64,000 nucleotides of DNA, taken from a virus (Duplodnaviria > Caudoviricetes). The notes under the pieces were generated by a model, which did not search any database, was not told the origin of the DNA, and was given only the letters and a program-made list of their open reading frames with translations. Within the stretch, counting starts at the first letter, position 1, and the number at the start of each line of letters is the position of its first letter. Below, piece after piece: positions 1 through 64,000 of the stretch. Where the stretch lies: the IMG/VR virus record IMGVR_UViG_3300028048_000038, positions 1-64,000 of that record; one strand, 5' to 3'. Position numbers and translations under genes: made by a program.

Positions 1-819
1 TAATTCAGATGTGCCATTGTTCAATATCTGTATTGTTGCACCCACCAAATCTGCGTCAGCTCCATTCTGCTGAGATAAGTTTATAATGACTGTTTCCTTT
101 AATGTAGATACACTACCTCCCCCTAGACTTGATACAACATAGTGTGTTCCATCGTATCCAAAGAGCACCGTATCACCACTTGAGATAACATCGTCCTCGA
201 TTGGTGCTCCCTTATGATAAATTGCCTTCGCACCTTGATTGTTGACATTGAGGGTTGACCCAGATGGTACATCATTTTCGAATGTGACAGACACGAATCC
301 GTTTTTAACCAACACGTAGTCAGCCAACACCACTTCCTTCGCAAGTGTCTCAGCAGATGTTGAACATACACCAACACCGTTTCCAATCGGTGCTTGGTCA
401 TCAATTATGTCTTGTTTCTCATCAACTAACGCATTGACCTCTGCCTTTGTATAGGCATCAACAGTCAATGGGTCAACTGACTCGTCAATCCAAATTTCTA
501 TGGTATCTCCAGTTGGTGTGTCTCCGCTTGTAACTTCCACTTCCTCACCCACTTGAAGATTTTCAAGCGCTTCCGTTACAGTTGTTGCACTGTTTTCCCC
601 AGTGAACCCACTACCTAGTTTCTGTTCGGTATAATACTTGTCTGATGAGAATGTAACAATGTCATCATTTGAGTTCTTAAGTGATATTGTCTCAACGTTT
701 TCAGCATAGTTAATTGCCAATTCTCCCTCAACCAAAGCAGATGATTGTGGTAGCTTTGGTTTTCCTTCTACAACGACATTGCTTTTAATGTGTTGTATAT
801 GATTAACATTTTTTGTCAT
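1..819 (-). CDS. Tail fibre/receptor-binding protein, constant N-terminal module 1 fused to a variable cassette (runs off window start)
   Basis: Not in ORF track. Hand translation from ATG at 819 is open to base 1: MTKNVNHIQHIKSN...GNGVGVCSTSAETLAKEV...FGYDGTHYVVSSLGGGSVSTLKETVIINLSQQ. Near-identical block to 2553..3929. Confidence 0.75.
   Translation of the reverse strand, partial: MTKNVNHIQHIKSNVVVEGKPKLPQSSALVEGELAINYAENVETISLKNSNDDIVTFSSDKYYTEQKLGSGFTGENSATTVTEALENLQVGEEVEVTSGDTPTGDTIEIWIDESVDPLTVDAYTKAEVNALVDEKQDIIDDQAPIGNGVGVCSTSAETLAKEVVLADYVLVKNGFVSVTFENDVPSGSTLNVNNQGAKAIYHKGAPIEDDVISSGDTVLFGYDGTHYVVSSLGGGSVSTLKETVIINLSQQNGADADLVGATIQILNNGTSEL
112..127 (-). repeat. Putative recombination site A1 (TCTAGGGGGAGGTAGT), in frame as S-L-G-G-G-S
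   Basis: One of 7 copies in alternating orientation. Confidence 0.85.
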
Positions 820-931
820 AATATTAAAATTATTATTTTTTTTAATAGAGTTTTATTTTTTACTTAGAAATATAGATTCCAAAAATTGATAAGAATATCA
901 GCGTTTTTTTAATTAAAAATCTATTTTAATA

Positions 932-940
932 ATAAATATC
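932..940 (-). promoter_or_regulatory. Putative phage late promoter (GATATTTAT)
   Basis: TATTTAT core recurs upstream of minus-strand virion-type genes at 932, 4057, 7237, 12179, 15398, 23102. Confidence 0.45.
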
Positions 941-977
941 TTTTTGTTGTTTAAAACTATGGCATTTAACATATTAA

Positions 978-1040
978 ATTGCATTTGACTTGTGCAATAA
1001 TTGTGTGCAGTATATTGCACAATTTCTGCACACAATTAAC
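978..1040. repeat. TGTGCA/TGCACA direct+inverted repeat cluster
   Basis: ttgtgcaataattgtgtgcag...ttgcacaatttctgcacacaatt; sister cluster at 4110-4160. Confidence 0.65.
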
Positions 1041-1095
1041 AATTATAAGATTGTCACCCACCCATTTATAGGGAATATGAATATTTCCCATTTTT

Positions 1096-1113
1096 GTTCT
1101 AGGGGGAGGTAGT
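1096..1113 (+). repeat. Putative recombination site A2 (GTTCTAGGGGGAGGTAGT)
   Basis: Inverted relative to A1; heads cassette 1114..1962 in the LGGGS frame. Confidence 0.85.
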
Positions 1114-1962
1114 ATGGATTTCAATGAGACTGTTAACATAAGTATTTCTCAACTAGGTGGTAATGATTCTGATTTAATAGGTGCTACTGTCACTATTACT
1201 GAACAGCCTAATGGTAATATAATTTATTCAACAACATGGAACGGCTCAACAATTTCTATTAAAATACCAACCTCAACTAATTATAAAATCTCTGTAAGTA
1301 GTATAAACGGATATATAACACCTAAATCTAAAATTTTTACATCAGGATTCCTAAATAGGAATGTAATTCTAACATATGGTATAACAACATCAAGTTATAT
1401 AATAGATAATTCTTATGTACTATATGATGCGACAACATATCAAACAGCCAAAGACGTAGGAATGGTTAGTGATAATGACGTTTTAGGTATATTGGTAAGT
1501 TCTTCTTCTTATAGGTTTATTTTAGGTAAAGAAAATCTAGGAAGTTATTGTACAGGTAATGGAGTTGGGGCTTCATCTAGTAGATTGCCAGCATTAACAG
1601 AAGCTAATGCATTGGCTGATTATGGAGGTAAAAACAACTCAAATATATTAATTGCTGAATATGGATATACTCCTACCACAATGTACGCAGCTCTAGTTTG
1701 TTTTGACTATAAATTTGCAAATGATGAAAGAGGTTATGAACCTTCATTAGGCGAATGTACTATGATATATAACGATAAAACTAGGATTAATGCGTTATTA
1801 AATGTATGTAATGAAGATGCGTTGCCTAGCGCCTTGTCATCTAGTTCTTATTATGGTAATTATGGCGCTTCATGTTCATTCTGGGCTAAAGTCATGAGTA
1901 ATGGCGCACAAGGACCAAGTTGGAGTGCTAATCCTGTATATCCTTGTTGTTCATACGAATAA
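1114..1962 (+). CDS. Silent variable tail-fibre cassette (stalk + DUF1566/C-type-lectin-like tip)
   Basis: Begins at site A2; ETVNISISQLGGNDSDLIGATVTIT stalk shared by all cassettes; tip motif GYEPSLGE...YNDKTRINALL. Confidence 0.75.
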   Translation: MDFNETVNISISQLGGNDSDLIGATVTITEQPNGNIIYSTTWNGSTISIKIPTSTNYKISVSSINGYITPKSKIFTSGFLNRNVILTYGITTSSYIIDNSYVLYDATTYQTAKDVGMVSDNDVLGILVSSSSYRFILGKENLGSYCTGNGVGASSSRLPALTEANALADYGGKNNSNILIAEYGYTPTTMYAALVCFDYKFANDERGYEPSLGECTMIYNDKTRINALLNVCNEDALPSALSSSSYYGNYGASCSFWAKVMSNGAQGPSWSANPVYPCCSYE

Positions 1963-1968
1963 CTACTT

Positions 1969-2003
1969 AGTTCTGAATGGACTAGTGCAGGAAAAACAGC
2001 AAA
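1969..2003 (+). repeat. Site B1, 35-bp perfect inverted repeat with 3142-3176
   Basis: AGTTCTGAATGGACTAGTGCAGGAAAAACAGCAAA. Confidence 0.85.
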
Positions 2004-2520
2004 CTCAATAGTCGTAATTTCAGATGCTCATTCATATAGAGTATCTGTAAAAGGTCAAAAGAATGGTATTAAAAACAACAGCAACGATACTACTAATCCA
2101 GGAATGCCAGCGATATCTGATACACGCAATTATTTTAATGGAAAGGCAGATACACAAAAGGTATTAGCATGGAATACATCATGTGGGGCTACCGACATTA
2201 ATACATATGCAGCACCTTATTGTAATAGCTATATTTTTCCAGACGGTGTAACAAGAGGCTTCTTAATGTCTAGTGGAGAGTTATGGTTTTTGTATAACAA
2301 TAAACAACAGATAGAAGCATGTCTAACTGCTTGTGGTGGCGATGCATTTGATACCACTCGTTATACTGTTACATCTACATTTACTGGAATGTGGAGTGGG
2401 TCATTCCCTTGCTTTGATGAAATGAATTGGGGAAATGGCGGTTGGTACTCGACTAATCATGCTGACACATGGTCAAACTGTAGTACGAGACCAATAGGCG
2501 AATATACTCTACAAAAATAA
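1969..2520 (+). CDS. Tip-only silent cassette (no start codon of its own)
   Basis: Frame open from 1969 (SSEWTSAGKTANSIVVIS) into ORF 2104..2520; AAPYCNSYIFPDGVTRGFLMSSGEL...RPI. Confidence 0.7.
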   Translation, partial: SSEWTSAGKTANSIVVISDAHSYRVSVKGQKNGIKNNSNDTTNPGMPAISDTRNYFNGKADTQKVLAWNTSCGATDINTYAAPYCNSYIFPDGVTRGFLMSSGELWFLYNNKQQIEACLTACGGDAFDTTRYTVTSTFTGMWSGSFPCFDEMNWGNGGWYSTNHADTWSNCSTRPIGEYTLQK

Positions 2521-2555
2521 AGGGGTGAGAAATAATCTCACTCCTTTTTGTTTTA
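2514..2555. terminator. Bidirectional intrinsic terminator
   Basis: aaaggggtgaga-aataa-tctcactccttttt between convergent cassettes. Confidence 0.75.
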
Positions 2556-3929
2556 ATAATGCGCAATAGGTCTTGCGTATGATTTAACAGAATACATTCT
2601 ATTTGCATCTTGGAACGTTCCATTACGTTGTGTTGCTGTATAAGAGTTTTGTGCTTTATTTCCAGCATTCCACCCACAAGTAGAGGTTGCAGTTCCAGCC
2701 GATGCAGTAGTATCCCAAATAGTCAATACTGTACCACCACAAACAGTTAAGCATGCATCTATAGCTTCTTTATTCACAAATATACATGCAATCTCATACA
2801 TACCACCTAAATAACCTCGTGTTACACCATCTGGAAAAATATAACTGTTACAATATCCAGCTAGATATGAAGTACTTGGTTCAATTCCAATTATAGTGTT
2901 GGTGTAACTCTCTCCGTCTTTAAGTCCATGTGAAGTATTAGCTGCATCAGTAGTAGCAACTACATATGAGAAAGTTTTTCCGTTAAATGGTGAGTCAGTA
3001 CCATTAATAGTATAAGTACCAAGGGCACTTGCTATTGCAACATTTTTATTATCATCATCTGGGTTGCAAAAATTAAGAGTTGTTGGAGATTGTGTAAGTG
3101 CTACTCTGCATTGGTATTTTTCCATAATTAGGACAACACTATTTGCTGTTTTTCCTGCACTAGTCCATTCAGAACTTCTATAAAGAGTTCCATCTGTGGC
3201 TTCAACATACGCACCAACTCCAGTATATTTGAAATTGATGCCAAGTATACGTCCAGGCTTAGATATATATTGTTGTTCTGAAGGCGTTATATATCCACTA
3301 ACTGAGCCAACTACTATTTTATAGTTTGTTACGGCTTCAATTTCATATTCAAGCGTGTCTCCTTGCCATGTGGTAGATAACAATGTGGTTGAAGTATCAA
3401 GGTCAGTTATTGTAATTGTTGCGTCTATAAGGTCTTCATTATATCCACCAATTTGTTCAAGATTTATTTCAACAATTTCACTTAAGTTAATACTACCTCC
3501 CCCTAGAGAGGATACAACATAATGAGAACCATCATAACCGAACATGACGGTATCACCACTTGAGATAACATCGTCCTCGATTGGTGCTCCCTTATGATAT
3601 ATTGGTTTCGCTCCTTGGTTATTGATATTAAGTGTAGCCCCAGATGGAACATCGTTTTCAAACGTGATTGACACAAAACCATTCTGAGTTATCTTATATC
3701 CTTCAATATCTACTTCCTTTGCTATTGTTTCAGCAGAGGTTTCACATGTCCCAACACCATTTCCCATTGATTCTGGTGTTATATCTTCAATGATTTCTGT
3801 AACTGCGCTTTGTGACATAACATCGGCACTAGACGTGCCTGTTGTTTGAACGACATTTACCTCATTGACCATTACTTGGTTGAGCAAATGCCATTCCCCA
3901 TCTTTACCTTTATATTTAATTCCAGGCAT
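2553..3929 (-). CDS. Tail fibre/receptor-binding protein, constant module 2 + currently joined cassette
   Basis: 458 aa; VVQTTGTSSADVMSQSAVT fibre motif, SSLGGGS junction, stalk, lectin-like tip. Confidence 0.8.
   Translation of the reverse strand: MPGIKYKGKDGEWHLLNQVMVNEVNVVQTTGTSSADVMSQSAVTEIIEDITPESMGNGVGTCETSAETIAKEVDIEGYKITQNGFVSITFENDVPSGATLNINNQGAKPIYHKGAPIEDDVISSGDTVMFGYDGSHYVVSSLGGGSINLSEIVEINLEQIGGYNEDLIDATITITDLDTSTTLLSTTWQGDTLEYEIEAVTNYKIVVGSVSGYITPSEQQYISKPGRILGINFKYTGVGAYVEATDGTLYRSSEWTSAGKTANSVVLIMEKYQCRVALTQSPTTLNFCNPDDDNKNVAIASALGTYTINGTDSPFNGKTFSYVVATTDAANTSHGLKDGESYTNTIIGIEPSTSYLAGYCNSYIFPDGVTRGYLGGMYEIACIFVNKEAIDACLTVCGGTVLTIWDTTASAGTATSTCGWNAGNKAQNSYTATQRNGTFQDANRMYSVKSYARPIAHY
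3142..3176 (-). repeat. Site B2 (inverted copy of B1), inside the full-length gene
   Basis: Exact reverse complement of 1969-2003. Confidence 0.85.
3492..3507 (-). repeat. Putative recombination site A3
   Basis: actacctccccctaga, in frame in 2553..3929. Confidence 0.85.
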
Positions 3930-4109
3930 AATATTTATATTTTATTTTTTAATAATTATTTATTTTCCTTTTATATGGTTATTGAACCGAATAATTGACA
4001 AGCATGTCAGCGTTATAAAGATTGTATAAATAATCCCATAATAATTATTCTTTTTTATAAATATCACGTTACTGTTATATTTTTGTTTTTTAATGGGTTA
4101 AAAGTGAAT

Positions 4110-4160
4110 AAATTGTGCAAAAATTGTGCAATGTAATGCACACAAATAATGCACAATTTT
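4110..4160. repeat. TGTGCA/TGCACA repeat cluster
   Basis: aattgtgcaaaaattgtgcaa...tgcacacaaataatgcacaatt. Confidence 0.65.
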
Positions 4161-4207
4161 CATATATAACATTGAAAAAGACCTTTTAGGAAAAGGGGAG
4201 GAGATGT

Positions 4208-5083
4208 ATGCTTGTTTCCGTTCTAGGGGGAGGTAGTACATCTAGGGGTGTTGAAACACTAGTCATTAATGTGATTACACAAGGAGATAGTTCTGAAACG
4301 TTAGGTGCTACTATTACAGTGACAAACAATGACACTAGTTCTGTTATAAGCGCAACAACATGGCAAGGGATACAGATAACGATTGAAGTGCCACAGTATT
4401 GTAATTACACTATCACATTAGGTAATGTTGCTGGTTACTCAACCCCGCAAGCACAAACATACCATTCAAGTCCTAACTTTGTAAGGAATACGGCATTTAC
4501 ATACATTGGAACTGGTGCATATATTGAGTCCACTGATGGTATACTATATACTGCCTCGAATTGGTCATCAGCAGGAAAAACAGCAAATTCTGTTGTCTTA
4601 TTAACAAGTAACAAACAATTCAGAATAGCCTTGCCACAATTTGGACCGTTTACAAGTTATGACCCAGAAAACCAATCTGTTAGACAAATTGGGTCAAACA
4701 AATCAGAAAGTTCTGTAAAAGCAGACTTCAACGGAGAGCAATATACTACAAAAATGAGAACACAAGGTTATGCTCCAATTCCAGATAATGACAGTTATGC
4801 ATTCTCAAAGGCTTGGAGATACACATTCCCAAATGGAAGAAACACAGGATTCCTTCCCTCAATGGGTTATCTGTGGCTGATGTATCAGAATAAAACCGCT
4901 ATTGCTAATTGTATGTCTGCTGCTGGAGGTTCTATTAGTGGAGTTTTGATGTCTGCAAATTTTGCGCATGCTGAAGTTGAAAATTGGGAATTCCAATGGT
5001 TATTTAATTGGGATAGCGGAGCTTCTACTATGTCTATACAAGGTACATCTCATTATTGTAAACCAATTTCAAATTATAAATAA
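4208..5083 (+). CDS. Variable tail-fibre cassette
   Basis: VLGGGS at start, stalk, AYIESTDGILYTASNWSSAGKTANSVVL, GFLPSMGYLWLMYQNK tip. Confidence 0.75.
   Translation: MLVSVLGGGSTSRGVETLVINVITQGDSSETLGATITVTNNDTSSVISATTWQGIQITIEVPQYCNYTITLGNVAGYSTPQAQTYHSSPNFVRNTAFTYIGTGAYIESTDGILYTASNWSSAGKTANSVVLLTSNKQFRIALPQFGPFTSYDPENQSVRQIGSNKSESSVKADFNGEQYTTKMRTQGYAPIPDNDSYAFSKAWRYTFPNGRNTGFLPSMGYLWLMYQNKTAIANCMSAAGGSISGVLMSANFAHAEVENWEFQWLFNWDSGASTMSIQGTSHYCKPISNYK
4220..4237 (+). repeat. Putative recombination site A4
   Basis: gttctagggggaggtagt. Confidence 0.85.
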
Positions 5084-5112
5084 GTTCTAGTTGTTGTTCT
5101 ATACTAAAAATA

Positions 5113-5150
5113 ATAAAGGGTAAGATTCAACGTCTTACCCCTTATTTTTT
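5113..5150. terminator. Bidirectional intrinsic terminator
   Basis: aaagggtaaga-ttcaacg-tcttaccccttatttttt. Confidence 0.7.
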
Positions 5151-5688
5151 AAGTTTTTAATACCTCTTCATATGGTTTCCAATCTATACTATCTTTCTTT
5201 TGCCAACCTTCATTAAGACATTTATTTATATAAGCAAAAGCTTTAGTATAAAAGTCACTAATATCTTCTAAAGTTTCAAAAGTATGATATATTGGTTCTC
5301 CGCCTTGTTCTTTACCTTCTTCATCATAAGTCTTAGGTGTTTGTCCAATCTTAAATGTTACAGGTAAAGAAGCACCATTAGTTTGAAGTGCTAAATCATA
5401 AGCAGCTTTAAAATTAAACTGATTTTCAGTAGATAACCAAACTGGAATATTATTCCAAATAAAGCCATCTATTATAGTAGAAGTTGTCCTATTATCTATA
5501 TCATCTATAATAGCATTTTTCACATCTTGAAATGAAATATAACTCTTCTGCTTCTTGTAAAAGTATAATTCATACCAAGTAGCATTTACGTCATCTCCAA
5601 CTTCTTGATAGCCATAACTAACAATCCATCTAATAGTATCCTCTTTAACAAGGATATAGTCTGATATAATTCCAAATACTTTATTCAT
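5149..5688 (-). CDS. DUF4376-like tail fibre assembly chaperone
   Basis: GFIWNNIPVWLSTENQFNFKAAYDLA...LPVTFKIG; paralog of 6617..7183; directly downstream of a fibre cassette. Confidence 0.65.
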   Translation of the reverse strand: MNKVFGIISDYILVKEDTIRWIVSYGYQEVGDDVNATWYELYFYKKQKSYISFQDVKNAIIDDIDNRTTSTIIDGFIWNNIPVWLSTENQFNFKAAYDLALQTNGASLPVTFKIGQTPKTYDEEGKEQGGEPIYHTFETLEDISDFYTKAFAYINKCLNEGWQKKDSIDWKPYEEVLKT

Positions 5689-5701
5689 AATACTTTCATT
5701 T

Positions 5702-6547
5702 TTATTTCATAATGGCACGCATTGGCAATCCAACGCATCTATCATAGTTAGCGCCAAGACCACCGCCGTTAGCATCAAAATAATACCCATTATTTGGCGT
5801 TGACGTGTAAAATGTAGCTGTCCAAACTTCTGGATATGAACCTTCTCCACTTATTTCAGAACTCATGTAATACCTGCCAGCTCTGGGGAAGAATATAAAA
5901 ACATTGCTATCAGACTTATTCTTATATTTTACACCTGACACACCGTTGATTGTCGCATTTTCTTTATTTGTATAGTTTACAAGTTCAGTAAATTCTTCAT
6001 TAGTAGGTGTTCTCCAACTTTTCCCCATATTCACTGTTGCAGCATCATAAGTGCCTGTAATATTTCCACTCAGTGATGAACCTGTTGTATTGTTATAGTT
6101 ACTCCTATCAAAACTATAACCACTTCCCTTGGCATGACCTTCTGTATTTCCCCATGAAAAATATAATCCGTAACCCTCTGGTGTTGATGCCCCAACATTA
6201 CGTGTACACCACATATTTCCACTGGGAAGCCCTAAGTCAACAACATAACCAAGATATAAGAAGTTGACAATTCTTGACACTCCAGAAACTGCTGTATAAG
6301 AACAACTGGTTTGTTCTATATAATAGTCATTGACATTTCCGACGTTTACTGTGTAATTAACTCCATCGTTTACTTGAATAGCAATAACACTACCATCCCA
6401 TGTAGTAGAAAGAATAGTTTCAGAAGTATCATCGTTTGTAACTACTACTGCTGTTCCAATCAAAGCAGAGTCACTACCGCCACTTTGTGTAAGCTGGATA
6501 GTTACAAATTCAGGCCATACAATAGTTCCGCTACCTCCCCCTAGAAC
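5702..6547 (-). CDS. Variable cassette with a different tip family (VDLGLPSG-type DUF1566/Fib_succ_major-like)
   Basis: Starts at site A5; VDLGLPSGNMWCTRNVGA...YFSWG...DAATVNMGKSWRTPT...GLPMRAI. Confidence 0.75.
   Translation of the reverse strand, partial: VLGGGSGTIVWPEFVTIQLTQSGGSDSALIGTAVVVTNDDTSETILSTTWDGSVIAIQVNDGVNYTVNVGNVNDYYIEQTSCSYTAVSGVSRIVNFLYLGYVVDLGLPSGNMWCTRNVGASTPEGYGLYFSWGNTEGHAKGSGYSFDRSNYNNTTGSSLSGNITGTYDAATVNMGKSWRTPTNEEFTELVNYTNKENATINGVSGVKYKNKSDSNVFIFFPRAGRYYMSSEISGEGSYPEVWTATFYTSTPNNGYYFDANGGGLGANYDRCVGLPMRAIMK
6531..6547 (-). repeat. Putative recombination site A5
   Basis: ctacctccccctagaac, immediately downstream of a terminator. Confidence 0.85.
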
Positions 6548-6578
6548 AAAAAAAGAGCAACCCATCATAGGTTGCTCC
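6548..6578 (-). terminator. Intrinsic terminator silencing cassette 5702..6547
   Basis: gagcaacc...ggttgctc stem with T7 tail on minus strand. Confidence 0.7.
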
Positions 6579-6616
6579 ATTATAATATTTTGGCAAAATA
6601 TCTCTTTCAAGTCATT

Positions 6617-7183
6617 TTATTCTGTATACAATGACCAATCGAATGCTTCCTTCTTCTCCCATCCGTCCTTATAGGTATCAGATATATACTTAATTGCAGA
6701 TGTATAGAAATCCTCCAATTCCTCAAAGGTCTTGAACTCATAATAGATTGGTGTTGTATCTGTTCCGAACTTGAACGTTACTGGCAAGTTCTTCCCCTCA
6801 CTCTGAACTGCAAGGTCATATTCAGCCTTATAGTTGAACTGATTCTCAGTTGACAACCATACATTCATATCATTCCACACGAAACCATTCAATATCTTCT
6901 GGTCAATCTCTGGATTATACCAATCAGAAATCAGTTTCCTCATTGCAGCTTCGGTTCTTTCACCTCTAAAATAGGTTACAAGCACGTTGCAATAATCGGT
7001 ATCCTCATATCCAATGATGATTGGATTGCCCTTATCATCGACAACAATGTTTCCATCCTTATCCTTCTCATAGATTGGGTTGGTAACGTCTTCAGTCTTA
7101 AACATCAACTTGCTTCTCTGTTCGTTGATTATCGTTACTGGCTGATAATCAGCCTTCAATATCATTTCTTTAATTATTCCCAT
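6617..7183 (-). CDS. DUF4376-like tail fibre assembly chaperone
   Basis: GFVWNDMNVWLSTENQFNYKAEYDLA; start placed at MGIIKEM (7183). Confidence 0.65.
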   Translation of the reverse strand: MGIIKEMILKADYQPVTIINEQRSKLMFKTEDVTNPIYEKDKDGNIVVDDKGNPIIIGYEDTDYCNVLVTYFRGERTEAAMRKLISDWYNPEIDQKILNGFVWNDMNVWLSTENQFNYKAEYDLAVQSEGKNLPVTFKFGTDTTPIYYEFKTFEELEDFYTSAIKYISDTYKDGWEKKEAFDWSLYTE

Positions 7184-7291
7184 AATATTATCTGTATGAT
7201 TTTTTTTATTAATTCTTATTTTTTTTAATCTTATCAATAAATATCAGATGGTAGGGAAAAATGTGTTGTTACGGCAATATAATTTTAAAAA

Positions 7292-7309
7292 GTTCTAGGG
7301 GGAGGTAGT
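7292..7309 (+). repeat. Putative recombination site A6
   Basis: gttctagggggaggtagt. Confidence 0.85.
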
Positions 7310-8167
7310 ATTGATTTAAGCGAGACTGTGAATATAACATTGACTCAAGTTAGGGGATATGATGCTGACATAATTGGGGCAACAGTGACGGTTACAGACC
7401 TTGATACTTCAACTGTGTTATTATCTACCACATGGCAAGGAAATGCCATCACGTTAGACATTGAGGCTGTTACCAACTATAAGGTTGAGGTTGGAAGCGT
7501 TGTGGGTTATATAACTCCTTCTAGCCAACAATATATATCAAAGCCTAGCAGAGAACTTAACATAACATTTCAATATGGTGCATTGGGTGTTTATATTGAA
7601 GCAATTGATGGCACATTGTACACTAGTTCTAGTTGGAGTAGTGCTAGTAAAACACCCAACTCTGTTGTTCTGCTTACGGATAATGTTAAAAGAAGAATAG
7701 CATTAGTGCAGTATCAAGCTCCTTGGTTAGATGGAGACCACACAGAATTATTTAATGTTGTTCCAGCAAGCAATGATTTGCTAGATGCATATGATAGAAA
7801 TGCCACGCTAGTTACTTGGTTTAAGAATAAAGGGTTTTATAACAGCAATTATGCTATTCCATTGGCGAATAAATATATCTTCCCAGATGGGGTAACAAAG
7901 GGATATTTACCTGGCTATCTAGAAATACAAGTTTTATATGATAATAAAACTGAAATAAACGCTTGTTTTACTGCGTTATCTTCTCAAGCTACTCCATTTA
8001 TTAATACTTCTGAAGCTTTTAAAGCAGCTTATTGGACTTGTGAAATATCTACCGCTTGGACTTTTACCGTTTGGAGATATTCTTGGTATTGTGGACATGA
8101 GGGAAACGACCTTTCTCACGAAACTGATAATATATATATTAGACCAATAGCACATTATGAGGTATAA
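7292..8167 (+). CDS. Variable tail-fibre cassette
   Basis: Frame open from A6 (VLGGGSIDLSETVNITLTQ) into ORF 7328..8167; stalk close to that of 2553..3929. Confidence 0.75.
   Translation, partial: VLGGGSIDLSETVNITLTQVRGYDADIIGATVTVTDLDTSTVLLSTTWQGNAITLDIEAVTNYKVEVGSVVGYITPSSQQYISKPSRELNITFQYGALGVYIEAIDGTLYTSSSWSSASKTPNSVVLLTDNVKRRIALVQYQAPWLDGDHTELFNVVPASNDLLDAYDRNATLVTWFKNKGFYNSNYAIPLANKYIFPDGVTKGYLPGYLEIQVLYDNKTEINACFTALSSQATPFINTSEAFKAAYWTCEISTAWTFTVWRYSWYCGHEGNDLSHETDNIYIRPIAHYEV
7627..7654 (+). repeat. Site B3, 28-bp perfect inverted repeat with 8744-8771
   Basis: TTCTAGTTGGAGTAGTGCTAGTAAAACA. Confidence 0.85.
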
Positions 8168-8171
8168 AATA

Positions 8172-8208
8172 CAAAAAGGGTAAGACAAATAATCTTACCC
8201 TTTATTTG
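8172..8208. terminator. Bidirectional intrinsic terminator
   Basis: aaaagggtaaga-caaataa-tcttaccctttattt. Confidence 0.7.
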
Positions 8209-8212
8209 TTAT

Positions 8213-8771
8213 TTAGTAATCAGTAACTGGAATCACAGTATATGCATTGTCCATATATGCAGCATAACCACTATATGTTCCTTTATTGTTTCCATAAATA
8301 GCTTCAAACGCATCCTTTCCACCAGGCGTTGATATAGAATATGTCGAAGTATAATATCTATTTGAGTGGTCCATACCTGGAGGTATTAATTCTGAAGCCC
8401 CACAAGCAATCATACATGCATTGAGAGAACTGTAATTGTTATTAATTAGAACTGCTTGTCCAGAAGACATTAAATATGGTGTCTTACCACCATAGGCAAA
8501 GGTATAAGCACGACAATATGGGGCAGCATAATTTGTGTTATTAATTCCTCTTGAAATACAATAAGTAATCAGATTATCAGTATCTTTTACGCCATTAAAA
8601 TATGTTAATGGAGAAGAAACTTTACCGCCCATGTATTGATACATTGTTCCAGCCGTAGGGCTTTCATTGCTTATTGGTAATTTAGTTTGTGTCAACGCCA
8701 TTCTGAAACTGCACTCATTTGAAATAAGAACTACTGAATTAGCTGTTTTACTAGCACTACTCCAACTAGAA
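8213..8771 (-). CDS. Tip-only silent cassette
   Basis: SSWSSASKTANSVVLIS...NYAAPYCRAYTF; begins at B4 directly after a terminator. Confidence 0.7.
8744..8771 (-). repeat. Site B4 (inverted copy of B3)
   Basis: Exact reverse complement of 7627-7654. Confidence 0.85.
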
Positions 8772-8775
8772 TTAA

Positions 8776-8815
8776 AATAAAAGGGTAAGACTTCGAATCT
8801 TACCCTTTTATTATT
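8776..8815. terminator. Intrinsic terminator (near copy of 5113-5150)
   Basis: aaaagggtaaga-cttcgaa-tcttaccctttt. Confidence 0.7.
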
Positions 8816-8831
8816 TTTAGTATAGAGCAAC

Positions 8832-8902
8832 AACTTGCTTCTTTGCTCGTTGATTATCGTCACTAGCTGATAGTCAGCCTTGAGAATTGTTTCCTTTATC
8901 AT
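8832..8902 (-). pseudogene. Truncated 5' remnant of DUF4376-like chaperone
   Basis: MIKETILKADYQLVTIINEQRSKL matches IIKEMILKADYQPVTIINEQRSKL of 6617..7183, then homology stops abruptly. Confidence 0.7.
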
Positions 8903-8918
8903 AATTTCTATTTTTATA

Positions 8919-9764
8919 TTAATATGGTGCTGCTACTCTCGGTTGATAACCTCTTTCAGTAAATACTTCTGAAGTCATAATATTATTAACATCTACAAAT
9001 GATGTAGCATTATAAAGTGTAGAAGTCTTCCAATAGTAATCATACATTGCTGTACCGCCACAAGCAGTCAGACATTCACTTATAGCAGTTTTATTTTGTT
9101 TTACAACTACCGTCTGCCAACTTGAAAGCAACATACCTTTTGTTATACCATCAGCGAAAGTAATAGACCTACAATAAGGTGCTATATAATTTGTATTATT
9201 TGTTCCATAAGTATCATTAAACAAAATAAGTTTATCTGTATTCCCCTCTCCATCATAATCTTCTGACCTTCCCTTCATAGGTAAATAAGCTGATATTGGG
9301 TCAGTATTATTACTATGATATGGTTTATCTACAGCATCTATAGAAGGATGTAATCTGAATTGTGTTTTCTCTGCTATAACTACAATTGCATTCACAGTTT
9401 TTCCAGCAGAAGACCATTGCTCTTTTGTGTACAACTGATGGTCAGTTGATTCAATATAAATACCTAATGTGCCATATTGAAACGACAAATTTCTTGTTTT
9501 GCCAATCCCAGCCACATAGGAGTAGCTGTTTATTGAAACTTTGTAACCTGTAACACTTCCTACTTCAACTTTATATGACGTACTTGTTGGTATATTATAA
9601 GTGACAGTAGTTCCATTCCATGTTGTACTATAGAGGGTTTCTTGGCTTTCTACATCAGTAATTGTAATAGTTGTTCCAATCAAATCTGTATCATAGCCCC
9701 TTACTTGTGTCAATGTTACATTAACTGTTTCATACAATTCCACATCTCCACCTCCCCCTAGAAC
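8919..9764 (-). CDS. Variable tail-fibre cassette
   Basis: Frame open from A7 (VLGGGGDVELYETVNVTLTQ) through ORF 8919..9743. Confidence 0.75.
   Translation of the reverse strand, partial: VLGGGGDVELYETVNVTLTQVRGYDTDLIGTTITITDVESQETLYSTTWNGTTVTYNIPTSTSYKVEVGSVTGYKVSINSYSYVAGIGKTRNLSFQYGTLGIYIESTDHQLYTKEQWSSAGKTVNAIVVIAEKTQFRLHPSIDAVDKPYHSNNTDPISAYLPMKGRSEDYDGEGNTDKLILFNDTYGTNNTNYIAPYCRSITFADGITKGMLLSSWQTVVVKQNKTAISECLTACGGTAMYDYYWKTSTLYNATSFVDVNNIMTSEVFTERGYQPRVAAPY
9748..9764 (-). repeat. Putative recombination site A7 (GTTCTAGGGGGAGGTGG)
   Basis: ccacctccccctagaac; terminator immediately upstream. Confidence 0.8.
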
Positions 9765-9765
9765 A

Positions 9766-9798
9766 AATAAAAAAGGACAACCATTTCTGATTGTCCTT
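9766..9798 (-). terminator. Terminator of 775-aa gene
   Basis: aaggacaa...ttgtcctt stem with T tail on minus strand. Confidence 0.65.
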
Positions 9799-9816
9799 CA
9801 TAAAATTTTATCTCAT

Positions 9817-12144
9817 TTATCCTTCACTGTCGAAGAAACGTCCCATAGAGTGCAATATATCGGTATCATATACCTCATGAGCAAGCATTCCAAGAAGCTT
9901 GTTAATGTTCATATAGTCACCTTCAATCCACATATATACGCTGCCATCCTCCATCACCTCAAGGGCATTGCTCCTATTGGCGTTGCTAGTTCCATTACCG
10001 ATTGAGAATACAGTGTTTCCAGAAGCATCCTCACTTGTGTGACTTGCATTATAAGTACCGAATGCAACCTCATTCTCATGCTTCTTCTCAAGGGTCTCGT
10101 TATCAGCATATCCAAGCTTCTGTAGAAGAGCATTAAATACGGTCAAATCAGTCTTTCTCTCATCAAGAGACTCAACCTCAACGTTAAGGGTTTGTATACC
10201 CTCTGTGTTTGCACTGACTTGTTCTGCAAGCGCATCAAACTCGCCCTTGTCTGCCTTCTCGTCAAGAAGTGCGTCAGTTTCTTCCTTCGTATAATAGTTT
10301 GACAAGTCAATCAACTCACCCACTGGGAATTCAACCGTCTTCTCACCCTCTGGCGTGAAATACGTGATTATAATCTTCTCGTCCTCAACCTTAATCTCCT
10401 TGATTGAACCACCTGTTTCAACAAACTCATGGAACTCTCTATGAAGTACGTCAAGGATACCATTTCCACTATTGTCATACTCTGCTGGGTCATCACCATC
10501 CCACGCTGTTATCGTGTTGATTCTGTTGGCATTATGGTCAATTTCATATGTATTTGCTGATATTGCACTTGTATTTGCCCTTACAGCAACCCATAGTCCG
10601 CTTTCTGCTTGTTCAGCACGCTCTCTCTCTTCAGTTGCAGCATCTGCGATTTCAGTCTCAAGTTCTGCCTTAAGCTCATTTCTAGAGTTGTCAACATATG
10701 TCACATCAGCCTTTGCTGTAAGTTTTCTGTCAACGTCCTCGAATTCGCTCTCAATATCGCCTCTAAGCTCTGCAATCTTGTCATCCGTATAGGTTTCAGC
10801 CTCAGTTACAGCTTGTCTTGCCTTGTTAGTGCCATAGTTCTTTGCAGCCCATATGGTGTCCTTGGTAACATCGTCATCCTCATGACCAATCAAGTCAAGG
10901 TCTGCTTGTGTTCTGTCAGCAATCTCTTGCGCAAGACCACTCTCAAGTGCGGCAATCTTATTGTCATGGATTACATCCTTCTCCTTAAGTGCGTCAATGT
11001 CATCACCAATGCCATCAATCTCAGCTTGTAGAGCATTGTCACCATTTATTCTATCGGCAATCTCTTGGTCAAGTCTGTTATTTGTCTCATTAACTGAATC
11101 AATGACTTGTGTTAGTGCCGTGTTGTCAGCCTTCTTCTCGTCCATGTCATTGAATTGGTCTGCCACAGCATTCTTATACTCATTGAATTCAGACTCGTCA
11201 ACCTTATTCTCTATCTTTTCCTCAAGGACTTCAACTCTATCCTCAAGGGCATCCAAATCCTCTTGGTTTGCCTTCTTTGCAACTTCTTCCTCAAGAGCGT
11301 CTATATCAGCCTCATTCTGTGTTGTTCTTTCATCCAATGAGATTACATCTCCACTGATGGTATTGACCTTTGTGGTGATATCACCAGAGAACTCATTGAG
11401 TTCTGTTTCCAATGCATCTATCTTTGAGTTGGTTTCATCCTTAAATGCATTGAGGTCTTCCACTGTCTCATCAACGAGGTTGGATAGTTCATCGAATGAT
11501 TCCTTCTTTGCGTATCTCTCATCACCTTCTTCAACGTTGAAATATCCTTGTTCTTCAACCCATTCCTTTGTTGCATAGTCACAGAGTTTGCTATCCAATA
11601 TACCATCTATCTCGCATTTTGAGTAAGTGTCTTCTTTTTTTGCAAATGTCCTATCTGCATAGCCACTGTATTCATTGACCATGTGTTTAGCCTCTGCGAT
11701 ACCTTCAAGGGTTTCTGCACTGAGAGTCTCGACCTTTCCAGATAATTCATTGACATCATGTCTTAAGTCATCCACAACACATTCTAGAGAGCCAACTGTT
11801 GCGATTGTATCGTTCAATCCTTCTGTGATTGCGCTAAGTTGCTCTCCATATTCGTTGTCGATTTCTTTCAATGTGTTGATATCAGAATTGATATTATCAA
11901 ACTGTTCAACCACCATGTTATTGAACTCAGTTTGGGCTGAGATAAGTGTCTCAACTGTGCCGCTAAGTTCATCTAGGTCTTTTTTATCTGCCTTTTTATT
12001 ATTGAGGCAATCGATTTCGCTATCTTGCTCTTTGTTTTTCTTTATGATTTCAGACAAGTCAGCACTAGAGTTAATGTCGCTAGTGTATCTATTTTGGTCT
12101 GGGAAACCATAGAACTCCAAATGTCTTATAAATTGTTTTGCCAT
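9817..12144 (-). CDS. Long acidic coiled-coil fibre/virion protein
   Basis: 775 aa, heptad-like acidic repeats, YYTKEETDALL and FSIGNGTSNANRSNALEV fibre-type motifs. Confidence 0.6.
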   Translation of the reverse strand: MAKQFIRHLEFYGFPDQNRYTSDINSSADLSEIIKKNKEQDSEIDCLNNKKADKKDLDELSGTVETLISAQTEFNNMVVEQFDNINSDINTLKEIDNEYGEQLSAITEGLNDTIATVGSLECVVDDLRHDVNELSGKVETLSAETLEGIAEAKHMVNEYSGYADRTFAKKEDTYSKCEIDGILDSKLCDYATKEWVEEQGYFNVEEGDERYAKKESFDELSNLVDETVEDLNAFKDETNSKIDALETELNEFSGDITTKVNTISGDVISLDERTTQNEADIDALEEEVAKKANQEDLDALEDRVEVLEEKIENKVDESEFNEYKNAVADQFNDMDEKKADNTALTQVIDSVNETNNRLDQEIADRINGDNALQAEIDGIGDDIDALKEKDVIHDNKIAALESGLAQEIADRTQADLDLIGHEDDDVTKDTIWAAKNYGTNKARQAVTEAETYTDDKIAELRGDIESEFEDVDRKLTAKADVTYVDNSRNELKAELETEIADAATEERERAEQAESGLWVAVRANTSAISANTYEIDHNANRINTITAWDGDDPAEYDNSGNGILDVLHREFHEFVETGGSIKEIKVEDEKIIITYFTPEGEKTVEFPVGELIDLSNYYTKEETDALLDEKADKGEFDALAEQVSANTEGIQTLNVEVESLDERKTDLTVFNALLQKLGYADNETLEKKHENEVAFGTYNASHTSEDASGNTVFSIGNGTSNANRSNALEVMEDGSVYMWIEGDYMNINKLLGMLAHEVYDTDILHSMGRFFDSEG

Positions 12145-12274
12145 AATTTTTAAAATATTTTTAAGTACTTAATTTACTATAAATAGTTAATTTGAGTTAA
12201 AAGAATATTTAATACCTTAATTAATTTGGCTAAACCAATTATTTTTCGTATATTTACAAAAAAATACATAGAAT

Positions 12275-12511
12275 ATGAAAGGTAATAAAGGTTATTGGCA
12301 GTGTGAGTTTGAGGATAAAAAGGGAAACTCCATTCGGAAAATGATTTTTGCTAGGTCAAATCAAGGTGCATTTAAACATACATTTGAAATGGGGGTTAGG
12401 ATTAATTTAGAACCAAAGTATGAAACATTGAGGGAGGCAACAGATGAAGAGGTAAAAGAGTTTAAAAAAATGATAAAGAAAAGGGCAAAAGAAAATGCAG
12501 TCACCTTATAA
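12275..12511 (+). CDS. Hypothetical protein
   Basis: 78 aa, host-type promoter at ~12225-12258, REATDEEV motif. Confidence 0.6.
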   Translation: MKGNKGYWQCEFEDKKGNSIRKMIFARSNQGAFKHTFEMGVRINLEPKYETLREATDEEVKEFKKMIKKRAKENAVTL

Positions 12512-14974
12512 CTGCATTTTTTTTAGTAAAGCATTTAACCTTTTAATAGTATACTTATATTGAGTTATTTTGTAAGCTAAATCGCACTTCTTTTTGTGGA
12601 ATTCTTTATCTGTTTTGTTTAAAAATTTGTCATATACATAATCTCGTCCATATTTTTCCATGTAACCTTTATTAATTCCCTTCCAAATAGCCTTAACTTT
12701 GTCATATTCTTTTTCTAACCCATTAAGTTTTTCTTTCAGTTCAGTTATTTTGTTTTGGACATTTTCTGGTGTATAATATTTTTTATTTCTATCTTCTGCT
12801 TTAGTTAAATTTTGCTTCATACCCCATTTTTCTCTAAGATTATGCTCTCTAGTAGTTGCTACCTTTAATTGTTTTCTTAGATGTTCCCTTTCTTGCCTAA
12901 GTATCTCTTCTTGTTCAAGTTCATCAGCTTGTTTAATATCTTCTGTGTATTTTTTAATCATACCTCGTAGATATTTAATTTGATTTAATAGGGTATTATA
13001 TGTTTCTTTTCTCTTTTCTTGACTATATCCTTTTTTTCCTCCACCGTAATATGGTCTCTTCTGAGTATAATCAACAAATTTTTGTCCCAAATTATTCTGC
13101 TGATGCCCTCTAGTTCTATTTTGCATTTCATGACCTTGGTTTGAAAATAACTGATTGTGCTTATCAGCTAATATTTGTTTGACATCATCAGGAATATTTT
13201 CATTATCATATGCATGATTAACAACGTGGTTATAAGCAAGCCACTCTTCAGCACTGTTTTCTGGAACATTTGCTCCTCTTTCTCCACCACTACTAGCACC
13301 TCCCATATCTCCAGGAGTCAAACCAATTATATTACTAAGAGGAACTCCTAATTCAGCAATAACTTTTGCTGCATTTCTTATACTAGCACCACTAGCATAA
13401 TTGTCATCAATAACAATAAATCTATCATTTGCATTAATAGTAGACAAATCATACCTATCATTAAACGCAAATTGTCCCTTTAACGCCAATCTTGATGGGT
13501 TATCATAATTTTTAATTGTATCATTAGACTGTGCTAATTGTTTGATTCCATCCATGTTCATAACAATATCACCTCTAATGAAAGATAACTCTATCGCTCC
13601 AATATTCTTGAAATTCTCAGTTCTATCTTTGGCATTTCTACCAATATAATTACCATTGAAACGCCCAACATCTTCTCTCTTAAAAAGTGCTTGTAATGAT
13701 AAAACAAAAATTTGTTCTTGATAGTTGTTTAAATCTCTAACCGAACTAAATAATCCACTAGTGGTTAAAGACCTTTCAATGTTTAATAAATCATCGTATA
13801 TAAAATTCCAGAGTTTATCAAGAATAGACGCTCTTATTTCTTCGTCCCTACTCATATTCCTTCTATAATACTTTCTATATAAACTATTGAAACGTTCCAT
13901 AAACACACTTTTATTGTCAACTTCACCATTATATAAGCTGTATAACTTTCTAGCCATTTTAGTTGAAAGTATACTAGTAAGTCTTCTTAATAATGCTTCC
14001 TTGATAAAATCATTTCTAAGAACATTATATTTGGAATATACTTTTTTATATTTAGTTGCATTATCTCCATTTTCAGCCCAGTCAATAGTTTGATAAATTA
14101 AATCATCATAATTGAATTCCCACATATCAAGTTTCTGCAACAAATCTTTTGGCAATAAATGCGCATTTGGAAATATACTTTTCATATATTCCGCTATGTA
14201 ATCATTAAAATTACTAGATGATTGTGGGTATATTATATATGTTGGGTTAAAATTTATTAAATCACTAGTATTGTTTATTAATTGTGTTATTCTATCTTTC
14301 CATTCGCCTTGAATTAAATTACCCCTATTTCTTAGTGAGAAATCTTTATATAAATTACCATATCCACAATCTTTTTCCTTATATGTGTGAGCAATCATTG
14401 TAGCTAATTTTCTAGCGTTTTCTCCACCTTGTCCAAGCATTGTTAGATTATAACACCTAACAAACTGTTTTTCACCGTTCCTATCTAATCCAACAAAAAC
14501 TTTATCTGGTTCCAATTTATCCTTAATAACATCGCCTTTACCTTGCATTATTCTATGCTTTGTTGGCATATACAAAATACCATTATGTCTGATAAACTCG
14601 TCATCAGATTTTGGCATATAGTTTGGCATGTCTTCATCAGAAATTTGTGGATACCTTTGACTTTTCTTGGCTTGATATGGCATATTATTTCTAACTTGAA
14701 TCCAATTTTTGTTAAGTGGATTCAAGTATCCTTTTTTCTTTCCGTATGGCGTAAAATCAGCATATACGCCATCATTTCCATTATCATGAGTATAAGAGTA
14801 ATCTGAATCTAGATAAGTAGGAGCACCTTTTTCTCTCCCTCTTCTAATATTGTTTATGTTGTATATACCACCTTCTTCTTCTCTATTTTCATCAAAATGC
14901 TCTCTTAACAAACGCATTCTAGCTTCGTCTATATATACCTTTTTGGCATTATTGTTTTTTGTGTAAAGTATCAT
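12506..14974 (-). CDS. Large protein with type I phosphoribosyltransferase-like motif
   Basis: 822 aa; FIVIDDNYASGASIRNAA resembles the PRPP-binding loop; basic coiled-coil C-terminus. Confidence 0.55.
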   Translation of the reverse strand: MILYTKNNNAKKVYIDEARMRLLREHFDENREEEGGIYNINNIRRGREKGAPTYLDSDYSYTHDNGNDGVYADFTPYGKKKGYLNPLNKNWIQVRNNMPYQAKKSQRYPQISDEDMPNYMPKSDDEFIRHNGILYMPTKHRIMQGKGDVIKDKLEPDKVFVGLDRNGEKQFVRCYNLTMLGQGGENARKLATMIAHTYKEKDCGYGNLYKDFSLRNRGNLIQGEWKDRITQLINNTSDLINFNPTYIIYPQSSSNFNDYIAEYMKSIFPNAHLLPKDLLQKLDMWEFNYDDLIYQTIDWAENGDNATKYKKVYSKYNVLRNDFIKEALLRRLTSILSTKMARKLYSLYNGEVDNKSVFMERFNSLYRKYYRRNMSRDEEIRASILDKLWNFIYDDLLNIERSLTTSGLFSSVRDLNNYQEQIFVLSLQALFKREDVGRFNGNYIGRNAKDRTENFKNIGAIELSFIRGDIVMNMDGIKQLAQSNDTIKNYDNPSRLALKGQFAFNDRYDLSTINANDRFIVIDDNYASGASIRNAAKVIAELGVPLSNIIGLTPGDMGGASSGGERGANVPENSAEEWLAYNHVVNHAYDNENIPDDVKQILADKHNQLFSNQGHEMQNRTRGHQQNNLGQKFVDYTQKRPYYGGGKKGYSQEKRKETYNTLLNQIKYLRGMIKKYTEDIKQADELEQEEILRQEREHLRKQLKVATTREHNLREKWGMKQNLTKAEDRNKKYYTPENVQNKITELKEKLNGLEKEYDKVKAIWKGINKGYMEKYGRDYVYDKFLNKTDKEFHKKKCDLAYKITQYKYTIKRLNALLKKMQL

Positions 14975-15356
14975 TTGCTTTTATATAATTTTTAATTGAA
15001 CTCAATTGAGACTCATTAACGTTAATTTTTATGTGTTTGTTAATAGACTCATTTTTCTCCCAATTATAATCTACATTGTCTCTTTCACCATTATATGTAT
15101 AGTAATCACCCATAATTGGCTGTTTTAAAGCCTTCTGAGGCACTTTCATACCCAAACATTCATCGTACTTCACTGCCTCGTTAAAATGCCTTGTAATGGC
15201 TGTAATCAAACTTTGGTCATAACCTATTTTGCCACCAAACCTCTTCTTTGTATACCCAAGCTTGCTTGCCATATACATAATCGTTTGTGGCTTGAAATTG
15301 TAACACTGTCCTTCAGTTCTGAATCTCTTTATTATTTCATTTATGGTTAATATCAT
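14949..15356 (-). CDS. Hypothetical protein
   Basis: 135 aa; TATTTAT motif upstream; IKINVNESQL motif. Confidence 0.6.
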   Translation of the reverse strand: MILTINEIIKRFRTEGQCYNFKPQTIMYMASKLGYTKKRFGGKIGYDQSLITAITRHFNEAVKYDECLGMKVPQKALKQPIMGDYYTYNGERDNVDYNWEKNESINKHIKINVNESQLSSIKNYIKANDTLHKKQ

Positions 15357-15555
15357 ATTTAATTAAAAACTATTTATATATAATGTAATATATACACATA
15401 AATATCATACCATTTTTAAAAAACTTTTTTTATAATTTATTTGTTTTTTTAACTTTTTTTTAATATCTTTGCAAAAATTACACAAGAACTGATGACATCT
15501 TGGTATGTCTTAAGGTTCAACGAAAATAACAAAAAGCAAAAACGCAATTCAAATC

Positions 15556-17994
15556 ATGAAAGAGATTACAACTGAGGTCGTTAACACCTTCCTTAACGGT
15601 CATGACCCAATGGAACACATTATATCCATTGAATGCGCATGGAACGAGGATAAAGTTAGCATCATCTATGTTGACAAAAACGGAATTAAAAGAGTTAAAC
15701 AAGATGATTTCAAACCATTTATATGGGTAAAACACAGTGCCGCAATCAGAATGTTCGGAGGCAATAGAACAGAACTCAGAAAACAACTCAACCTCTACGG
15801 CATCAAAATCAAAAAACTAATCACCTCAAATAATGACGGAGAAGAACACGAAAGACTAGAAAGCGGCTATAAATACCTCTTCTACGCAACAAGAAGAATG
15901 AGCAACCAAATCTTTCAAAACTTCTTCTCAAAAGCTGGAACCCCAATCCACCCAAGACAAAAGAAAGACGAGGTAAATACAAGCGGAAATAGAGAGTTTA
16001 TGGGTATTACTCCAATCGAGCAATACATGATTGCAAGCGGACGTAGACTCTTTAAAGGATATGATACCTATAACCAACTCAATCGCTTCATATTCGACTT
16101 GGAAACACAAGGTCTTAACCCCAAAATCCATAGAATTGAACAAATCGGTATACGCACCAATAAAGGATTCGAAAAAATAATAGAAGTAGAAGGTAGTACA
16201 AAGGAAGAACTAGATGCAAGCGAAATCGCTGCAATCAAGGAATTCTTGAGAATATTGGCTGAATTGAAACCAGATACAGTGGTAGGTCATAACTCAGAGA
16301 ACTTCGACTGGAACTTCTTCATCGTCCGCTGTGAACACTATGGTATAGACTTCTCAGAACTATCACTAGAATACTTCAAACACGCAATATATAAGAAGAA
16401 AAAGGCTTCAGTCCTTAAACTTGGTGGAGAGGTAGAATACTACTATCCAACAATCATGTGGGGACATAATGTTCTTGATTCACTTCATGCAGCTCGTAGA
16501 GCACAAGCAATTGACTCAAACATGAAGAAATCAAACTTGAAATATGTCACCAAATACCTTAACCTTAAGAAACAAAATAGAGTCTATGTCCCAGGTGATA
16601 AAATCACTGACACATGGAATGTAAAAGAGAAAGTATATGGACTATGCGAGGAAGACGGAGATTGGTATAGAGTGACAGATAAGAAACCATTACTAGAAGG
16701 ATATAGCCTCGTAAGTGGAAGATATATCGTTGAGCGATACCTTCTAGATGATATTTGGGAAACTGATAAAGTGGAAGATAAGCTCAATGAGTCTAACTTC
16801 CTTGTAGGTAAGATGTTACCTACCAACTTCGCTAGAACATGTACAATGGGTACAGCTGGTATTTGGAAGCTTATCATGCTTGCATGGTGTTATGAAAATA
16901 ACTTGGCAATTCCAGCAGCAGCACCAAATAAACGATTCACTGGTGGTCTTTCACGTCTTCTTAAGACAGGTTACGTTGACCGTATCGTTAAGCTTGACTT
17001 TAATAGTCTTTATCCATCGATTATATTAACTTGGCACGTTTCAACGCCAATTGATGTTATGAACGTTATGGTATCATTGCTTGAGTACATCCTCACGCAG
17101 CGAGAAAAGTATAAGGAACTTAAGGCAGAAGCTGGAGAAAGGGTTGATGAATTTAAGGAACTCCTTAAGACTGCCGAAGGTGATAATAAAGCCAAATATG
17201 AAGCTGAAGTTAAGTTTTGGAAAGCAGAAAAAAGTGGTAATGATAAGAAACAGTTGCCTTTAAAGATATTAGCCAATAGTTTCTTCGGTGGATACGGTTC
17301 ACCCAATGTCTTCCCGTTCGGGGATATTCTTGCAGCAGAAAAAACAACTTGCGTTGGTCGTATGTCTCTTAGATTAATGATTTCGCATTTCAAAAAAATA
17401 GGTTATGAACCAATCGTAGGTGATTCATTCACAGCAGACACCCCATTATTCATTAAATATGATATTAGTGGTAAGATTGACATCAAACCAATCTCAGAAC
17501 TCATAGGAGAAACAGAAGTTGACACATTAGGTAGAGAGTATGACACCTCTGAGAAGCCTTATAAAGTCCTTTGTAGGAGTGGTTGGGTCAAGCCTAAGTA
17601 CATATACCGCCATAAGACAGATAAACCGTTATATGAGGTTTCTGAGGGTAATATGAGTGTTACAGTGACCGAAGACCACAGTTTGTTTAACGAGAAACAA
17701 GAGAAGATTAAACCAAGTGAGATAAACCAAGATACAAGGTTAGAATATTATAAGAATAAATTTTGGCATAGTGAAGGTTCTCACAATATTCATGGTAGTG
17801 CCGTTACCTCTACAGCACGTATGCTTAAGAGAGGTACATTAGATAGAGTGCCAATGTTTTTATTTAATGATGTTAGTTTAGATGATATTAGGATGTTCCT
17901 CAATGAACTAGAAGGGTGGGATTATTCTAATACAAGCAAGACTTGTCAAGCTGGAATAAACTTTTTAAAAATGAAAGTATATGGTGAAAAGTAA
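15556..17994 (+). CDS. polB: Family B DNA polymerase, N-terminal part + N-intein
   Basis: Exo motifs FDLET, GHNSENFD, YLLDD; pol motifs LDFNSLYPS, KILANSFFG; motif C cut after IVGD. Confidence 0.92.
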   Translation: MKEITTEVVNTFLNGHDPMEHIISIECAWNEDKVSIIYVDKNGIKRVKQDDFKPFIWVKHSAAIRMFGGNRTELRKQLNLYGIKIKKLITSNNDGEEHERLESGYKYLFYATRRMSNQIFQNFFSKAGTPIHPRQKKDEVNTSGNREFMGITPIEQYMIASGRRLFKGYDTYNQLNRFIFDLETQGLNPKIHRIEQIGIRTNKGFEKIIEVEGSTKEELDASEIAAIKEFLRILAELKPDTVVGHNSENFDWNFFIVRCEHYGIDFSELSLEYFKHAIYKKKKASVLKLGGEVEYYYPTIMWGHNVLDSLHAARRAQAIDSNMKKSNLKYVTKYLNLKKQNRVYVPGDKITDTWNVKEKVYGLCEEDGDWYRVTDKKPLLEGYSLVSGRYIVERYLLDDIWETDKVEDKLNESNFLVGKMLPTNFARTCTMGTAGIWKLIMLAWCYENNLAIPAAAPNKRFTGGLSRLLKTGYVDRIVKLDFNSLYPSIILTWHVSTPIDVMNVMVSLLEYILTQREKYKELKAEAGERVDEFKELLKTAEGDNKAKYEAEVKFWKAEKSGNDKKQLPLKILANSFFGGYGSPNVFPFGDILAAEKTTCVGRMSLRLMISHFKKIGYEPIVGDSFTADTPLFIKYDISGKIDIKPISELIGETEVDTLGREYDTSEKPYKVLCRSGWVKPKYIYRHKTDKPLYEVSEGNMSVTVTEDHSLFNEKQEKIKPSEINQDTRLEYYKNKFWHSEGSHNIHGSAVTSTARMLKRGTLDRVPMFLFNDVSLDDIRMFLNELEGWDYSNTSKTCQAGINFLKMKVYGEK
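17425..17994 (+). mobile_element. Split intein, N-terminal half
   Basis: Block A SFTADTPLF and block B VTVTEDHSLF directly after IVGD. Confidence 0.85.
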
Positions 17995-18910
17995 ATATAA
18001 TACAGAAACATGGATAAAAGCAGCTAAGAAAATTCATGGTAATAAATGGATTTATGATAAAACTCAATACCGAAACGCTAGAACTAAAGTATGTATTACG
18101 TGCCCTAAACACGGTGATTTTTGGCAAAATCCAAACTCTCATCTGCAAGGATATGGGTGTAAAAAATGCGCAAGAGAAAAAGATACTTTCACAAAAGAAA
18201 AATTTGTTGAACTTGCTAATTTGCGACATGAAAACAAATACATTTATACAAATACAATATATAAAGGTGCATTAGAATATTTGAATATAGAATGTCCAAT
18301 ACACGGAGTATTTATGCAAAAAGCTTATAGTCATCTTCAAGGTCATGGTTGCCCTAAATGTGCAGTAGAAAAAAATAGTAAAAGCCTAGCATTTGAAAAA
18401 GAGAAAGTGATTAATTTATTTAAAAAAATACATGGAGATAAATATTGCTATGATAAAGTAAATTATAAAAATATGCAAACAAAGGTTATAATAATTTGTA
18501 AAAATCATGGGGATTTTTATCAAAAACCATTTAAACATTTGCAAGGACATGGTTGCCCATATTGTAATAATAGCATATTAGAAAATGAGATAAAACTTAT
18601 GCTAGATGAAAACAAAGTTAGTCACAAACAAAAAGAAAGAAGTTTATTTTGGTTACAAGGATTAGAGTTAGATTTTTATCTTCCTCAGTACAATATTGCT
18701 ATTGAGTGTCAAGGAATTCAGCATTTTAAACCAAGAGAAATATTTGGAGGAAAAAAAGAATTTATAGACTTAATAGAAAGGGATGAAAGAAAAAGAAAAC
18801 TTTGTGAAGAAAATGGAGTAAAATTGTTATACTATAGTAATTTAGGTATAAAATATCCATATTTTGTATTTGAAGATAAAGAAGAACTTTTAAAAGAAAT
18901 AATAAAATGA
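17981..18910 (+). CDS. Free-standing putative homing endonuclease (zinc-ribbon repeats + Vsr-like/PD-(D/E)xK domain)
   Basis: Three CPxHGxFxQ...HLQGxGCxxC repeats; LDFYLPQYNIAIECQGIQHF; lies between the intein halves. Confidence 0.8.
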   Translation: MVKSKYNTETWIKAAKKIHGNKWIYDKTQYRNARTKVCITCPKHGDFWQNPNSHLQGYGCKKCAREKDTFTKEKFVELANLRHENKYIYTNTIYKGALEYLNIECPIHGVFMQKAYSHLQGHGCPKCAVEKNSKSLAFEKEKVINLFKKIHGDKYCYDKVNYKNMQTKVIIICKNHGDFYQKPFKHLQGHGCPYCNNSILENEIKLMLDENKVSHKQKERSLFWLQGLELDFYLPQYNIAIECQGIQHFKPREIFGGKKEFIDLIERDERKRKLCEENGVKLLYYSNLGIKYPYFVFEDKEELLKEIIK

Positions 18911-19020
18911 ATAATATTAACGTTAAAAAAATGGAGGATAGCCAAACCATCGGTGTTGTGTACGACATATCCTTGGACGGAACGGTAGTTAACGCCCTAG
19001 GAATGAACGTAATAAGCAAC
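18907..19020 (+). mobile_element. Split intein, C-terminal half (38 aa)
   Basis: MNNINVKK...VYDISLDGTVVNALGMNVISN followed by T-D-G; ATG overlaps the endonuclease stop. Confidence 0.85.
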
Positions 19021-20487
19021 ACCGATGGCTAGCTAGGTTTTAACTTTCAGAAACCATTAGAATTTAGGTATACAAAAGAACATCCATATATTAGTGATGG
19101 CGGTGGTAGAAATAGTATAAAAGGAAAGGAATATACAGAAATTTTTGCTGATATTGCTGAATTTGAGGATTTATATCTTAGTAAGGCATACAATGGAGGT
19201 ATAAACAAAATGGGTCTTGGCTTGGACGAAGAATGTGATGCTTGCATACAATTCTCACGCAAAAATTATGCGGACCTTATGCCAGATGGAAGTACAAAGA
19301 AGGTGGGTAATACCATTAAATCTAGAAAGATGAGTGGTTATCTTGAGAAATTCATTGATGAGGGTGTTGACCTTCTACTTAGAAATAATGGATATAAGTT
19401 CTTGTCAAATTATTATGACTATATCGGCAAAATATATAACTACCAAATTCCTATCAGAGACATTGCATCAAAGGGTAATATCAAGAAGACATTAGCTGAC
19501 TATGAGGCTGATACTAAGACACTTACAAAGGCTGGTTCAAAGAAATCACGTCAAGCATGGTATGAACTTGCACTTAGGGAAGGTCTCACACCAAACGTAG
19601 GTGATACAGTATATTACATTAATACAGGACAAAAGAAAGGTCACTCAGACGTTAAACGTGTCACACATTACTATAATTACGTGGACGGAGAAAAGACTGA
19701 GATAACTAAGATGCTTGAGAAAGAGTATAAAGCATATACAAAGGAACTACCAAAGGGTACAAAGGATAAGAAAAACAGACTTGAATTAGGTAGAGAGAAA
19801 TTCGGAGCAAAGGTATTCGATGAGGATGAAATCATACTTAATTGTAAACTAGTACCAAAAGAAATTCTTGATACTGAGGATGACGTGCTTTGCAGCGATT
19901 ATGAGGGTCTTGAGTACAATGTTGAGAAATACATTGACCAATTCAATAATAGAATCAGACCTCTACTAGTATGCTTCCACCCAGATATTAGAGATAAAAT
20001 ACTTGTAACCAATCCAAAAGATAAGAAGTACTTTACTGAAGAGGAATCAAAGCTTGTAAGTGGTTATCCAAATAAAGAGGGAGACCAAGATACATATGAA
20101 GCATTGATGACTCCAGAGAAGAAGGAAATCGAATATTGGCTCAAGATTAACGAAGTTCCACCATTCGTTAAGGAATGTGGAATTGATTGGGATGCCCTTG
20201 TTGAGAAATACAAGAAAGAAAAGGAAGAAGAGAATAACGCTCTGTTCCAAGAGGAAAATCAGAAGTATCTCGATGCTCTTGAGGAAATCACAAACGATGA
20301 AGTTGAGGAATTCGAGGAGGAAGGTAAGTTGCCACAAGTACTTGAGACATTGGTAACACTTAACTCAGCAGACATGAGATTGTATTTCAAGAAGATACCA
20401 AATCGTACACCTTCAACTGGTGGATACGTCTTCGATGATATACAGTATAACTACGCTGAAACTGTAGATGCACTCGCAGATTTCTAA
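18907..20487 (+). CDS. polB: C-intein + family B DNA polymerase C-terminal part (one in-frame TAG at 19030-19032)
   Basis: Same frame as ORF 19210..20487; TDG*LGFNFQ...SRKNYADL...KKVGNTIKS...YNVEKYIDQF. Confidence 0.8.
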
Positions 20488-20491
20488 ACAT

Positions 20492-20528
20492 AAAAAAAGA
20501 GGTAAGATTAAGTTCCTACCTCTTTTTT
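20492..20528. terminator. Bidirectional terminator
   Basis: aaaaaagaggta...tacctctttttt. Confidence 0.7.
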
Positions 20529-20534
20529 ATTTTC

Positions 20535-22670
20535 TTATTTCTTTCCACCAAAATTCTTTGCAAAATTGGCTTTCTTAACCATAGCTGGAGAATAATTCTC
20601 CTTGTTCTTCAATACTTGATTTGCAAAACCTTGCACGCTCTTTCCATGCTTTGTTGCAGCAGCTGTGAACGTGCCTTTCTTAGATGGACTTATCTCAATC
20701 TTGCTTTCTTTGGACTCATTCGTGGAATATTTATTTTCACCATATCCATAAAACTCATCCTTATAAGCATTATGCATATTTTCAGTCTCAGATTTTTTTA
20801 TTATATCCCTTATTGATTCTATATCATTATAATTCAAATGGAATTTATCACCTATTGCCTTACGGATTTCTTTATCCAATGCAGCATCAGCATAGTTGGC
20901 AGCATCTAACCCCCTATTGAAATACCCATTAACCTTATCATCACCGCCTTCAATACCATTACGTTTAAGGTCTGCGCCCAACTTCGAACCTTGAGCCATA
21001 CGCCTTCCACTTAATCGCATCAAAGCCTCCCTTCCTTTAGGAGTGTCACCAATCTCATTAATTAACTTGATTGTAGCTTCCTTGATAACTTGTTTAAGTT
21101 CTGTCTCAGTAACCTTCATTGGTCTTTTTGACTCATTGTACTTATATGGGTCGTAAGAGAAATCTACATCACCCAATTCATCTGTATCTCTCTTACCATT
21201 AATCCATTTATCCATCAATTTTCTACCACGTTCATTATCCTTATCAGTCCAATAAGCTGCATGGTCTCTTCTATTCTGGGCAGCATCCATTATGTCATGC
21301 TGTCTGTCAATCGGAGATTTGCCAACATTATTCATTCTATGGTATAAACTCCATGAATAATCATTCTCCATATCTTTATCACCATCTACCCAATCATCAT
21401 CATCCCAATTGTTAGGTGCATGGAATGGGTCATCCAAATAATCACCATTTGCCCTTGAGTCAGCTAATGCCAATTCTTCATCACTAGGCTCTGTCTTAGT
21501 CCATCTACCACTGAAATTGTCAACATCATAGTTTAATGGAGTTTCGCTTAATATCTTCATTGCAGCTTCCTTAACAACTTGTTTAAGCTCTGCTTCAGAT
21601 AACTTTATCTGTCTATTTTCATTTTCAAACCCCTTCTGAAAATCTACATAATCATCTTTAGAACTTCCTCTCTTTCCTAAGCTACTCATGGCTCTCTGAT
21701 AAGGCTTAACATCACCCTTCATTATTCCACGCTTTGCAACTGCACCCATTTTTTTTCTAGTCTCTGGTTTGTCACCATATTCATTAATTGATTCGTTTCT
21801 CATTTCTCTGTTCTCTAATACACGATTATTCTTTGGCCAGAGAACGATACAAGTATCATATCTCGCAAATGGATTTTCAACTGTGCCAGCAGCCATGCAC
21901 TTGATGTAACCATCAATATTCATACCATCCTCGAACATAATCTTAATGGCATATTGCTTTGAACGTGGCATTCCATCATACTGGTCATAGTCACAATAAC
22001 CACCATCAGACTCAATACTATCAGCATTCTCCAAATGTCCACAAGGCTTCATTTCAACTTGACAACCCAATGATGAAATTGCTCTGTAATAATCTGAAAT
22101 TGCTTGCCAATTCTCATCATGATATACCTTGGAATCAATTCCATATTTCTTTACAATCCTATATATTTGATTTATCCTAGCCTTAATTGACTTTGGCTTT
22201 CTTCCCATGAACTTGTCAACCTCATCATGATTCGCTAGATTCTTTGGCATTGATTCATTAATCTTTGCCTTAAGTCTCTCCTTGAGTTCTTCCTTAAGCG
22301 TAAAGTTAACAAGATATAACTTCCTCTGCATATCAGATAAGAAACTCTCACAATCACTTGCCATGCCAACATAAGTGTCACCCATACCCTTTACCTCCTT
22401 GTAAAAACTATTGGTGGCATCCAATATATCCTCAACAAATGATTTCAAATCCTTAATCTTATATTCAGTAGGCTTAAGACTGTTTATTTTTAACTTACCA
22501 GTTATAGATTGCTCAACCTCAGATACAGTGTCTTGAAACTCAGCAATGCTATCTGCAATGTCATCACATAACTCATGCTGAGACATATTCTTTGCATCCC
22601 AATGCAATTGTTTAATTGCTGTCTTATAACCCTCTAATTTATTTACAAAGCTCAATACCTTTTTATTCAT
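20535..22670 (-). CDS. Multi-module late protein with N-terminal ferritin/Dps-like helical domain (possible internal head protein)
   Basis: KQLHWDAKNMSQHELCDDI...; repeated ELKQVVKEA/ELKQVIKEA linkers; C-terminal KKGTFTAAATKHG...KKANFAKN motif. Confidence 0.5.
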   Translation of the reverse strand: MNKKVLSFVNKLEGYKTAIKQLHWDAKNMSQHELCDDIADSIAEFQDTVSEVEQSITGKLKINSLKPTEYKIKDLKSFVEDILDATNSFYKEVKGMGDTYVGMASDCESFLSDMQRKLYLVNFTLKEELKERLKAKINESMPKNLANHDEVDKFMGRKPKSIKARINQIYRIVKKYGIDSKVYHDENWQAISDYYRAISSLGCQVEMKPCGHLENADSIESDGGYCDYDQYDGMPRSKQYAIKIMFEDGMNIDGYIKCMAAGTVENPFARYDTCIVLWPKNNRVLENREMRNESINEYGDKPETRKKMGAVAKRGIMKGDVKPYQRAMSSLGKRGSSKDDYVDFQKGFENENRQIKLSEAELKQVVKEAAMKILSETPLNYDVDNFSGRWTKTEPSDEELALADSRANGDYLDDPFHAPNNWDDDDWVDGDKDMENDYSWSLYHRMNNVGKSPIDRQHDIMDAAQNRRDHAAYWTDKDNERGRKLMDKWINGKRDTDELGDVDFSYDPYKYNESKRPMKVTETELKQVIKEATIKLINEIGDTPKGREALMRLSGRRMAQGSKLGADLKRNGIEGGDDKVNGYFNRGLDAANYADAALDKEIRKAIGDKFHLNYNDIESIRDIIKKSETENMHNAYKDEFYGYGENKYSTNESKESKIEISPSKKGTFTAAATKHGKSVQGFANQVLKNKENYSPAMVKKANFAKNFGGKK

Positions 22671-22673
22671 ATG

Positions 22674-23057
22674 TTATATATCTTCTTTTTCATTATTTTC
22701 ATCAACATTATCACCCCTTCTCTTCTTCCTCTCTGCCCTTAAATCAGCAATGTCTTCCTCTGCCTTGGCTTGAAGTTTCTCACCCTCAACCCAAGAACGT
22801 GTCTTCATCCTAGAATCAGTATAAGCCTTTGGAAGACCGCTACCAAGAACACATGTGCTACTAGCAACAACAAACCAAGCAAGGTCGCTCATGTCAGTGT
22901 CAACCTTACCATCATATGTCACATCATATATAATCACAAAACAAGCGGAAAGACCTATGATAAGGGTCATAAAAGCAGATGCCAACACACTTATGCTGTT
23001 GACACTCATTGATGACTTGTCATCAATTGCCGACTTTATGTTATTAAATAATCCCAT
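22674..23057 (-). CDS. Two-TM membrane protein, holin-like
   Basis: Two hydrophobic segments, charged C-terminus. Confidence 0.4.
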   Translation of the reverse strand: MGLFNNIKSAIDDKSSMSVNSISVLASAFMTLIIGLSACFVIIYDVTYDGKVDTDMSDLAWFVVASSTCVLGSGLPKAYTDSRMKTRSWVEGEKLQAKAEEDIADLRAERKKRRGDNVDENNEKEDI

Positions 23058-23190
23058 ATGATATAAATAGTTTTTAAATGCATAAAATTAGATACCATTA
23101 CATAAATAGTTAATAATACTTAAAAACCCCCTTGTTTCTTTGCTTTTTTCACCTATTTACAATATATTTGCAATAATCATATCAAATATA

Positions 23191-23535
23191 ATGAATAAAA
23201 TAAAAACAAAAGAACAAATTTTAAAAGAAGTCATAAAAGACTTCACATACTTTCTAAGAAAAAACGGAATCTATCAATACTATAAAAGAAACATAACCAA
23301 TGGATTGTTGTATAACGGAGACCTACCAAGGGAAAATTGGAAACTAGGATTCCTATACGGCATACAAATCAAACTGAACCCACTAAACTACATTAGATGC
23401 TGCAACCTCATCAACTTCGCATTCTATTGGGCAAGAACGCCACAAGGACATGGGTTTTGGGAAGCATACCACCAACAATGGCTGAGATTCTCATTAGAAA
23501 AATATAGCAAATATAAAGTTATACTAAATAATTGA
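23191..23535 (+). CDS. Hypothetical protein
   Basis: Promoter at ~23140-23172; AFYWARTPQGHGFW motif. Confidence 0.6.
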   Translation: MNKIKTKEQILKEVIKDFTYFLRKNGIYQYYKRNITNGLLYNGDLPRENWKLGFLYGIQIKLNPLNYIRCCNLINFAFYWARTPQGHGFWEAYHQQWLRFSLEKYSKYKVILNN

Positions 23536-23547
23536 AAAATATACACT

Positions 23548-23790
23548 ATGTGGACAACAATAATACTAATAACAATCTATTTCATCAGCATATTCGGATG
23601 CATATTCTTCTGCATAAAATGCGATAATAAAATATCAAAATCAGATGCCGCCATAACAATCATGCCATTGCTAAACACAATCGCAACAATATGGGGAATA
23701 ATAGACGCATTGCTAGAAACAATCCAAAATACAATCAATAATAAAATAGACCGTAATAGATTCAATAAATTCAAAAATGAACATATATAA
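23548..23790 (+). CDS. Small membrane protein
   Basis: Two hydrophobic stretches. Confidence 0.55.
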   Translation: MWTTIILITIYFISIFGCIFFCIKCDNKISKSDAAITIMPLLNTIATIWGIIDALLETIQNTINNKIDRNRFNKFKNEHI

Positions 23791-24139
23791 TAACCACTAT
23801 ATAGAAACACTAGGAGAACTCAGACAGCATAAAGGGGAACTCATAGTGTGCTTCTATTACATGGGAGAAAGACAAGATAAACCATACTTCAAGTGGATTG
23901 GCAAATTCTTGGACATCAGCCCACAACCATATGATAAGGATGATAACCTTGTAAGAGGTAAACACCTTAAAATGGAAAATATGCTGACAATTGGCGATTG
24001 CTATGGCTTCATAAAAAAAGAACCATATGAATTATGTGGCTCATATTGCGATGCACAATCAATCGTTAGACTCCCAACAAAAGAGGAAATAAGCACATAT
24101 ATGAACTTCTTCAGACATAAAAGAATATTCGGATACTAA
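23777..24139 (+). CDS. Hypothetical protein (RxPTxEE family)
   Basis: 120 aa; related to 24611..24937. Confidence 0.6.
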   Translation: MNIYNNHYIETLGELRQHKGELIVCFYYMGERQDKPYFKWIGKFLDISPQPYDKDDNLVRGKHLKMENMLTIGDCYGFIKKEPYELCGSYCDAQSIVRLPTKEEISTYMNFFRHKRIFGY

Positions 24140-24157
24140 TCCATAAACAAAAATACC

Positions 24158-24451
24158 ATGCTATATAACATATTACTCATATTATCCTTCATCTATATCT
24201 TATCAGTGCTCATCATGATACCAATATCTGCCGTAACTAGATTGTGGGACGAAGATAGACAAGGTGCAATTATGGTGACATTCATACCACCATTCAATAC
24301 ATTATTAATACTTTATGTCCTATTATTCGCAATACCAAAGGGATTCATAGATAATCATAAAGAAAAACAAATAAAATCACATAAAAACGACCCAAGATGG
24401 AATCTAATGAATATACATATATCAAAACAATACAAGCACAAAAATATCTAA
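24158..24451 (+). CDS. Small membrane protein
   Basis: Hydrophobic; IPPFNTL resembles MPLLNTI of 23548..23790. Confidence 0.55.
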   Translation: MLYNILLILSFIYILSVLIMIPISAVTRLWDEDRQGAIMVTFIPPFNTLLILYVLLFAIPKGFIDNHKEKQIKSHKNDPRWNLMNIHISKQYKHKNI

Positions 24452-24610
24452 GACTAGCTACAAAAGAAGAACTTAAAATATATAACTAGTTAAATGGTTT
24501 CGATAAAGACAAAAATAAGAAAACCATAATAACAAGAATGTGGATTTGCCCAGTTACACTGTTCGTATTAGGAAGATATCCTAAACATATCTATATCAAA
24601 AAAATAAACT

Positions 24611-24937
24611 ATGAAACAAAATAACTTCTTTGACTCAATTGGAGAACTAAATAAAAGAATAGGAAAATTCGTCATATTACAACATGATGAAGGTAGTCTC
24701 TATGCTAAACTGCTCACAAAAATAGAAATAACCAAAAACAATTCAAAAATAGAAGAACATAAAATCTGGGGAAAATTCCTTGTCGGTATTTTTTCTGATG
24801 GTAAAGTATCCGTTTATAATTTCTCACCAAACAAAGAAACATACGGAAAATACAAATATGCTAGAGACCCTACAGAAAAAGAAATTAAACTAATTAGAAA
24901 AAAGTTAAGAGAAATCAGATTTAAAAAAAATATATAG
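24611..24937 (+). CDS. Hypothetical protein (RxPTxEE family)
   Basis: 108 aa; DSIGELNKRIG and RDPTEKEI. Confidence 0.6.
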   Translation: MKQNNFFDSIGELNKRIGKFVILQHDEGSLYAKLLTKIEITKNNSKIEEHKIWGKFLVGIFSDGKVSVYNFSPNKETYGKYKYARDPTEKEIKLIRKKLREIRFKKNI

Positions 24938-25236
24938 GAAAACCATTGCTGTTCTATTATAACAATCCTAGACATAAACCGCAATATGCATGGATTAAAC
25001 AACTCACTGAAATACCATATCATAATTATGATATGGGAATAAAAAAAAATATAATGGAAGGGGACATAAATTTCAATAGTAAGATGTATTTTTTAAAAAA
25101 AAATTCTCCCGATTTTTTTTTTGACACCCCTAGTAGATAAAAAATAATGGGGACCGTCTCTAGAAATGAGTGAAAATTTTCCCGCTGGAATATTTACAGA
25201 ACTGTTTGCACTTATATAAGCCTTTAAAATCCCCCA

Positions 25237-25274
25237 CCCCACCACAGGAGACGTAGGGGTCGCCTATGGTGGGG
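25237..25274. other. GC-rich hairpin in non-coding junction
   Basis: ccccaccacaggagac...gtcgcctatggtgggg. Confidence 0.6.
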
Positions 25275-25290
25275 GCACTACTCCCCCATA

Positions 25291-25308
25291 ACGTTTCACG
25301 TGAAACGT
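25291..25308. promoter_or_regulatory. parS: parS-like palindrome
   Basis: ACGTTTCACGTGAAACGT, perfect 18-bp palindrome with parS core. Confidence 0.7.
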
Positions 25309-25335
25309 GCGTAAATATTTTTTACCATATAGAAT

Positions 25336-25370
25336 GTAAAAAAAGTGGAGAATTAATCCCCACTTTTTTG
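25336..25370. terminator. Intrinsic terminator
   Basis: aaaaaagtgg...ccactttttt. Confidence 0.65.
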
Positions 25371-25380
25371 TAAATGTTTT

Positions 25381-26094
25381 TCACGCAAGTTCTTTCATCT
25401 TTTCGAGTGTCTCCCACTTGATTTGTCTGATTCTCTCTTCTGTGAGGTTGAATTTCTTTGACAGAGTGTATTCTGTTTCGATGTCATCGGTTAGTCCGAA
25501 CAGCCCTAATATAACTGCTTTCTCAACATCTTTCAAGCCTTTCATAAGTGCATTTAATTTTACACGCATTGCCTCAATCTCGCTGAAGTTATCGCACCTC
25601 ATATCAGAAGCGAATGTATCGAGTAAAGTTTTTTCGCCATCTTCATCGCTTGCGAGTGGCGCATCCATGCTTGCAGCGATGTTGGTTTTTTTCGCACGGA
25701 TTTCATGCACTCCCATGCGGACGGTCCTCGATTGTGTGTCTAAGCCGATATTAATATACTTTCTCACTTGCTCTAATGCCCATGTGGAAAACATTGTTTC
25801 ACGTGAAACATCGAATGTATCAACTGCCATGCACAAGCCGATAGTGCCGTTTTGGAACATATCCGAAAACTCCATCATTGTGCCGTATGATGCAGCGATA
25901 GACCACACAAGACGAAGATTAGCGTTTATGACCTTATTACGAGCCGCCTGAGAGCCGTTATGTGCCTCGGTGATAATGTTAATCACTTCTTCTTGTTTGA
26001 GTGGCTTGTATCGGTTTACTTCGACACGTAGCATTTCTACATAATCGTCACGTACAACGTTTCTGTTTTCCTTGAAATTGATTGACTTTGCCAT
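25381..26094 (-). CDS. Sigma70-family RNA polymerase sigma factor
   Basis: ARNKVINANLRLVWSIA, DMFQNGTIGLCMAVDTFD, FSTWA, SMDAPL, LTEERIRQI (regions 2-4). Confidence 0.9.
   Translation of the reverse strand: MAKSINFKENRNVVRDDYVEMLRVEVNRYKPLKQEEVINIITEAHNGSQAARNKVINANLRLVWSIAASYGTMMEFSDMFQNGTIGLCMAVDTFDVSRETMFSTWALEQVRKYINIGLDTQSRTVRMGVHEIRAKKTNIAASMDAPLASDEDGEKTLLDTFASDMRCDNFSEIEAMRVKLNALMKGLKDVEKAVILGLFGLTDDIETEYTLSKKFNLTEERIRQIKWETLEKMKELA
25795..25810. promoter_or_regulatory. parS: Consensus parS site within sigma gene
   Basis: TGTTTCACGTGAAACA, exact consensus. Confidence 0.7.
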
Positions 26095-26539
26095 GTTCTT
26101 TTCTGTTTTTATAGGGTGAATAACTAATTCTTGTTTGCGAGTGCAAAGGTAGGCATTTTTTTTGAGATACGCAAGGATTTATACAATTTTTAACCAAAAT
26201 CGTTATTTTTTTCTTATTTCCTTACAAAATCAAGGGTATATTAAAGGTTTATTAACAATATGCAACACATTTTCATGAAATGTGGTATGAAATGTAATAA
26301 AATATTAAAACTCGTCTCTAAGGCTTTATTTTCTTTTGACCTTATAGTTTATCGTCAAAGATATGAAAACGTCTCAGAATGGCTTAAAATGGCTTTATGG
26401 GGATTATATATAATATTGCATAATATAGATAATAATCCATGATGGATATATAATTTTATGGTGAAGTTGGTGTTTTTTTTGTAAACTGGTGTTAAAACCT
26501 TGTTTTTTTCCTTAAAAAGTGTTTAAAAATGGGGTAAAT

Positions 26540-26576
26540 GTTTGGTAGTATGGAATTTTTTTCGTACCTTTGCATC
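26540..26576 (+). promoter_or_regulatory. Host-type promoter
   Basis: tttgg...ttcgtacctttgcatc. Confidence 0.8.
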
Positions 26577-26655
26577 GTCAATCAGACAAAGCGATTTTTC
26601 TTTATTGGTACAATCGGCAATATTGCCACAAAACAATTTTAAAACATTCTGAATT

Positions 26656-27285
26656 ATGAGTAAGTTAAATGTTCGTGAGTTGTTAGTAGTAAACGTAGAT
26701 TTCTTCGAGACGGTATCGGCTTGTAAGGAGTTTGCAAGTTGCAAATTTGGTTACGGCTTCATTGCTCGTTCCACACCGAAGTTCAGAGCACCCAAGGCTA
26801 CTGCAAATGAGTGGTTCAATGCTTTTGGTTGTGAGATGCCGAGTATTGTCAAGGTCACGAAAGTGACAAATGCGAGAGCCTACGACTACGCAAAGGCAGT
26901 CAATCGTCAGTTATCCAAGCAAGGTGCTGATGCCAATTTCGAGAGTGGTAGCATGAGTGGTTATGAGTGGGTTGTGCCCAACATCATCAAGCGTGCAATC
27001 AAAGATGGTTCAATCCAGTTGTGTGTCTCTTTCAAGGAGAACGACAAGACGAAGTTTGAATCGTTCTACGTTGTAGCAGATACCAAGCCACATTTCGCCA
27101 CAGAGGATGAATTGGACTTTATTAAGTCTCACTTGTATGTTGCCCCCAACAAGTCAGTCAAGCAGAGCGAAAGCGGTATTGCTGACGAGGACATTGTGAT
27201 GGTTCGCAATTACAAGTTTTCCAACATCATCGAGGTGGGTACGACACCGCAGATTGAGGAGATTTGGAATGGGATTGATAAGTGA
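26656..27285 (+). CDS. Hypothetical protein
   Basis: 209 aa between promoter and terminator (27290-27322). Confidence 0.75.
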   Translation: MSKLNVRELLVVNVDFFETVSACKEFASCKFGYGFIARSTPKFRAPKATANEWFNAFGCEMPSIVKVTKVTNARAYDYAKAVNRQLSKQGADANFESGSMSGYEWVVPNIIKRAIKDGSIQLCVSFKENDKTKFESFYVVADTKPHFATEDELDFIKSHLYVAPNKSVKQSESGIADEDIVMVRNYKFSNIIEVGTTPQIEEIWNGIDK

Positions 27286-27361
27286 ATAAGATGGGTGGGC
27301 AGTGATGTTCACCCATTTTTTATGAAGAAAAGAAATTTTAACAAAAAAAGTTACGTAAAAA

Positions 27362-27396
27362 TTTGGTTAATTCGGATTTATTTCGTATCTTTGCAT
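27362..27396 (+). promoter_or_regulatory. Host-type promoter
   Basis: tttgg...tttcgtatctttgca. Confidence 0.8.
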
Positions 27397-27678
27397 TGTC
27401 AATCAAGGATGAAAGACGTACTCAAATAAGTCTAACAATTAAATAAAGAAATAATCATGCGTAAGTTGATTTGGTAAATTAGAGGAATTATAGCAATGTA
27501 GGTGCAATAGAAGTAATAGGACTGCTGAAGTAGTGACCAGTAAGCACACCCTATAATCCTACCTCGCTCTAAAGTGCAAGACGAGTATATTAATAGCAGA
27601 ATGGCAGCACAGAGAATAATGCCTACAAAGGGTTTGGAAGTAACCTATTCAGTGGTGATGATACTATTCCACGATTTT

Positions 27679-27770
27679 CAAGGTATAGCAGAGTTGGTTC
27701 ATGCGGCATCATAAGATGTGACTACAATTTCATGGATTGTATAACGTTGGTTCAAGTCCAACTGCCTTGT
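27679..27770 (+). ncRNA. tRNA-like element with aberrant anticodon arm
   Basis: Acceptor CAAGGTA/TGCCTTG, D arm GCAGAGTTGGTTCATGC, T arm GTTGG-TTCAAGT-CCAAC; anticodon loop only 4 nt; long variable hairpin. Confidence 0.6.
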
Positions 27771-27848
27771 CAAAGAGAAAGGTGTAAGGGCACATTTAAC
27801 GTAGCGTTTTAGCGTAGTGTCGGTGGTAAGTCCCAAAACACACCTTTG

Positions 27849-27948
27849 GGTAGGATAAAACAAACCATAGCGACTGGTAAGACACGTTAGCGAGATTGCA
27901 ATGATGCGTGTGTTGGAACACCAAGATTGGGGAAACCTACCTATTTTT
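27849..27948 (+). ncRNA. Structured RNA motif, copy 1
   Basis: 26-nt and 18-nt blocks identical to 47581-47675 (minus), closed by GGTAGG/CCTACC stem. Confidence 0.6.
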
Positions 27949-28019
27949 CTTCTACTGATGGGTTTTATGGGTGATGTTTTTGATGGGTTATGTCGTGAGA
28001 CATGACCCATTTTTTATGG

Positions 28020-28037
28020 TTGTACTTTTTTAAGTCT
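28020..28037 (+). repeat. 18-bp junction motif TTGTACTTTTTTAAGTCT
   Basis: Copies at 28020, 29449, 29785, 55431, 55819, 56096, 56373. Confidence 0.8.
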
Positions 28038-28106
28038 ATATATACAGAAATGTGCTGACTATCCTCACGGACAATCAGCACTATATTGCTTATGGTCAAA
28101 TCTTCT

Positions 28107-28361
28107 TTACTTTGTCATGGCTTTGAGTTCAGCCTTGATGCGCTTTGCTGTCTCACCTCTCCAAGTTGATGCATTTCCAAGGAAATAGAGCACGATGGTC
28201 TTTGCTGAATCAAACATATAGTTGTCGTTGATAGAATCGAGCGTAGCCATTGCATCGAGGTATGGCTTTGCACCAAAATACACGTTTTTCCAATCGTTCT
28301 TGATGTCACGTGCAATCTCATAGAGAGGACGTGTTGCTGTCTTTGTTGCTGTCTTTGCCAT
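28107..28361 (-). CDS. Hypothetical protein
   Basis: 84 aa with own promoter; YFLGNASTWRGETAKRIKAEL. Confidence 0.7.
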   Translation of the reverse strand: MAKTATKTATRPLYEIARDIKNDWKNVYFGAKPYLDAMATLDSINDNYMFDSAKTIVLYFLGNASTWRGETAKRIKAELKAMTK

Positions 28362-28465
28362 AATTCTAATCGTTTTATTTGTTTTCTGTGATGTAAATAT
28401 ACGGATTTATTTTCAATTAGCCAAGAGAATTAACATTTTTAACACAACTTTCAAGCCTGTGTGTG

Positions 28466-28774
28466 TTACACGCACAGACCTTGCAGTATTGGAGAACTAA
28501 TAGTGTCCACCCAAACATCTATAGTATCATAAACTTCACAACCGCCATTAGGTGTCATGAATATGGTTGTTGCAATGCTCTTATAGTTCACATCGAAGAA
28601 TGTATTATTTCCCAAGAACTTTCCACCACAGAAACATGGGTCTATGTTAAGATTAAATCCATTCAACTTTTTGAAAGCATCCTCAAACTTCATTGTGCTA
28701 ACCAAACGGCACAAATCCTCTCTGTCTCTTTTACCGAGTTCTGTTGCTAACTTGACGATAATTTCTCTTTCCAT
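28466..28774 (-). CDS. Hypothetical protein
   Basis: 102 aa with own promoter. Confidence 0.6.
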   Translation of the reverse strand: MEREIIVKLATELGKRDREDLCRLVSTMKFEDAFKKLNGFNLNIDPCFCGGKFLGNNTFFDVNYKSIATTIFMTPNGGCEVYDTIDVWVDTISSPILQGLCV

Positions 28775-28947
28775 AATCTTTAATTGCTGTTTTGATGGTG
28801 CAAAGGTACGAAAAAAAATTGAATTGACAAAAGAAAATCAGGGTTTTAACATTTTATTAACACAATTAATTATTTTGTTAAAAAGTATTTATTTTCTTGG
28901 TTATTTCACTGGAATTTCGTATCTTTGCATTACATTAGTAAGATATA

Positions 28948-29160
28948 GTGTATATGGAAAAGAGAATAAAGTTTCAATATCAAGTGAAGCAAGTCAAGGG
29001 AATGTTCTCCATGAGCACCATTGAGCGTTACGAGGTAAAAGAACTTATTCACGTTTGTGACCCCAATAAGAGCGACAGAGAGAATCTTGATGATGCTTTC
29101 TGCAAGGCTTGTGACTTGGGCGCAAATCCAAACAAACAAGTTAGATGGAGTTTTATTTAA
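28948..29160 (+). CDS. Hypothetical protein
   Basis: Promoter at ~28895-28930. Confidence 0.55.
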   Translation: MYMEKRIKFQYQVKQVKGMFSMSTIERYEVKELIHVCDPNKSDRENLDDAFCKACDLGANPNKQVRWSFI

Positions 29161-29175
29161 ATTGAAAATAAGATT

Positions 29176-29448
29176 ATGGATATTACAGCAGAGATTAACA
29201 AGTTAAAGAAAGTTGCCAAGGAGAATGGTTTGGAAGTAAGATTTCATGACCATAAGACCAATGCTGGTGATTTCTGCATTTTTATCTATGATAAATCTGT
29301 AAGAAATTCGTATATTGTTGGTTTTGATGGGTATTGGAATAGTAAAACCTTGCCGTTTGATGTATGTCTGCGTTCAGCATACCATTGGATTGAGAATCGT
29401 GACAAACGTTATATCAGAGAGAATGGTGTTTGGAGGTATATAGGATAG
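29176..29448 (+). CDS. Hypothetical protein
   Basis: 90 aa. Confidence 0.6.
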   Translation: MDITAEINKLKKVAKENGLEVRFHDHKTNAGDFCIFIYDKSVRNSYIVGFDGYWNSKTLPFDVCLRSAYHWIENRDKRYIRENGVWRYIG

Positions 29449-29466
29449 TTGTACTTTTTTAAGTCT
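29449..29466 (+). repeat. 18-bp junction motif
   Basis: Directly after the TAG of 29176..29448. Confidence 0.8.
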
Positions 29467-29474
29467 TATATAAT

Positions 29475-29765
29475 ATGGAAAAGGTATTTGGTGAAGTCCA
29501 TTATTACGACTGCAAGGGTAGACAATATCGTCTTGACCATCTTCGTAATGAGATTGAACAAATGGGCATAGAAGTCAATGGTACGTCATTCAATGACGAT
29601 TATGATGGTTATGTTGAGGTTATGGTTACATTGGAGCAAGCCATTGAACTTAGCAAGAAGTATAAGAGGTTTGTCTTACCAATTGGTAAGGGTAACACAA
29701 TAGAAGAACAATTCAACGATGCTCTTAGGATTGAAAGAATGGTGAATAAAATAAGAAAAGGATAG
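29475..29765 (+). CDS. Hypothetical protein
   Basis: 96 aa, flanked by two junction motifs. Confidence 0.6.
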   Translation: MEKVFGEVHYYDCKGRQYRLDHLRNEIEQMGIEVNGTSFNDDYDGYVEVMVTLEQAIELSKKYKRFVLPIGKGNTIEEQFNDALRIERMVNKIRKG

Positions 29766-29784
29766 GTTACTAGCCTATCCTTTT

Positions 29785-29802
29785 TTGTACTTTTTTAAGT
29801 CC
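29785..29802 (+). repeat. 18-bp junction motif
   Basis: ttgtacttttttaagtcc. Confidence 0.75.
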
Positions 29803-30049
29803 ACCCATTTCTGATTCCAAGTGTACGAAGCACATAAACCATATCCTTGTGGAGATTGTTTATATCTTTCCCATACGCTTTAAGGGTTTTTGCGACTGCT
29901 ACAGCAAGTTCTGCTTCTTCTTGTGTGTCGAATCCAAGTGATGGTATCTTCAAATCATCTGTTGATTTTGTAAGGTAGTATTTAACCTTACCTTTTTCAT
30001 AACCAACTTGAACATTCTTATTTTCCGTATTAACGTTGTTCATAATCAA
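29795..30049 (-). CDS. Hypothetical protein
   Basis: 84 aa. Confidence 0.6.
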   Translation of the reverse strand: MIMNNVNTENKNVQVGYEKGKVKYYLTKSTDDLKIPSLGFDTQEEAELAVAVAKTLKAYGKDINNLHKDMVYVLRTLGIRNGWT

Positions 30050-30066
30050 TTTGTTTTAATTGTCCA

Positions 30067-30369
30067 TTAATAATACATTCTAAAGGCGAAGTATTTTGTT
30101 TCTACATTATGGTGTATGTTGAACAAATCTGTCTCAATCATATCCATCAGCCTTGCATAGTCTAACGTGAAGTCGAAATAGAAGTTTCCTAATGGTGTTT
30201 CAAGACCATTGAGGAATACCAACATATGCGCATCTCTGGTAATATACACATGACTATATTTCTTTGCAAAATTATTATTGCCCTCGAATGTTATTGCTCT
30301 CACACCATTATCAATGAGTGTCTGCTTAATGAGTTCTTGATATAAACTTTTTGTAGTTACTTTTGCCAT
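30067..30369 (-). CDS. Hypothetical protein
   Basis: 100 aa, promoter upstream. Confidence 0.6.
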   Translation of the reverse strand: MAKVTTKSLYQELIKQTLIDNGVRAITFEGNNNFAKKYSHVYITRDAHMLVFLNGLETPLGNFYFDFTLDYARLMDMIETDLFNIHHNVETKYFAFRMYY

Positions 30370-30467
30370 ATCAGTATATTTTTAATTGTTGATGCAAAGA
30401 TACGAAAAAAAACTGAGATAACCAAAAGATTACCCCAGTTTTAACAATTATTTTAAAGAGAATCAGA

Positions 30468-31154
30468 TTATGCCCAACATCTTGCTCTTGCTTTTGCTGA
30501 CATGTGGTCGCCATACTTGAATGGGTCAGTGCCTTCATCAGCCACTTTCTGCAATGTTCCAATCACGTCTTCCAATTGGCTAATAGCTTTGAGTGATTTA
30601 TTTGCAAGCGTTTGCAATCCCAATCTACGTCCTTTGCCGTTGATACACTCATGGCTTTTATATGCTTCGAGCAATCCGCTTTCAGCAGCACCTTTCATGA
30701 TGTCGGTGATATGCGTTTTGATGTCTTCAATTTTCCAAGCCACCTTTTCCACATACTGGTATGCTGCCTTTTCATTGCCCTTTGCCATGTTCTGAATATC
30801 ATCGACCAATCTTTCGAGTTCGCTTATTTTCACACGGCAGAAAACGAAGTGTGGGCGAATCTTCCTATGTTGTAGGATTTCATTTGCAATTGTGCCCCAC
30901 ATTCTATACGCATGGTCGTAATATGATGACATGGATTTCAGAATTGTAATGGGCTTTAAGAGTTTATTAATCTCCTCTGCCACAATGCTGATTTCCTTTT
31001 CCTCTTTCTTCACCTTCTTGGGCTTTGAGAGGTCAAGGAAACGCTTTTTACCTCTGCGTTCCTTTTGTTTTGCAGCCACGTCTCCTTTCCATTGTTTAAT
31101 GGTCATTTTAATGCCATTGACAATGATGTACTCATTTTCATTTGTTTTAGCCAT
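30468..31154 (-). CDS. Hypothetical helical protein
   Basis: 228 aa. Confidence 0.7.
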   Translation of the reverse strand: MAKTNENEYIIVNGIKMTIKQWKGDVAAKQKERRGKKRFLDLSKPKKVKKEEKEISIVAEEINKLLKPITILKSMSSYYDHAYRMWGTIANEILQHRKIRPHFVFCRVKISELERLVDDIQNMAKGNEKAAYQYVEKVAWKIEDIKTHITDIMKGAAESGLLEAYKSHECINGKGRRLGLQTLANKSLKAISQLEDVIGTLQKVADEGTDPFKYGDHMSAKARARCWA

Positions 31155-31158
31155 AATC

Positions 31159-31482
31159 TTATAAGTCTTTTAGATAATCCATTGTTGTGTATAAATGTTC
31201 AAGAGCGATTTCTTTCTTCTCCTTTTCTGTAATCAACTGCCACAGCATTGTACGGAGAGCGATAGAATCGAGTTCATTAATGTTGTGAACCTCATAGTTT
31301 TCATCAACACAAAAAATCGAATTACCCTTTTTGAATAACTCCTTGAACACACGTTTTTCAGTATGTTTGAAGATGCCGACCTCAAGTTTGGTCTCAACAT
31401 GCTTATGGAGTTTTGCCTTTCCATTGGCACGTGCATCCACTTTCTCTTTTATGAGTTTTAATGTTTCTGCTTTTGTAATCAT
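31159..31482 (-). CDS. Hypothetical protein
   Basis: 107 aa, promoter upstream. Confidence 0.6.
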   Translation of the reverse strand: MITKAETLKLIKEKVDARANGKAKLHKHVETKLEVGIFKHTEKRVFKELFKKGNSIFCVDENYEVHNINELDSIALRTMLWQLITEKEKKEIALEHLYTTMDYLKDL

Positions 31483-31558
31483 AATCTAAATCTTCTATTA
31501 TGTGTGCAAAGATACGAAAAAAAATTGGAATAACCAAATATTATCCCAACTTTTTTTA

Positions 31559-33118
31559 TTAATCTGTAGTAATTTTCTTCTTTAAGAGTTCTTGTTCTGT
31601 CAAATCCACAAATATTAACTCTTTCCTCGCCCTTGTAATGGCAACATATTTCAAGTTCATTTCTTGTTGTTCTTGCCATTCCTTTTGATGTGGATATTTA
31701 AGAGGTAATTTATTGGGTAATAATATAATCACCCTATTTGCTTCCAATCCCTTGCTTTTATGAGCAGTTGATAACATAACAGCATTTTCAATCTTATCAT
31801 CTGTGAACATCTTATTGATATAAGACTTCAACTGCGTTGTATCTTTAATTGAATACATACAGATGTTTTCAATGCACTTGCATCTGTCCTCTAAGTTGAG
31901 ATACTTCATTGCGTTTTTTGCAGCAGTTTCATCACACTTTCTTTCTTCTCTAATGATGTTAATCATCTTCTTCTTCTCATCGTCAAGATATTTCAATACC
32001 TCTTGAATGTTCTTTGTATTAGCGTTCTCAATGAGGTTCTTAAGGTCTTGTGCGATGTCTTTTCCCTTGACAACTGCGGTAATACCACTTTCAATCAACT
32101 TCATACAGAGTCCTACCAATGGTGCAGAAGTTCTACAGAGCACCATATCGTTCTCTCTAAAGAGCGATTTTGATAGTTCCTTGGTATGATATATCTCGCC
32201 CTTAATTGCACCCTTATGAGCCTTTATTTGAGGTACGATTTCTTGTGCCATTGCTACCATATTCGTACCACACCTATAATTGACTGACAAAGGCAGTTCA
32301 ATTGTATCATCTTGCATTGCTATTTTGTCAAAGGAATTGCAATCAGCACCAGCAAAGCCATTGATTGCTTGGTTTCTGTCACCAACTGCGATAAATCTAC
32401 CATTCTTTGCAGCGCACAACATCAACTCTCTCTGTGCCCTATTAAGGTCTTGGCACTCGTCAATAAAGACGTATTTATAAGTTGGTATTGCTTCCTTGTG
32501 GAACAATGGTAATACAATCATATCTGTATAATCAATCACCAAATCCCTTGGCATTTTATAGGCATCAGCAAGCAATATATTACATACTTCAACTTCGTCA
32601 AATAATGTTATAAGGTTATGTTCATCACAAAGTTCTCTCAACTTGGATAAATCATTTTCACTATGCCGAATGAGATTAACCCTTGCAAGTGAATACAACT
32701 TTGCCACATTGCAGCAGAATCCAAACACCTTGGCTGCGTCTGTATCTGGGGTAATGATTGATGATAACGAATATACATTCTGTTTCACATACTTATGATA
32801 CTTCCAATCATCTACCTTAACAAACATCTTGTATTGGGGATGATTATAAAACTTCTTAAGAACGTGAAAGCCGAAAGCGTGTAATGTAGATACTTCTGCA
32901 TAACCCTTTAATTTGGTCTTTAATTCCTCTACAATAAGTTTATTAAACGCAAGGAATATAACATTACGTTCTTTCTCTTTTAAACGTCTGCAAGCAGAAA
33001 CAATGGTTGTAGTTTTACCACTGCCAGCAACAGCATTAATGGCAATGTTCTCACTACCATTCTCTACTGCATCGAAAATGTCTAACTGATAATCTGAATA
33101 CTCTAATCTCTTTAGCAT
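31559..33118 (-). CDS. UvrD/Rep-like superfamily 1 helicase
   Basis: AVAGSGKTT, FIDECQD, VGDRNQAI, VNYRC, STAHKSKGLEA, YVAITRAR; start moved to ATG 33118 just downstream of the promoter. Confidence 0.9.
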   Translation of the reverse strand: MLKRLEYSDYQLDIFDAVENGSENIAINAVAGSGKTTTIVSACRRLKEKERNVIFLAFNKLIVEELKTKLKGYAEVSTLHAFGFHVLKKFYNHPQYKMFVKVDDWKYHKYVKQNVYSLSSIITPDTDAAKVFGFCCNVAKLYSLARVNLIRHSENDLSKLRELCDEHNLITLFDEVEVCNILLADAYKMPRDLVIDYTDMIVLPLFHKEAIPTYKYVFIDECQDLNRAQRELMLCAAKNGRFIAVGDRNQAINGFAGADCNSFDKIAMQDDTIELPLSVNYRCGTNMVAMAQEIVPQIKAHKGAIKGEIYHTKELSKSLFRENDMVLCRTSAPLVGLCMKLIESGITAVVKGKDIAQDLKNLIENANTKNIQEVLKYLDDEKKKMINIIREERKCDETAAKNAMKYLNLEDRCKCIENICMYSIKDTTQLKSYINKMFTDDKIENAVMLSTAHKSKGLEANRVIILLPNKLPLKYPHQKEWQEQQEMNLKYVAITRARKELIFVDLTEQELLKKKITTD

Positions 33119-33196
33119 AACGTTTGCAAAGATACGAAAAAAACATGAAACCACCAAAGATTTCATGTTAATTTTTATTATATTATTGTACTAAGT

Positions 33197-33421
33197 TTAT
33201 TTATTTATTTCGTACAATATCTCGTCTAATTTTGTGGTGATGTTTCTATCAATTTTGCCGAGTTCGCTAACAACACTTGAAATTGAATCAATTATTTCCT
33301 CATTCACCTCTCGGCACTGAGCCTTGCGCATAACAGCCCTCAAACTCTCTTTAATATCAACGATTTCCTCTCTCGTCAGTTCAAGACCTACGATACCAAC
33401 TCTTGTTAATTCTTTTGCCAT
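33197..33421 (-). CDS. Hypothetical protein
   Basis: 74 aa, own promoter. Confidence 0.6.
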   Translation of the reverse strand: MAKELTRVGIVGLELTREEIVDIKESLRAVMRKAQCREVNEEIIDSISSVVSELGKIDRNITTKLDEILYEINK

Positions 33422-33526
33422 AATATTTTTATTAATCTATTTAATTGTTATCTGTGGTGCAAAGATACGAAAAAAACGTGAACTAACCAAATAATTCACG
33501 TTAATTTTATTTAATATTATTTGTTA

Positions 33527-33901
33527 TTACCCACCAATTTCTTCAACTAACGTTTTAAGGTCTGATGTGGTCAGATTATCAACCTCGTATGGTTCAGCAT
33601 ACCATTTAATATTAGCCCATACCACACCCTCACTATCATGGAATATACCAATTACATGAGGTTTCTCCGAGTCGCTAAGACCTTGTGATTCGTCCTCACC
33701 AACAATCACATCACACTTAATTGGATTATCTTCTGTTGCATTATTAGCAGAACAGAGACATGAAATCTTTTGTCGTAATTGTTCATGCTGATAATCATCT
33801 TCTGTGAAATCATACTCACATGAAGTACAGTGATACCCATTTTCTGTTTCCACAATGCAGTGTTCATCACCGCAGAATGGACAAGTCATAATTACTTTCA
33901 T
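33527..33901 (-). CDS. Zinc-ribbon protein
   Basis: CPFCG...YHCTSC. Confidence 0.6.
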   Translation of the reverse strand: MKVIMTCPFCGDEHCIVETENGYHCTSCEYDFTEDDYQHEQLRQKISCLCSANNATEDNPIKCDVIVGEDESQGLSDSEKPHVIGIFHDSEGVVWANIKWYAEPYEVDNLTTSDLKTLVEEIGG

Positions 33902-33987
33902 ATCTTATTCTCTTTTTAATTGTTGGTGCAAAGATACGAAATTATTTCCAATCTACAAAACTTATTAAGATTTTTTAAGAAATAAAT

Positions 33988-34322
33988 CATGGGGAAGAAG
34001 CCGAATTGCTTCCTCCCCTTACAACGACAAGAATCAGTAACAATTAAAAAGATTAGATTAATTGTTGAAGGAGCTGAATTTGAATCAGCGAAGCTTCCGA
34101 AGAAGCACACTAAGCACGAACTTAGTGCCCATTTGTCCACATCAGTCTTGCGACTGTTCTCCTCTGGTATCCTTCAAATATATCTTTGAAAAGTAAGGTG
34201 TTCTCCGCTGAGAAACTTTTTTATGGTGTTCTCGTCTTCTTCCTAATGCCCTCACATCTTGAACTATTCAGAGGGATTTGTTCTCCATTTAAACCTTGCT
34301 TTATGTCTATCGTCTCATTGAC
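33988..34322 (-). ncRNA. Putative small RNA with four GAGAACA repeats
   Basis: Promoter at 34324-34360, hairpins, terminator ~33990-34020, no convincing ORF. Confidence 0.45.
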
Positions 34323-34384
34323 AATGCAAAGATATATCTGATTTTCTTAAATTCCAAATTTTCTCATAACTTTTTAACAGTTTT

Positions 34385-34714
34385 TTACATTTCGATGTTC
34401 TCAATCATATCAAATATGTGTGTGAATACGATTGCTGCAAGTGTTGGAGCATACATCTTTATTGCTTCCCAATCAAAATAGTATTGTTCCTCATTGTTAT
34501 CAATAAACCAAAGTTCAACACCAAATTGGTTGTTAACACGGAGTGATAACAAATCCCCCTTGAACACACACTTTGGAAACTTTATTGTTAAATTCTCGCT
34601 GAATGGTTTCGGCAAATTTGGAAAATATTCAAATTCTTCTCCATTAAACTCACCTTTTGCAATGATGAACATCGCAATCAATTTCTCAATTCCTATTGTA
34701 ATTTCTTTATCCAT
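34385..34714 (-). CDS. Hypothetical protein
   Basis: 109 aa. Confidence 0.6.
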   Translation of the reverse strand: MDKEITIGIEKLIAMFIIAKGEFNGEEFEYFPNLPKPFSENLTIKFPKCVFKGDLLSLRVNNQFGVELWFIDNNEEQYYFDWEAIKMYAPTLAAIVFTHIFDMIENIEM

Positions 34715-34721
34715 ATTCTTT

Positions 34722-34988
34722 TTAGATTATAGTAATCCCACAATTACCAATAGTGAGATTGATTGCTTTATTATGCTTAAGTGCAACCTTGCTGATGTCA
34801 CGACCCTTAAGGTCAATCTCAAATACAAAACACCCACGAAGCCATTGCAAAGGTGTCTTGCAGTCAATAGACCTCTCAAAATAGTCATAACGAGCAATTT
34901 CCTCGCCATCGTATAGCAACTCTATTCTGTCGCCACGCTTAAGATTCTTGTCAATCTTCTTAACCTCTTGCTCTAATTTTTTCTTCAT
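34722..34988 (-). CDS. Hypothetical protein
   Basis: 88 aa, promoter upstream. Confidence 0.6.
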   Translation of the reverse strand: MKKKLEQEVKKIDKNLKRGDRIELLYDGEEIARYDYFERSIDCKTPLQWLRGCFVFEIDLKGRDISKVALKHNKAINLTIGNCGITII

Positions 34989-35056
34989 ATTAACCCTTTT
35001 TGTTTTAACAATGCAAAGATACGAAATATTTTTGAATTAACCAAGAAAAATCTCCA

Positions 35057-35347
35057 TTATTTTACATAGAGATTTTCAAGTTTGCAATTCATAATATCTC
35101 CGTCACGATGATACACACGTTTTAATTCAGACCTTGACGAAACATTATTGAACGTGAAATACACAAGTTTATCAAGCGTATATTGCAATGTCGTGCTGAA
35201 ATAGTCTGTATAAAGCCATACTTGTGGCTTCTTATGTGACTTCGTTGGATTTGTGGCTAATATCTTGCCACTCTTTCTATTGCGTACCCTACCAAGGTTT
35301 GAAACCTCATAACGAGTGTTCCACCATAAAATTTTCCACTCTTCCAT
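35057..35347 (-). CDS. NUMOD4/HNH-like protein (degenerate HNH)
   Basis: EEWK...YEVSNLGRVRN; VYHRDGDIMNCKLENL. Confidence 0.7.
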   Translation of the reverse strand: MEEWKILWWNTRYEVSNLGRVRNRKSGKILATNPTKSHKKPQVWLYTDYFSTTLQYTLDKLVYFTFNNVSSRSELKRVYHRDGDIMNCKLENLYVK

Positions 35348-35348
35348 A

Positions 35349-35573
35349 TTATAATTTATCTTTAAGTTTGATTAAATCTACACCACTAATCTTCTTATAG
35401 GCACGACCATTGCGAGAGATAAAGAGTGGCTTACCGCTATTCTCCTTTAAACTCCACTCATGTACGCATCTTTCCCACGCTGCCATATCACTGATGGTAA
35501 ACCACTTGGTACTTCCATCGAGTATCTTACCGCTTTTACTGCGACCCTCACCGATTCTAACTACTATACTCAT
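35349..35573 (-). CDS. Hypothetical protein
   Basis: Start placed at MSIVVRIG. Confidence 0.5.
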   Translation of the reverse strand: MSIVVRIGEGRSKSGKILDGSTKWFTISDMAAWERCVHEWSLKENSGKPLFISRNGRAYKKISGVDLIKLKDKL

Positions 35574-35574
35574 A

Positions 35575-35793
35575 TTATCCTTTTCTATAAGTGTAATCGT
35601 AAACCTCATTGTTATCGCCATCATAGGCATAAATAGATTCATCTTCAAACATGATGTCAATGTCTGAACGTTCATCAATTGGATTCTTGCGCATCTTCTT
35701 AACCTCTTTATCAAAGGCTTTCTTTGCGCAGTCAAACTTACGATGCTGACTTATGCAATCGCCACCAACATATAAATCTAATAACTTTGCCAT
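35575..35793 (-). CDS. Hypothetical protein
   Basis: Start placed at MAKLLDL. Confidence 0.55.
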   Translation of the reverse strand: MAKLLDLYVGGDCISQHRKFDCAKKAFDKEVKKMRKNPIDERSDIDIMFEDESIYAYDGDNNEVYDYTYRKG

Positions 35794-35797
35794 ATCT

Positions 35798-36037
35798 CTA
35801 ATCTTTTTTAATTTCGTTATAATAAAACTTCTCAATCCTATAATGTTGCTTAATCATTTTACATAGCAACTCACACTGCACAAGAGTTACATCGTAATTG
35901 TCACGAATGTAGTCAGAAAAATACTCATAAGGTGAACTACTATCTCCAATACGACCATTCCATTTCTCACCAAATGTTTTGATAATATCAGCAAATAACT
36001 TGCTTGTATCGTTTGTTTGTTCCTTAACCCATCCCAT
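35798..36037 (-). CDS. Hypothetical protein
   Basis: 79 aa, promoter upstream. Confidence 0.55.
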   Translation of the reverse strand: MGWVKEQTNDTSKLFADIIKTFGEKWNGRIGDSSSPYEYFSDYIRDNYDVTLVQCELLCKMIKQHYRIEKFYYNEIKKD

Positions 36038-36148
36038 AATCTTTATTTTCTTTTTAATTGTTATTTTATTGATGCAAAGATACGAAAAAAAATTGGATTA
36101 ACCAAACGATTAACCCAATTTCTTCCAGTTATTTACAATGTTTAACAT

Positions 36149-36427
36149 TTACTCCCCTTTTGAGAGGTCATAAGCACGATTGGTTGATTTCAACTCGTGT
36201 TTCAATTCACGCAATCCCTTTTGATAGTCACGTACCTTTGCACGGCCATCAACAAGAGCCTTTGTCAGATTCGTTAAACGTTCTGAACGTTCCTCCTTAT
36301 TGGGTGTCCAAATGGGGGCAATCTCCAAACGAATAGCCTTATTTGCTTCTTCACGATTGCTTAATGAGGTGCGTAACTCAACTTGTGCTATGCGGATTGA
36401 CCGCATCTTTGCTAACTCCTTTGCCAT
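36149..36427 (-). CDS. Hypothetical coiled-coil protein
   Basis: 92 aa. Confidence 0.6.
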   Translation of the reverse strand: MAKELAKMRSIRIAQVELRTSLSNREEANKAIRLEIAPIWTPNKEERSERLTNLTKALVDGRAKVRDYQKGLRELKHELKSTNRAYDLSKGE

Positions 36428-36431
36428 AGTT

Positions 36432-36878
36432 TTATTTTAATGCTTTAATTTTATCATAATATAATGTCTTTGCATATTCTGTCAATTCTGATTCTGCCAT
36501 TTTGAGAAATGATTTATAGTCATTTACTTGTGATTCAAGTGGTAAAACCACTTCAAACTTTACTTCAATGGTAGCACTTACAATAGTGTCGTTTTTCCCA
36601 ATCACACCCACTTGCTGCAAGATGTATTCATCAATCTGCTTCTTAAAGCATGGGGAAACGATAGCACTTGCTTCTACATTCTCATATTCATACACATGTG
36701 TATAAGTCACTCGCTTTTCATCTGCATGATACTCAACCTCCAAGTGGAATGTGTCACCATCGGCATCAACCATATCTTGAAAGATAATCACGTAGGTATC
36801 ATCATCAAGCCAATGTTCATCTTGCACCTCATAGAAGATGGTTGGTATTGACTTTGATGTGAAAACTTTTTTTGCCAT
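36432..36878 (-). CDS. Hypothetical protein
   Basis: 148 aa, promoter upstream. Confidence 0.65.
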   Translation of the reverse strand: MAKKVFTSKSIPTIFYEVQDEHWLDDDTYVIIFQDMVDADGDTFHLEVEYHADEKRVTYTHVYEYENVEASAIVSPCFKKQIDEYILQQVGVIGKNDTIVSATIEVKFEVVLPLESQVNDYKSFLKMAESELTEYAKTLYYDKIKALK

Positions 36879-36962
36879 ATCTATTCTCCTCTTTAATTGT
36901 TATTTCTTTTCTTGATGCAAAGATACGAAATTCCCTTGAATTAGCCAAGGGAATTAACAATT

Positions 36963-37223
36963 TTAACACTCAATGAGTGGTATTTCTTCCACACCAAACT
37001 CATAGTCCTTAAAGTTGGCATACCCATGATGGCATACAGCCTTTGAAATCTCATAGGCAAAGCCACTGAACTGAGCGAGTATTCCACTCTCTACGATGGT
37101 AAATCTCACATTTTCAATCACACTTGGGTCACGCATATCCTTATCAGACGGAATAGCGCAAATACACCCCTTTGTATTATCGTCAGTGTCCACATAATAC
37201 ACTACCTTAATATTCTTACTCAT
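36963..37223 (-). CDS. Hypothetical protein
   Basis: 86 aa. Confidence 0.55.
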   Translation of the reverse strand: MSKNIKVVYYVDTDDNTKGCICAIPSDKDMRDPSVIENVRFTIVESGILAQFSGFAYEISKAVCHHGYANFKDYEFGVEEIPLIEC

Positions 37224-37408
37224 ATTTCTTCTTTGACTTCAAGTTTTGTATAACAGAAACTAATACCACCTTTTGCGAATGGCGGTCTTTTCTTGAACTT
37301 CTTCAATGCCTCGTCAGCATTTTCAGCCTCTATTATCTTCCATCCACCTTTTTCACATACTTCTGGTTGAGTGATTTTCACTTCGTATGTGACACGATAT
37401 TTACTCAT
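37220..37408 (-). CDS. Hypothetical protein
   Basis: IIEAENADEALKK motif common in small phage proteins. Confidence 0.55.
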   Translation of the reverse strand: MSKYRVTYEVKITQPEVCEKGGWKIIEAENADEALKKFKKRPPFAKGGISFCYTKLEVKEEI

Positions 37409-37796
37409 ACCAATCGTTTGCTACATCATCAGTTTCAAAAATACACTCTGCAATTAACTGATTGCGCTCGGCATCACCAGTTACGCCATCAAGAATACCG
37501 CCATAAGGGGAAAGATACTCGGCAATCTGTTCCGCATCGTAATCGTTCACATCTGTCTCGCTCTGATACCAATCAGCGATTGTGGTGCGGTCATTCAGAA
37601 CTGAAAGCAAATGCTTGTTGCCCAAGTGAAACGTCTTGACAAATGCCTTCAAATCATCATTCTTTAACTGAATGTACTCAAACTCCGTGTCGCTAACCTT
37701 GCGACAGAACTGACATTCATCTGGGTCTGTGCAAATCCACTCTTCCACATCAAAGTGAATCGTGTTGTCCTTGTTGAATTTGTTGTTAAACCACAT
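37401..37796 (-). CDS. Hypothetical protein
   Basis: 131 aa; WICTDPDECQFCRK...QLIAECIFE. Confidence 0.65.
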   Translation of the reverse strand: MWFNNKFNKDNTIHFDVEEWICTDPDECQFCRKVSDTEFEYIQLKNDDLKAFVKTFHLGNKHLLSVLNDRTTIADWYQSETDVNDYDAEQIAEYLSPYGGILDGVTGDAERNQLIAECIFETDDVANDWYE

Positions 37797-38097
37797 AATC
37801 TAATCTCCTTTTATTTAATCATATTAATACTTTAACCACATAATCTAATCTCCTATTCTATTTCAAAATGACAATCTATTTTCCCAAGTGATGAACATAT
37901 ATCACTATCACCACACATAAAATGCAAACTGCATTTGCTACAAGCGTTATACATAATATCATCCTTTACTAATTTATGTCTTACGCCATTGATTTCTACT
38001 ATAATATAGTCCATATCTCCTTTTGTTTTTTATTGTGGTGCAAATATACGAAAAAAATCTGAGATAGCCAAAAAAATCCCAGATTTTTAACTTTTAT

Positions 38098-38328
38098 TTA
38101 TAATAATACTTTGTCGTTTGCTGAATTGGCAATGTCCCAGAGGTTGCCCATTGTGACACACTTCTCTCCAAGGCATCTGTTATTGCTTGACCACTTATAA
38201 ATGTGAACTTTAATAGTCCATTGGTCTAATCCATTCCTAAGAGTGTTTAAGACATCATCCCAAGTTAGTATGTCATTGATATACTTTGGGTCAGCATTGT
38301 TATTATTTATTATCAAACTATAAGTCAT
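38098..38328 (-). CDS. Hypothetical protein
   Basis: 76 aa. Confidence 0.5.
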   Translation of the reverse strand: MTYSLIINNNNADPKYINDILTWDDVLNTLRNGLDQWTIKVHIYKWSSNNRCLGEKCVTMGNLWDIANSANDKVLL

Positions 38329-38329
38329 A

Positions 38330-38587
38330 TTAGAAGCCTTTTAAGACGTTTGCCACGAACAACATCAATGTATAGGTCTCGCTCCCATCAAGACATTCCA
38401 AGTCCTCTGGGGTCAAACCCTCCATCAGTTGCTTGCAGCCATTTCTGACTGACATTTTACGATTTTTATTCTCTCTATCACGGAGAACACCATCATCATC
38501 AAGATTAAACCAATTATCCATGTGGGATGCTTTGGCTAACTTCTGCAATACAGAAATCTGATAACTTGTTAATTCTAACTTTGCCAT
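38330..38587 (-). CDS. Hypothetical protein
   Basis: 85 aa, promoter upstream. Confidence 0.6.
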   Translation of the reverse strand: MAKLELTSYQISVLQKLAKASHMDNWFNLDDDGVLRDRENKNRKMSVRNGCKQLMEGLTPEDLECLDGSETYTLMLFVANVLKGF

Positions 38588-38876
38588 ATTACTTATCTTT
38601 TTAATTGTGGTGCAAAGATACGAAAAAAATCTGAATTAACCAAACAATCCAGATTTTTTTAGCATTTTTTATCATTCCACACCACCTATTGCGAGAGCCT
38701 TGAAATGGTGCATTGCTTCATTCAACGTCATTTTGCGAGGTGCAGTGACTTCTTTGTTCCCATCCCTTGTGAAGATGTTGAACTTGGTGAACTTCGCTAC
38801 CCTTGTTACTTCTTCTTTTAACTTTGCCATAATTTAATCTCCTTTTAATTGTTATGGTGTAAATATACGGAAAAAC

Positions 38877-48536: not shown

Positions 48537-49094
48537 TTACTCGGCAGCAGCCATAGCCATTTCCATTTCCTCTGCTGGAGCAGCCTCAACTTTCTTGGCG
48601 ATACCAAGTGTCTCAACAGACATCTTAGCGTTCTTCACGTCAATGTTGGGGTTGGATTCAGATGCAGCGAGTGCAGCCTTGAAATCCTTTGTCTTGGTGC
48701 TATACTTGTCGTAGAAACGACACAGCGCATGAGCGACATTGGGATTCTTGAACAACTTTTCGTTCTTGTGGTGCTTGGCGAACAGCGTAAGCCACTTGAA
48801 GATGGTCTCCGCTTTCTTCTCGTCAATCTTCTCATAACCACCAAGGAATGTGCAAAGGCGGTGTGCGTTCTTACCCACAGCGAAATACACAAGGTATGTG
48901 ATAGGGTACTTGTCATGTGCGTTTGACAACTCTGTGAGTTTCTTGCAGATGTCGATGTGCAGCGCACGTTTCTCCTTATTCTGTGGCAGTGTAAACCAAT
49001 TTGGCATACCTACACCCTTACCGCTACCACTCTCTGCGATTGCACGTACACGTGAGTCGATTGTCACTTTCTTAGCCTCTTTCTCTTTTGCCAT
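48537..49094 (-). CDS. Hypothetical protein
   Basis: 185 aa, promoter and terminator. Confidence 0.7.
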   Translation of the reverse strand: MAKEKEAKKVTIDSRVRAIAESGSGKGVGMPNWFTLPQNKEKRALHIDICKKLTELSNAHDKYPITYLVYFAVGKNAHRLCTFLGGYEKIDEKKAETIFKWLTLFAKHHKNEKLFKNPNVAHALCRFYDKYSTKTKDFKAALAASESNPNIDVKNAKMSVETLGIAKKVEAAPAEEMEMAMAAAE

Positions 49095-49227
49095 AGTTTT
49101 AATCTCCTATTCTTTTAATTAATAATGTTATTTATTTCTTTTGTGATGCAAAGATACGAAATTATTTTGATTCCACCAAATTTTATCTGGCTTTTTAACC
49201 CATTTTAACAATTAATGGTCATATTCC

Positions 49228-49683
49228 CTAACTTTCTACTACATTAATAATAGTGAAATCCTTTGCATTATAGACATTATCTGCATCATCACCATCTTCA
49301 AAGTAGCCACTTTGCAACCACTCTGAAAGTGTAATGTTTGTGATGTGCTTACCCTCGAAATGTACCCAAAGTTCATAGGTCTTTTCCTCAATCTGAAAGA
49401 AAGCGAGATACCCATTATCACCCTCATGGTCTAAATAGTGCCTATCTACCTTAATATCAAGCACCCTCTTTGTCTTTAATGGTACTTCGCCCTCACCAAG
49501 TGTTACTTCACTATCAATGGCGATTGTGGCATATACACCACAAGGGGCAATATCGCTGCGTTTGTCAAAGTCATGGATAAGAATATCCTCAACTACTTTT
49601 TTGACCATTGTAGAGCCGTAGAATGGGTTTTTACTACCCTCTCTATTCTCTATCATTTCAACTCTTAACTTTGCTTCTACCAT
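49228..49683 (-). CDS. Hypothetical protein
   Basis: 151 aa. Confidence 0.65.
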   Translation of the reverse strand: MVEAKLRVEMIENREGSKNPFYGSTMVKKVVEDILIHDFDKRSDIAPCGVYATIAIDSEVTLGEGEVPLKTKRVLDIKVDRHYLDHEGDNGYLAFFQIEEKTYELWVHFEGKHITNITLSEWLQSGYFEDGDDADNVYNAKDFTIINVVES

Positions 49684-50040
49684 GTTAGTTTGTTGTTAAT
49701 CTAACTCCAAGAATATTAACCCTATCATCATTAAGAGTAACATCTGCTGTCGCAAAGTAGTCAATCAAATCCGTTGCTTCAACCGCATCAATTTGAGTAT
49801 CATCAAACTCATAGTCGATGTCAATCGTCATTGTGTAAGTTCCTTTTATCATACTTTCAATCTCCTTTTAATTTATTTGTGGTGCAAAGATACGAAAACT
49901 TTTTGAATTGACAAAGGAAAAATGGATTTTTTTTTGTAATTGGCTGGTTTTTTAACCCTTATTAACAAAAAATGGGATTGATGAATACTCATCAACCCCA
50001 CGTAAACATGGAAATCAATACCAACTAAAACATTATGTCC

Positions 50041-50211
50041 TCAATCTCTATTAAGTATCTGTGATTCACGTTCACCACAAATCACAAACTCCTTCAAATC
50101 CGCTTCTTCTGCTCTATTTCGAGCCTTTTCAAGTGCTTCCCCCTCATCCTTTGCATCTACCTCTGTGGTGTATGATGCGTTAAAATTACATTGAATTGTG
50201 TATTTTCCCAT
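50041..50211 (-). CDS. Hypothetical protein
   Basis: MGKYTIQ...EVDAKDEGEALEKAR. Confidence 0.55.
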   Translation of the reverse strand: MGKYTIQCNFNASYTTEVDAKDEGEALEKARNRAEEADLKEFVICGERESQILNRD

Positions 50212-50215
50212 AGTA

Positions 50216-50557
50216 TTATGCTGCTTTCTTTGGTACGATTTCAACACCATCACGATATAAGGTGTTGAACGTGATTAAACAATGAATAACACCAATCTCA
50301 TCAAATGATTCAAGTTTCTTATCACTTATCTTATTGATGTAATCCTTAACAGCCGTAGCCATTTCTTCACTCTCCCTAACCGCTTTGAGAGTGGGATATT
50401 TCATGTCATATCTATGACCCTTATAGTTCTCACAATACGCATAACCATCGTAAATCTCAAATGGTATCTGTGTCTTGAAACCCTCGATGGAAAGTTTCTC
50501 AGTACCCACTTTCTTACCACATAGTTTCTCCCAAACCTTACTCTCGTTATCTACCAT
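50216..50557 (-). CDS. Hypothetical protein
   Basis: Start placed at MVDNESK downstream of the promoter. Confidence 0.6.
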   Translation of the reverse strand: MVDNESKVWEKLCGKKVGTEKLSIEGFKTQIPFEIYDGYAYCENYKGHRYDMKYPTLKAVRESEEMATAVKDYINKISDKKLESFDEIGVIHCLITFNTLYRDGVEIVPKKAA

Positions 50558-50726
50558 TTCATTATTAATTTGATTAATTACTACTTTGGCAAAGATATAA
50601 AAAAAACGTGAGAATCCCAAGAATTTCACGTTAATTTTTGTTAAGGACAACAATGTATCGCCCATGTGCCACTTATAACCAATAATATGAGTAATATATA
50701 ATATATGGTCTCTATTACCTTATCAC

Positions 50727-50969
50727 TCATAATTTGCTATTAATTAAATTCAACATATCAGCATCAACATTCTTTGAATAAAGAGGAAATCTTTTATTCC
50801 TATAAAGAGCACCATCAATCTTAACTGAAATCATCACTTGGGTATAACCAACCCAACTCAACTTATTGCCGTTTGGCAACTCGATGTCAAGGTTGTGGCA
50901 ACCACCCTTAATAACACCCAACTTCTTTAATTTGGCAATAATCTCATTTACAATACTTTTCTTACTCAT
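50727..50969 (-). CDS. Hypothetical protein
   Basis: 80 aa, promoter upstream. Confidence 0.55.
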   Translation of the reverse strand: MSKKSIVNEIIAKLKKLGVIKGGCHNLDIELPNGNKLSWVGYTQVMISVKIDGALYRNKRFPLYSKNVDADMLNLINSKL

Positions 50970-51058
50970 ATCTCAATCTCCTTTATTGTTTCACAATGCA
51001 AATATACGAAATTATTTTGAATCTACCAAATTTTTTATGTTAAAAATGTGGTGGGGAA

Positions 51059-51880
51059 TTAAAATCCCCAATCCACATCACTCTCTTTGTCAAGATTAAT
51101 TACGAATGGTGTCTCTGGTGCTACAAAGTGCCCACTCTTATAATCGTTTGCGGTCTTATGGTAGTGCAATCCCATGATAGAACGCTTGGGGTCAAGATAG
51201 CGCATATCGTATTCATTTGCATCTACTACATCATAACCCCTAAACTTCTTGGGTAAGATACCCTTTTCAGAATAGAACACCACTGCGACCTTACCATCGT
51301 TCTGTAAGAACTTTTCGCACTCGTCCCAGTTATAACCATCATAACTGAATGTAAGGTCGTAATTCTTATAGGTCTCCAATAGTTTTGTCCTATTATAAAC
51401 TTTCGTGTAATCATAGAAAACTACATCATTGAACAACTCTAAGATGTTCTTACCAGTCTTGGGGTCTCTGAAAGCGAGTGGTGAAAGGTCGCTTGTGCCA
51501 TTGAGACGAACACTAAAACCATAACCCATACGCTTTGCCTTTTCACGTTTGCTCTCTATCTCATGAGTGAGCATATCCATGAATAAACCTCTATTCTCAT
51601 AGAACAACTTGGTTTTCTTGATACGTGAACGATTAATCTTAGAACCCTCAACACCACGAGCAAGTTCATCACACTTATTCTGCCCACTACCATTCAAACA
51701 GAACTCATGACAATGCTGCCCCTTTGGGCACACATTGTAGCCACTCATTTTCCAAGGAGCGAGGTACAAACAATATGTCATTGTTCCATGCTCATAAGAG
51801 AGACGCATTTTCATGCTCTGTGCAACACTACCTAAGTAACTAATTCCTAACTCTTTTTTTGCTTTGATGTAACCTAACAT
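51059..51880 (-). CDS. Gp88-like protein (radical-SAM-like Cys motif)
   Basis: LYLAP...NVCPKGQHCHEFCLNGSG, VRLNGTSD, FYDYTK, YDLTFS, DMRYLDP. Confidence 0.7.
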   Translation of the reverse strand: MLGYIKAKKELGISYLGSVAQSMKMRLSYEHGTMTYCLYLAPWKMSGYNVCPKGQHCHEFCLNGSGQNKCDELARGVEGSKINRSRIKKTKLFYENRGLFMDMLTHEIESKREKAKRMGYGFSVRLNGTSDLSPLAFRDPKTGKNILELFNDVVFYDYTKVYNRTKLLETYKNYDLTFSYDGYNWDECEKFLQNDGKVAVVFYSEKGILPKKFRGYDVVDANEYDMRYLDPKRSIMGLHYHKTANDYKSGHFVAPETPFVINLDKESDVDWGF

Positions 51881-52086
51881 AATCTTTATCTCCTTTTTAA
51901 TTGTTTCGTGATGCAAAGATACGAAAAAAAAATGGATTAACCAAAAGAAAAACCAATTATTTTCAATTTAAAATAAAATTTTTCTCTTTTCTTTATATAT
52001 AACATACTTTGCATATTGGGAGAACCAAATACATTCTCAAAAGTTCTATGAATAAGCCTACTCATTATCTTTCTACAAAAACAATA

Positions 52087-52461
52087 TTAATCTAAAATAA
52101 ATTTCACATCAGCCATTTGTGTGCCACAATCCTCCCTATTGCAAAGGATATTATAACCACTTAACAGATTTTCATCATAGATAGTTAATATCATATCATC
52201 ATCTATCCTCTCCCCACAATTAGGACAAGTGATAATGAAATCCTCATAGTTATTCAATGGGAAATATAATACTCCCATAGAAATGAGTAATTTCAATACC
52301 TTACTATTACACTCCCCATCATAGATAGCAAGCATACCATTCATTCCATCGTAACTATTGAATAACTTAAATGCCTTGCTATCTACCGCATCATTCATAA
52401 GCAATTCAATTTCCTCTGTGGGAATATATACTCTTATCCTATATGTCTTATTCACTACCAT
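52087..52461 (-). CDS. Zinc-ribbon protein
   Basis: CPNCG...CNREDC. Confidence 0.55.
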   Translation of the reverse strand: MVVNKTYRIRVYIPTEEIELLMNDAVDSKAFKLFNSYDGMNGMLAIYDGECNSKVLKLLISMGVLYFPLNNYEDFIITCPNCGERIDDDMILTIYDENLLSGYNILCNREDCGTQMADVKFILD

Positions 52462-52462
52462 A

Positions 52463-52735
52463 TTAATCTATATCAATAGACATTTGCCACAAATAGGTTG
52501 CACCTACCTTATAAGGCTTGCCATTTGAAGACACCTTATTAACAAACTCCTTATCACCATATACATCGTGATAGTAACTATCTTTAGCAAAGGTATAAAT
52601 CACCTCAAAGGTAGAATAGCCAAATTCGTCTTTCTCGCTAATCTCCTTGACTGACTTCACCTTAACCTTAACATATCTGTAAGGCATCATGCAACCATCA
52701 CAAGTATTCAATCTCGGTTTTCTTTTTTTCATCAT
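52463..52735 (-). CDS. Hypothetical protein
   Basis: 90 aa, promoter upstream. Confidence 0.55.
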   Translation of the reverse strand: MMKKRKPRLNTCDGCMMPYRYVKVKVKSVKEISEKDEFGYSTFEVIYTFAKDSYYHDVYGDKEFVNKVSSNGKPYKVGATYLWQMSIDID

Positions 52736-52825
52736 AATCTAAATCTTTAACAATGCAAAGATACGAAATTATTTTGAAATAACAAAGAAAAATCCCCACT
52801 TTTTTAAGATGGGGATTAATTTTCT

Positions 52826-53923
52826 TTAGGCTGCTGCGAGACAAAGGTCAAATGTTTTCTGCACCTTTTTGTAGATGTTGCCATCTAAGATGCTATCGAA
52901 CTTGATTTCCTCGCTACGTTCTGTGGCTTCATTCTGATAGTAAGAGGTCAAACCATTCATCAGCCATAACGCTGTTCCACGCTCTTGACCCTCTTGACCT
53001 ACACCACTCTCCAAGCACTCCTTAACACCTAAGAAGATGTTACGTCCACGAGTCTTGATTGCATCGCTATAAATGTTGTGATTCTCCAAGAAATCCTTTG
53101 CAGCCTCTGGTGCCAACACAACCTCTGCAATGATGTTATCAAGGTCTCTCTCAGCCAACTTGATGTTGCGTAAGTGTTCAAAACTCTCTTTCAACCCATT
53201 TGCATATACATTGGCTACATTAAGAGCCTTATAAGCAAACTCAGCGTTTTCCTTATTCAAGAGGTCAAGACGTGACATCACCTTTGATGAATGACGGAAA
53301 GCAATACGACCAATGTTGTTCTTCATTGCCCAATTCAGCGTATTGTTACATACCACACGAACTGGTGTAACCATGCAGCGAACTGAACCAGTACCATCAT
53401 GTGAGGTGGTGAACACCACATACATATCTACGAGGTCATCACGCTTTGCATCCAAGACAATGCTCTGTGGGAACTTTGCGGTAACAAACACACGCTCACC
53501 ATTACCAAGCACACCACAAGTCTCAATCACTGGGGTATTGTCTCTATCAGCAAACTTACCGCTACAGAACATATCCACGAACTTGAAAGCGTCCTCGTTC
53601 TGTACGATACCATACTTATCAGATACGATGCCAAGGCTCTTGTTGCTATCGAGACGCATTGTAGCCATAGTGTTGTCCACAAGCAGACTCTTTAACATTG
53701 CAGCGTTGATAAACTCGCCATTGTCCATAGCATTACGTAACTCGTCAGAGAGGGCTATCACTGGCTGCAAACCTACGTTGTAATCAGCGTGACAAAGTTT
53801 CAACGCATCCTTCACGAACATTGGTTCATCTACCACTTGTCCAAGTCCATGCCAAGCACGCTCTCTACGTCCGTTCTCTGCAAAACTTGCACCTCTCTCT
53901 GTAATCTCAATCATTGCGCTCAT
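52826..53923 (-). CDS. DUF932 family phage/plasmid protein
   Basis: AWHGLG, LGIVSDKYGIVQNEDAF, TSHDGTGS, TPVRVVCNNTL, GTALWLMNGLT. Confidence 0.85.
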   Translation of the reverse strand: MSAMIEITERGASFAENGRRERAWHGLGQVVDEPMFVKDALKLCHADYNVGLQPVIALSDELRNAMDNGEFINAAMLKSLLVDNTMATMRLDSNKSLGIVSDKYGIVQNEDAFKFVDMFCSGKFADRDNTPVIETCGVLGNGERVFVTAKFPQSIVLDAKRDDLVDMYVVFTTSHDGTGSVRCMVTPVRVVCNNTLNWAMKNNIGRIAFRHSSKVMSRLDLLNKENAEFAYKALNVANVYANGLKESFEHLRNIKLAERDLDNIIAEVVLAPEAAKDFLENHNIYSDAIKTRGRNIFLGVKECLESGVGQEGQERGTALWLMNGLTSYYQNEATERSEEIKFDSILDGNIYKKVQKTFDLCLAAA

Positions 53924-54045
53924 AACTAATCTCCTTTTCTTTTAATTGTTAATAACTGATATATTTTCTATCTCGATGCAAAGATACAAAAACTTTTTGA
54001 ATCTACCAAATTTTTTCTTAAAAATCTTCAATTGATTAATGATTT

Positions 54046-54471
54046 TTAATAAGGATAATCTATTTCCTTAAAATAATCAATAATCTTCTTTGAGGTCTCT
54101 GCTGCATACTTGTTTCTTGGGTCAAAACAACCATTCTCACAATTCTCAGCCAATGACTTGATATATTCCAAACATACCTTGAACATTTCATTCTGCAAAT
54201 ATCTATGCTCACGGCACATTCTCTCTGCTACCTTTTTCTTGCTGCGGCATTTACCATTCACAAAGTTGCCAAAGAAACGTGCAAACACATCATCGTTATC
54301 TTCGCCACATCGAGGGCAAAGGTCATAGGTGAATCTCTCAATTACCTTGTTCTTTAAGAACTCTTTATCCTCTTCTGATGTGCTATCAGAATTGATAAGG
54401 TAAATGAGGTCACTATTACTTAATTCGTAACTCTCATACTCTCTTCCGTTAATTGTGAATTTCTTGCTCAT
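54046..54471 (-). CDS. Hypothetical protein
   Basis: EHRYLQNEMF...FDPRNKYA; start placed at MSKKFT. Confidence 0.65.
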   Translation of the reverse strand: MSKKFTINGREYESYELSNSDLIYLINSDSTSEEDKEFLKNKVIERFTYDLCPRCGEDNDDVFARFFGNFVNGKCRSKKKVAERMCREHRYLQNEMFKVCLEYIKSLAENCENGCFDPRNKYAAETSKKIIDYFKEIDYPY

Positions 54472-54697
54472 ATCTCCTTGAATTTTAATTTGCGATGCAA
54501 AGATACGAAATTCCCAGCACATGACCAAGAAAAATACCAAAAAAATTACGTTCAATTGAAAATATTTCCACTTTCTTTACAAAAACCATATATACCTTTT
54601 ATAATATATTATATAGGGGAAAATTAAATTTAAAATAAATCCATTATTATTTGGTTATTCCAATTAAATTTCGTATCTTTGCAAAAAATTTAGAGAC

Positions 54698-54916
54698 ATG
54701 GATAAGAATAGTAATGTAAGAGTAGTGTGTTTACCAATGAGCCAATATGATAAGGAATGGCTTGATACCCTTAAAGATGAAGAACTAAGCGAAACAGCGT
54801 GTGCTGATGGTTTTTCTCTTATTTATGGAGACCTTAAAGAGTTCCAAGAGGCTCTCAATTTGTCTTCTGGAGTTGATATTGTACGTAATTATTGGATTTA
54901 TTTCTTAAATGACTAA
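54698..54916 (+). CDS. Hypothetical protein
   Basis: Promoter at 54650-54683. Confidence 0.6.
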   Translation: MDKNSNVRVVCLPMSQYDKEWLDTLKDEELSETACADGFSLIYGDLKEFQEALNLSSGVDIVRNYWIYFLND

Positions 54917-54954
54917 GGAATAAACTATATAAGGTTACACCAAATTTTGAATAT

Positions 54955-55287
54955 ATGAATAGAATTGAATTAAAGAAAGCAAGACTACAATTGTATAAAC
55001 CATCACCCACAAAGTTTCAACTTGTGGCTAAATTGGATGACCTTATTACACATTGTCATGGTAATAATATACGAGTTAATGGGCTTAGATTCGATTCAAA
55101 CTCATTCAAAGTCGGAGAACTATACGTGAGGATGATTGAAGTTAAACCAAATGACATCGCCCATGTATTGATACATTGGTATCCAAATTACCAAATATCT
55201 AACCAATCTGACCCATTCTGCTCTGCATACATCATGGAACAATGGGAAATTGAATTAATACTAAATAAATTAAGAAACATTTTGTAA
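54955..55287 (+). CDS. Hypothetical protein
   Basis: 110 aa. Confidence 0.6.
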   Translation: MNRIELKKARLQLYKPSPTKFQLVAKLDDLITHCHGNNIRVNGLRFDSNSFKVGELYVRMIEVKPNDIAHVLIHWYPNYQISNQSDPFCSAYIMEQWEIELILNKLRNIL

Positions 55288-55548
55288 CCAAAAATATATA
55301 AAATGGTTGCAAAGTGTTACTGACGCACATACGAAAATTTTTCAAAGTGTAAGGTAAATAATAAAAATACTTTACACAATGTTGCTGTTGTACATCATTT
55401 CACTGATGTTCAATGGTAACAACGTTGCCGTTGTACTTTTTTAAGTCTAATATATCCAAATAATGGTTAATATATTTGGTTATTCCAAATATTTTGTATA
55501 TCTTTGCATTATATAATATATTAACTTAATTAACTTAGAGATAATATT

Positions 55549-55818
55549 ATGGCGTATTTTAAGATTAGTGAACCAAATAAACCCATTAAATGGATTAAGG
55601 AGGTTGATAGTGCAAATGGAACATTGTCGTTCCAAAACTCAAGAGACGGAGCACACTATGAAGATGAAGGTTTCTTCGCTGACTCAGAGTTGGATTATAT
55701 CAAGTTCCATTTTAAGGAGAAGTATCCAGAACTAGAGTATGTAACCATCGATAGCGAATATGATGAGGATTACGATGGCGAAGACAATTGGGATTTGGAA
55801 GCTCCTGTTGTGGGATAG
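55549..55818 (+). CDS. Hypothetical protein (paralog of 55864..56082)
   Basis: ADSELDYIKFHFKEKYPELE vs AKTEIEFLVHHLKNEHKELE. Confidence 0.65.
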   Translation: MAYFKISEPNKPIKWIKEVDSANGTLSFQNSRDGAHYEDEGFFADSELDYIKFHFKEKYPELEYVTIDSEYDEDYDGEDNWDLEAPVVG

Positions 55819-55863
55819 CTGTACTTTTTTAAGTCTAAATAACTAAATTAATACTATATAACT

Positions 55864-56082
55864 ATGGCAAAAGGTGTAGCAAAAAACGATGATGGCTTAA
55901 TGGTTAAGTCATACGATGTTGATAATAGTGAGGTGGAATTCACCACCAATATTAAAGAGGCATATAACTATGGTGCTCTAGGTGAATGGGACGCAAAGAC
56001 TGAAATAGAATTCCTTGTACATCACCTTAAGAATGAGCATAAAGAACTAGAAACCATGAAATATACTATAGTACCTTGTTAA
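55864..56082 (+). CDS. Hypothetical protein
   Basis: 72 aa. Confidence 0.6.
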   Translation: MAKGVAKNDDGLMVKSYDVDNSEVEFTTNIKEAYNYGALGEWDAKTEIEFLVHHLKNEHKELETMKYTIVPC

Positions 56083-56115
56083 TAACAAATTGGTGTTGTA
56101 CTTTTTTAAGTCTAA

Positions 56116-56328
56116 ATGAATAATAAGGTAAAACTTGAATTCACATTTAAGGGGAGAAAGAATACATACTTTAGAAGAATGGATGCCTTCGGTAAACCCC
56201 TTACAACCACAAATATTAATAGTGCTAAATTGATAAAAGAATCTGAAATACCTTCAATCCTTAAATCAATGATTAAGGAATATGGTAAAGAAAGTATTAC
56301 AGATGTAAAACCAATAAAAGAAGGATGA
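56116..56328 (+). CDS. Hypothetical protein
   Basis: 70 aa; TTNINSA resembles TTNIKEA of its neighbour. Confidence 0.6.
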   Translation: MNNKVKLEFTFKGRKNTYFRRMDAFGKPLTTTNINSAKLIKESEIPSILKSMIKEYGKESITDVKPIKEG

Positions 56329-56390
56329 GTATATTAATCTATACCCATCCTTTTTTATATCAATAACCCTACTTGTACTTTTTTAAGTAC

Positions 56391-56921
56391 TTATCCAAAC
56401 CATCTTCCCTCTGGTTCAAATACCGTTTCCATATGCTTCATATGTGGTGCTCTAGTAATCGCCACATTATACGGCTCTCTATCCTCACTGCCACGATTAA
56501 CTGTAAAAGGGACTGTAGATGCCTTCTTGCTACCCTCCTCAATAGCCTTGGTTAACTCAGTGTAACTGTTCTTGATTATGATATCCCTCTCACCCTTTTT
56601 GCATGCAACATATGGATGCTTCATGTGAGATAGAACCTCACGCTGCCAACTAGCCAAATATATTTGACAATCATTCAAGAACTTCTCAAATGCCTTTAAT
56701 GTGTAATATGTCTTGGGAGTCCTTGTGGTATCTGACCACTCATAGAAATATATACAACCAATATAATAATCATTGCTGTTGAATAAATTGGGCTGAAATG
56801 GTCTATGTGTTACTGGAAGTATCCCTCCACCACAATATCCACTAGGTTTATTCTTTTCCTCTGATACCCTCTTTAAATGGGCATGAAATAAATTCTTTAA
56901 TTCCTTACTTAAATTTGCCAT
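56391..56921 (-). CDS. Hypothetical protein (paralog of 56932..57654)
   Basis: LFHAHL / IYFYEW...TLKAFEKF vs LFHEHL / IWFYPD...TLIAFSEF. Confidence 0.65.
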   Translation of the reverse strand: MANLSKELKNLFHAHLKRVSEEKNKPSGYCGGGILPVTHRPFQPNLFNSNDYYIGCIYFYEWSDTTRTPKTYYTLKAFEKFLNDCQIYLASWQREVLSHMKHPYVACKKGERDIIIKNSYTELTKAIEEGSKKASTVPFTVNRGSEDREPYNVAITRAPHMKHMETVFEPEGRWFG

Positions 56922-56931
56922 ATCATTTCTA

Positions 56932-57654
56932 TCATTGACTTAATTCCTCAACTGGACATATCTTATATCTCAAATCACCATATGATTCATCTGCCACAAT
57001 CTGCAATATACCATCCTCACGTAACTGAGGGTCTAGACATGTGTGACTTAACCTACGATAAGCAATGTCCATACCTACATCACTCGGAACATCATAACCC
57101 TCATCAGAACAAAACTCACTGAATGCTATCAATGTGTTGAACTCCAATCTATCACTCTTGTTCCTATAGTCTGGATAAAACCATATCACCTTGCCATCAT
57201 CAATACCACTTGTCTCAATGTCATCATAGCCATATTCACTAGGACTCTCCTCATATCCACTATAAGGAGTCGTAATGTCTATCACCCTAGCTTTACTCTT
57301 TCCTCTGCTACCCCTCTTGTGTTTCTTCTTCTCCTTTCTATTCAATTTCTCCAATGTATCCCAATAATCACCATATGGGTCAATACCCCTTGACTTCCGC
57401 ATGGAATGAGAAACAGATGTTGGAGGCCATACAGCATCAAAGTCATCTTCATCATCAGACTCAAGACCAGGGAAGATGATTCCTTGCTGTATCAAATACT
57501 GAACCTCATCATCATCTGCCCAATCATAATTGCTTGCCCTTCTTGTCCTAGGATACATCCTACGATATTCATATACCTCATCAAGATGCTCATGAAATAA
57601 ATCATGAAGAGCATCACGCATATTATCCAATGGTATCTTTATCTTCTTCGACAT
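56932..57654 (-). CDS. Hypothetical protein
   Basis: 240 aa, promoter at ~57681. Confidence 0.7.
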   Translation of the reverse strand: MSKKIKIPLDNMRDALHDLFHEHLDEVYEYRRMYPRTRRASNYDWADDDEVQYLIQQGIIFPGLESDDEDDFDAVWPPTSVSHSMRKSRGIDPYGDYWDTLEKLNRKEKKKHKRGSRGKSKARVIDITTPYSGYEESPSEYGYDDIETSGIDDGKVIWFYPDYRNKSDRLEFNTLIAFSEFCSDEGYDVPSDVGMDIAYRRLSHTCLDPQLREDGILQIVADESYGDLRYKICPVEELSQ

Positions 57655-58083
57655 TCTATTATCTACATTTTATTATATCATTGCAAATATATGGAAAATA
57701 TATCGATTTTCCAAATATTATTAATACATTTTATATATTGTTAACAACAATAACATAACACTTACCAAATTTTTCTCTGGAATAAAAAGACAACAGTTTA
57801 TTTCCACTATTTTTAATATATATTTCCCTATATTCAATATATTTTTAATGTTTATTTTCAATGTATATTTCCCTTACATTTAATGTATATTCATACAACT
57901 ATTTTCCTTAAGCATGAATACTTTATTTCCTCATGAAAACGTTTATTAGAAGGGCATTACACAAATATATAGAATATACCAAAAAAATTATTTGATGGTA
58001 TAAAATTTACCATATTGGTTATCAACGAGTTACGAGCATTTCACACGAAAAAATTTGGTAGAAGTGAAAATTTACGATACGTT

Positions 58084-58326
58084 TTATGTAGTTATTTCTT
58101 CTTCTATTATTTTATTTATTGCTTTAGTGGTTGAGTTGAGTGTAATTTGTCCATAGTTTTTGAGGTAGTCTTCTGCTTTGAATTTGATATTGCAAGCTTC
58201 GTCTATATTGCATGAATATTTTTTCATGACTTCGTTAATTGGGTCTAGTAGGTCTCCTATTAGAATTGATATATTATTATAGTTTTTGAGTAGGTTATTG
58301 ATTCTATTTTTATTATCTTGTATCAT
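58084..58326 (-). CDS. Hypothetical protein
   Basis: 80 aa. Confidence 0.5.
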   Translation of the reverse strand: MIQDNKNRINNLLKNYNNISILIGDLLDPINEVMKKYSCNIDEACNIKFKAEDYLKNYGQITLNSTTKAINKIIEEEITT

Positions 58327-58341
58327 ATTACGTTTATGTAT

Positions 58342-58806
58342 TTACAGTTTTTTGAGTTGTGCTAATAGTATTTTATATTTGAGTGCTTTATATGCTGTTG
58401 TTGGTGTTGTATTATTAAGATAATGGTTAGGGATAAATTTTGGATTGGTACTGATGACCTCTTGTATTGTACTATTTTTGATATAGTGTTTTTTAATGAA
58501 TCTTTCAATATCTTGTTTATTTGTGCTAATGATGTATTGTTTTGTTATTGTTGGTATGATGTATGTATTATTATTGTGTTGTAGTTGTTGTATTGGTATA
58601 ATGAGTTTAAAGTTTACTCCCACGATAATGGCATTCTCATTATTATCATCTATTGTAAACATTCTTACTTTTATTTTTCTAAGTATTGGTTCTGCATAAT
58701 AGATATTTTTGGTTGAGAAGTCGCAGTAATAGAATCTAGAATTTTTGAATTTGGTATGTATATTGATTATATCATTATTATTACCATTAATAATTTTTTT
58801 CTTCAT
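58342..58806 (-). CDS. Hypothetical protein
   Basis: 154 aa, I/N/K/T-rich. Confidence 0.55.
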   Translation of the reverse strand: MKKKIINGNNNDIINIHTKFKNSRFYYCDFSTKNIYYAEPILRKIKVRMFTIDDNNENAIIVGVNFKLIIPIQQLQHNNNTYIIPTITKQYIISTNKQDIERFIKKHYIKNSTIQEVISTNPKFIPNHYLNNTTPTTAYKALKYKILLAQLKKL

Positions 58807-58838
58807 GGGTTCTTTTTTTAGTATTACTTAGTTATTAC

Positions 58839-59264
58839 TCATGATATTATGATATCTTTCAACTGTTCTATAGCCTTTCTATAGGCAGTAGAGCACTCCC
58901 ATCCATACACGCCATACATAGGCATATTCTGTTTAAATGGCAGCATTCTATCATTCCTAAAATATTCCCATAGTAATGTTTTCCTACAATATTTGAGTGC
59001 ATTTTCTCTCGAATCGGTCAAAGCCCATCCATGTGCTAGAGTGAGCCAATGTTCGTAATGTGTGCATAGGTTTGTGAACAAACAAGTAGAATGGATTGGG
59101 GTGTCATTGAAACACAGCCCATTTTCTCCAATCACTCTATAGTCCAATAATGTGCTAGGTGAGGAGAAATCTGGTCGGTTTACCACTCTTATTGCGTGTA
59201 TTCCTATATACATTTTTTCAATTCTCACCATCACATATCTTTTACCTTTTTCAATCTTCAGCAT
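58839..59264 (-). CDS. Hypothetical protein
   Basis: 141 aa. Confidence 0.6.
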   Translation of the reverse strand: MLKIEKGKRYVMVRIEKMYIGIHAIRVVNRPDFSSPSTLLDYRVIGENGLCFNDTPIHSTCLFTNLCTHYEHWLTLAHGWALTDSRENALKYCRKTLLWEYFRNDRMLPFKQNMPMYGVYGWECSTAYRKAIEQLKDIIIS

Positions 59265-59276
59265 ATTTGATGATAC

Positions 59277-59771
59277 TCATGACAAGTATGTATAAAAATT
59301 ATCTCTAAACTGTGTTTTTGTCCATTGTCTTATTAATTCTTTCCACATTCTGATTCTCCTTCGTCTTGTTGCCTCATTTCCCTTAACCTTGAATGCCTCG
59401 CTCTTGAGAGCCTTTATTGCTGCCCTTATATCGGTGCAGAGGTACACATATTCATCATACGTATCACTCGATTTAACGATAGAGACGGTGATTATAGGTT
59501 CTTTATTTCCCTCAATGCGAAATGCTTGTATTGCAAGATTACGGTGGGATATTGGATATGGGAATTCAACTGAGATATTCACTTGACGTGGTATTGAATA
59601 TTCCAATAGGTATTGCTTTACACCGAAAACTGATAAGGGTTCATGTTCGGCTACTGCCTTTTGAAACCAGAAGTGCCATGTGCTGTCGTTGCAGAAGTCT
59701 TTTTTATAAGCTGTGAGTCTCACTTGATAGAATACAGTTCCTTTTTTTATAGTTTTTTCGTTTAATACCAT
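59277..59771 (-). CDS. Hypothetical protein
   Basis: 164 aa. Confidence 0.6.
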   Translation of the reverse strand: MVLNEKTIKKGTVFYQVRLTAYKKDFCNDSTWHFWFQKAVAEHEPLSVFGVKQYLLEYSIPRQVNISVEFPYPISHRNLAIQAFRIEGNKEPIITVSIVKSSDTYDEYVYLCTDIRAAIKALKSEAFKVKGNEATRRRRIRMWKELIRQWTKTQFRDNFYTYLS

Positions 59772-59777
59772 TTTATA

Positions 59778-60149
59778 TCATATTAATTTGATTAACTTAA
59801 TGATTTTCTTATTGAAAACAAAATTTCTTTCTCTAAGGAGCAGATTAAGTTGTGTACAGTCTTTTATTGTTAATGGTTTAATGGTATTATAGTTCCCTCT
59901 GTATATTGTAACATTGCATACCCAACCACATTTAACCAATTTACTTTTCTCATGTTTATTATATGAATATGGGTGTAATTTTTTTCGTTTGCCATATCCA
60001 GTAACAATAAAGAGAGAAGGGATATAGTAATAACAATAATCTTCCTTCAATATTACTTTTTTTGAAGGACATATTATTACATATTCTCTATCATTTTTAT
60101 ATTGTTTTAGTTTATAGAATTGTCCCTTATTGAGTGTTATCTTGCTCAT
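59778..60149 (-). CDS. Hypothetical protein
   Basis: C-terminal LLRERNFVFNKK shared with 60722..61042. Confidence 0.6.
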   Translation of the reverse strand: MSKITLNKGQFYKLKQYKNDREYVIICPSKKVILKEDYCYYYIPSLFIVTGYGKRKKLHPYSYNKHEKSKLVKCGWVCNVTIYRGNYNTIKPLTIKDCTQLNLLLRERNFVFNKKIIKLIKLI

Positions 60150-60155
60150 ACGTTA

Positions 60156-60719
60156 TCATTCTGTTGCTGCTGTTAGAATTTCGAAGTCGGTTAATTTATG
60201 TTCCTTACAGTTTTCGTTTATGAATGTATGGAATTTGGTTGAGCATTGTTCAGTTTCTTTTCTGAATTTGATTGCGTCCTTGCATGCTGTTCTTTTATTT
60301 TGGTAGAGTATTGTTTCCATGTGTGTATTATTGTCTCCTTTTATTTTATATTTGACATCTAGCACATGGAATTCGTTTACTTTATCGAAGTTCTCCATGA
60401 ACTCATTGAGTGTGTTTTGTGTGAGTTTTTCAGAGAGCATTGCGATTGGCATCCATAGGTCGTTATCAGCTTCCATGAAGTAGTATCCATTTTCATTGTT
60501 TGTGGTTGCTGTTGTATTTGTTTTAAGTTGGAGTTTCCTAAGTTCTTTAACGTGTGCTTCGATTGATGTTGCGTAATAGAAGTTACGTTTAAGGCCAGTA
60601 ATATAGAAGTTGCCGTAGAGCCTTATTGGTTCTAGTTCTATTCTATCTACGTAGTCATTTGTAAGGTCTGCCACGTTATTAAAGAACGATAGTATTTGAT
60701 GTGTTATATCTATATTCAT
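60156..60719 (-). CDS. Hypothetical protein
   Basis: 187 aa. Confidence 0.65.
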   Translation of the reverse strand: MNIDITHQILSFFNNVADLTNDYVDRIELEPIRLYGNFYITGLKRNFYYATSIEAHVKELRKLQLKTNTTATTNNENGYYFMEADNDLWMPIAMLSEKLTQNTLNEFMENFDKVNEFHVLDVKYKIKGDNNTHMETILYQNKRTACKDAIKFRKETEQCSTKFHTFINENCKEHKLTDFEILTAATE

Positions 60720-60721
60720 GA

Positions 60722-61042
60722 TTATATTTCTTTTTCAATTAATTTTTGTGTTTTCTTATTGAATTTATAACAATTTTGTCTTAACAATTCTGATGCTGAG
60801 AAGTATGCTTGTATATCTAGTTTTGTCACCACGTCTGTGTCTAGTATTCCAAGGCGTTCATCGTTTCCAATATTAAGGAATAGTGATTTCAGCCCCTTGA
60901 CAGAACAAAGTCCATCGAGTCTTTGGATGTGTTTATAGTGTGGTGGCCTTTTGTCTTTGATGATAGCATTTTTATTGACTAGCCATCTCATATTTTTAAT
61001 ATCACGGTGATAAATCAGTTGTAGGTTACATTTTCCAATCAT
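60722..61042 (-). CDS. Hypothetical protein
   Basis: LLRQNCYKFNKK. Confidence 0.55.
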   Translation of the reverse strand: MIGKCNLQLIYHRDIKNMRWLVNKNAIIKDKRPPHYKHIQRLDGLCSVKGLKSLFLNIGNDERLGILDTDVVTKLDIQAYFSASELLRQNCYKFNKKTQKLIEKEI

Positions 61043-61265
61043 ATTCTATATCCAATAATTCGATAAGGTGTTTCTTTATTGTATTTTTTCCAATTCCTTG
61101 AATGAAGTTGGATTTAACATATTTTGTCACGAAGAATTTCTCTTGATTGAAATCATAGTATCCTTTGAGCATTGTTTGTTTTTTATGTATCAATCTACAG
61201 AAGATTCTATTGCCGCTTTTATTTGAAGCGAAGGCGATTAGTTTAAAGTCGTTATTATTATCCAT
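61026..61265 (-). CDS. Hypothetical protein
   Basis: 79 aa. Confidence 0.55.
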   Translation of the reverse strand: MDNNNDFKLIAFASNKSGNRIFCRLIHKKQTMLKGYYDFNQEKFFVTKYVKSNFIQGIGKNTIKKHLIELLDIEYDWKM

Positions 61266-61623
61266 TTCTCAAGAAGTCGATTACTTGTTTTTCGTAATAT
61301 GATATCCAAGATACCAGCATTGGTTTTTTATCCTCAAAATTTTCCGTTGTGAGGTTATCTAGTGCTACTCTTGAGAATGCAATGATATTCTTATTGATTC
61401 TTCCCAATAGTTCGTTTATAACGGCATTATTGCTTTTATGTAAAGCCTCTTGTGTTATCACGTTATCATGTAGGTGTGCGATGGCTTTTTTCATGAATGC
61501 GACATGTTCCTTAAGGTTATCTCTTGTCAAGTCATTGATTGAGATAATGCAATTTGCCAATACGTCTTGTGTATCTTCTAAGATTTGTTTACTCATAATA
61601 ATGCAATATATTATATAGAGCAA
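61258..61623 (-). CDS. Hypothetical protein
   Basis: True start probably MSKQIL, downstream of promoter at ~61619. Confidence 0.55.
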   Translation of the reverse strand: MLYIIYCIIMSKQILEDTQDVLANCIISINDLTRDNLKEHVAFMKKAIAHLHDNVITQEALHKSNNAVINELLGRINKNIIAFSRVALDNLTTENFEDKKPMLVSWISYYEKQVIDFLRNG

Positions 61624-61703
61624 AGATATGGAAAAAATATTTGGGATGCAAGAATGAAAAGTTAAAAAAACAAAAAAGGATGAACATTGTTTTGTTCACC
61701 CTT

Positions 61704-62054
61704 TTATTCAATGGCTTCCATTGCAGCCTCTAGTTCATCCTCTTCATCCACCTTTATTGTGGTTGCTGTTGGTGTTGTAATGTCCTTTGGTGGTTTTCCC
61801 ACCGTATATGTATCTGGAACATTATCCATTGGTTTAACGTTATTCTGTTTGGACAATTTCTTAATCTCCTTGGCTTCTTCCTCTGAAGCCATCTTGATAT
61901 CATCTTGGCGTACATTGAATCGTTTGCCACTAGATACATCTACAACGCTATGTGAGCCATCACTATAAGTGTGCTCATAGATGCCCAAGAAGGGTGCTCC
62001 ACTCCATTTCTTGCAGCTTACATTATCCCCTTTTGTAAAATTACTATTTGCCAT
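61704..62054 (-). CDS. Hypothetical protein
   Basis: 116 aa. Confidence 0.65.
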   Translation of the reverse strand: MANSNFTKGDNVSCKKWSGAPFLGIYEHTYSDGSHSVVDVSSGKRFNVRQDDIKMASEEEAKEIKKLSKQNNVKPMDNVPDTYTVGKPPKDITTPTATTIKVDEEDELEAAMEAIE

Positions 62055-62057
62055 ATC

Positions 62058-62282
62058 TTATTTTTTAAAATGTTCTTTAATACCTTCAATCTCCCTTGTT
62101 AGTTTGTTAACTAGGTAACGATGGGTTTTGATACTATGTTCTCTCCCATTATGTTTCTTGATGGTCTTGATTTTCTTCTTATGGAAACGGATGCTCTCAC
62201 GTTTAATCCGAATGAGTTTCCTAACTTCCTCTGGATATTGTCTATCTTCCCACCAATCACGGATAAATTCAAACCATTTCAT
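62058..62282 (-). CDS. Hypothetical basic protein
   Basis: 74 aa. Confidence 0.55.
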   Translation of the reverse strand: MKWFEFIRDWWEDRQYPEEVRKLIRIKRESIRFHKKKIKTIKKHNGREHSIKTHRYLVNKLTREIEGIKEHFKK

Positions 62283-62292
62283 ATATTGTTGA

Positions 62293-62700
62293 TTATATTA
62301 TTTCCACATCTGCCGTAAGTAATTCAAAATCAGAGAACACCTTCTTTGGTTGTGGCGTTTCAGCTTCTGTCACCAAGAATTCTGGTTTCAGTTTCGTTTC
62401 CAATTTTGGTGTTTCTGTTTTTTTATTGTTCTTGAGATTAGCTGGTGTTGGGTGTGTAAACATGTATTCGAAGTCATCTTCGATTTTCTTATAGATGGCT
62501 TCGGTTTCTTCTTGTGTTGCTTCTTCTATTCTATCGCCTCTCCATTCGGCAATGAAGTATTGGTCTTTTCCATCCCAGACCAAATGTCCTCCACTTTCTT
62601 TATTGCCAATCATGCCTTGGTAGAGTGCTATGAATTCTCTACCATCAGCTTTTTTGCATCTAACGGCTTTCCAATGGCTAAATGTTATTTTACTACCCAT
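62293..62700 (-). CDS. Hypothetical protein
   Basis: 135 aa, EEATQEE motif, promoter upstream. Confidence 0.6.
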   Translation of the reverse strand: MGSKITFSHWKAVRCKKADGREFIALYQGMIGNKESGGHLVWDGKDQYFIAEWRGDRIEEATQEETEAIYKKIEDDFEYMFTHPTPANLKNNKKTETPKLETKLKPEFLVTEAETPQPKKVFSDFELLTADVEII

Positions 62701-62792
62701 TTTAATTCTTAATTAATTTAGCAATTCAATTTGGAGCAAATATATGAAAAAAAGTTGAGATAACAAAATATTGTCTCAACTTTTAACAAATA

Positions 62793-63389
62793 TTAATGCA
62801 CATCAACCAATTTGTTGAGTGCTTTAATATATTTGATATTGTTTTTCTTCATGATGTCCCTAATAATTTTATAATGGCTTGGTGTTGGCTTGTAGAAGTC
62901 ATAACCATATATATTGCCCCAATTTCCACCAATCTTTGAACAATAGCATTCTCTAGTATCCAAGTTATATGAGATATGGCGTACCACACGAAGTTCATCA
63001 AAACTATTTACCTCAACATGGCTTATGAGGACAAGCCAATCTCTTCTATTGGGTACATTTGCCTTGGCGTACACCAAGATGCCTTTTGTCTGCCTATCAA
63101 TTGTGATTGGTTCTAAGTTAACCAACTTTCCAAATTTGCCTTTGGCTTTACTTGGTTTATCGGTTTCTCTCCATAATAGGATGTCATCGAAGTCCACAAC
63201 GTCATCAGAGTCATAGAAGTCATAATATGTATTGACACTGCCATTATAGCCTTCATCGGCATAGGATACGACAATTCTTTCTCTCATATCCTTCATGATG
63301 ACAGCGTAATATGTTGAAGTCCAATCAACGTGTTCGTTGAATAGGTCTTTCTCGCTCTGTTTATTCCAAATTACTTTTTTATCATCCAT
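62793..63389 (-). CDS. Hypothetical protein
   Basis: 198 aa. Confidence 0.65.
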   Translation of the reverse strand: MDDKKVIWNKQSEKDLFNEHVDWTSTYYAVIMKDMRERIVVSYADEGYNGSVNTYYDFYDSDDVVDFDDILLWRETDKPSKAKGKFGKLVNLEPITIDRQTKGILVYAKANVPNRRDWLVLISHVEVNSFDELRVVRHISYNLDTRECYCSKIGGNWGNIYGYDFYKPTPSHYKIIRDIMKKNNIKYIKALNKLVDVH

Positions 63390-63391
63390 AA

Positions 63392-63787
63392 TTACAGCAT
63401 CTTTAATTCATGCAACTTCAATACCATTTTATAACAAGCATCAACAAGACACTCACCTTCAGTCAGTAAGTATATTTTACCTTTGGTTTTTACAGCAAAT
63501 TGCCTATAAAAACAATATGATTTATCTGAATCTGGTAAAAGATATAATTCTTTTCTTTTCGGGGTTGAATCAAAAAGTCTTGATGGCAAAACACTAATCA
63601 ATGCTGAAAGACTCCAACAAGGAACGCTTTCATCAGGATTACATACAGGTTTACAGAACATTGGAAAATCACCATAATGTCCATTTGACAATGGACTTGA
63701 ATACCAAGCCCACCACATATCCGCACTTCCAATTGGCAGTATCTCTGCCAACTTCTTTGACTGTTCTAAATCTGTATAATTTTTCAT
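63392..63787 (-). CDS. Hypothetical phage protein
   Basis: YTDLEQSKKLAEIL...ADM...PCWSLSALISVLP...LVDACYKMVLKL. Confidence 0.65.
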   Translation of the reverse strand: MKNYTDLEQSKKLAEILPIGSADMWWAWYSSPLSNGHYGDFPMFCKPVCNPDESVPCWSLSALISVLPSRLFDSTPKRKELYLLPDSDKSYCFYRQFAVKTKGKIYLLTEGECLVDACYKMVLKLHELKML

Positions 63788-63996
63788 TTTCTTTTATTTT
63801 TGTATATTTTATCTCCAATCTTAAATGACAATTTCATCAAACATATCGTTAATATTGGATATATTACTGCGCTATCTATTGTAATTAAGATTGTCATTAG
63901 CATACCTTTTGTAAGAGTAAAACATAAATAGAATAGCAACACATAGATTATGCTTGATACAATAAAGCCACAAGCGCCAGCTAAACATCCCACCAT
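63784..63996 (-). CDS. Small membrane protein
   Basis: Hydrophobic, 70 aa; may extend beyond the window. Confidence 0.45.
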   Translation of the reverse strand: MVGCLAGACGFIVSSIIYVLLFYLCFTLTKGMLMTILITIDSAVIYPILTICLMKLSFKIGDKIYKNKRK

Positions 63997-64000
63997 TTCT

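What the first reader, a model, noticed from the sequence alone, without database searches (positions are those of the whole stretch)
112..9764. Multi-cassette tail-fibre shufflon: seven TCTAGGGGGAGGT sites in strictly alternating orientation
Seen: the same core occurs at 112-127(-), 1096-1113(+), 3492-3507(-), 4220-4237(+), 6531-6547(-), 7292-7309(+) and 9748-9764(-), always read in frame as L-G-G-G. Two copies lie inside complete genes, joining a constant N-terminus to a stalk+tip. The other five head paralogous stalk+tip cassettes that lack an N-terminus, and two of these sit directly behind a terminator. Known: Mu gin, P1 cin and the R64 shufflon swap adhesin C-termini by inversion at in-frame sites. 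Inference: this is a host-range switch with at least 7 cassettes and two different expressed N-termini in a jumbo Bacteroidota phage. No recombinase is in the window.
Basis: partly seen in the sequence, partly recalled or inferred. Interest (0 to 1): 0.92.

Follow-up and report, generated by a model that had tools for sequence, protein, structure and literature searches.

The report
Two-headed, nested jumbo-phage adhesin shufflon
A ~412-kb cattle-gut phage flips DNA segments at eight identical short sites to join either of two gene beginnings to any of eight probable host-binding ends; such switches are known in small phages, but this one has two movable gene beginnings and probably a second, nested switch that swaps only the tip.

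Summary
Observation confirmed; the system is larger than the window. All seven 13-nt sites are exact, alternate in orientation and read L-G-G-G. An eighth site lies at the other end of the contig, directly behind an intact tyrosine recombinase. The contig's 127-nt 'inverted terminal repeat' starts exactly at the site, so it is an assembly break at an invertible segment. Another assembly holds the missing 3 kb with the other junction. Public assembly graphs branch at the sites, and close relatives fuse the same N-termini to other cassettes exactly at L-G-G-G. It works as a shufflon.

Differences from Min, Rin and the BV01-like shufflon: both constant N-termini sit, with their late-promoter motif, on internal invertible pieces. 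Four tip-only cassettes start at sites of the same build (AGTT + 7-mer) with other 7-mers, suggesting a nested tier; its junctions were not seen. Products model as small domain + CnaB-like Ig domain + Lcl_C/DUF1566-like lectin-type tip; virion location and host-range effect are inferred. One close relative carries a DGR target at the same site. The scan has noted jumbo-phage shufflons, some with DGRs, on other DNA.

Verdict: new variant of a known kind, interest 0.65.

The parts
1..127 (-). Start of cassette CA (stalk), currently fused to N-terminus A; the rest (291 aa in all) lies in the 3,018-nt segment missing from this contig
   Evidence: L013:3420-4988 gives the whole 522-aa gene
115..127 (-). 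Tier-1 site 1 (expression site of gene A); its first base is where the contig's 127-nt inverted end repeat begins
128..819 (-). Constant N-terminus A (231 aa); first ~60 aa resemble Mtd_N (lead only)
   Evidence: 98.7% identical N-terminus fused to an unrelated tip in P0188
931..939 (-). Late-promoter-like motif ATATTTATT upstream of gene A
   Evidence: same motif precedes capsid, sheath, tube and portal genes
990..1032 (-). TGTGCA-rich palindromic element, one of only two in the genome (one per N-terminus-bearing head segment); role unknown
1098..1110 (+). Tier-1 site 2 (silent left flank LF2)
   Evidence: graph branch at 1085-1114 in run X1 not explained by the reference
1099..1962 (+). Cassette C2, stalk+tip, 287 aa from L-G-G-G
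1969..2520 (+). Tip-only cassette c; begins at candidate tier-2 site AGTT-CTGAATG (1969-1979)
   Evidence: 35-nt exact inverted repeat with 3142-3176
2519..2547 (.). Terminator hairpin between convergent frames
2553..3507 (-). Cassette CB (317 aa), currently fused to N-terminus B; candidate tier-2 site at 3166-3176
3495..3507 (-). Tier-1 site 3 (expression site of gene B)
   Evidence: lies in the low-confidence linker (aa 142-146) between two modelled domains
3508..3929 (-). Constant N-terminus B (141 aa)
   Evidence: 97-98% identical in P0159 and P0160, whose C-termini drop to 40-56%
4056..4064 (-). Late-promoter-like motif upstream of gene B
4114..4156 (+). Second copy of the TGTGCA-rich palindromic element
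4222..4234 (+). Tier-1 site 4 (left flank LF4, which offers a 5-codon in-frame ATG leader)
   Evidence: X1 branch at 4220-4249; the ENA contig starts at 4238
4223..5083 (+). Cassette C4, 286 aa
5112..5146 (.). Bidirectional terminator
5149..5688 (-). DUF4376-like / phrog_19239 gene behind cassette C5; possible assembly chaperone (inferred)
   Evidence: E 2.4e-4, below cut-off; 3.7e-39
5702..6544 (-). Cassette C5, 280 aa, with a different (Lcl_C / Fib_succ_major-like) tip
6533..6545 (-). Tier-1 site 5, directly behind terminator 6554-6578
   Evidence: X1 branch at 6531-6560
6617..7183 (-). Second phrog_19239 gene on the third head segment, with late-promoter-like motif at 7236-7244
7294..7306 (+). 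Tier-1 site 6
   Evidence: the ENA contig ends at 7292
7295..8167 (+). Cassette C6, 290 aa; candidate tier-2 site AGTT-CTAGTTG at 7625-7635
8213..8773 (-). Tip-only cassette d; begins at AATT-CTAGTTG (8773-8763), directly behind terminator 8776-8812
8816..8902 (-). Relic of the 5' end of the phrog_19239 gene (two more relics in the missing segment)
8919..9761 (-). Cassette C7, 280 aa
9750..9762 (-). Tier-1 site 7, outer end of the system, behind terminator 9772-9799; not a break in run X1 but a contig end in X2 and X4

Best explanation
A phage-encoded tyrosine recombinase (G000 C1:408153-409409) inverts DNA between any two oppositely oriented copies of an asymmetric site. The strand-exchange core is most likely the 7-mer CTAGGGG behind a (A/G)GTT arm (inferred). 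Over 12.7 kb, four segments carrying two convergent start-less cassettes alternate with three 'head' segments whose two ends point outwards. Two heads carry a late-promoter motif and a constant N-terminus (A, B). The other flanks are a stop codon, terminators or promoter-less DNA. So exactly two of eight stalk+tip cassettes are fused to an N-terminus at any time, and both the cassettes and the heads move: 18,432 arrangements, 56 A/B pairs. The products are most likely virion adhesins (receptor-binding proteins) with a lectin-type tip, so the switch would vary which host surface is recognised. Four tip-only cassettes, each sharing a different 7-mer with an oppositely oriented cassette, probably form a nested second tier run by the same enzyme (12 tips in all). 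Shown: sites, frames, recombinase, alternative tier-1 junctions. Inferred: catalysis by this enzyme, the 7-bp core, tier 2, virion location, host-range effect.
For: Eighth site starts 2 nt after the recombinase stop. PF00589 at E 5.5e-21, the only match in the genome, with R264-K291-H360-R363-H386-Y395 present. The recombinase flank is joined to cassette CA in G000 but to cassette C0 in L013 and L044. The Logan contig L018 stops 17 nt after the recombinase stop, at the last base those two joins share. In run X1, contigs break at 1085-1114, 4220-4249 and 6531-6560; these 30-mers are unique and unbranched in the reconstructed genome, whereas its exact repeats explain seven other contig ends. Runs X2-X4, from three other studies, have contig ends at 111/119, 1098/1114, 3492/3507, 6531, 7310 and 9750/9753. 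Relatives fuse N-terminus B (97-98%) or A (98.7%) to other C-termini exactly at L-G-G-G. L051 and L052 share gene P0160 but join LF4 and cassette W to different partners; L052 has N-terminus B on two different cassettes. Four more distant recombinases (49-70%) each lie beside 4-19 copies of (mostly A/G)-G-T-T + their own C-N5-G 7-mer, and in three loci conservation ends at the 7th base. The late motif is in sense upstream of A, B and the structural genes but not upstream of silent cassettes. Model of B: CnaB-like domain 147-238 (Z 10-11) and a tip 237-458 like BACOVA_04982 (Z 13.2, rmsd 3.2, 181 aligned) and Lcl C-terminal domain (Z 9.5); atlas matches DUF1566/Lcl_C clusters at TM 0.73. In L053 the tip behind N-terminus A is a DGR target.
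Against: Only contigs, not raw reads, were available, so junction frequencies and reciprocal products were not measured. G000, L013, L018, L044 and X1 are probably one sample, so they are not independent. The assembler of G000 ran through six of seven window sites, so one arrangement dominates there. No tier-2 junction was seen; P0171 changes tip near, but not cleanly at, the motif. The tier-2 7-mer also encodes the conserved S-x-W, so its C...G shape is partly forced by coding. No Pfam, PHROG or PDB sequence match names the proteins as tail fibres. N-terminus A gave only weak fold matches (Z up to 4.1).
Confidence: 0.85

Rival explanations
1. Tier 1 is a real shufflon, but the four tip-only frames are deletion relics, or donors for homologous recombination or gene conversion, and not a second site-specific tier.
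For: Relics of another gene lie beside three of them. Two share 35-48 nt of homology with their partner. No tier-2 junction was found. None were found in the relatives' loci L029, L033, L051, L052.
Against: All four start within 4 nt of the same 7-mer position and are open to a normal tip end (163-187 aa). Each shares its 7-mer exactly with an opposite-strand partner in the same segment. The three cassettes that have partners keep AGTT before the 7-mer; the three homologous ones without partners (C0, C4, C7) have lost it. Tip a shares only 10 nt with CA, too short for homologous recombination.
Confidence: 0.4
2. The shuffled proteins are not tail receptor-binding proteins but head or sheath decoration adhesins (mucus or cell-surface tethering), or non-virion lectins; the switch then tunes retention, not host range.
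For: Globular Ig-like + lectin-like architecture with no triple helix or beta-helix. The locus is ~55 kb from the capsid and sheath genes. No tail-fibre family match.
Against: Mtd_N-like N-terminus lead (score 0.92 but 158 shared features). Domain 58-144 of B aligns to a chain of the Pa193 baseplate/tail-fibre structure (Z 8.5). DGR on the same N-terminus in a relative. Rin and BV01-like shufflons act on receptor-binding proteins (PMC6109161, PMC13596623).
Confidence: 0.3
3. The sites are only a conserved coding linker (S-L-G-G-G) in paralogous genes; the contig breaks and mosaics come from repeats, co-assembled related phages or ordinary recombination.
For: Many rumen-phage homologues have a Y-V-V-T-S-L-G-G-G linker without a known shufflon. 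Related phages are present in these metagenomes. L052's duplication may be an assembly walk.
Against: Synonymous positions are invariant in all sites, including those with non-coding left flanks. The shared stretch (13-22 nt) is shorter than the k-mer, so it cannot itself break a k=31 graph. The two recombinase-flank junctions are 100% identical to this genome on both sides. The site abuts the recombinase stop here and in L029, L033, L052 and L031.
Confidence: 0.04
4. Silent cassettes are also translated on their own (for example from ATG 1114 or the ATG leader in LF4) as head-less lectins, so the locus is a multi-gene array that happens to be invertible.
For: In-frame ATGs exist for C2 (1114), C4 (4208) and C5 (in LF5). 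The LF4 leader is kept in L051 and L052.
Against: No sense late-promoter motif upstream of any silent site. Two sites sit right behind strong terminators. C0, C6 and C7 have no in-frame ATG before the site.
Confidence: 0.1

Closest known systems
Rin shufflon of Bifidobacterium prophages (PMC6109161), also Eggerthella lenta clade 1 prophages (PMC8778435)
   Same: Phage-encoded tyrosine recombinase at one end; short asymmetric in-frame crossover sites; start-less variable C-termini of a receptor-binding protein; rearranged forms seen in sequence data.
   Different: Rin has one fixed constant N-terminus at the end opposite the recombinase and five ~100-aa tips in a small temperate phage. Here two N-termini lie on internal invertible segments, cassettes are ~290 aa two-domain units, there are 8 plus 4 tip-only ones, and the phage is a ~412-kb T4-like myovirus whose only PF00589 match is this enzyme. 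Rin lacks an arm-type domain; this enzyme has an N-terminal extension.
BV01-like Phocaeicola vulgatus phage tail-fibre shufflon (preprint PMC13596623)
   Same: Bacteroidota phage; recombinase-flanked multi-cassette inversion region overlapping a carbohydrate-binding fibre gene. Its 10-bp motif, read on the other strand, also begins AGTTC (my comparison).
   Different: 1.7 kb, three cassettes, six variants, one gene. No second N-terminus or nested tier is described in the passages read.
Min of p15B; Gin (Mu) and Cin (P1)
   Same: Inversion swaps tail-fibre C-termini at in-frame sites; Min is multi-site (PMC6109161). Co-inverted chaperone genes (Mu U/U', from my own knowledge) may correspond to the phrog_19239 genes here.
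   Different: Those use serine invertases (PMC6109161); this genome has no PF00239 match. They have one constant region.
R64/IncI shufflon (Rci, sfx sites, PilV)
   Same: Tyrosine recombinase next to the last site; several asymmetric sites whose asymmetry disfavours deletion (reference cited in PMC11850598); a 7-bp core (from my own knowledge).
   Different: Plasmid pilus adhesin with one constant pilV 5' part; unrelated site sequence.
Diversity-generating retroelements acting on C-type-lectin-fold tips
   Same: Same class of tip fold (Lcl_C/DUF1566-like); in relative L053 the tip behind N-terminus A has VR, TR and RT.
   Different: This genome has no reverse transcriptase; diversity comes from stored cassettes.

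Membership tests
Tyrosine-recombinase shufflon (Rci/Rin type) | Three or more identical short asymmetric sites in both orientations | tested here: met
   Eight exact copies, alternating, none elsewhere in the genome
Tyrosine-recombinase shufflon (Rci/Rin type) | Adjacent tyrosine recombinase with intact catalytic residues | tested here: met
   Stop codon 2 nt before the eighth site; PF00589 E 5.5e-21; R-K-H-R-H-Y present
Tyrosine-recombinase shufflon (Rci/Rin type) | Sites in frame between a constant N-terminus and alternative C-terminal cassettes | tested here: met
   All eight read L-G-G-G and open 280-317 aa; relatives show swaps at this point
Tyrosine-recombinase shufflon (Rci/Rin type) | Alternative arrangements coexist | tested here: met
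   Two junctions at the recombinase flank; unexplained graph branches at three more sites; contigs only, no read counts
Tyrosine-recombinase shufflon (Rci/Rin type) | Inversion catalysed by the adjacent enzyme, with inversion favoured over deletion | not testable with these tools
   Needs a reporter assay
Rin system in the strict sense | Single fixed constant region at the end opposite the recombinase | tested here: not met
   Two constant regions, both on internal segments bounded by sites; head B changes place and orientation in L051 and L052
Rin system in the strict sense | Recombinase without an arm-type domain | tested here: inconclusive
   PF13102 + PF00589 on this protein; full-length homologues at 41-49% carry PF17293
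Gin/Cin/Min serine invertase systems | Serine recombinase (PF00239) | tested here: not met
   No match in the genome; the 3-kb missing segment holds only cassettes
Diversity-generating retroelement | Reverse transcriptase with template and variable repeats | tested here: not met
   No PF00078 match in G000; present in relatives L053 and L022
Phage receptor-binding protein / tail fibre | Late-expressed modular protein with a ligand-binding C-terminal fold | tested here: met
   Late motif shared with structural genes; Lcl_C/DUF1566-like tip
Phage receptor-binding protein / tail fibre | N-terminal domain known to dock on the tail or baseplate | tested here: inconclusive
   Mtd_N lead 0.92 with 158 features; Z 8.5 to a Pa193 baseplate/fibre chain; weak otherwise
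Phage receptor-binding protein / tail fibre | Located on the virion and determines adsorption | not testable with these tools
   No isolate or proteome

The most novel reading that the evidence does not exclude
One phage recombinase runs a hierarchical switchboard. A common arm (AGTT) with four mutually incompatible 7-bp cores gives an outer tier that moves two promoter+N-terminus heads among eight stalk+tip cassettes, and three private inner tiers that swap only the lectin tip. The same docking site can also accept a DGR-mutagenised cassette in close relatives. I found no description of orthogonal nested tiers or of two mobile heads in a phage shufflon in the papers searched.
Probability: 0.45. 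Interest if true: 0.82.

Novelty: new variant of a known kind. Interest (0 to 1): 0.65.

Why it matters
It extends programmed receptor switching from small temperate phages to a T4-like jumbo phage of the rumen, at a larger scale: 56 pairings of two co-expressed adhesins, and 12 tips if the inner tier works. That offers a testable answer to how large gut phages keep up with phase-variable Bacteroidota surfaces. The site rule seen across five recombinase relatives (shared arm, locus-specific 7-mer) predicts natural orthogonal recombination sites, useful for understanding and for building multi-site inversion circuits. It also shows a practical trap: an active shufflon made a circular genome look like a complete linear one with inverted terminal repeats while 3 kb were missing.

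Tried and rejected
2. Pattern scans of viral and metagenome contigs returned mostly chance single hits; only L044 was this phage.
3. My recollection of a shufflon in phage crAss002 was not supported: the recombinase passages found in PMC8042965 concern the host. Dropped.
4. A loxP-like dyad reading of the site (GTTCTA, 8-bp spacer, TAGTAY) was dropped because related loci keep no right arm; conservation ends after the 7-mer.
5. A recalled link to a Bacteroides fragilis AGTTC-N5-GAACT inverted-repeat class could not be checked; not used.
6. A true inverted terminal repeat was rejected: it is exactly 127 nt, starts at the site, and L013 runs through it.
7. Searches for a tip-only cassette fused to a stalk elsewhere found nothing; weak evidence either way.
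8. Pfam, PHROG and PDB sequence searches did not name the adhesins. Fold searches of N-terminus A were weak.
9. Hairpins before LF2, LF4 and LF6 are not significant, so only two silent sites are credited with terminators.
The X1 contig end at 7156 is not explained by the reference or by a site.
11. No complex prediction was run.

Full report
Observation. The whole 409,537-nt record has one more copy, at C1:409411-409423. Each site reads L-G-G-G and opens a paralogous frame of 280-317 aa. Two are inside complete genes, A and B. Two of the others lie directly behind strong terminator hairpins.

The recombinase and the broken contig. The eighth site begins 2 nt after the stop codon of a 418-aa tyrosine recombinase. 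It is the only PF00589 match in the genome, and all six catalytic residues are present. No serine recombinase was found. The record is classed as having inverted terminal repeats, but the repeat is exactly 127 nt and starts at the first base of the site. The same cassette start (CA) therefore follows N-terminus A at the left end and the recombinase stop at the right end. A second assembly (L013, 100% identical over 4,238 + 4,573 nt) runs through this point. It supplies a 3,018-nt segment bounded by two inverted sites, in which the recombinase flank is joined to another cassette, C0. L044 shows the same join. The genome is thus a circle of about 412.3 kb, and both conformers of that segment exist.

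More junction evidence. Laying public contigs on the window, run X1 breaks at 1085-1114, 4220-4249 and 6531-6560. I built the k=31 graph of the reconstructed genome alone: its exact repeats explain seven other contig ends, but these three 30-mers are unique and unbranched, so extra joins must exist in the sample. The Logan contig with the recombinase ends 17 nt after its stop, at the last base shared by the two joins. The ENA contig starts at 4238 and ends at 7292, the edges of sites 4 and 6. These data are probably one sample. Runs X2-X4, from three other studies, hold relatives whose contigs also end at the sites. No raw reads were available, so frequencies are unknown, and one arrangement evidently dominates in the source sample.

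Relatives. P0159 and P0160 match N-terminus B at 97-98% for 141 aa and fall to 40-56% right after L-G-G-G; P0188 does the same with N-terminus A. L051 and L052 share P0160, yet join flank LF4 and cassette W to different partners. L052 has N-terminus B on two different cassettes and cassette X behind both the recombinase and B; this may be a real duplication or an assembler's walk through alternative joins. L029, L033 and L052 keep the same core right after the recombinase stop, with the same or other cassettes. The order is not fixed.

Architecture. Four segments with two convergent cassettes alternate with three head segments whose ends point outwards: 127-1098 (N-terminus A), 3507-4222 (N-terminus B) and 6545-7294 (a phrog_19239 gene). 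The outer flanks are the recombinase stop and the terminator of a 775-aa gene. A motif ATATTTAT(T/A) lies in sense upstream of the capsid, sheath, tube and portal genes and upstream of A, B and the phrog_19239 gene, but not upstream of any silent cassette. I read it as the late promoter (inference). Inversions between opposite sites keep the alternation and reach 18,432 arrangements and 56 ordered A/B pairs. Unlike Rin, Min or R64, the constant regions are themselves mobile.

Site anatomy. Recombinases at 49-70% identity lie beside their own repeated sites: CTAGGCG (L031), CTGGGCG (L022), CCCTCAG (L019) and CTCTCCG (L026), each behind TT, mostly (A/G)GTT, in 4-19 copies against at most 0.04 expected. 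The patterns were chosen after seeing the repeats, so the expectation is only indicative, and the left context was partly imposed by my search. The right edge was not imposed, and in three loci conservation ends at the 7th base. The likely core here is therefore CTAGGGG, the remaining conserved bases coding G-G-S. L022 also has two different N-termini ending at its site.

A probable second tier. Four tip-only frames exist, two in the window (1969-2520, 8773-8213) and two in the missing segment. All begin within 4 nt of the same S-x-W position and are open for 163-187 aa. Each shares a 7-mer of the same C-N5-G shape with an oppositely oriented partner in the same segment: CTAATTG (CA, a, b), CTGAATG (CB, c), CTAGTTG (C6, d). 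The three cassettes with partners have AGTT before the 7-mer; C0, C4 and C7, which have none, lack it. Different 7-mers would keep the tiers from recombining with each other (inference from tyrosine-recombinase chemistry). No tier-2 junction was observed, and coding constraint explains part of the pattern, so I put this at about even odds.

The proteins. The model of B (pLDDT 76.8) has a small beta domain (58-141), the L-G-G-G linker, a CnaB/transthyretin-like Ig domain (147-238; Z 10-11) and a tip (237-458). The tip is closest to the C-terminal domain of the Bacteroides fimbrial protein BACOVA_04982 (Z 13.2) and to Legionella Lcl-C (Z 9.5). The atlas gives DUF1566/Lcl_C clusters. N-terminus A has an Mtd_N lead but only weak fold matches. 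In L053 the tip fused to N-terminus A at this same site has a VR, a TR and an RT beside it; this genome has no RT. These points favour receptor-binding adhesins, but a position on the tail is not shown. The phage is a T4-like myovirus from bovine gut. A Bacteroidota host is inferred from the recombinase's relatives.

Comparison. Multi-cassette phage shufflons are known: Min (serine), Rin (tyrosine; PMC6109161, PMC8778435) and a three-cassette one in BV01-like Phocaeicola phages (PMC13596623). This locus works like them and meets the general shufflon criteria, but fails the single-fixed-constant-region layout of Rin. Paper searches for jumbo or rumen phages with such systems found nothing relevant, within an open-access library. 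The scan itself has noted jumbo-phage shufflons, some combined with DGRs, and a mobile promoter+front-half module on other DNA (unchecked AI notes). Verdict: new variant of a known kind; interest 0.65.

Noticed in passing
G000 ends (window 1-127 and C1:409411-409537): The record is classed as complete with inverted terminal repeats, but the repeat is an assembly break at the shufflon; about 2.8 kb of unique sequence is missing and the genome is circular-mapping.
   Followed up: yes
L053:299-4592 and 9414-10118: Close relative with N-terminus A (98.7%) fused at the same site to a DGR target; one TR (3156-3334) matches two VRs (2091-2269, 9937-10115). No recombinase within the 11 kb held downstream.
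   Followed up: partly
L022:10001-20800: Relative with the recombinase (70%), a DGR acting on the gene-A homologue, and a separate seven-site shufflon (CTGGGCG) with two different N-termini and ~80-125 aa tips.
   Followed up: partly
L025/L026, 7900-16000 in L026: Recombinase at 49% identity followed by at least 18 sites with core CTCTCCG, each heading a 50-100 aa start-less frame: a much larger shufflon of another tip type.
   Followed up: partly
L019:5000-13400: Eight sites with core CCCTCAG on both sides of the recombinase (63%), among Lcl_C-like and LRR-like frames.
   Followed up: partly
L033:627-639: In this near relative a site also lies upstream of the 731-aa gene before the recombinase, so the recombinase gene itself may sit on an invertible head segment.
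   Followed up: no
window 990-1032 and 4114-4156: A TGTGCA-rich palindrome occurs only twice in the genome, once in each N-terminus head, 65 nt upstream of the silent site. Similar elements lie in L022 and L031 and right after the recombinase in L024. Could be an accessory-protein or enhancer site.
   Followed up: partly
window 8816-8902; L013 about 4990-5070 and 6240-6290: Three relics of the first ~23 codons of the phrog_19239 gene. In run X2 a joint (3507 to 8832) puts such a relic in frame with a site; in L052 a similar join is out of frame.
   Followed up: partly
L029:11202-12312; L052:945-2172: Some relatives' cassettes have a longer stalk (369 and 408 aa), apparently a second Ig-like domain, so fibre length may also switch.
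   Followed up: no
window 15556-17994: Family B DNA polymerase frame with what looks like an intein-type insertion after the K-Q-x-x-x-K-I-L-A-N-S region (the frame changes character near 'VGDSFTADTPL').
   Followed up: no
G000 C1:73269-73976: A stand-alone Lcl_C-type gene with the late motif; its homologue in L053 is the second DGR target, but this genome has no RT.
   Followed up: no

What the first reader, a model, noticed from the sequence alone, without database searches (positions are those of the whole stretch)
1969..8771. Second, nested tier of inversion that swaps only the tip domain
Seen: a perfect 35-bp inverted repeat (1969-2003 / 3142-3176) and a different perfect 28-bp inverted repeat (7627-7654 / 8744-8771). 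Each pair has one copy in frame at the stalk/tip boundary of a full cassette (SSxWxSAxKT) and the other at the head of a start-less tip-only cassette. A bidirectional terminator lies between the two convergent tips. The same peptide at ~4556-4590 and ~9390-9420 uses diverged codons, so the nucleotide identity is pair-specific. Inference: hierarchical combinatorics (N-terminus x stalk x tip). Both site classes begin with TTCT(AG), suggesting one recombinase with a short shared core.
Basis: partly seen in the sequence, partly recalled or inferred. Interest (0 to 1): 0.88.

Follow-up and report, generated by a model that had tools for sequence, protein, structure and literature searches.

The report
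Nested tip-swap switches in jumbo-phage shufflon
A 410-kb cattle-gut phage that demonstrably shuffles whole adhesin cassettes by DNA inversion also keeps four spare, start-less binding tips behind a second set of short sites, laid out so that a further flip would swap only the tip; the layout is real and under selection, but the second flip itself was not observed.

Summary
Both perfect inverted repeats (35 and 28 bp) are real, in frame, and not misjoins. They sit inside an eight-cassette tyrosine-recombinase shufflon of a 409.5-kb rumen phage. The outer tier is shown active: alternative junctions occur in assemblies and other strains. A second assembly fills a gap and adds two more start-less tips, so there are four silent tips in three site classes, not two. 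All share GTTC/xTxC-N5-GGA(C/G)T with class-specific 5-nt middles, and resemble the outer site. Every stalk with such a site has an adjacent partner with the same middle; stalks without a site have none. Silent tip b is conserved start-less in another strain with pN/pS 0.27, including upstream of its only ATG. No flipped inner isomer was found in contigs or protein databases. The tier is pair-restricted (12 variable ends instead of 8), not free stalk x tip mixing. The site lies about 15 residues inside a C-type-lectin-like domain, not at the linker. Closest precedents are Rin/Rci shufflons and pneumococcal or Bacteroides hsdS multi-repeat loci. The scan has noted nested fibre switches before on other DNA (P1-like elements, a Clostridia-type prophage). 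Verdict: new variant; inner flipping probable, likely rare, unproven.

The parts
1969..2003 (+). Inner site B1, silent copy (core AGTTC-TGAAT-GGACT) at the head of tip b
   Evidence: exact repeat; 17-nt core kept in another strain, L099
1969..2520 (+). Tip-only cassette b, 183 codons, first ATG at codon 46, six bases behind the stop of cassette a
   Evidence: pN/pS 0.27 vs L099
2519..2547 (.). Terminator-like hairpin between convergent tips b and c
   Evidence: both strands
2553..3929 (-). Complete gene: constant N-terminus N2 + Ig-like stalk c + tip c (458 aa)
   Evidence: bridged by RNA-library contigs
3142..3176 (-). Inner site B1, in-frame copy in cassette c
   Evidence: in-silico flip gives an open 434-aa N2-c-b frame
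7295..8167 (+). Silent stalk+tip cassette e (Ig-like domain + C-type-lectin-like domain)
   Evidence: fused to N1 in another strain (P0059/L112)
7627..7654 (+). Inner site B2, in-frame copy in cassette e (core AGTTC-TAGTT-GGAGT from 7625)
   Evidence: core kept in L112; absent from the stalk-e orthologue with another tip, L100/L101
8175..8203 (.). Bidirectional terminator-like hairpin between tips e and f
8213..8771 (-). Tip-only cassette f, 186 codons
   Evidence: in-silico flip gives an open e-f frame
8744..8771 (-). Inner site B2, silent copy at the head of tip f
8776..8902 (-). Terminator hairpin plus truncated chaperone head upstream of tip f; same 83-bp block precedes tip v outside the window
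7581..7631 (+). 51 bp shared exactly by stalk e and stalk z (outside the window), ending at TTCTA where the B2 identity begins
   Evidence: explains the contig start at 7602
1..819 (-). Constant N-terminus N1 + outer site (112-127) + start of cassette z, whose tip carries inner site B3 (middle TAATT) just outside the window
1097..1112 (+). Outer (A) site of cassette a; further A sites at 112-127(-), 3492-3507(-), 4221-4236(+), 6531-6546(-), 7293-7308(+), 9749-9764(-) and behind the recombinase at C1:409410
   Evidence: alternative junctions
4223..5083 (+). Control: cassette d, same peptide, no inner-site core, no tip-only partner
8919..9761 (-). Control: cassette g, same peptide, no inner-site core, no tip-only partner

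Best explanation
The locus is a two-level shufflon for a phage adhesin (probably a tail fibre or other virion receptor-binding protein; inferred). Level 1 (shown): the one tyrosine recombinase of the genome, which ends directly at an outer site, inverts segments between eight outer sites and puts one of eight stalk+tip cassettes behind either of two constant N-termini. Level 2 (anatomy shown, flipping inferred): three cassettes (c, e, z) carry a degenerate site in the codons S-S-x-W-(S/T) near the start of their lectin-like domain. An adjacent start-less tip with the same 5-nt middle (b; f; v and w) lies in inverted orientation or one flip away. The same recombinase, at lower efficiency, would cross over in that middle and replace about 180 residues of the binding domain in frame. 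Because strand exchange by tyrosine recombinases needs matching overlap regions (established for Cre/lox and lambda Int; own knowledge), each class would pair only with itself. This gives 12 variable ends per N-terminus instead of 8.
For: Exact repeats far beyond shuffles. Pattern GTTCT-N4-GGA(C/G)(G/T) occurs 8 times in the window against 0.18 expected (pattern drawn from these sites) and 9 times in 409 kb, all in this locus. Four silent tips begin at the same codon position behind unrelated DNA with intact 166-190-codon frames (chance of 170 open codons about 3e-6). 3 of 3 stalked cassettes with a site have a same-middle partner. d, g and y have neither, a and h lack the motif and have no partner of their own, and seven distinct boundary sequences from relatives also lack the core. 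z shares only 9-10 bp with v/w, too short for homologous recombination. In-silico flips keep the frame in all three classes. Tip b is start-less with the same core in a second strain, pN/pS 0.27, p=1e-4; codons 1-45, upstream of the only ATG, give pN 0.048 vs pS 0.20, p=0.015. A third strain has another start-less tip with a fourth middle, TGAGT. Only one site-specific recombinase found in the genome. Outer tier active: recombinase-site-z in this record vs recombinase-site-y in two other assemblies; N1 joined to h and to e. Precedent for one tyrosine recombinase acting on several repeat classes through a shared short core: PsrA, PMC7096588.
Against: No flipped inner isomer seen. In the probable source run, one contig spans 7602-8824 through both 28-bp copies, and others span the z, v and w sites, while contigs break at outer sites 1099, 4223, 6544 and behind the recombinase. 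This is weak, because contigs drop rare variants and outer site g (9761) is unbroken too. The 35-bp pair is longer than the 31-base words and cannot be tested this way. No protein joining a spare tip to a stalk was found. The TAGT element lies one base closer to the middle in inner than in outer sites, and z lacks it, so the enzyme may not accept inner sites. Assembled parts of close relatives (L085, L086, L100, L102) have the outer tier with no spare tips, so the tier is not universal. Cassette a's stop is in frame with b, an alternative though unlikely route to expression.
Confidence: 0.5

Rival explanations
1. The spare tips are real donors, but they are swapped by homology-driven or recombinase-independent inversion or gene conversion across the 28-35-bp repeats (phage or host recombination proteins), not by the shufflon recombinase.
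For: The perfect identity extends 11-18 bp beyond the shared core, as gene conversion would leave. z and e share 51 bp upstream and other 50- and 83-bp repeats exist in the locus. Two weak RecA-family matches in the genome, below cut-off. Low-frequency PsrA-independent inversions are known for the longer cod repeats (PMC7096588).
Against: z shares only 9-10 bp with v/w. All silent heads start at the same short core that resembles the outer site. In L099 the bases 3' of the core have changed while the core has not, though this has little statistical power.
Confidence: 0.22
2. The tip-only cassettes are scars of rare past recombination at secondary sites, a slow evolutionary reservoir with no switching on ecological time scales.
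For: The locus holds other scars that break at CTAG/CAAGTTG-like motifs: three truncated chaperone heads and a site-like motif at 5084-5095; a joint 5087/8838 in another strain. No inner isomer detected. Several relatives lack spare tips.
Against: Four intact frames of 22-42% mutual identity. Purifying selection on b while start-less in two strains. An independent start-less tip in L105.
Confidence: 0.22
3. Spare tips are expressed on their own, from internal starts or by read-through, as separate small proteins.
For: b has an ATG at codon 46 and follows a's stop in frame; f is in frame with an upstream ATG.
Against: w has no ATG/GTG/TTG in its first 60 codons; v and w have stops just upstream; terminators precede f and v. 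All lack the first hairpin of the domain. Selection acts upstream of b's ATG. None of this explains the repeats.
Confidence: 0.04
4. The repeats are assembly misjoins between co-existing strains.
For: Metagenomic assembly; the record's 'inverted terminal repeat' is itself a product of the shufflon.
Against: An independent assembly is 100% identical over 1-4238. Depth is even (about 39-55x) with no other letters in the source run. The a-to-b junction recurs in another animal.
Confidence: 0.02

Closest known systems
Rin shufflon of Bifidobacterium prophages (Mavrich et al. 2018, PMC6109161)
   Same: Phage-encoded tyrosine recombinase beside several variable C-terminal receptor-binding cassettes, short asymmetric sites, inversions seen between assemblies.
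   Different: Rin has one constant N-terminus, one 11-bp site class and five cassettes. Here there are two N-termini, eight two-domain cassettes and three extra inner site classes with four spare tips, in a 410-kb phage.
Pneumococcal cod/hsdS locus with PsrA (PMC7096588) and B. fragilis hsdS locus with four inverted repeats (PMC7641763)
   Same: Several distinct repeat pairs at different positions in one gene swap different parts of a specificity protein; silent half-genes; in cod one tyrosine recombinase acts on all classes through a shared short core.
   Different: Those are restriction-modification genes with demonstrated inversion at each pair, and two cod repeats are long (85, 298 bp). 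Here the target is a phage adhesin, the repeats are 10-35 bp, each inner class serves one stalk, and inner inversion is not shown.
R64 shufflon, Rci/sfx (as described in PMC11852207)
   Same: Outer sites have a conserved core and right side and a variable left side; the recombinase gene abuts the array.
   Different: sfx sites form one class with one core. That paper found no fully orthogonal enzyme/site pair, whereas this locus appears to hold four core classes.
Tail-fibre shufflon of BV01-like Phocaeicola phages (preprint PMC13596623)
   Same: Bacteroidales phage, recombinase plus cassettes at the distal end of a fibre gene; its 10-bp motif read on the other strand also begins AGTTCT.
   Different: Three cassettes, six variants, a single motif, a small temperate phage.
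Min of p15B; Gin (Mu) and Cin (P1)
   Same: Inversion-driven switching of fibre ends.
   Different: Serine invertases (PMC6109161); no serine recombinase above cut-off here.

Membership tests
Tyrosine-recombinase shufflon (Rci/Rin type) | Tyrosine recombinase gene adjoining the cassette array | tested here: met
   PF00589 E 5.5e-21 at C1:408153-409409; its stop codon runs into an outer site
Tyrosine-recombinase shufflon (Rci/Rin type) | Multiple short asymmetric sites in both orientations with conserved core and right side | tested here: met
   Eight outer sites
Tyrosine-recombinase shufflon (Rci/Rin type) | Constant 5' gene part fused in frame to alternative 3' cassettes | tested here: met
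   N1-z, N1-h, N1-e, N2-c
Tyrosine-recombinase shufflon (Rci/Rin type) | Alternative isomers observed at the sites | tested here: met
   Outer tier only
Tyrosine-recombinase shufflon (Rci/Rin type) | The adjoining enzyme catalyses the inversions | not testable with these tools
   Needs a knockout or heterologous assay
Multi-repeat domain-swapping inverton (cod/hsdS type) | Two or more distinct repeat classes at different positions within the target gene, with silent part-genes | tested here: met
   Outer class plus inner B1, B2, B3; four tip-only cassettes
Multi-repeat domain-swapping inverton (cod/hsdS type) | Each repeat class inverts in the population | tested here: inconclusive
   No inner isomer in contigs or proteins; only contigs were available, which drop rare variants; B1 is longer than the word size
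Multi-repeat domain-swapping inverton (cod/hsdS type) | One recombinase serves all classes through a shared core | not testable with these tools
   Shared GTTC..GGA(C/G) frame but one-base offset of TAGT
Phage receptor-binding fibre | Adhesin-type distal domain and assembly chaperone | tested here: inconclusive
   Model pLDDT 92: Ig-like 1-92 plus lectin-like domain; matches 4EPS Z 15.0 (rmsd 10.7, 248 aligned), Lcl C-terminal domain 8Q4E Z 10.3 (rmsd 3.1, 122 aligned). Neighbour matches DUF4376 below cut-off. No PHROG tail annotation.

The most novel reading that the evidence does not exclude
One phage tyrosine recombinase runs four mutually exclusive site classes written into protein-coding codons and told apart only by a 5-nt overlap region: a frequent outer class that moves whole cassettes and three private inner classes that exchange most of a lectin-like binding domain. 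This would be a natural counterpart of engineered incompatible lox variants, in a lytic-type jumbo phage, and strains would keep evolving new middles (TGAAT, TGAGT, TAGTT, TAATT).
Probability: 0.4. Interest if true: 0.8.

Novelty: new variant of a known kind. Interest (0 to 1): 0.6.

Why it matters
Described phage shufflons use one site class. A hierarchical one would let a rumen jumbo phage keep a fast switch and a slower reserve of binding tips against the phase-variable surfaces of its host (probably Bacteroidales; inferred from recombinase and structural relatives). It also offers a ready test of whether one invertase can run orthogonal site classes by overlap identity alone, which synthetic-biology work on shufflon invertases has sought without success (PMC11852207). 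A practical point: the record's 'inverted terminal repeat' is a shufflon artefact that hides 2.9 kb of the locus.

Tried and rejected
Laying four runs (contigs only) showed no joint at the inner sites. RNA-library contigs bridge 2545-3599 and 2563-3881 in the c-c state; tip b had no cover there, which proves nothing. The two strong 'joints' 7637/8906 and 8780/8863 first looked like rearrangements but are most simply contigs of the unassembled z-v-w gap, whose ends resemble those places. Searching tip b against longer proteins, and a ten-tip profile against near-length proteins and 1.8 billion representatives, found no spare tip fused to a stalk. IMG/VR, GTDB genomes and GenBank phages hold no close relative of the fibre, tip or recombinase. 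Pattern scans gave chance hits only; the metagenome scan gave two useful loci of 66 (L023, L077). The partner boundary in L099 and L112 lies beyond the contig ends, so co-evolution of partner heads could not be tested. Conservation of synonymous sites within the 17-nt core has no power at this divergence. A recalled match to a B. fragilis repeat class AGTTC-N5-GAACT could not be confirmed in the paper library and is not used. The other end of the ENA assembly is not held. A weak resolvase hit at C1:295224 (E 0.009) is below cut-off.
Full report
Setting. The window is bases 1-64000 of a 409,537-bp virus record found mainly in cattle-gut runs. It has 46 tRNA calls and a single tyrosine recombinase at the far end of the contig, C1:408153-409409. 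No serine recombinase passes its cut-off.

Observation. The 35-bp and 28-bp inverted repeats are exact and are the longest in the window; shuffles give at most 20 bp. One copy of each lies in frame in a stalk+tip cassette (c, e), the other at the head of a tip-only frame (b, f), with hairpins between the convergent tips. Cassette d differs in the 5' core but shares 18 bp with c further 3', so only the core is pair-specific. Tip f is formally in frame with the ATG of a truncated chaperone head at 8902, across a terminator; the equivalent block before tip v is closed by stops.

The full locus. The contig ends with recombinase, outer site and the same 126 bases that open the window on the other strand. 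An ENA assembly (L083) is 100% identical over 1-4238 and fills the missing 2.9 kb: recombinase, site, cassette y, truncated chaperone, tip-only w, convergent tip-only v, terminator, truncated chaperone, cassette z, N1. A JGI contig agrees (L077). So the recombinase slot holds z in one assembly and y in two others. The locus has two constant N-termini, eight stalk+tip cassettes (y, z, a, c, d, h, e, g) and four spare tips (b, f, v, w).

Outer tier is active (shown). Besides the z/y difference, contigs of the probable source run break exactly at outer sites 1085-1114, 4220-4249 and 6531-6560, where shared sequence is shorter than the 31-base word, and behind the recombinase. A second sample joins N1 to h (6530 to 113). 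Another strain has N1 fused to e.

Inner sites. Aligned, all sites read xxTTC or similar, a 5-nt middle, then GGA(C/G)(T/G): outer TAGGG (eight copies), B1 TGAAT (b, c), B2 TAGTT (e, f), B3 TAATT (z, v, w). GTTCT-N4-GGA(C/G)(G/T) occurs 8 times in the window against 0.18 expected and only in this locus genome-wide; the pattern was drawn from the sites, so this shows kinship between classes, not function. Each stalked cassette with a site has an adjacent spare tip with the same middle. d, g and y have the peptide but not the core; a and h lack the motif and have no partner of their own. Seven distinct boundary sequences from relatives also lack the core, including a stalk-e orthologue that carries another tip. 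The 51 bp shared by stalks z and e ends at TTCTA, where the e/f identity begins. In-silico flips keep the frame in all three classes. One discordance: TAGT follows one base earlier in inner than in outer sites, and z lacks it.

What is swapped. The model of cassette e (pLDDT 92) has an Ig-like domain (1-92) and a domain matching C-type-lectin-like folds of a Bacteroides fimbrial protein and Legionella Lcl. The site falls at residues about 106-111, after the first hairpin of that domain. Spare tips therefore lack part of the fold and would need the stalk cassette to supply it (inference). That the protein is a tail fibre is inferred from fold, modularity and a weak DUF4376 neighbour; no family names it.

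Are the spare tips used? All four frames are intact and 22-42% alike. In another animal (L099) tip b is again start-less behind cassette a, keeps the 17-nt core, and shows pN/pS 0.27, p=1e-4; codons 1-45, upstream of the only ATG, give p=0.015. Its convergent neighbour there is a different tip. L105 shows an unrelated start-less tip with middle TGAGT. w has no start codon in its first 60 codons. Selection on an untranslatable frame is best explained by occasional in-frame fusion.

Is the inner flip seen? No. A source-run contig spans 7602-8824 through both B2 copies; its ends are explained by the 51-bp and 83-bp repeats with the gap region. Contigs also span the B3 sites. B1 is longer than the word size and cannot be judged. 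Contigs drop rare variants, and outer site g is unbroken too, so this bounds the frequency rather than excluding the event. No swapped protein is on record. Assembled parts of several close relatives have the outer tier without spare tips.

Mechanism. Shown: anatomy, frames, outer-tier isomers, selection on b. Inferred: inner inversion, the enzyme, class exclusivity through the 5-nt middle (by analogy with overlap-region matching in tyrosine recombinases, own knowledge). I put about 0.72 on the spare tips being swapped in by recombination, split 0.5 for the shufflon recombinase and 0.22 for homology-driven exchange; 0.22 on slow evolutionary scars; the rest on stand-alone expression or artefact. 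The gain is 12 variable ends per N-terminus instead of 8, not a free stalk x tip product.

Comparison. The outer tier is a member of the Rin/Rci kind (PMC6109161, PMC11852207) and resembles the BV01 shufflon (PMC13596623). The inner tier works like the multi-repeat hsdS loci, where PsrA acts on three repeat classes through a shared core (PMC7096588) or four repeats give eight proteins (PMC7641763); membership is inconclusive because inner inversion is unshown. I found no paper describing such a tier in a phage tyrosine shufflon. Earlier notes of this scan report nested fibre switches in P1-like elements and a Clostridia-type prophage (unchecked here). Verdict: new variant of a known kind, interest 0.6.

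Noticed in passing
window 1-127 and G000 C1:409411-409537: The record's 'inverted terminal repeat' is not a genome end: it is cassette z assembled in two shufflon states. The genome closes through 2.9 kb present in L083 4239-7113.
   Followed up: yes
L104 299-5113: A relative with the same N1 and outer sites has a cassette ending in an Lcl_C domain followed by a reverse transcriptase gene, suggesting a DGR inside the shufflon.
   Followed up: no
window 5084-5120, 8804-8902; L083 4990-5110 and about 6200-6250: Three truncated chaperone heads break at CTAG/CAAGTTG-like motifs; 5084-5095 has the B2 left arm and middle with a decayed right side; another strain shows a joint 5087/8838. Probable scars of secondary-site recombination.
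   Followed up: partly
window 9749-9764: Outer site g is the only one lacking TAG after GGAGG and is unbroken in the source-run contig 8848-10500, hinting that this element matters for activity.
   Followed up: partly
window 2519-2547 vs L099 746-775: The terminator loop between tip b and its neighbour is the reverse complement in the other strain, where the neighbour tip also differs; the hairpin may be an exchange point.
   Followed up: no
G000 C1:136577-136653; L093-L096: The genome has a tRNA with a CUA anticodon, and related fibre genes in other phages translate only with TAG read as Gln.
   Followed up: no
window 27379-54685: A motif TGCAAAGATACGAAA recurs about 20 times on both strands between small genes, probably a phage promoter.
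   Followed up: no
window 27853-27937 and 47594-47667: 26-bp and 18-bp exact inverted matches about 20 kb apart.
   Followed up: no
L087, L090, L093-L096: More distant phages carry the same stalk+tip genes with no outer or inner sites, as fixed single or tandem genes.
   Followed up: partly

What the first reader, a model, noticed from the sequence alone, without database searches (positions are those of the whole stretch)
28020..56390. Polar 18-bp motif TTGTACTTTTTTAAGTCT punctuating gene junctions at both edges of the early array
Seen: seven copies, all on the plus strand, in two clusters (28020, 29449, 29785; 55431, 55819, 56096, 56373). They abut stop or start codons: directly after TAG at 29448 and 55818, 2 nt before ATG 56116, and overlapping or abutting stops at 29795 and 56391. 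They bracket single genes, three of which are paralog-like. The core is a dyad, ACTT-N4-AAGT. Inference: site-specific cassette-integration sites (integron-like), or polar protein-binding sites for DNA injection, packaging or replication. The motif matches neither promoter type.
Basis: partly seen in the sequence, partly recalled or inferred. Interest (0 to 1): 0.72.

Follow-up and report, generated by a model that had tools for sequence, protein, structure and literature searches.

The report
One-way 18-bp joints between phage gene modules
A giant cattle-gut phage and its relatives mark the seams between small swappable genes and RNAs with one exact 18-base DNA word that always points the same way along the genome. 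Relatives differ by whole modules exchanged exactly at this word, but which protein reads it is not known.

Summary
TTGTACTTTTTTAAGTCT occurs seven times (≤2 mismatches), all on the + strand, and its 12-nt core occurs nowhere else in the 409,537-bp phage genome.

The same word (consensus TTGTACTTWTTTAAGTCY) occurs in 26 other related records. It keeps one orientation (138 copies to 5) and the same two clusters about 25 kb apart. It is absent from bacterial genomes, apart from one phage-like contig binned with a Prevotellaceae MAG.

- **Position:** it lies between genes, at co-directional and convergent junctions (46, 31 and 39 copies) and rarely at divergent ones (6).
- **Polarity:** it follows the genome, not the neighbouring genes.
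- **Module exchange:** between relatives, homology breaks within 0-2 nt of its edges. The units between copies are replaced, added or lost: ORFs on either strand, tRNA and ncRNA genes, or empty spacers.
- **What it is not:** a stable RNA hairpin, a host-type promoter, an attC site or a dif site. No recombinase lies nearby.

Best reading (about 0.4): a DNA-level, protein-read module joint where cassettes are exchanged, as with T4 PeSLs. It probably also serves + strand transcription as a terminator tail or restart.

Rivals are a phage-sigma promoter, a polar roadblock or Ter-like barrier, and a nick site. The scan has noted similar one-way boundary motifs in other giant phages, but not this word.

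The parts
28020..28037 (+). Motif copy 1 (TTGTACTTTTTTAAGTCT). It follows the terminator hairpin of an ncRNA unit and faces the 3' end of - gene 28107-28361.
29449..29466 (+). Motif copy 2. It lies directly after the TAG of gene 29176-29448 and 8 nt before ATG 29475.
29785..29802 (+). Motif copy 3 (…AAGTCC). Its T-run is the tail of hairpin 29754-29786, and it contains the stop codon (29795-29797) of - gene 29795-30043.
55431..55448 (+). Motif copy 4. Its first TTG is part of the stem of hairpin 55411-55433. A host-type promoter (55475-55506) follows.
55819..55836 (+). Motif copy 5 (CTGTAC…). It lies directly after the TAG of gene 55549-55818 and 27 nt before ATG 55864.
56096..56113 (+). Motif copy 6, 2 nt before ATG 56116.
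56373..56390 (+). Motif copy 7 (…AAGTAC, full 6-bp dyad). It abuts the stop of - gene 56391-56921.
27416..27433 (+). Degenerate copy (ACGTACTCAAATAAGTCT, 12.6 bits), about 20 nt downstream of host-type promoter 27362-27393 and therefore inside the ncRNA transcript. It is intact (ACGTACTTAAATAAGTCT) at the same place in G001, G003 and L147.
25206..25223 (+). Degenerate copy (TTGCACTTATATAAGCCT, 12.5 bits) where + genes 23191-24937 converge on the sigma gene.
27112..27129 (+). Look-alike (TTGGACTTTATTAAGTCT, 18 bits) inside ORF 26656-27285. It is conserved with the coding sequence in G004. Function doubtful.
29475..29765 (+). Swappable module: a 96-aa ORFan plus its hairpin. G001, G002 and G004 have an unrelated 80-81-aa gene here. 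Other relatives have other ORFs, a tRNA or an empty spacer. Homologs also occur in unrelated phages without the motif.
29795..30043 (-). Present/absent module (82-aa gene). It is missing in G002, where the motif abuts the next gene.
30050..30065 (+). Possible relic of a right half-site (TTTGTTTTAATTGTCC) at the far junction of the 29795-30043 module.
   Evidence: the alignment to the motif is by eye, so this is weak
55549..56328 (+). Three single-gene modules (89, 72 and 70 aa), each followed by a copy. The first two belong to one family. The third is replaced, truncated or absent in G002, G003, L023 and L144.
29176..29448 (+). Conserved 90-aa gene whose stop abuts copy 2.
27362..28015 (+). 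ncRNA module: host-type promoter, about 600 nt without an ORF (containing a 93-nt tRNA-Met-like call), and terminator 27982-28011. It is bracketed by a degenerate copy and copy 1.
28897..28927 (+). Host-type (Bacteroidota) promoter that starts island A. The equivalent promoters for island B are at 54650-54681 and 55475-55506.
25381..26094 (-). Phage sigma-70-family gene (regions 2 and 4), next to island A in every relative.

Best explanation
The motif is a lineage-specific, orientation-locked DNA site (TTGTACTTWTTTAAGTCY). It forms the joint between small accessory modules in two hyperplastic islands of a clade of roughly 300-410-kb rumen/gut jumbo phages with Bacteroidota-type promoters. It is most likely read as duplex DNA by a protein. 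Proposed mechanism: because all copies are direct repeats, recombination between two copies, in one genome or between co-infecting relatives, excises, inserts or replaces whatever lies between them without ever inverting DNA. This is the logic shown for T4-type PeSL cassettes and, in a different way, for integron cassettes. The enzyme is inferred to be the phage's general recombination machinery acting on the 18-28-bp identity, perhaps stimulated by a break or a stalled polymerase at the site. A dedicated integrase is not inferred. The site's exact sequence is probably held constant because it also has a role in every infection, most plausibly in + strand transcription. Its T-run is the tail of the terminator hairpin that abuts many copies, and it sits just ahead of + genes that have no other promoter. 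Shown: the motif is real, polar, clade-wide and confined to two clusters; modules are replaced at its edges; it is not a stable hairpin, a host-type promoter or a host repeat. Inferred: that recombination at the site is a selected function, the nature of the enzyme, and the transcriptional role.
For: - **Non-random and private to two islands:** 7 copies against 0.37 expected, and none elsewhere in 409 kb.
- **Conserved across relatives:** the same word, the same two clusters about 25 kb apart and a single orientation in G001, G002, G003 and G005. Over 27 records the count is 138 copies in the majority orientation and 5 in the minority (binomial P about 1e-34).
- **Polarity follows the genome, not the genes.** In G005-like relatives the same-strand copies lie between minus-strand genes.
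- **Contexts:** (+,+) 46, (+,-) 39, (-,-) 31 and divergent (-,+) only 6 (convergent versus divergent P=5e-7).
- **Module content differs between copies.** The slot after the 90-aa gene holds a 96-aa gene (window, L296), an 80-81-aa gene (G001, G002, G004), a 47-aa ORF (G003), a 106-aa ORF (L008), a tRNA-like gene (L078) or an empty 109-nt spacer (L155, L145).
- **Homology breaks at the motif.** Window versus G001: 29476 and 29775. Window versus G002: inside copy 3. In the genuine one-side-homologous pairs the break lies 0-2 nt from an edge. In L411, homology resumes at the first base of copy 2.
- **Minus-strand ORFs use the motif's own TAA or TAR as their stop** in about 13 of 70 cases.
- **The 96-aa module exists in unrelated phages without the motif**.
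- **Transcriptional side:** stable hairpins abut about 40% of copies that follow a + gene, with the motif's T-run as the tail. Nine of 25 + genes that start within 40 nt after a copy lie behind such a hairpin and have no host-type promoter.
Against: - No recombinase lies near either cluster. The only tyrosine recombinase is at 408.9 kb, and no serine recombinase or Y1 transposase was found.
- The 25-kb array between the clusters is just as mosaic among the window, G001 and G002 without any copy of the motif, so module swapping does not need it.
- Eighteen bp is short for homologous recombination.
- The arms are intact in every copy found, across phages whose flanking DNA is only about 70-85% identical and whose sigma proteins are only about 30% identical. 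The search pattern required the arms, so degenerate copies are undercounted. Variants are slot-specific rather than homogenised within a genome. Both points argue for a function in every infection rather than for evolvability alone.
- A single transcriptional role does not fit all contexts. There are 39 copies between two gene 3' ends, copies in reverse orientation to local genes, and a copy about 20 nt inside an ncRNA transcript.
Confidence: 0.4

Rival explanations
1. A + strand promoter, or promoter core, for one of the three phage sigma factors, with the start at or just after the motif's 3' end. It would be a sense promoter for the small + genes of the islands. Elsewhere it would be an antisense promoter firing into the 3' ends of minus-strand genes. 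Module swapping at the motif would be a PeSL-like by-product.
For: - It is a contiguous, highly conserved, one-way word placed 1-36 nt ahead of + genes that lack a host-type promoter.
- It often follows a terminator hairpin.
- Its left half, TGTACTTTT, resembles the phage's host-type -7 region CGTAYCTTTG (by eye).
- The sigma gene 25381-26094 is next to island A in all relatives.
- The right edge abuts a + start or a - stop in about 54% of copies.
- A uniform + polarity is trivially explained.
Against: - About 77 of 127 copies have no gene start next to them, and 39 lie between two 3' ends.
- Starts 1-2 nt after the motif are real coding starts, because synonymous changes against G001 show selection on the first codons (by eye). 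Transcription would therefore have to begin inside the motif, leaving almost no leader.
- An 18-bp contiguous block is not the two-box layout of sigma-70-family promoters with regions 2 and 4.
- The motif stays constant while the neighbouring sigma diverges to about 30% identity.
- No other + strand island of the genome has it.
Confidence: 0.2
2. A polar protein-DNA roadblock. An unidentified phage protein would bind the asymmetric dyad and stop a polymerase coming from one side. That polymerase could be RNA polymerase (stoperator-like silencing or insulation of the islands against the dominant leftward transcription). It could instead be a replication fork (a Ter- or Sal-box-like barrier guarding the start of the roughly 350-kb minus-strand gene block from head-on forks). 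Stalled polymerases would make the site recombinogenic.
For: - Polarity is fixed to the genome, whichever way the neighbouring genes point.
- The half-sites are consistently unequal: GTACTT on the left, RGACTT as the complement of the right arm in 76% of copies.
- The copies form clusters with back-up copies.
- Cluster A sits exactly where + or mixed genes meet the long minus-strand block, in the window's genome (29.8 kb) and in G003 (135.5 kb).
- The sites favour gene 3' ends and are rare at divergent junctions.
- Each copy is strongly conserved.
Against: - No binding protein has been identified. All neighbouring ORFs lack family or fold matches.
- Other convergent switches in G003 carry no copy.
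- GC skew tracks gene strand and does not independently place a terminus.
- Stoperators are oriented with local transcription, and these copies are not (PMC9283540).
- A copy inside the ncRNA transcript and copies inside + operons would block needed transcription unless binding is conditional.
Confidence: 0.17
3. The recognition site of a phage site-specific nickase, giving localized single-strand interruptions in the + (mostly non-coding) strand of virion DNA, as in T5, phiKMV-like and tf/LUZ24-like phages. Nicks would make the sites recombination hot spots.
For: - It is a strand-exclusive consensus with few copies, at positions conserved among relatives. These are the defining sequence signs of nick sites in tf and phiKMV-like phages (PMC3517423).
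- The strand that carries the motif is the non-coding strand for most genes.
- Breakpoints lie at the motif edges.
Against: - Known nick sites are spread along the genome, not packed at every gene boundary of two small islands (PMC3517423).
- No nickase candidate was found.
- Physical nicks cannot be tested on assembled sequence.
Confidence: 0.08
4. A true integron-like system, in which a dedicated but unrecognised recombinase among the ORFans catalyses site-specific capture and excision of cassettes at the 18-bp site.
For: - The copies are direct repeats that bound single modules.
- Sense-oriented modules have no promoter, while reversed modules carry their own.
- ORF stops run into the site.
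- A host-type promoter precedes the first site of each array.
- The T-rich, asymmetric centre could act as a crossover region that sets direction.
Against: - No integrase or serine recombinase lies nearby.
- The site is far shorter and far more sequence-conserved than attC and does not fold.
- There are two separate platforms, and in G005-like phages the copies are dispersed.
- The conserved neighbour f8 shows no recombinase-like fold.
- Copies keep slot-specific variants rather than mixing.
Confidence: 0.08
5. An RNA-level element: an intercistronic hairpin, an RNase processing site or a translational operator in the + strand mRNAs.
For: - The dyad could form a 4-6-bp stem.
- Position 18 is C or T opposite G3, compatible with G:C or G:U on the + strand only.
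- Copies sit between cistrons of + operons.
Against: - Predicted stability is about 0 to -0.5 kcal/mol, and -4.0 only for the rare full palindrome.
- There is no covariation beyond chance.
- No Rfam match was found.
- Many copies lie downstream of terminators or on the antisense strand of minus-strand operons, where the + RNA would not normally exist.
Confidence: 0.03

Closest known systems
PeSL (promoter-early stem-loop) cassettes of T4-type phages (PMC2839356, PMC4122927)
   Same: Both are short conserved intergenic motifs, often next to a terminator stem-loop. Both sit between small ORFans in hyperplastic regions. In both, indels and replacements between close relatives have their junctions at the motif, and recombination between direct copies is the proposed mechanism (mini-circles were shown in T4-type phages).
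   Different: A PeSL contains a strong host sigma-70 promoter and is oriented with transcription. This motif is not the host-type promoter of its phage (which is present separately). It is only 18 bp, keeps genome polarity even inside opposite-strand operons, and also bounds tRNA, ncRNA and promoter-only units.
Integron attC/attI cassette arrays
   Same: Both are directly repeated sites at the 3' end of single-gene cassettes. In both, sense cassettes lack a promoter and sit behind a platform promoter, stop codons overlap the site, and content varies between relatives.
   Different: There is no adjacent IntI. attC sites are 57-141 nt, conserved in structure but variable in sequence, and act as folded single strands. 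This site is an 18-mer conserved in sequence with negligible folding energy, and there are two or more platforms.
Mycobacteriophage stoperators (L5 / Cluster A repressor sites; PMC9283540)
   Same: Both are many copies of a short asymmetric site in short intergenic spaces within operons, with a strikingly uniform orientation. Stoperators are read by a protein that halts elongation in an orientation-dependent way.
   Different: Stoperator orientation follows the local direction of transcription, and the sites are spread over the whole genome of temperate phages. Here the orientation ignores local gene direction, and the copies are confined to two islands of a jumbo phage with no identified repressor.
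Localized single-strand interruption (nick) sites of T5, phiKMV-like and tf/LUZ24-like phages (PMC3517423)
   Same: Both are consensus words found on one strand only, in a handful of copies, at positions conserved among relatives. In phiKMV-like phages they lie on the non-coding strand.
   Different: Those sites are spread along the genome and are not known to bound gene modules. Nicking cannot be seen in assembled sequence.
Sequence-conserved terminator motif of phiKZ (hairpin followed by TTATKYYGT; PMC10914365)
   Same: Both are jumbo-phage terminators made of a hairpin plus a conserved sequence tail. Here about 40% of copies that follow a + gene have a stable hairpin abutting them, with the motif's T-run as the tail.
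   Different: Most copies have no hairpin, some lie inside operons or inside a transcript, and many are antisense to local genes.
Polar fork/transcription barriers (Tus-Ter, and the rDNA Sal-box/TTF-I and Fob1 barriers; from general knowledge, not checked in a paper here)
   Same: Both are repeated, co-oriented sites of about 18-23 bp with back-up copies, placed where head-on collisions would begin. Arrest at such barriers stimulates recombination.
   Different: There is no evidence of fork arrest, no terminus independently located, and no binding protein. Such barriers have not, to my knowledge, been described in phages.

Membership tests
Integron (attC cassette array) | Adjacent IntI-type tyrosine recombinase | tested here: not met
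   The only PF00589 hit in the genome is at 408900-409352, beside a separate inversion system. No resolvase was found.
Integron (attC cassette array) | attC: 57-141-nt imperfect palindrome, structure conserved and sequence variable | tested here: not met
   The site is an 18-mer with intact arms in every copy retrieved. Folding energy is 0 to -0.5 kcal/mol.
Integron (attC cassette array) | Co-oriented sites bounding single cassettes whose content varies between relatives | tested here: met
PeSL cassettes (T4-type) | The motif contains a host sigma-70-type early promoter | tested here: not met
   The motif has no TTTG...TAnnTTTG layout. Host-type promoters occur separately at 28897-28927, 54650-54681 and 55475-55506. 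The E. coli-type scan is at chance level.
PeSL cassettes (T4-type) | A stem-loop terminator is part of the unit | tested here: inconclusive
   About 40% of copies with a + gene upstream have a hairpin of -10 kcal/mol or stronger in the 45 nt to their left, against 6% when a - gene is there. Terminator calls lie at 27982-28011, 29754-29786 and 55411-55433. Copies 29449, 55819 and 56096 have none.
PeSL cassettes (T4-type) | Indel and replacement junctions between close relatives fall at the motif, in hyperplastic regions of small ORFans | tested here: met
   all module ORFs lack family matches
PeSL cassettes (T4-type) | Mini-circles formed by recombination between copies | not testable with these tools
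   This needs reads or PCR on phage DNA.
Stoperators (Cluster A mycobacteriophages) | Site orientation correlates with the local direction of transcription | tested here: not met
   The same polarity is found between + genes and between - genes.
Stoperators (Cluster A mycobacteriophages) | Bound by a phage repressor that halts elongation | not testable with these tools
   No candidate was identified.
Localized nick sites (T5, phiKMV, tf) | Consensus present on one strand only, at positions conserved among relatives | tested here: met
Localized nick sites (T5, phiKMV, tf) | A physical, ligatable nick in virion DNA at the site | not testable with these tools
   Only assembled sequence is available.
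dif / pdif modules (XerC/XerD) | 28-bp site with two 11-bp arms and a 6-bp centre resembling host dif; sites flanking a module in opposite orientation | tested here: not met
   Only 18 bp are conserved and all copies are direct. The rows listed are scattered single hits rather than a Bacteroidales-wide single-copy site. No similarity to the general dif consensus was seen by eye.
REP/RAYT-like or IS200/IS605-derived palindromic elements | A Y1 HUH transposase in the genome and genome-wide spread at gene 3' ends | tested here: not met
   No PF01797 hit. Copies are confined to two clusters. The 3'-end bias is shared.
Intrinsic terminator / structured RNA | Stable stem with covariation, followed by a U-tract, on the transcribed strand | tested here: not met
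   The motif alone is unstable and shows no covariation. Many copies are on the antisense strand of local genes. The T-run does serve as the tail for adjoining hairpins in some copies.
Ter-like polar replication barrier | Co-oriented sites near the replication terminus, bound by a terminator protein | tested here: inconclusive
   Cluster A lies at the convergent strand switch that opens the long minus-strand block in G000 and G003. Skew does not locate a terminus independently, and other convergent switches have no copy.

The most novel reading that the evidence does not exclude
The 18-bp word is the recognition site of a dedicated, still unrecognised DNA enzyme or barrier protein of these jumbo phages: a nickase, a recombinase without an integrase fold, or a Ter-like fork trap. 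Its one-way action creates breaks at fixed seams. That would give the phage an integrase-independent cassette-capture system that swaps ORFs, tRNAs and ncRNAs as plug-in units.
Probability: 0.2. Interest if true: 0.85.

Novelty: new variant of a known kind. Interest (0 to 1): 0.6.

Why it matters
Giant phages of gut Bacteroidota carry hundreds of small genes of unknown function, and how they gain and shed them is poorly understood. Here a single exact 18-base word delimits the swappable units in a whole clade. It keeps one direction regardless of gene direction and is found at the edges of every well-resolved exchange.

If the word is read by a dedicated enzyme or barrier, it would be a cassette system of a new type. 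If it is a PeSL-like regulatory seam, it extends that mechanism from T4-type phages to unrelated Bacteroidota jumbo phages with a non-promoter joint.

In practice, the word is a precise marker for finding the accessory-gene islands of these phages in metagenomes. It also gives primer anchors for testing module circles.

Tried and rejected
- **Host repeat or host regulatory site.** A scan of 185,579 species genomes gave scattered single hits across unrelated phyla. The only multi-copy record is one 3.2-kb contig with 3 copies in a Prevotellaceae MAG, which is probably phage DNA.
- **Known RNA family.** Rfam at permissive E-values found nothing at the copies.
- **Hairpin or covariation.** None beyond chance, and the stem is unstable.
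- **Dedicated enzymes.** One distant tyrosine recombinase, no resolvase and no Y1 transposase. There was no PF00940 hit; the control genomes lack that family, so this is weak evidence. There was no RNAP beta-subunit hit.
- **Function of island and neighbouring ORFs.** Pfam and PHROGs gave nothing, even at E≤5. PDB sequence searches gave nothing.
- **Fold of the conserved 240-aa neighbour 56932-57654.** The AlphaFold model had mean pLDDT 70, with a confident C-terminal domain, and had no Foldseek PDB match at E≤0.001.
- **Sigma/motif co-variation.** Relatives of the neighbouring sigma beyond the clade are generic 25-32% hits without the motif. Within the clade the motif does not change, so the test has no power.
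- **Comparison with the mosaic array.** BLAST block ends in the 25-kb array are not sharply tied to host-type promoters. Block ends in 70-85% identical DNA are imprecise, so I do not rely on this contrast.
- **TATA-like boxes beside the motif.** They are enriched only next to + gene starts (24 of 46 copies) and are otherwise near background, so they do not define a promoter geometry.
- **Precise junctions for modules that sit in different slots (f31, f40).** The sequences are too diverged.
- **Near-identical strains of island B (L407-L409).** They show no module difference.
- **phages collection.** It has no near match to the island.

Full report
**1.
- The 18-mer occurs at 28020, 29449, 29785, 55431, 55819, 56096 and 56373, all on the + strand with 0-2 mismatches. 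Dinucleotide shuffles expect 0.37 matches.
- The window is bases 1-64000 of a 409,537-bp virus record. The 12-nt core ACTTTTTTAAGT occurs exactly seven times in the whole genome and never on the other strand.
- A weight matrix built from all relatives finds only a few weaker + strand copies: 25206, 27416, the in-ORF look-alike 27112, and 265295. At 10 bits or more there are 14 hits on + and 1 on -.
Two copies directly follow a TAG, one lies 2 nt before an ATG, one contains the stop of a minus-strand gene, and one abuts such a stop.

**2. Setting.**
- The genome is transcribed almost entirely from the minus strand between 29.8 and 377 kb.
- The copies lie in two small plus-strand islands, 26.2-29.8 kb and 54.7-56.3 kb. 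These islands flank a 25-kb minus-strand array.
- Each island begins with a Bacteroidota host-type promoter, TTTG...TAnnTTTG, at 28897-28927, 54650-54681 and 55475-55506.
- The phage has three sigma-70-family genes, one of them (25381-26094) beside island A. No RNA polymerase subunit was found.
- All island ORFs are ORFans.

**3. The word belongs to a clade.**
- Exact and degenerate scans of IMG/VR found it in multiple copies in many rumen or gut virus contigs.
- G001 and G002 (about 412 kb), G003 (295 kb) and the 154-kb fragment G005 each have 6-10 copies on one strand. The copies form two clusters about 25 kb apart, and there are none elsewhere.
- From 128 distinct copies the consensus is T-T-GTACTT-W-TTT-AAGT-C-Y-A. 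The centre is restricted to W-T-T-T. The two half-sites are consistently unequal: GTACTT on the left and RGACTT as the complement of the right arm in 76% of copies. The search pattern required the arms GTACTT and AAGT.
- Over 27 records, 138 copies share the majority orientation and 5 do not. The 5 are nearly perfect palindromes (P about 1e-34).
- Bacterial and archaeal genomes show only scattered single hits. The exception is a 3.2-kb contig with three copies binned with a Prevotellaceae MAG, which hints at the host.

**4. Polarity follows the genome, not the genes.**
- In the window's type of genome the copies lie between plus-strand genes.
- In G005-like relatives the same-strand copies lie between minus-strand genes. 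The stop of the right-hand gene abuts or overlaps the motif's right edge, and the start of the left-hand gene lies 24-48 nt to the left.
- Over 127 copies the contexts are (+,+) 46, convergent (+,-) 39, (-,-) 31 and divergent (-,+) 6. Convergent against divergent gives P=5e-7.
- The motif therefore goes with gene 3' ends and seams, not with promoter regions.
- About 13 of 70 minus-strand neighbours use the motif's own TAA or TAR as their stop codon.

**5. Modules are exchanged at the motif.**
- The slot after the conserved 90-aa gene (29176-29448) holds a 96-aa gene in the window and in a 288-kb ENA contig.
- The same slot holds an unrelated 80-81-aa gene in G001, G002 and G004, a 47-aa ORF in G003 and a 106-aa ORF in L008.
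- In L078 it holds a tRNA-like gene among extra copies. In L155 and L145 it holds only a 109-nt spacer with two hairpins.
- Against G001, homology ends at 29476 and resumes at 29775. Against G002, the 82-aa minus-strand gene 29795-30043 is missing, with the left break inside copy 3.
- In pairs of copies whose flank is at least 80% identical on one side and unrelated on the other, the genuine breaks lie 0-2 nt from the motif edge. A few of the listed pairs are only shifted alignments, not real breaks.
- In L411 an extra 68-aa gene precedes copy 2, and homology to the window resumes at the first base of the motif.
- The last slot of island B holds the 70-aa gene, a different 45-aa ORF, a truncated copy or a minus-strand gene in different relatives.
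- Homologs of the 96-aa gene also sit in unrelated phage contigs that lack the motif, so the gene travels independently of it.
- Units bounded by copies also include the roughly 600-nt ncRNA at 27362-28015. In G001 and G003 even its promoter alone is bounded by copies.

**6. What it is not.**
- It is not a stable hairpin. Folding energy is 0 to -0.5 kcal/mol, and -4.0 only for the rare full palindrome. There is no covariation and no Rfam match.
- It is not the host-type promoter, and not the second, ATATTTAT-type upstream motif that occurs in 45 upstream regions.
- It is not attC and not dif-like.
- No recombinase lies nearby. The genome's single tyrosine recombinase is at 408.9 kb, next to the inversion system an earlier report described. 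No resolvase or Y1 transposase was found.
- The conserved 240-aa neighbour of island B has 81 homolog clusters, no family and no PDB fold match.

**7. Transcription-related hints.**
- About 40% of copies that follow a plus-strand gene have a stable hairpin abutting them, against 6% when a minus-strand gene is on that side.
- The consensus scan calls terminators at 27982-28011, 29754-29786 and 55411-55433. For the latter two the motif's own T-run is the tail.
- Nine of 25 plus-strand genes that start within 40 nt after a copy lie behind such a hairpin and have no host-type promoter. Either the hairpins leak or the motif restarts transcription.
- The left half of the motif resembles the phage's -7 region (by eye).
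- phiKZ shows that jumbo phages can have terminators with a conserved sequence tail (PMC10914365).
- No single transcriptional role fits the 39 copies between two 3' ends, the copies antisense to local operons, or the copy about 20 nt inside the ncRNA transcript.

**8. Weighing the readings.**
- Module exchange at the motif is shown by comparison. That exchange is the motif's selected function is an inference.
- Against that inference, the 25-kb array between the clusters is equally mosaic among the window, G001 and G002 without the motif.
- Also against it, each copy is conserved far better than its surroundings and keeps slot-specific variants. This argues for a job in every infection.
- I therefore put a PeSL-like composite first, at about 0.4. 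In this reading a protein-read, orientation-locked seam serves plus-strand transcription punctuation. As the only sequence shared between otherwise unrelated modules, and always a direct repeat, it is also where modules are excised, inserted and replaced (PMC2839356, PMC4122927).
- The rivals are:
  - a phage-sigma promoter with sense and antisense targets (0.2);
  - a polar roadblock for RNA polymerase or for replication forks (0.17);
  - a nick site (0.08; PMC3517423);
  - a true site-specific cassette system with an unrecognised enzyme (0.08);
  - an RNA element (0.03).
- The roadblock idea gains a little from cluster A sitting exactly where the long minus-strand block begins, both in this genome (29.8 kb) and in G003 (135.5 kb). 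But other convergent switches lack the motif, and skew does not locate a terminus.
- Stoperators share the asymmetric, intergenic, one-way character but follow local transcription (PMC9283540).

**9. Novelty.**
- I found no description of this word or of these phages' islands.
- The kind of element, a conserved seam that mediates modular shuffling, is known from T4-type phages. Earlier reports of this scan describe comparable one-way boundary motifs in other giant phages (e1-5678773, e1-1943777). I did not check those reports.
- New here are the non-promoter 18-bp asymmetric dyad, its strict genome polarity across opposite gene orientations, its restriction to two conserved platforms, and the range of units it bounds.
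- I rate it a new variant of a known kind, with interest 0.6.

Noticed in passing
window 27362-28015 (+): A roughly 600-nt unit with no ORF has its own host-type promoter and a strong terminator (27982-28011). ARAGORN calls a 93-nt tRNA-Met-like gene at 27679-27771 inside it, but Rfam finds nothing. It may belong to the tRNA-like, Ro60-handle RNA family that other reports describe in this genome.
   Followed up: partly
whole genome G000 (upstream regions): A second upstream motif, (A)ATATTTAT(A), occurs in 45 of 178 upstream regions that lack the host-type -7 box. It is probably a phage-specific (middle or late) promoter class.
   Followed up: no
G000 25381-26094 (-), about 179.5 kb (-), about 261.1 kb (-): The phage has three sigma-70-family genes. 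No RNA polymerase subunit was detected, so it seems to redirect the host enzyme.
   Followed up: partly
window 29800-54700 versus G001 and G002: The 25-kb minus-strand array is extremely mosaic among three phages of about 410 kb. There are dozens of replaced, inserted or deleted segments, roughly one per kb, and flanking blocks are only 70-92% identical.
   Followed up: partly
L078 about 2975-3060 and L154 about 8105-8150: In relatives, tRNA-like genes sit as modules directly beside motif copies. One lies on the + strand between two copies. One lies on the - strand with its CCA end 7 nt from the motif.
   Followed up: no
window 31559-33166 (-): The UvrD-like SF1 helicase next to island A is 535 aa here and 508-520 aa in several relatives, but only 331-350 aa in G001 and G002. 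In those two it may be truncated or split.
   Followed up: no
G000 265295-265312 (+): An isolated motif-like copy (TTGTACTTTTTCAAGACC, 19 bits) lies about 4 kb from the second sigma gene. Its context was not examined.
   Followed up: no
G000 ends: The record is flagged as having inverted terminal repeats, but only the first 50 nt equal the reverse complement of the end. This is likely an assembly artefact. The recombinase at 408.9 kb and the inversion region at 0.1-9.8 kb suggest that the contig is a cut circle or a permuted genome.
   Followed up: partly
window 56932-57654 (-): This 240-aa protein is conserved beside island B in the W-like and G005-like relatives examined (not called in L130). 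It has 81 homolog clusters, all unnamed. It has an acidic, disordered N-terminal half and a confidently folded C-terminal alpha/beta domain (invariant His204 and Cys206) with no PDB match.
   Followed up: partly
L151 about 919-960 and L132 about 5064-5105: A minus-strand host-type promoter abuts a motif copy, so its transcript would start inside the motif. A second copy lies about 110 nt downstream. Together they bracket a short unit with no ORF.
   Followed up: no
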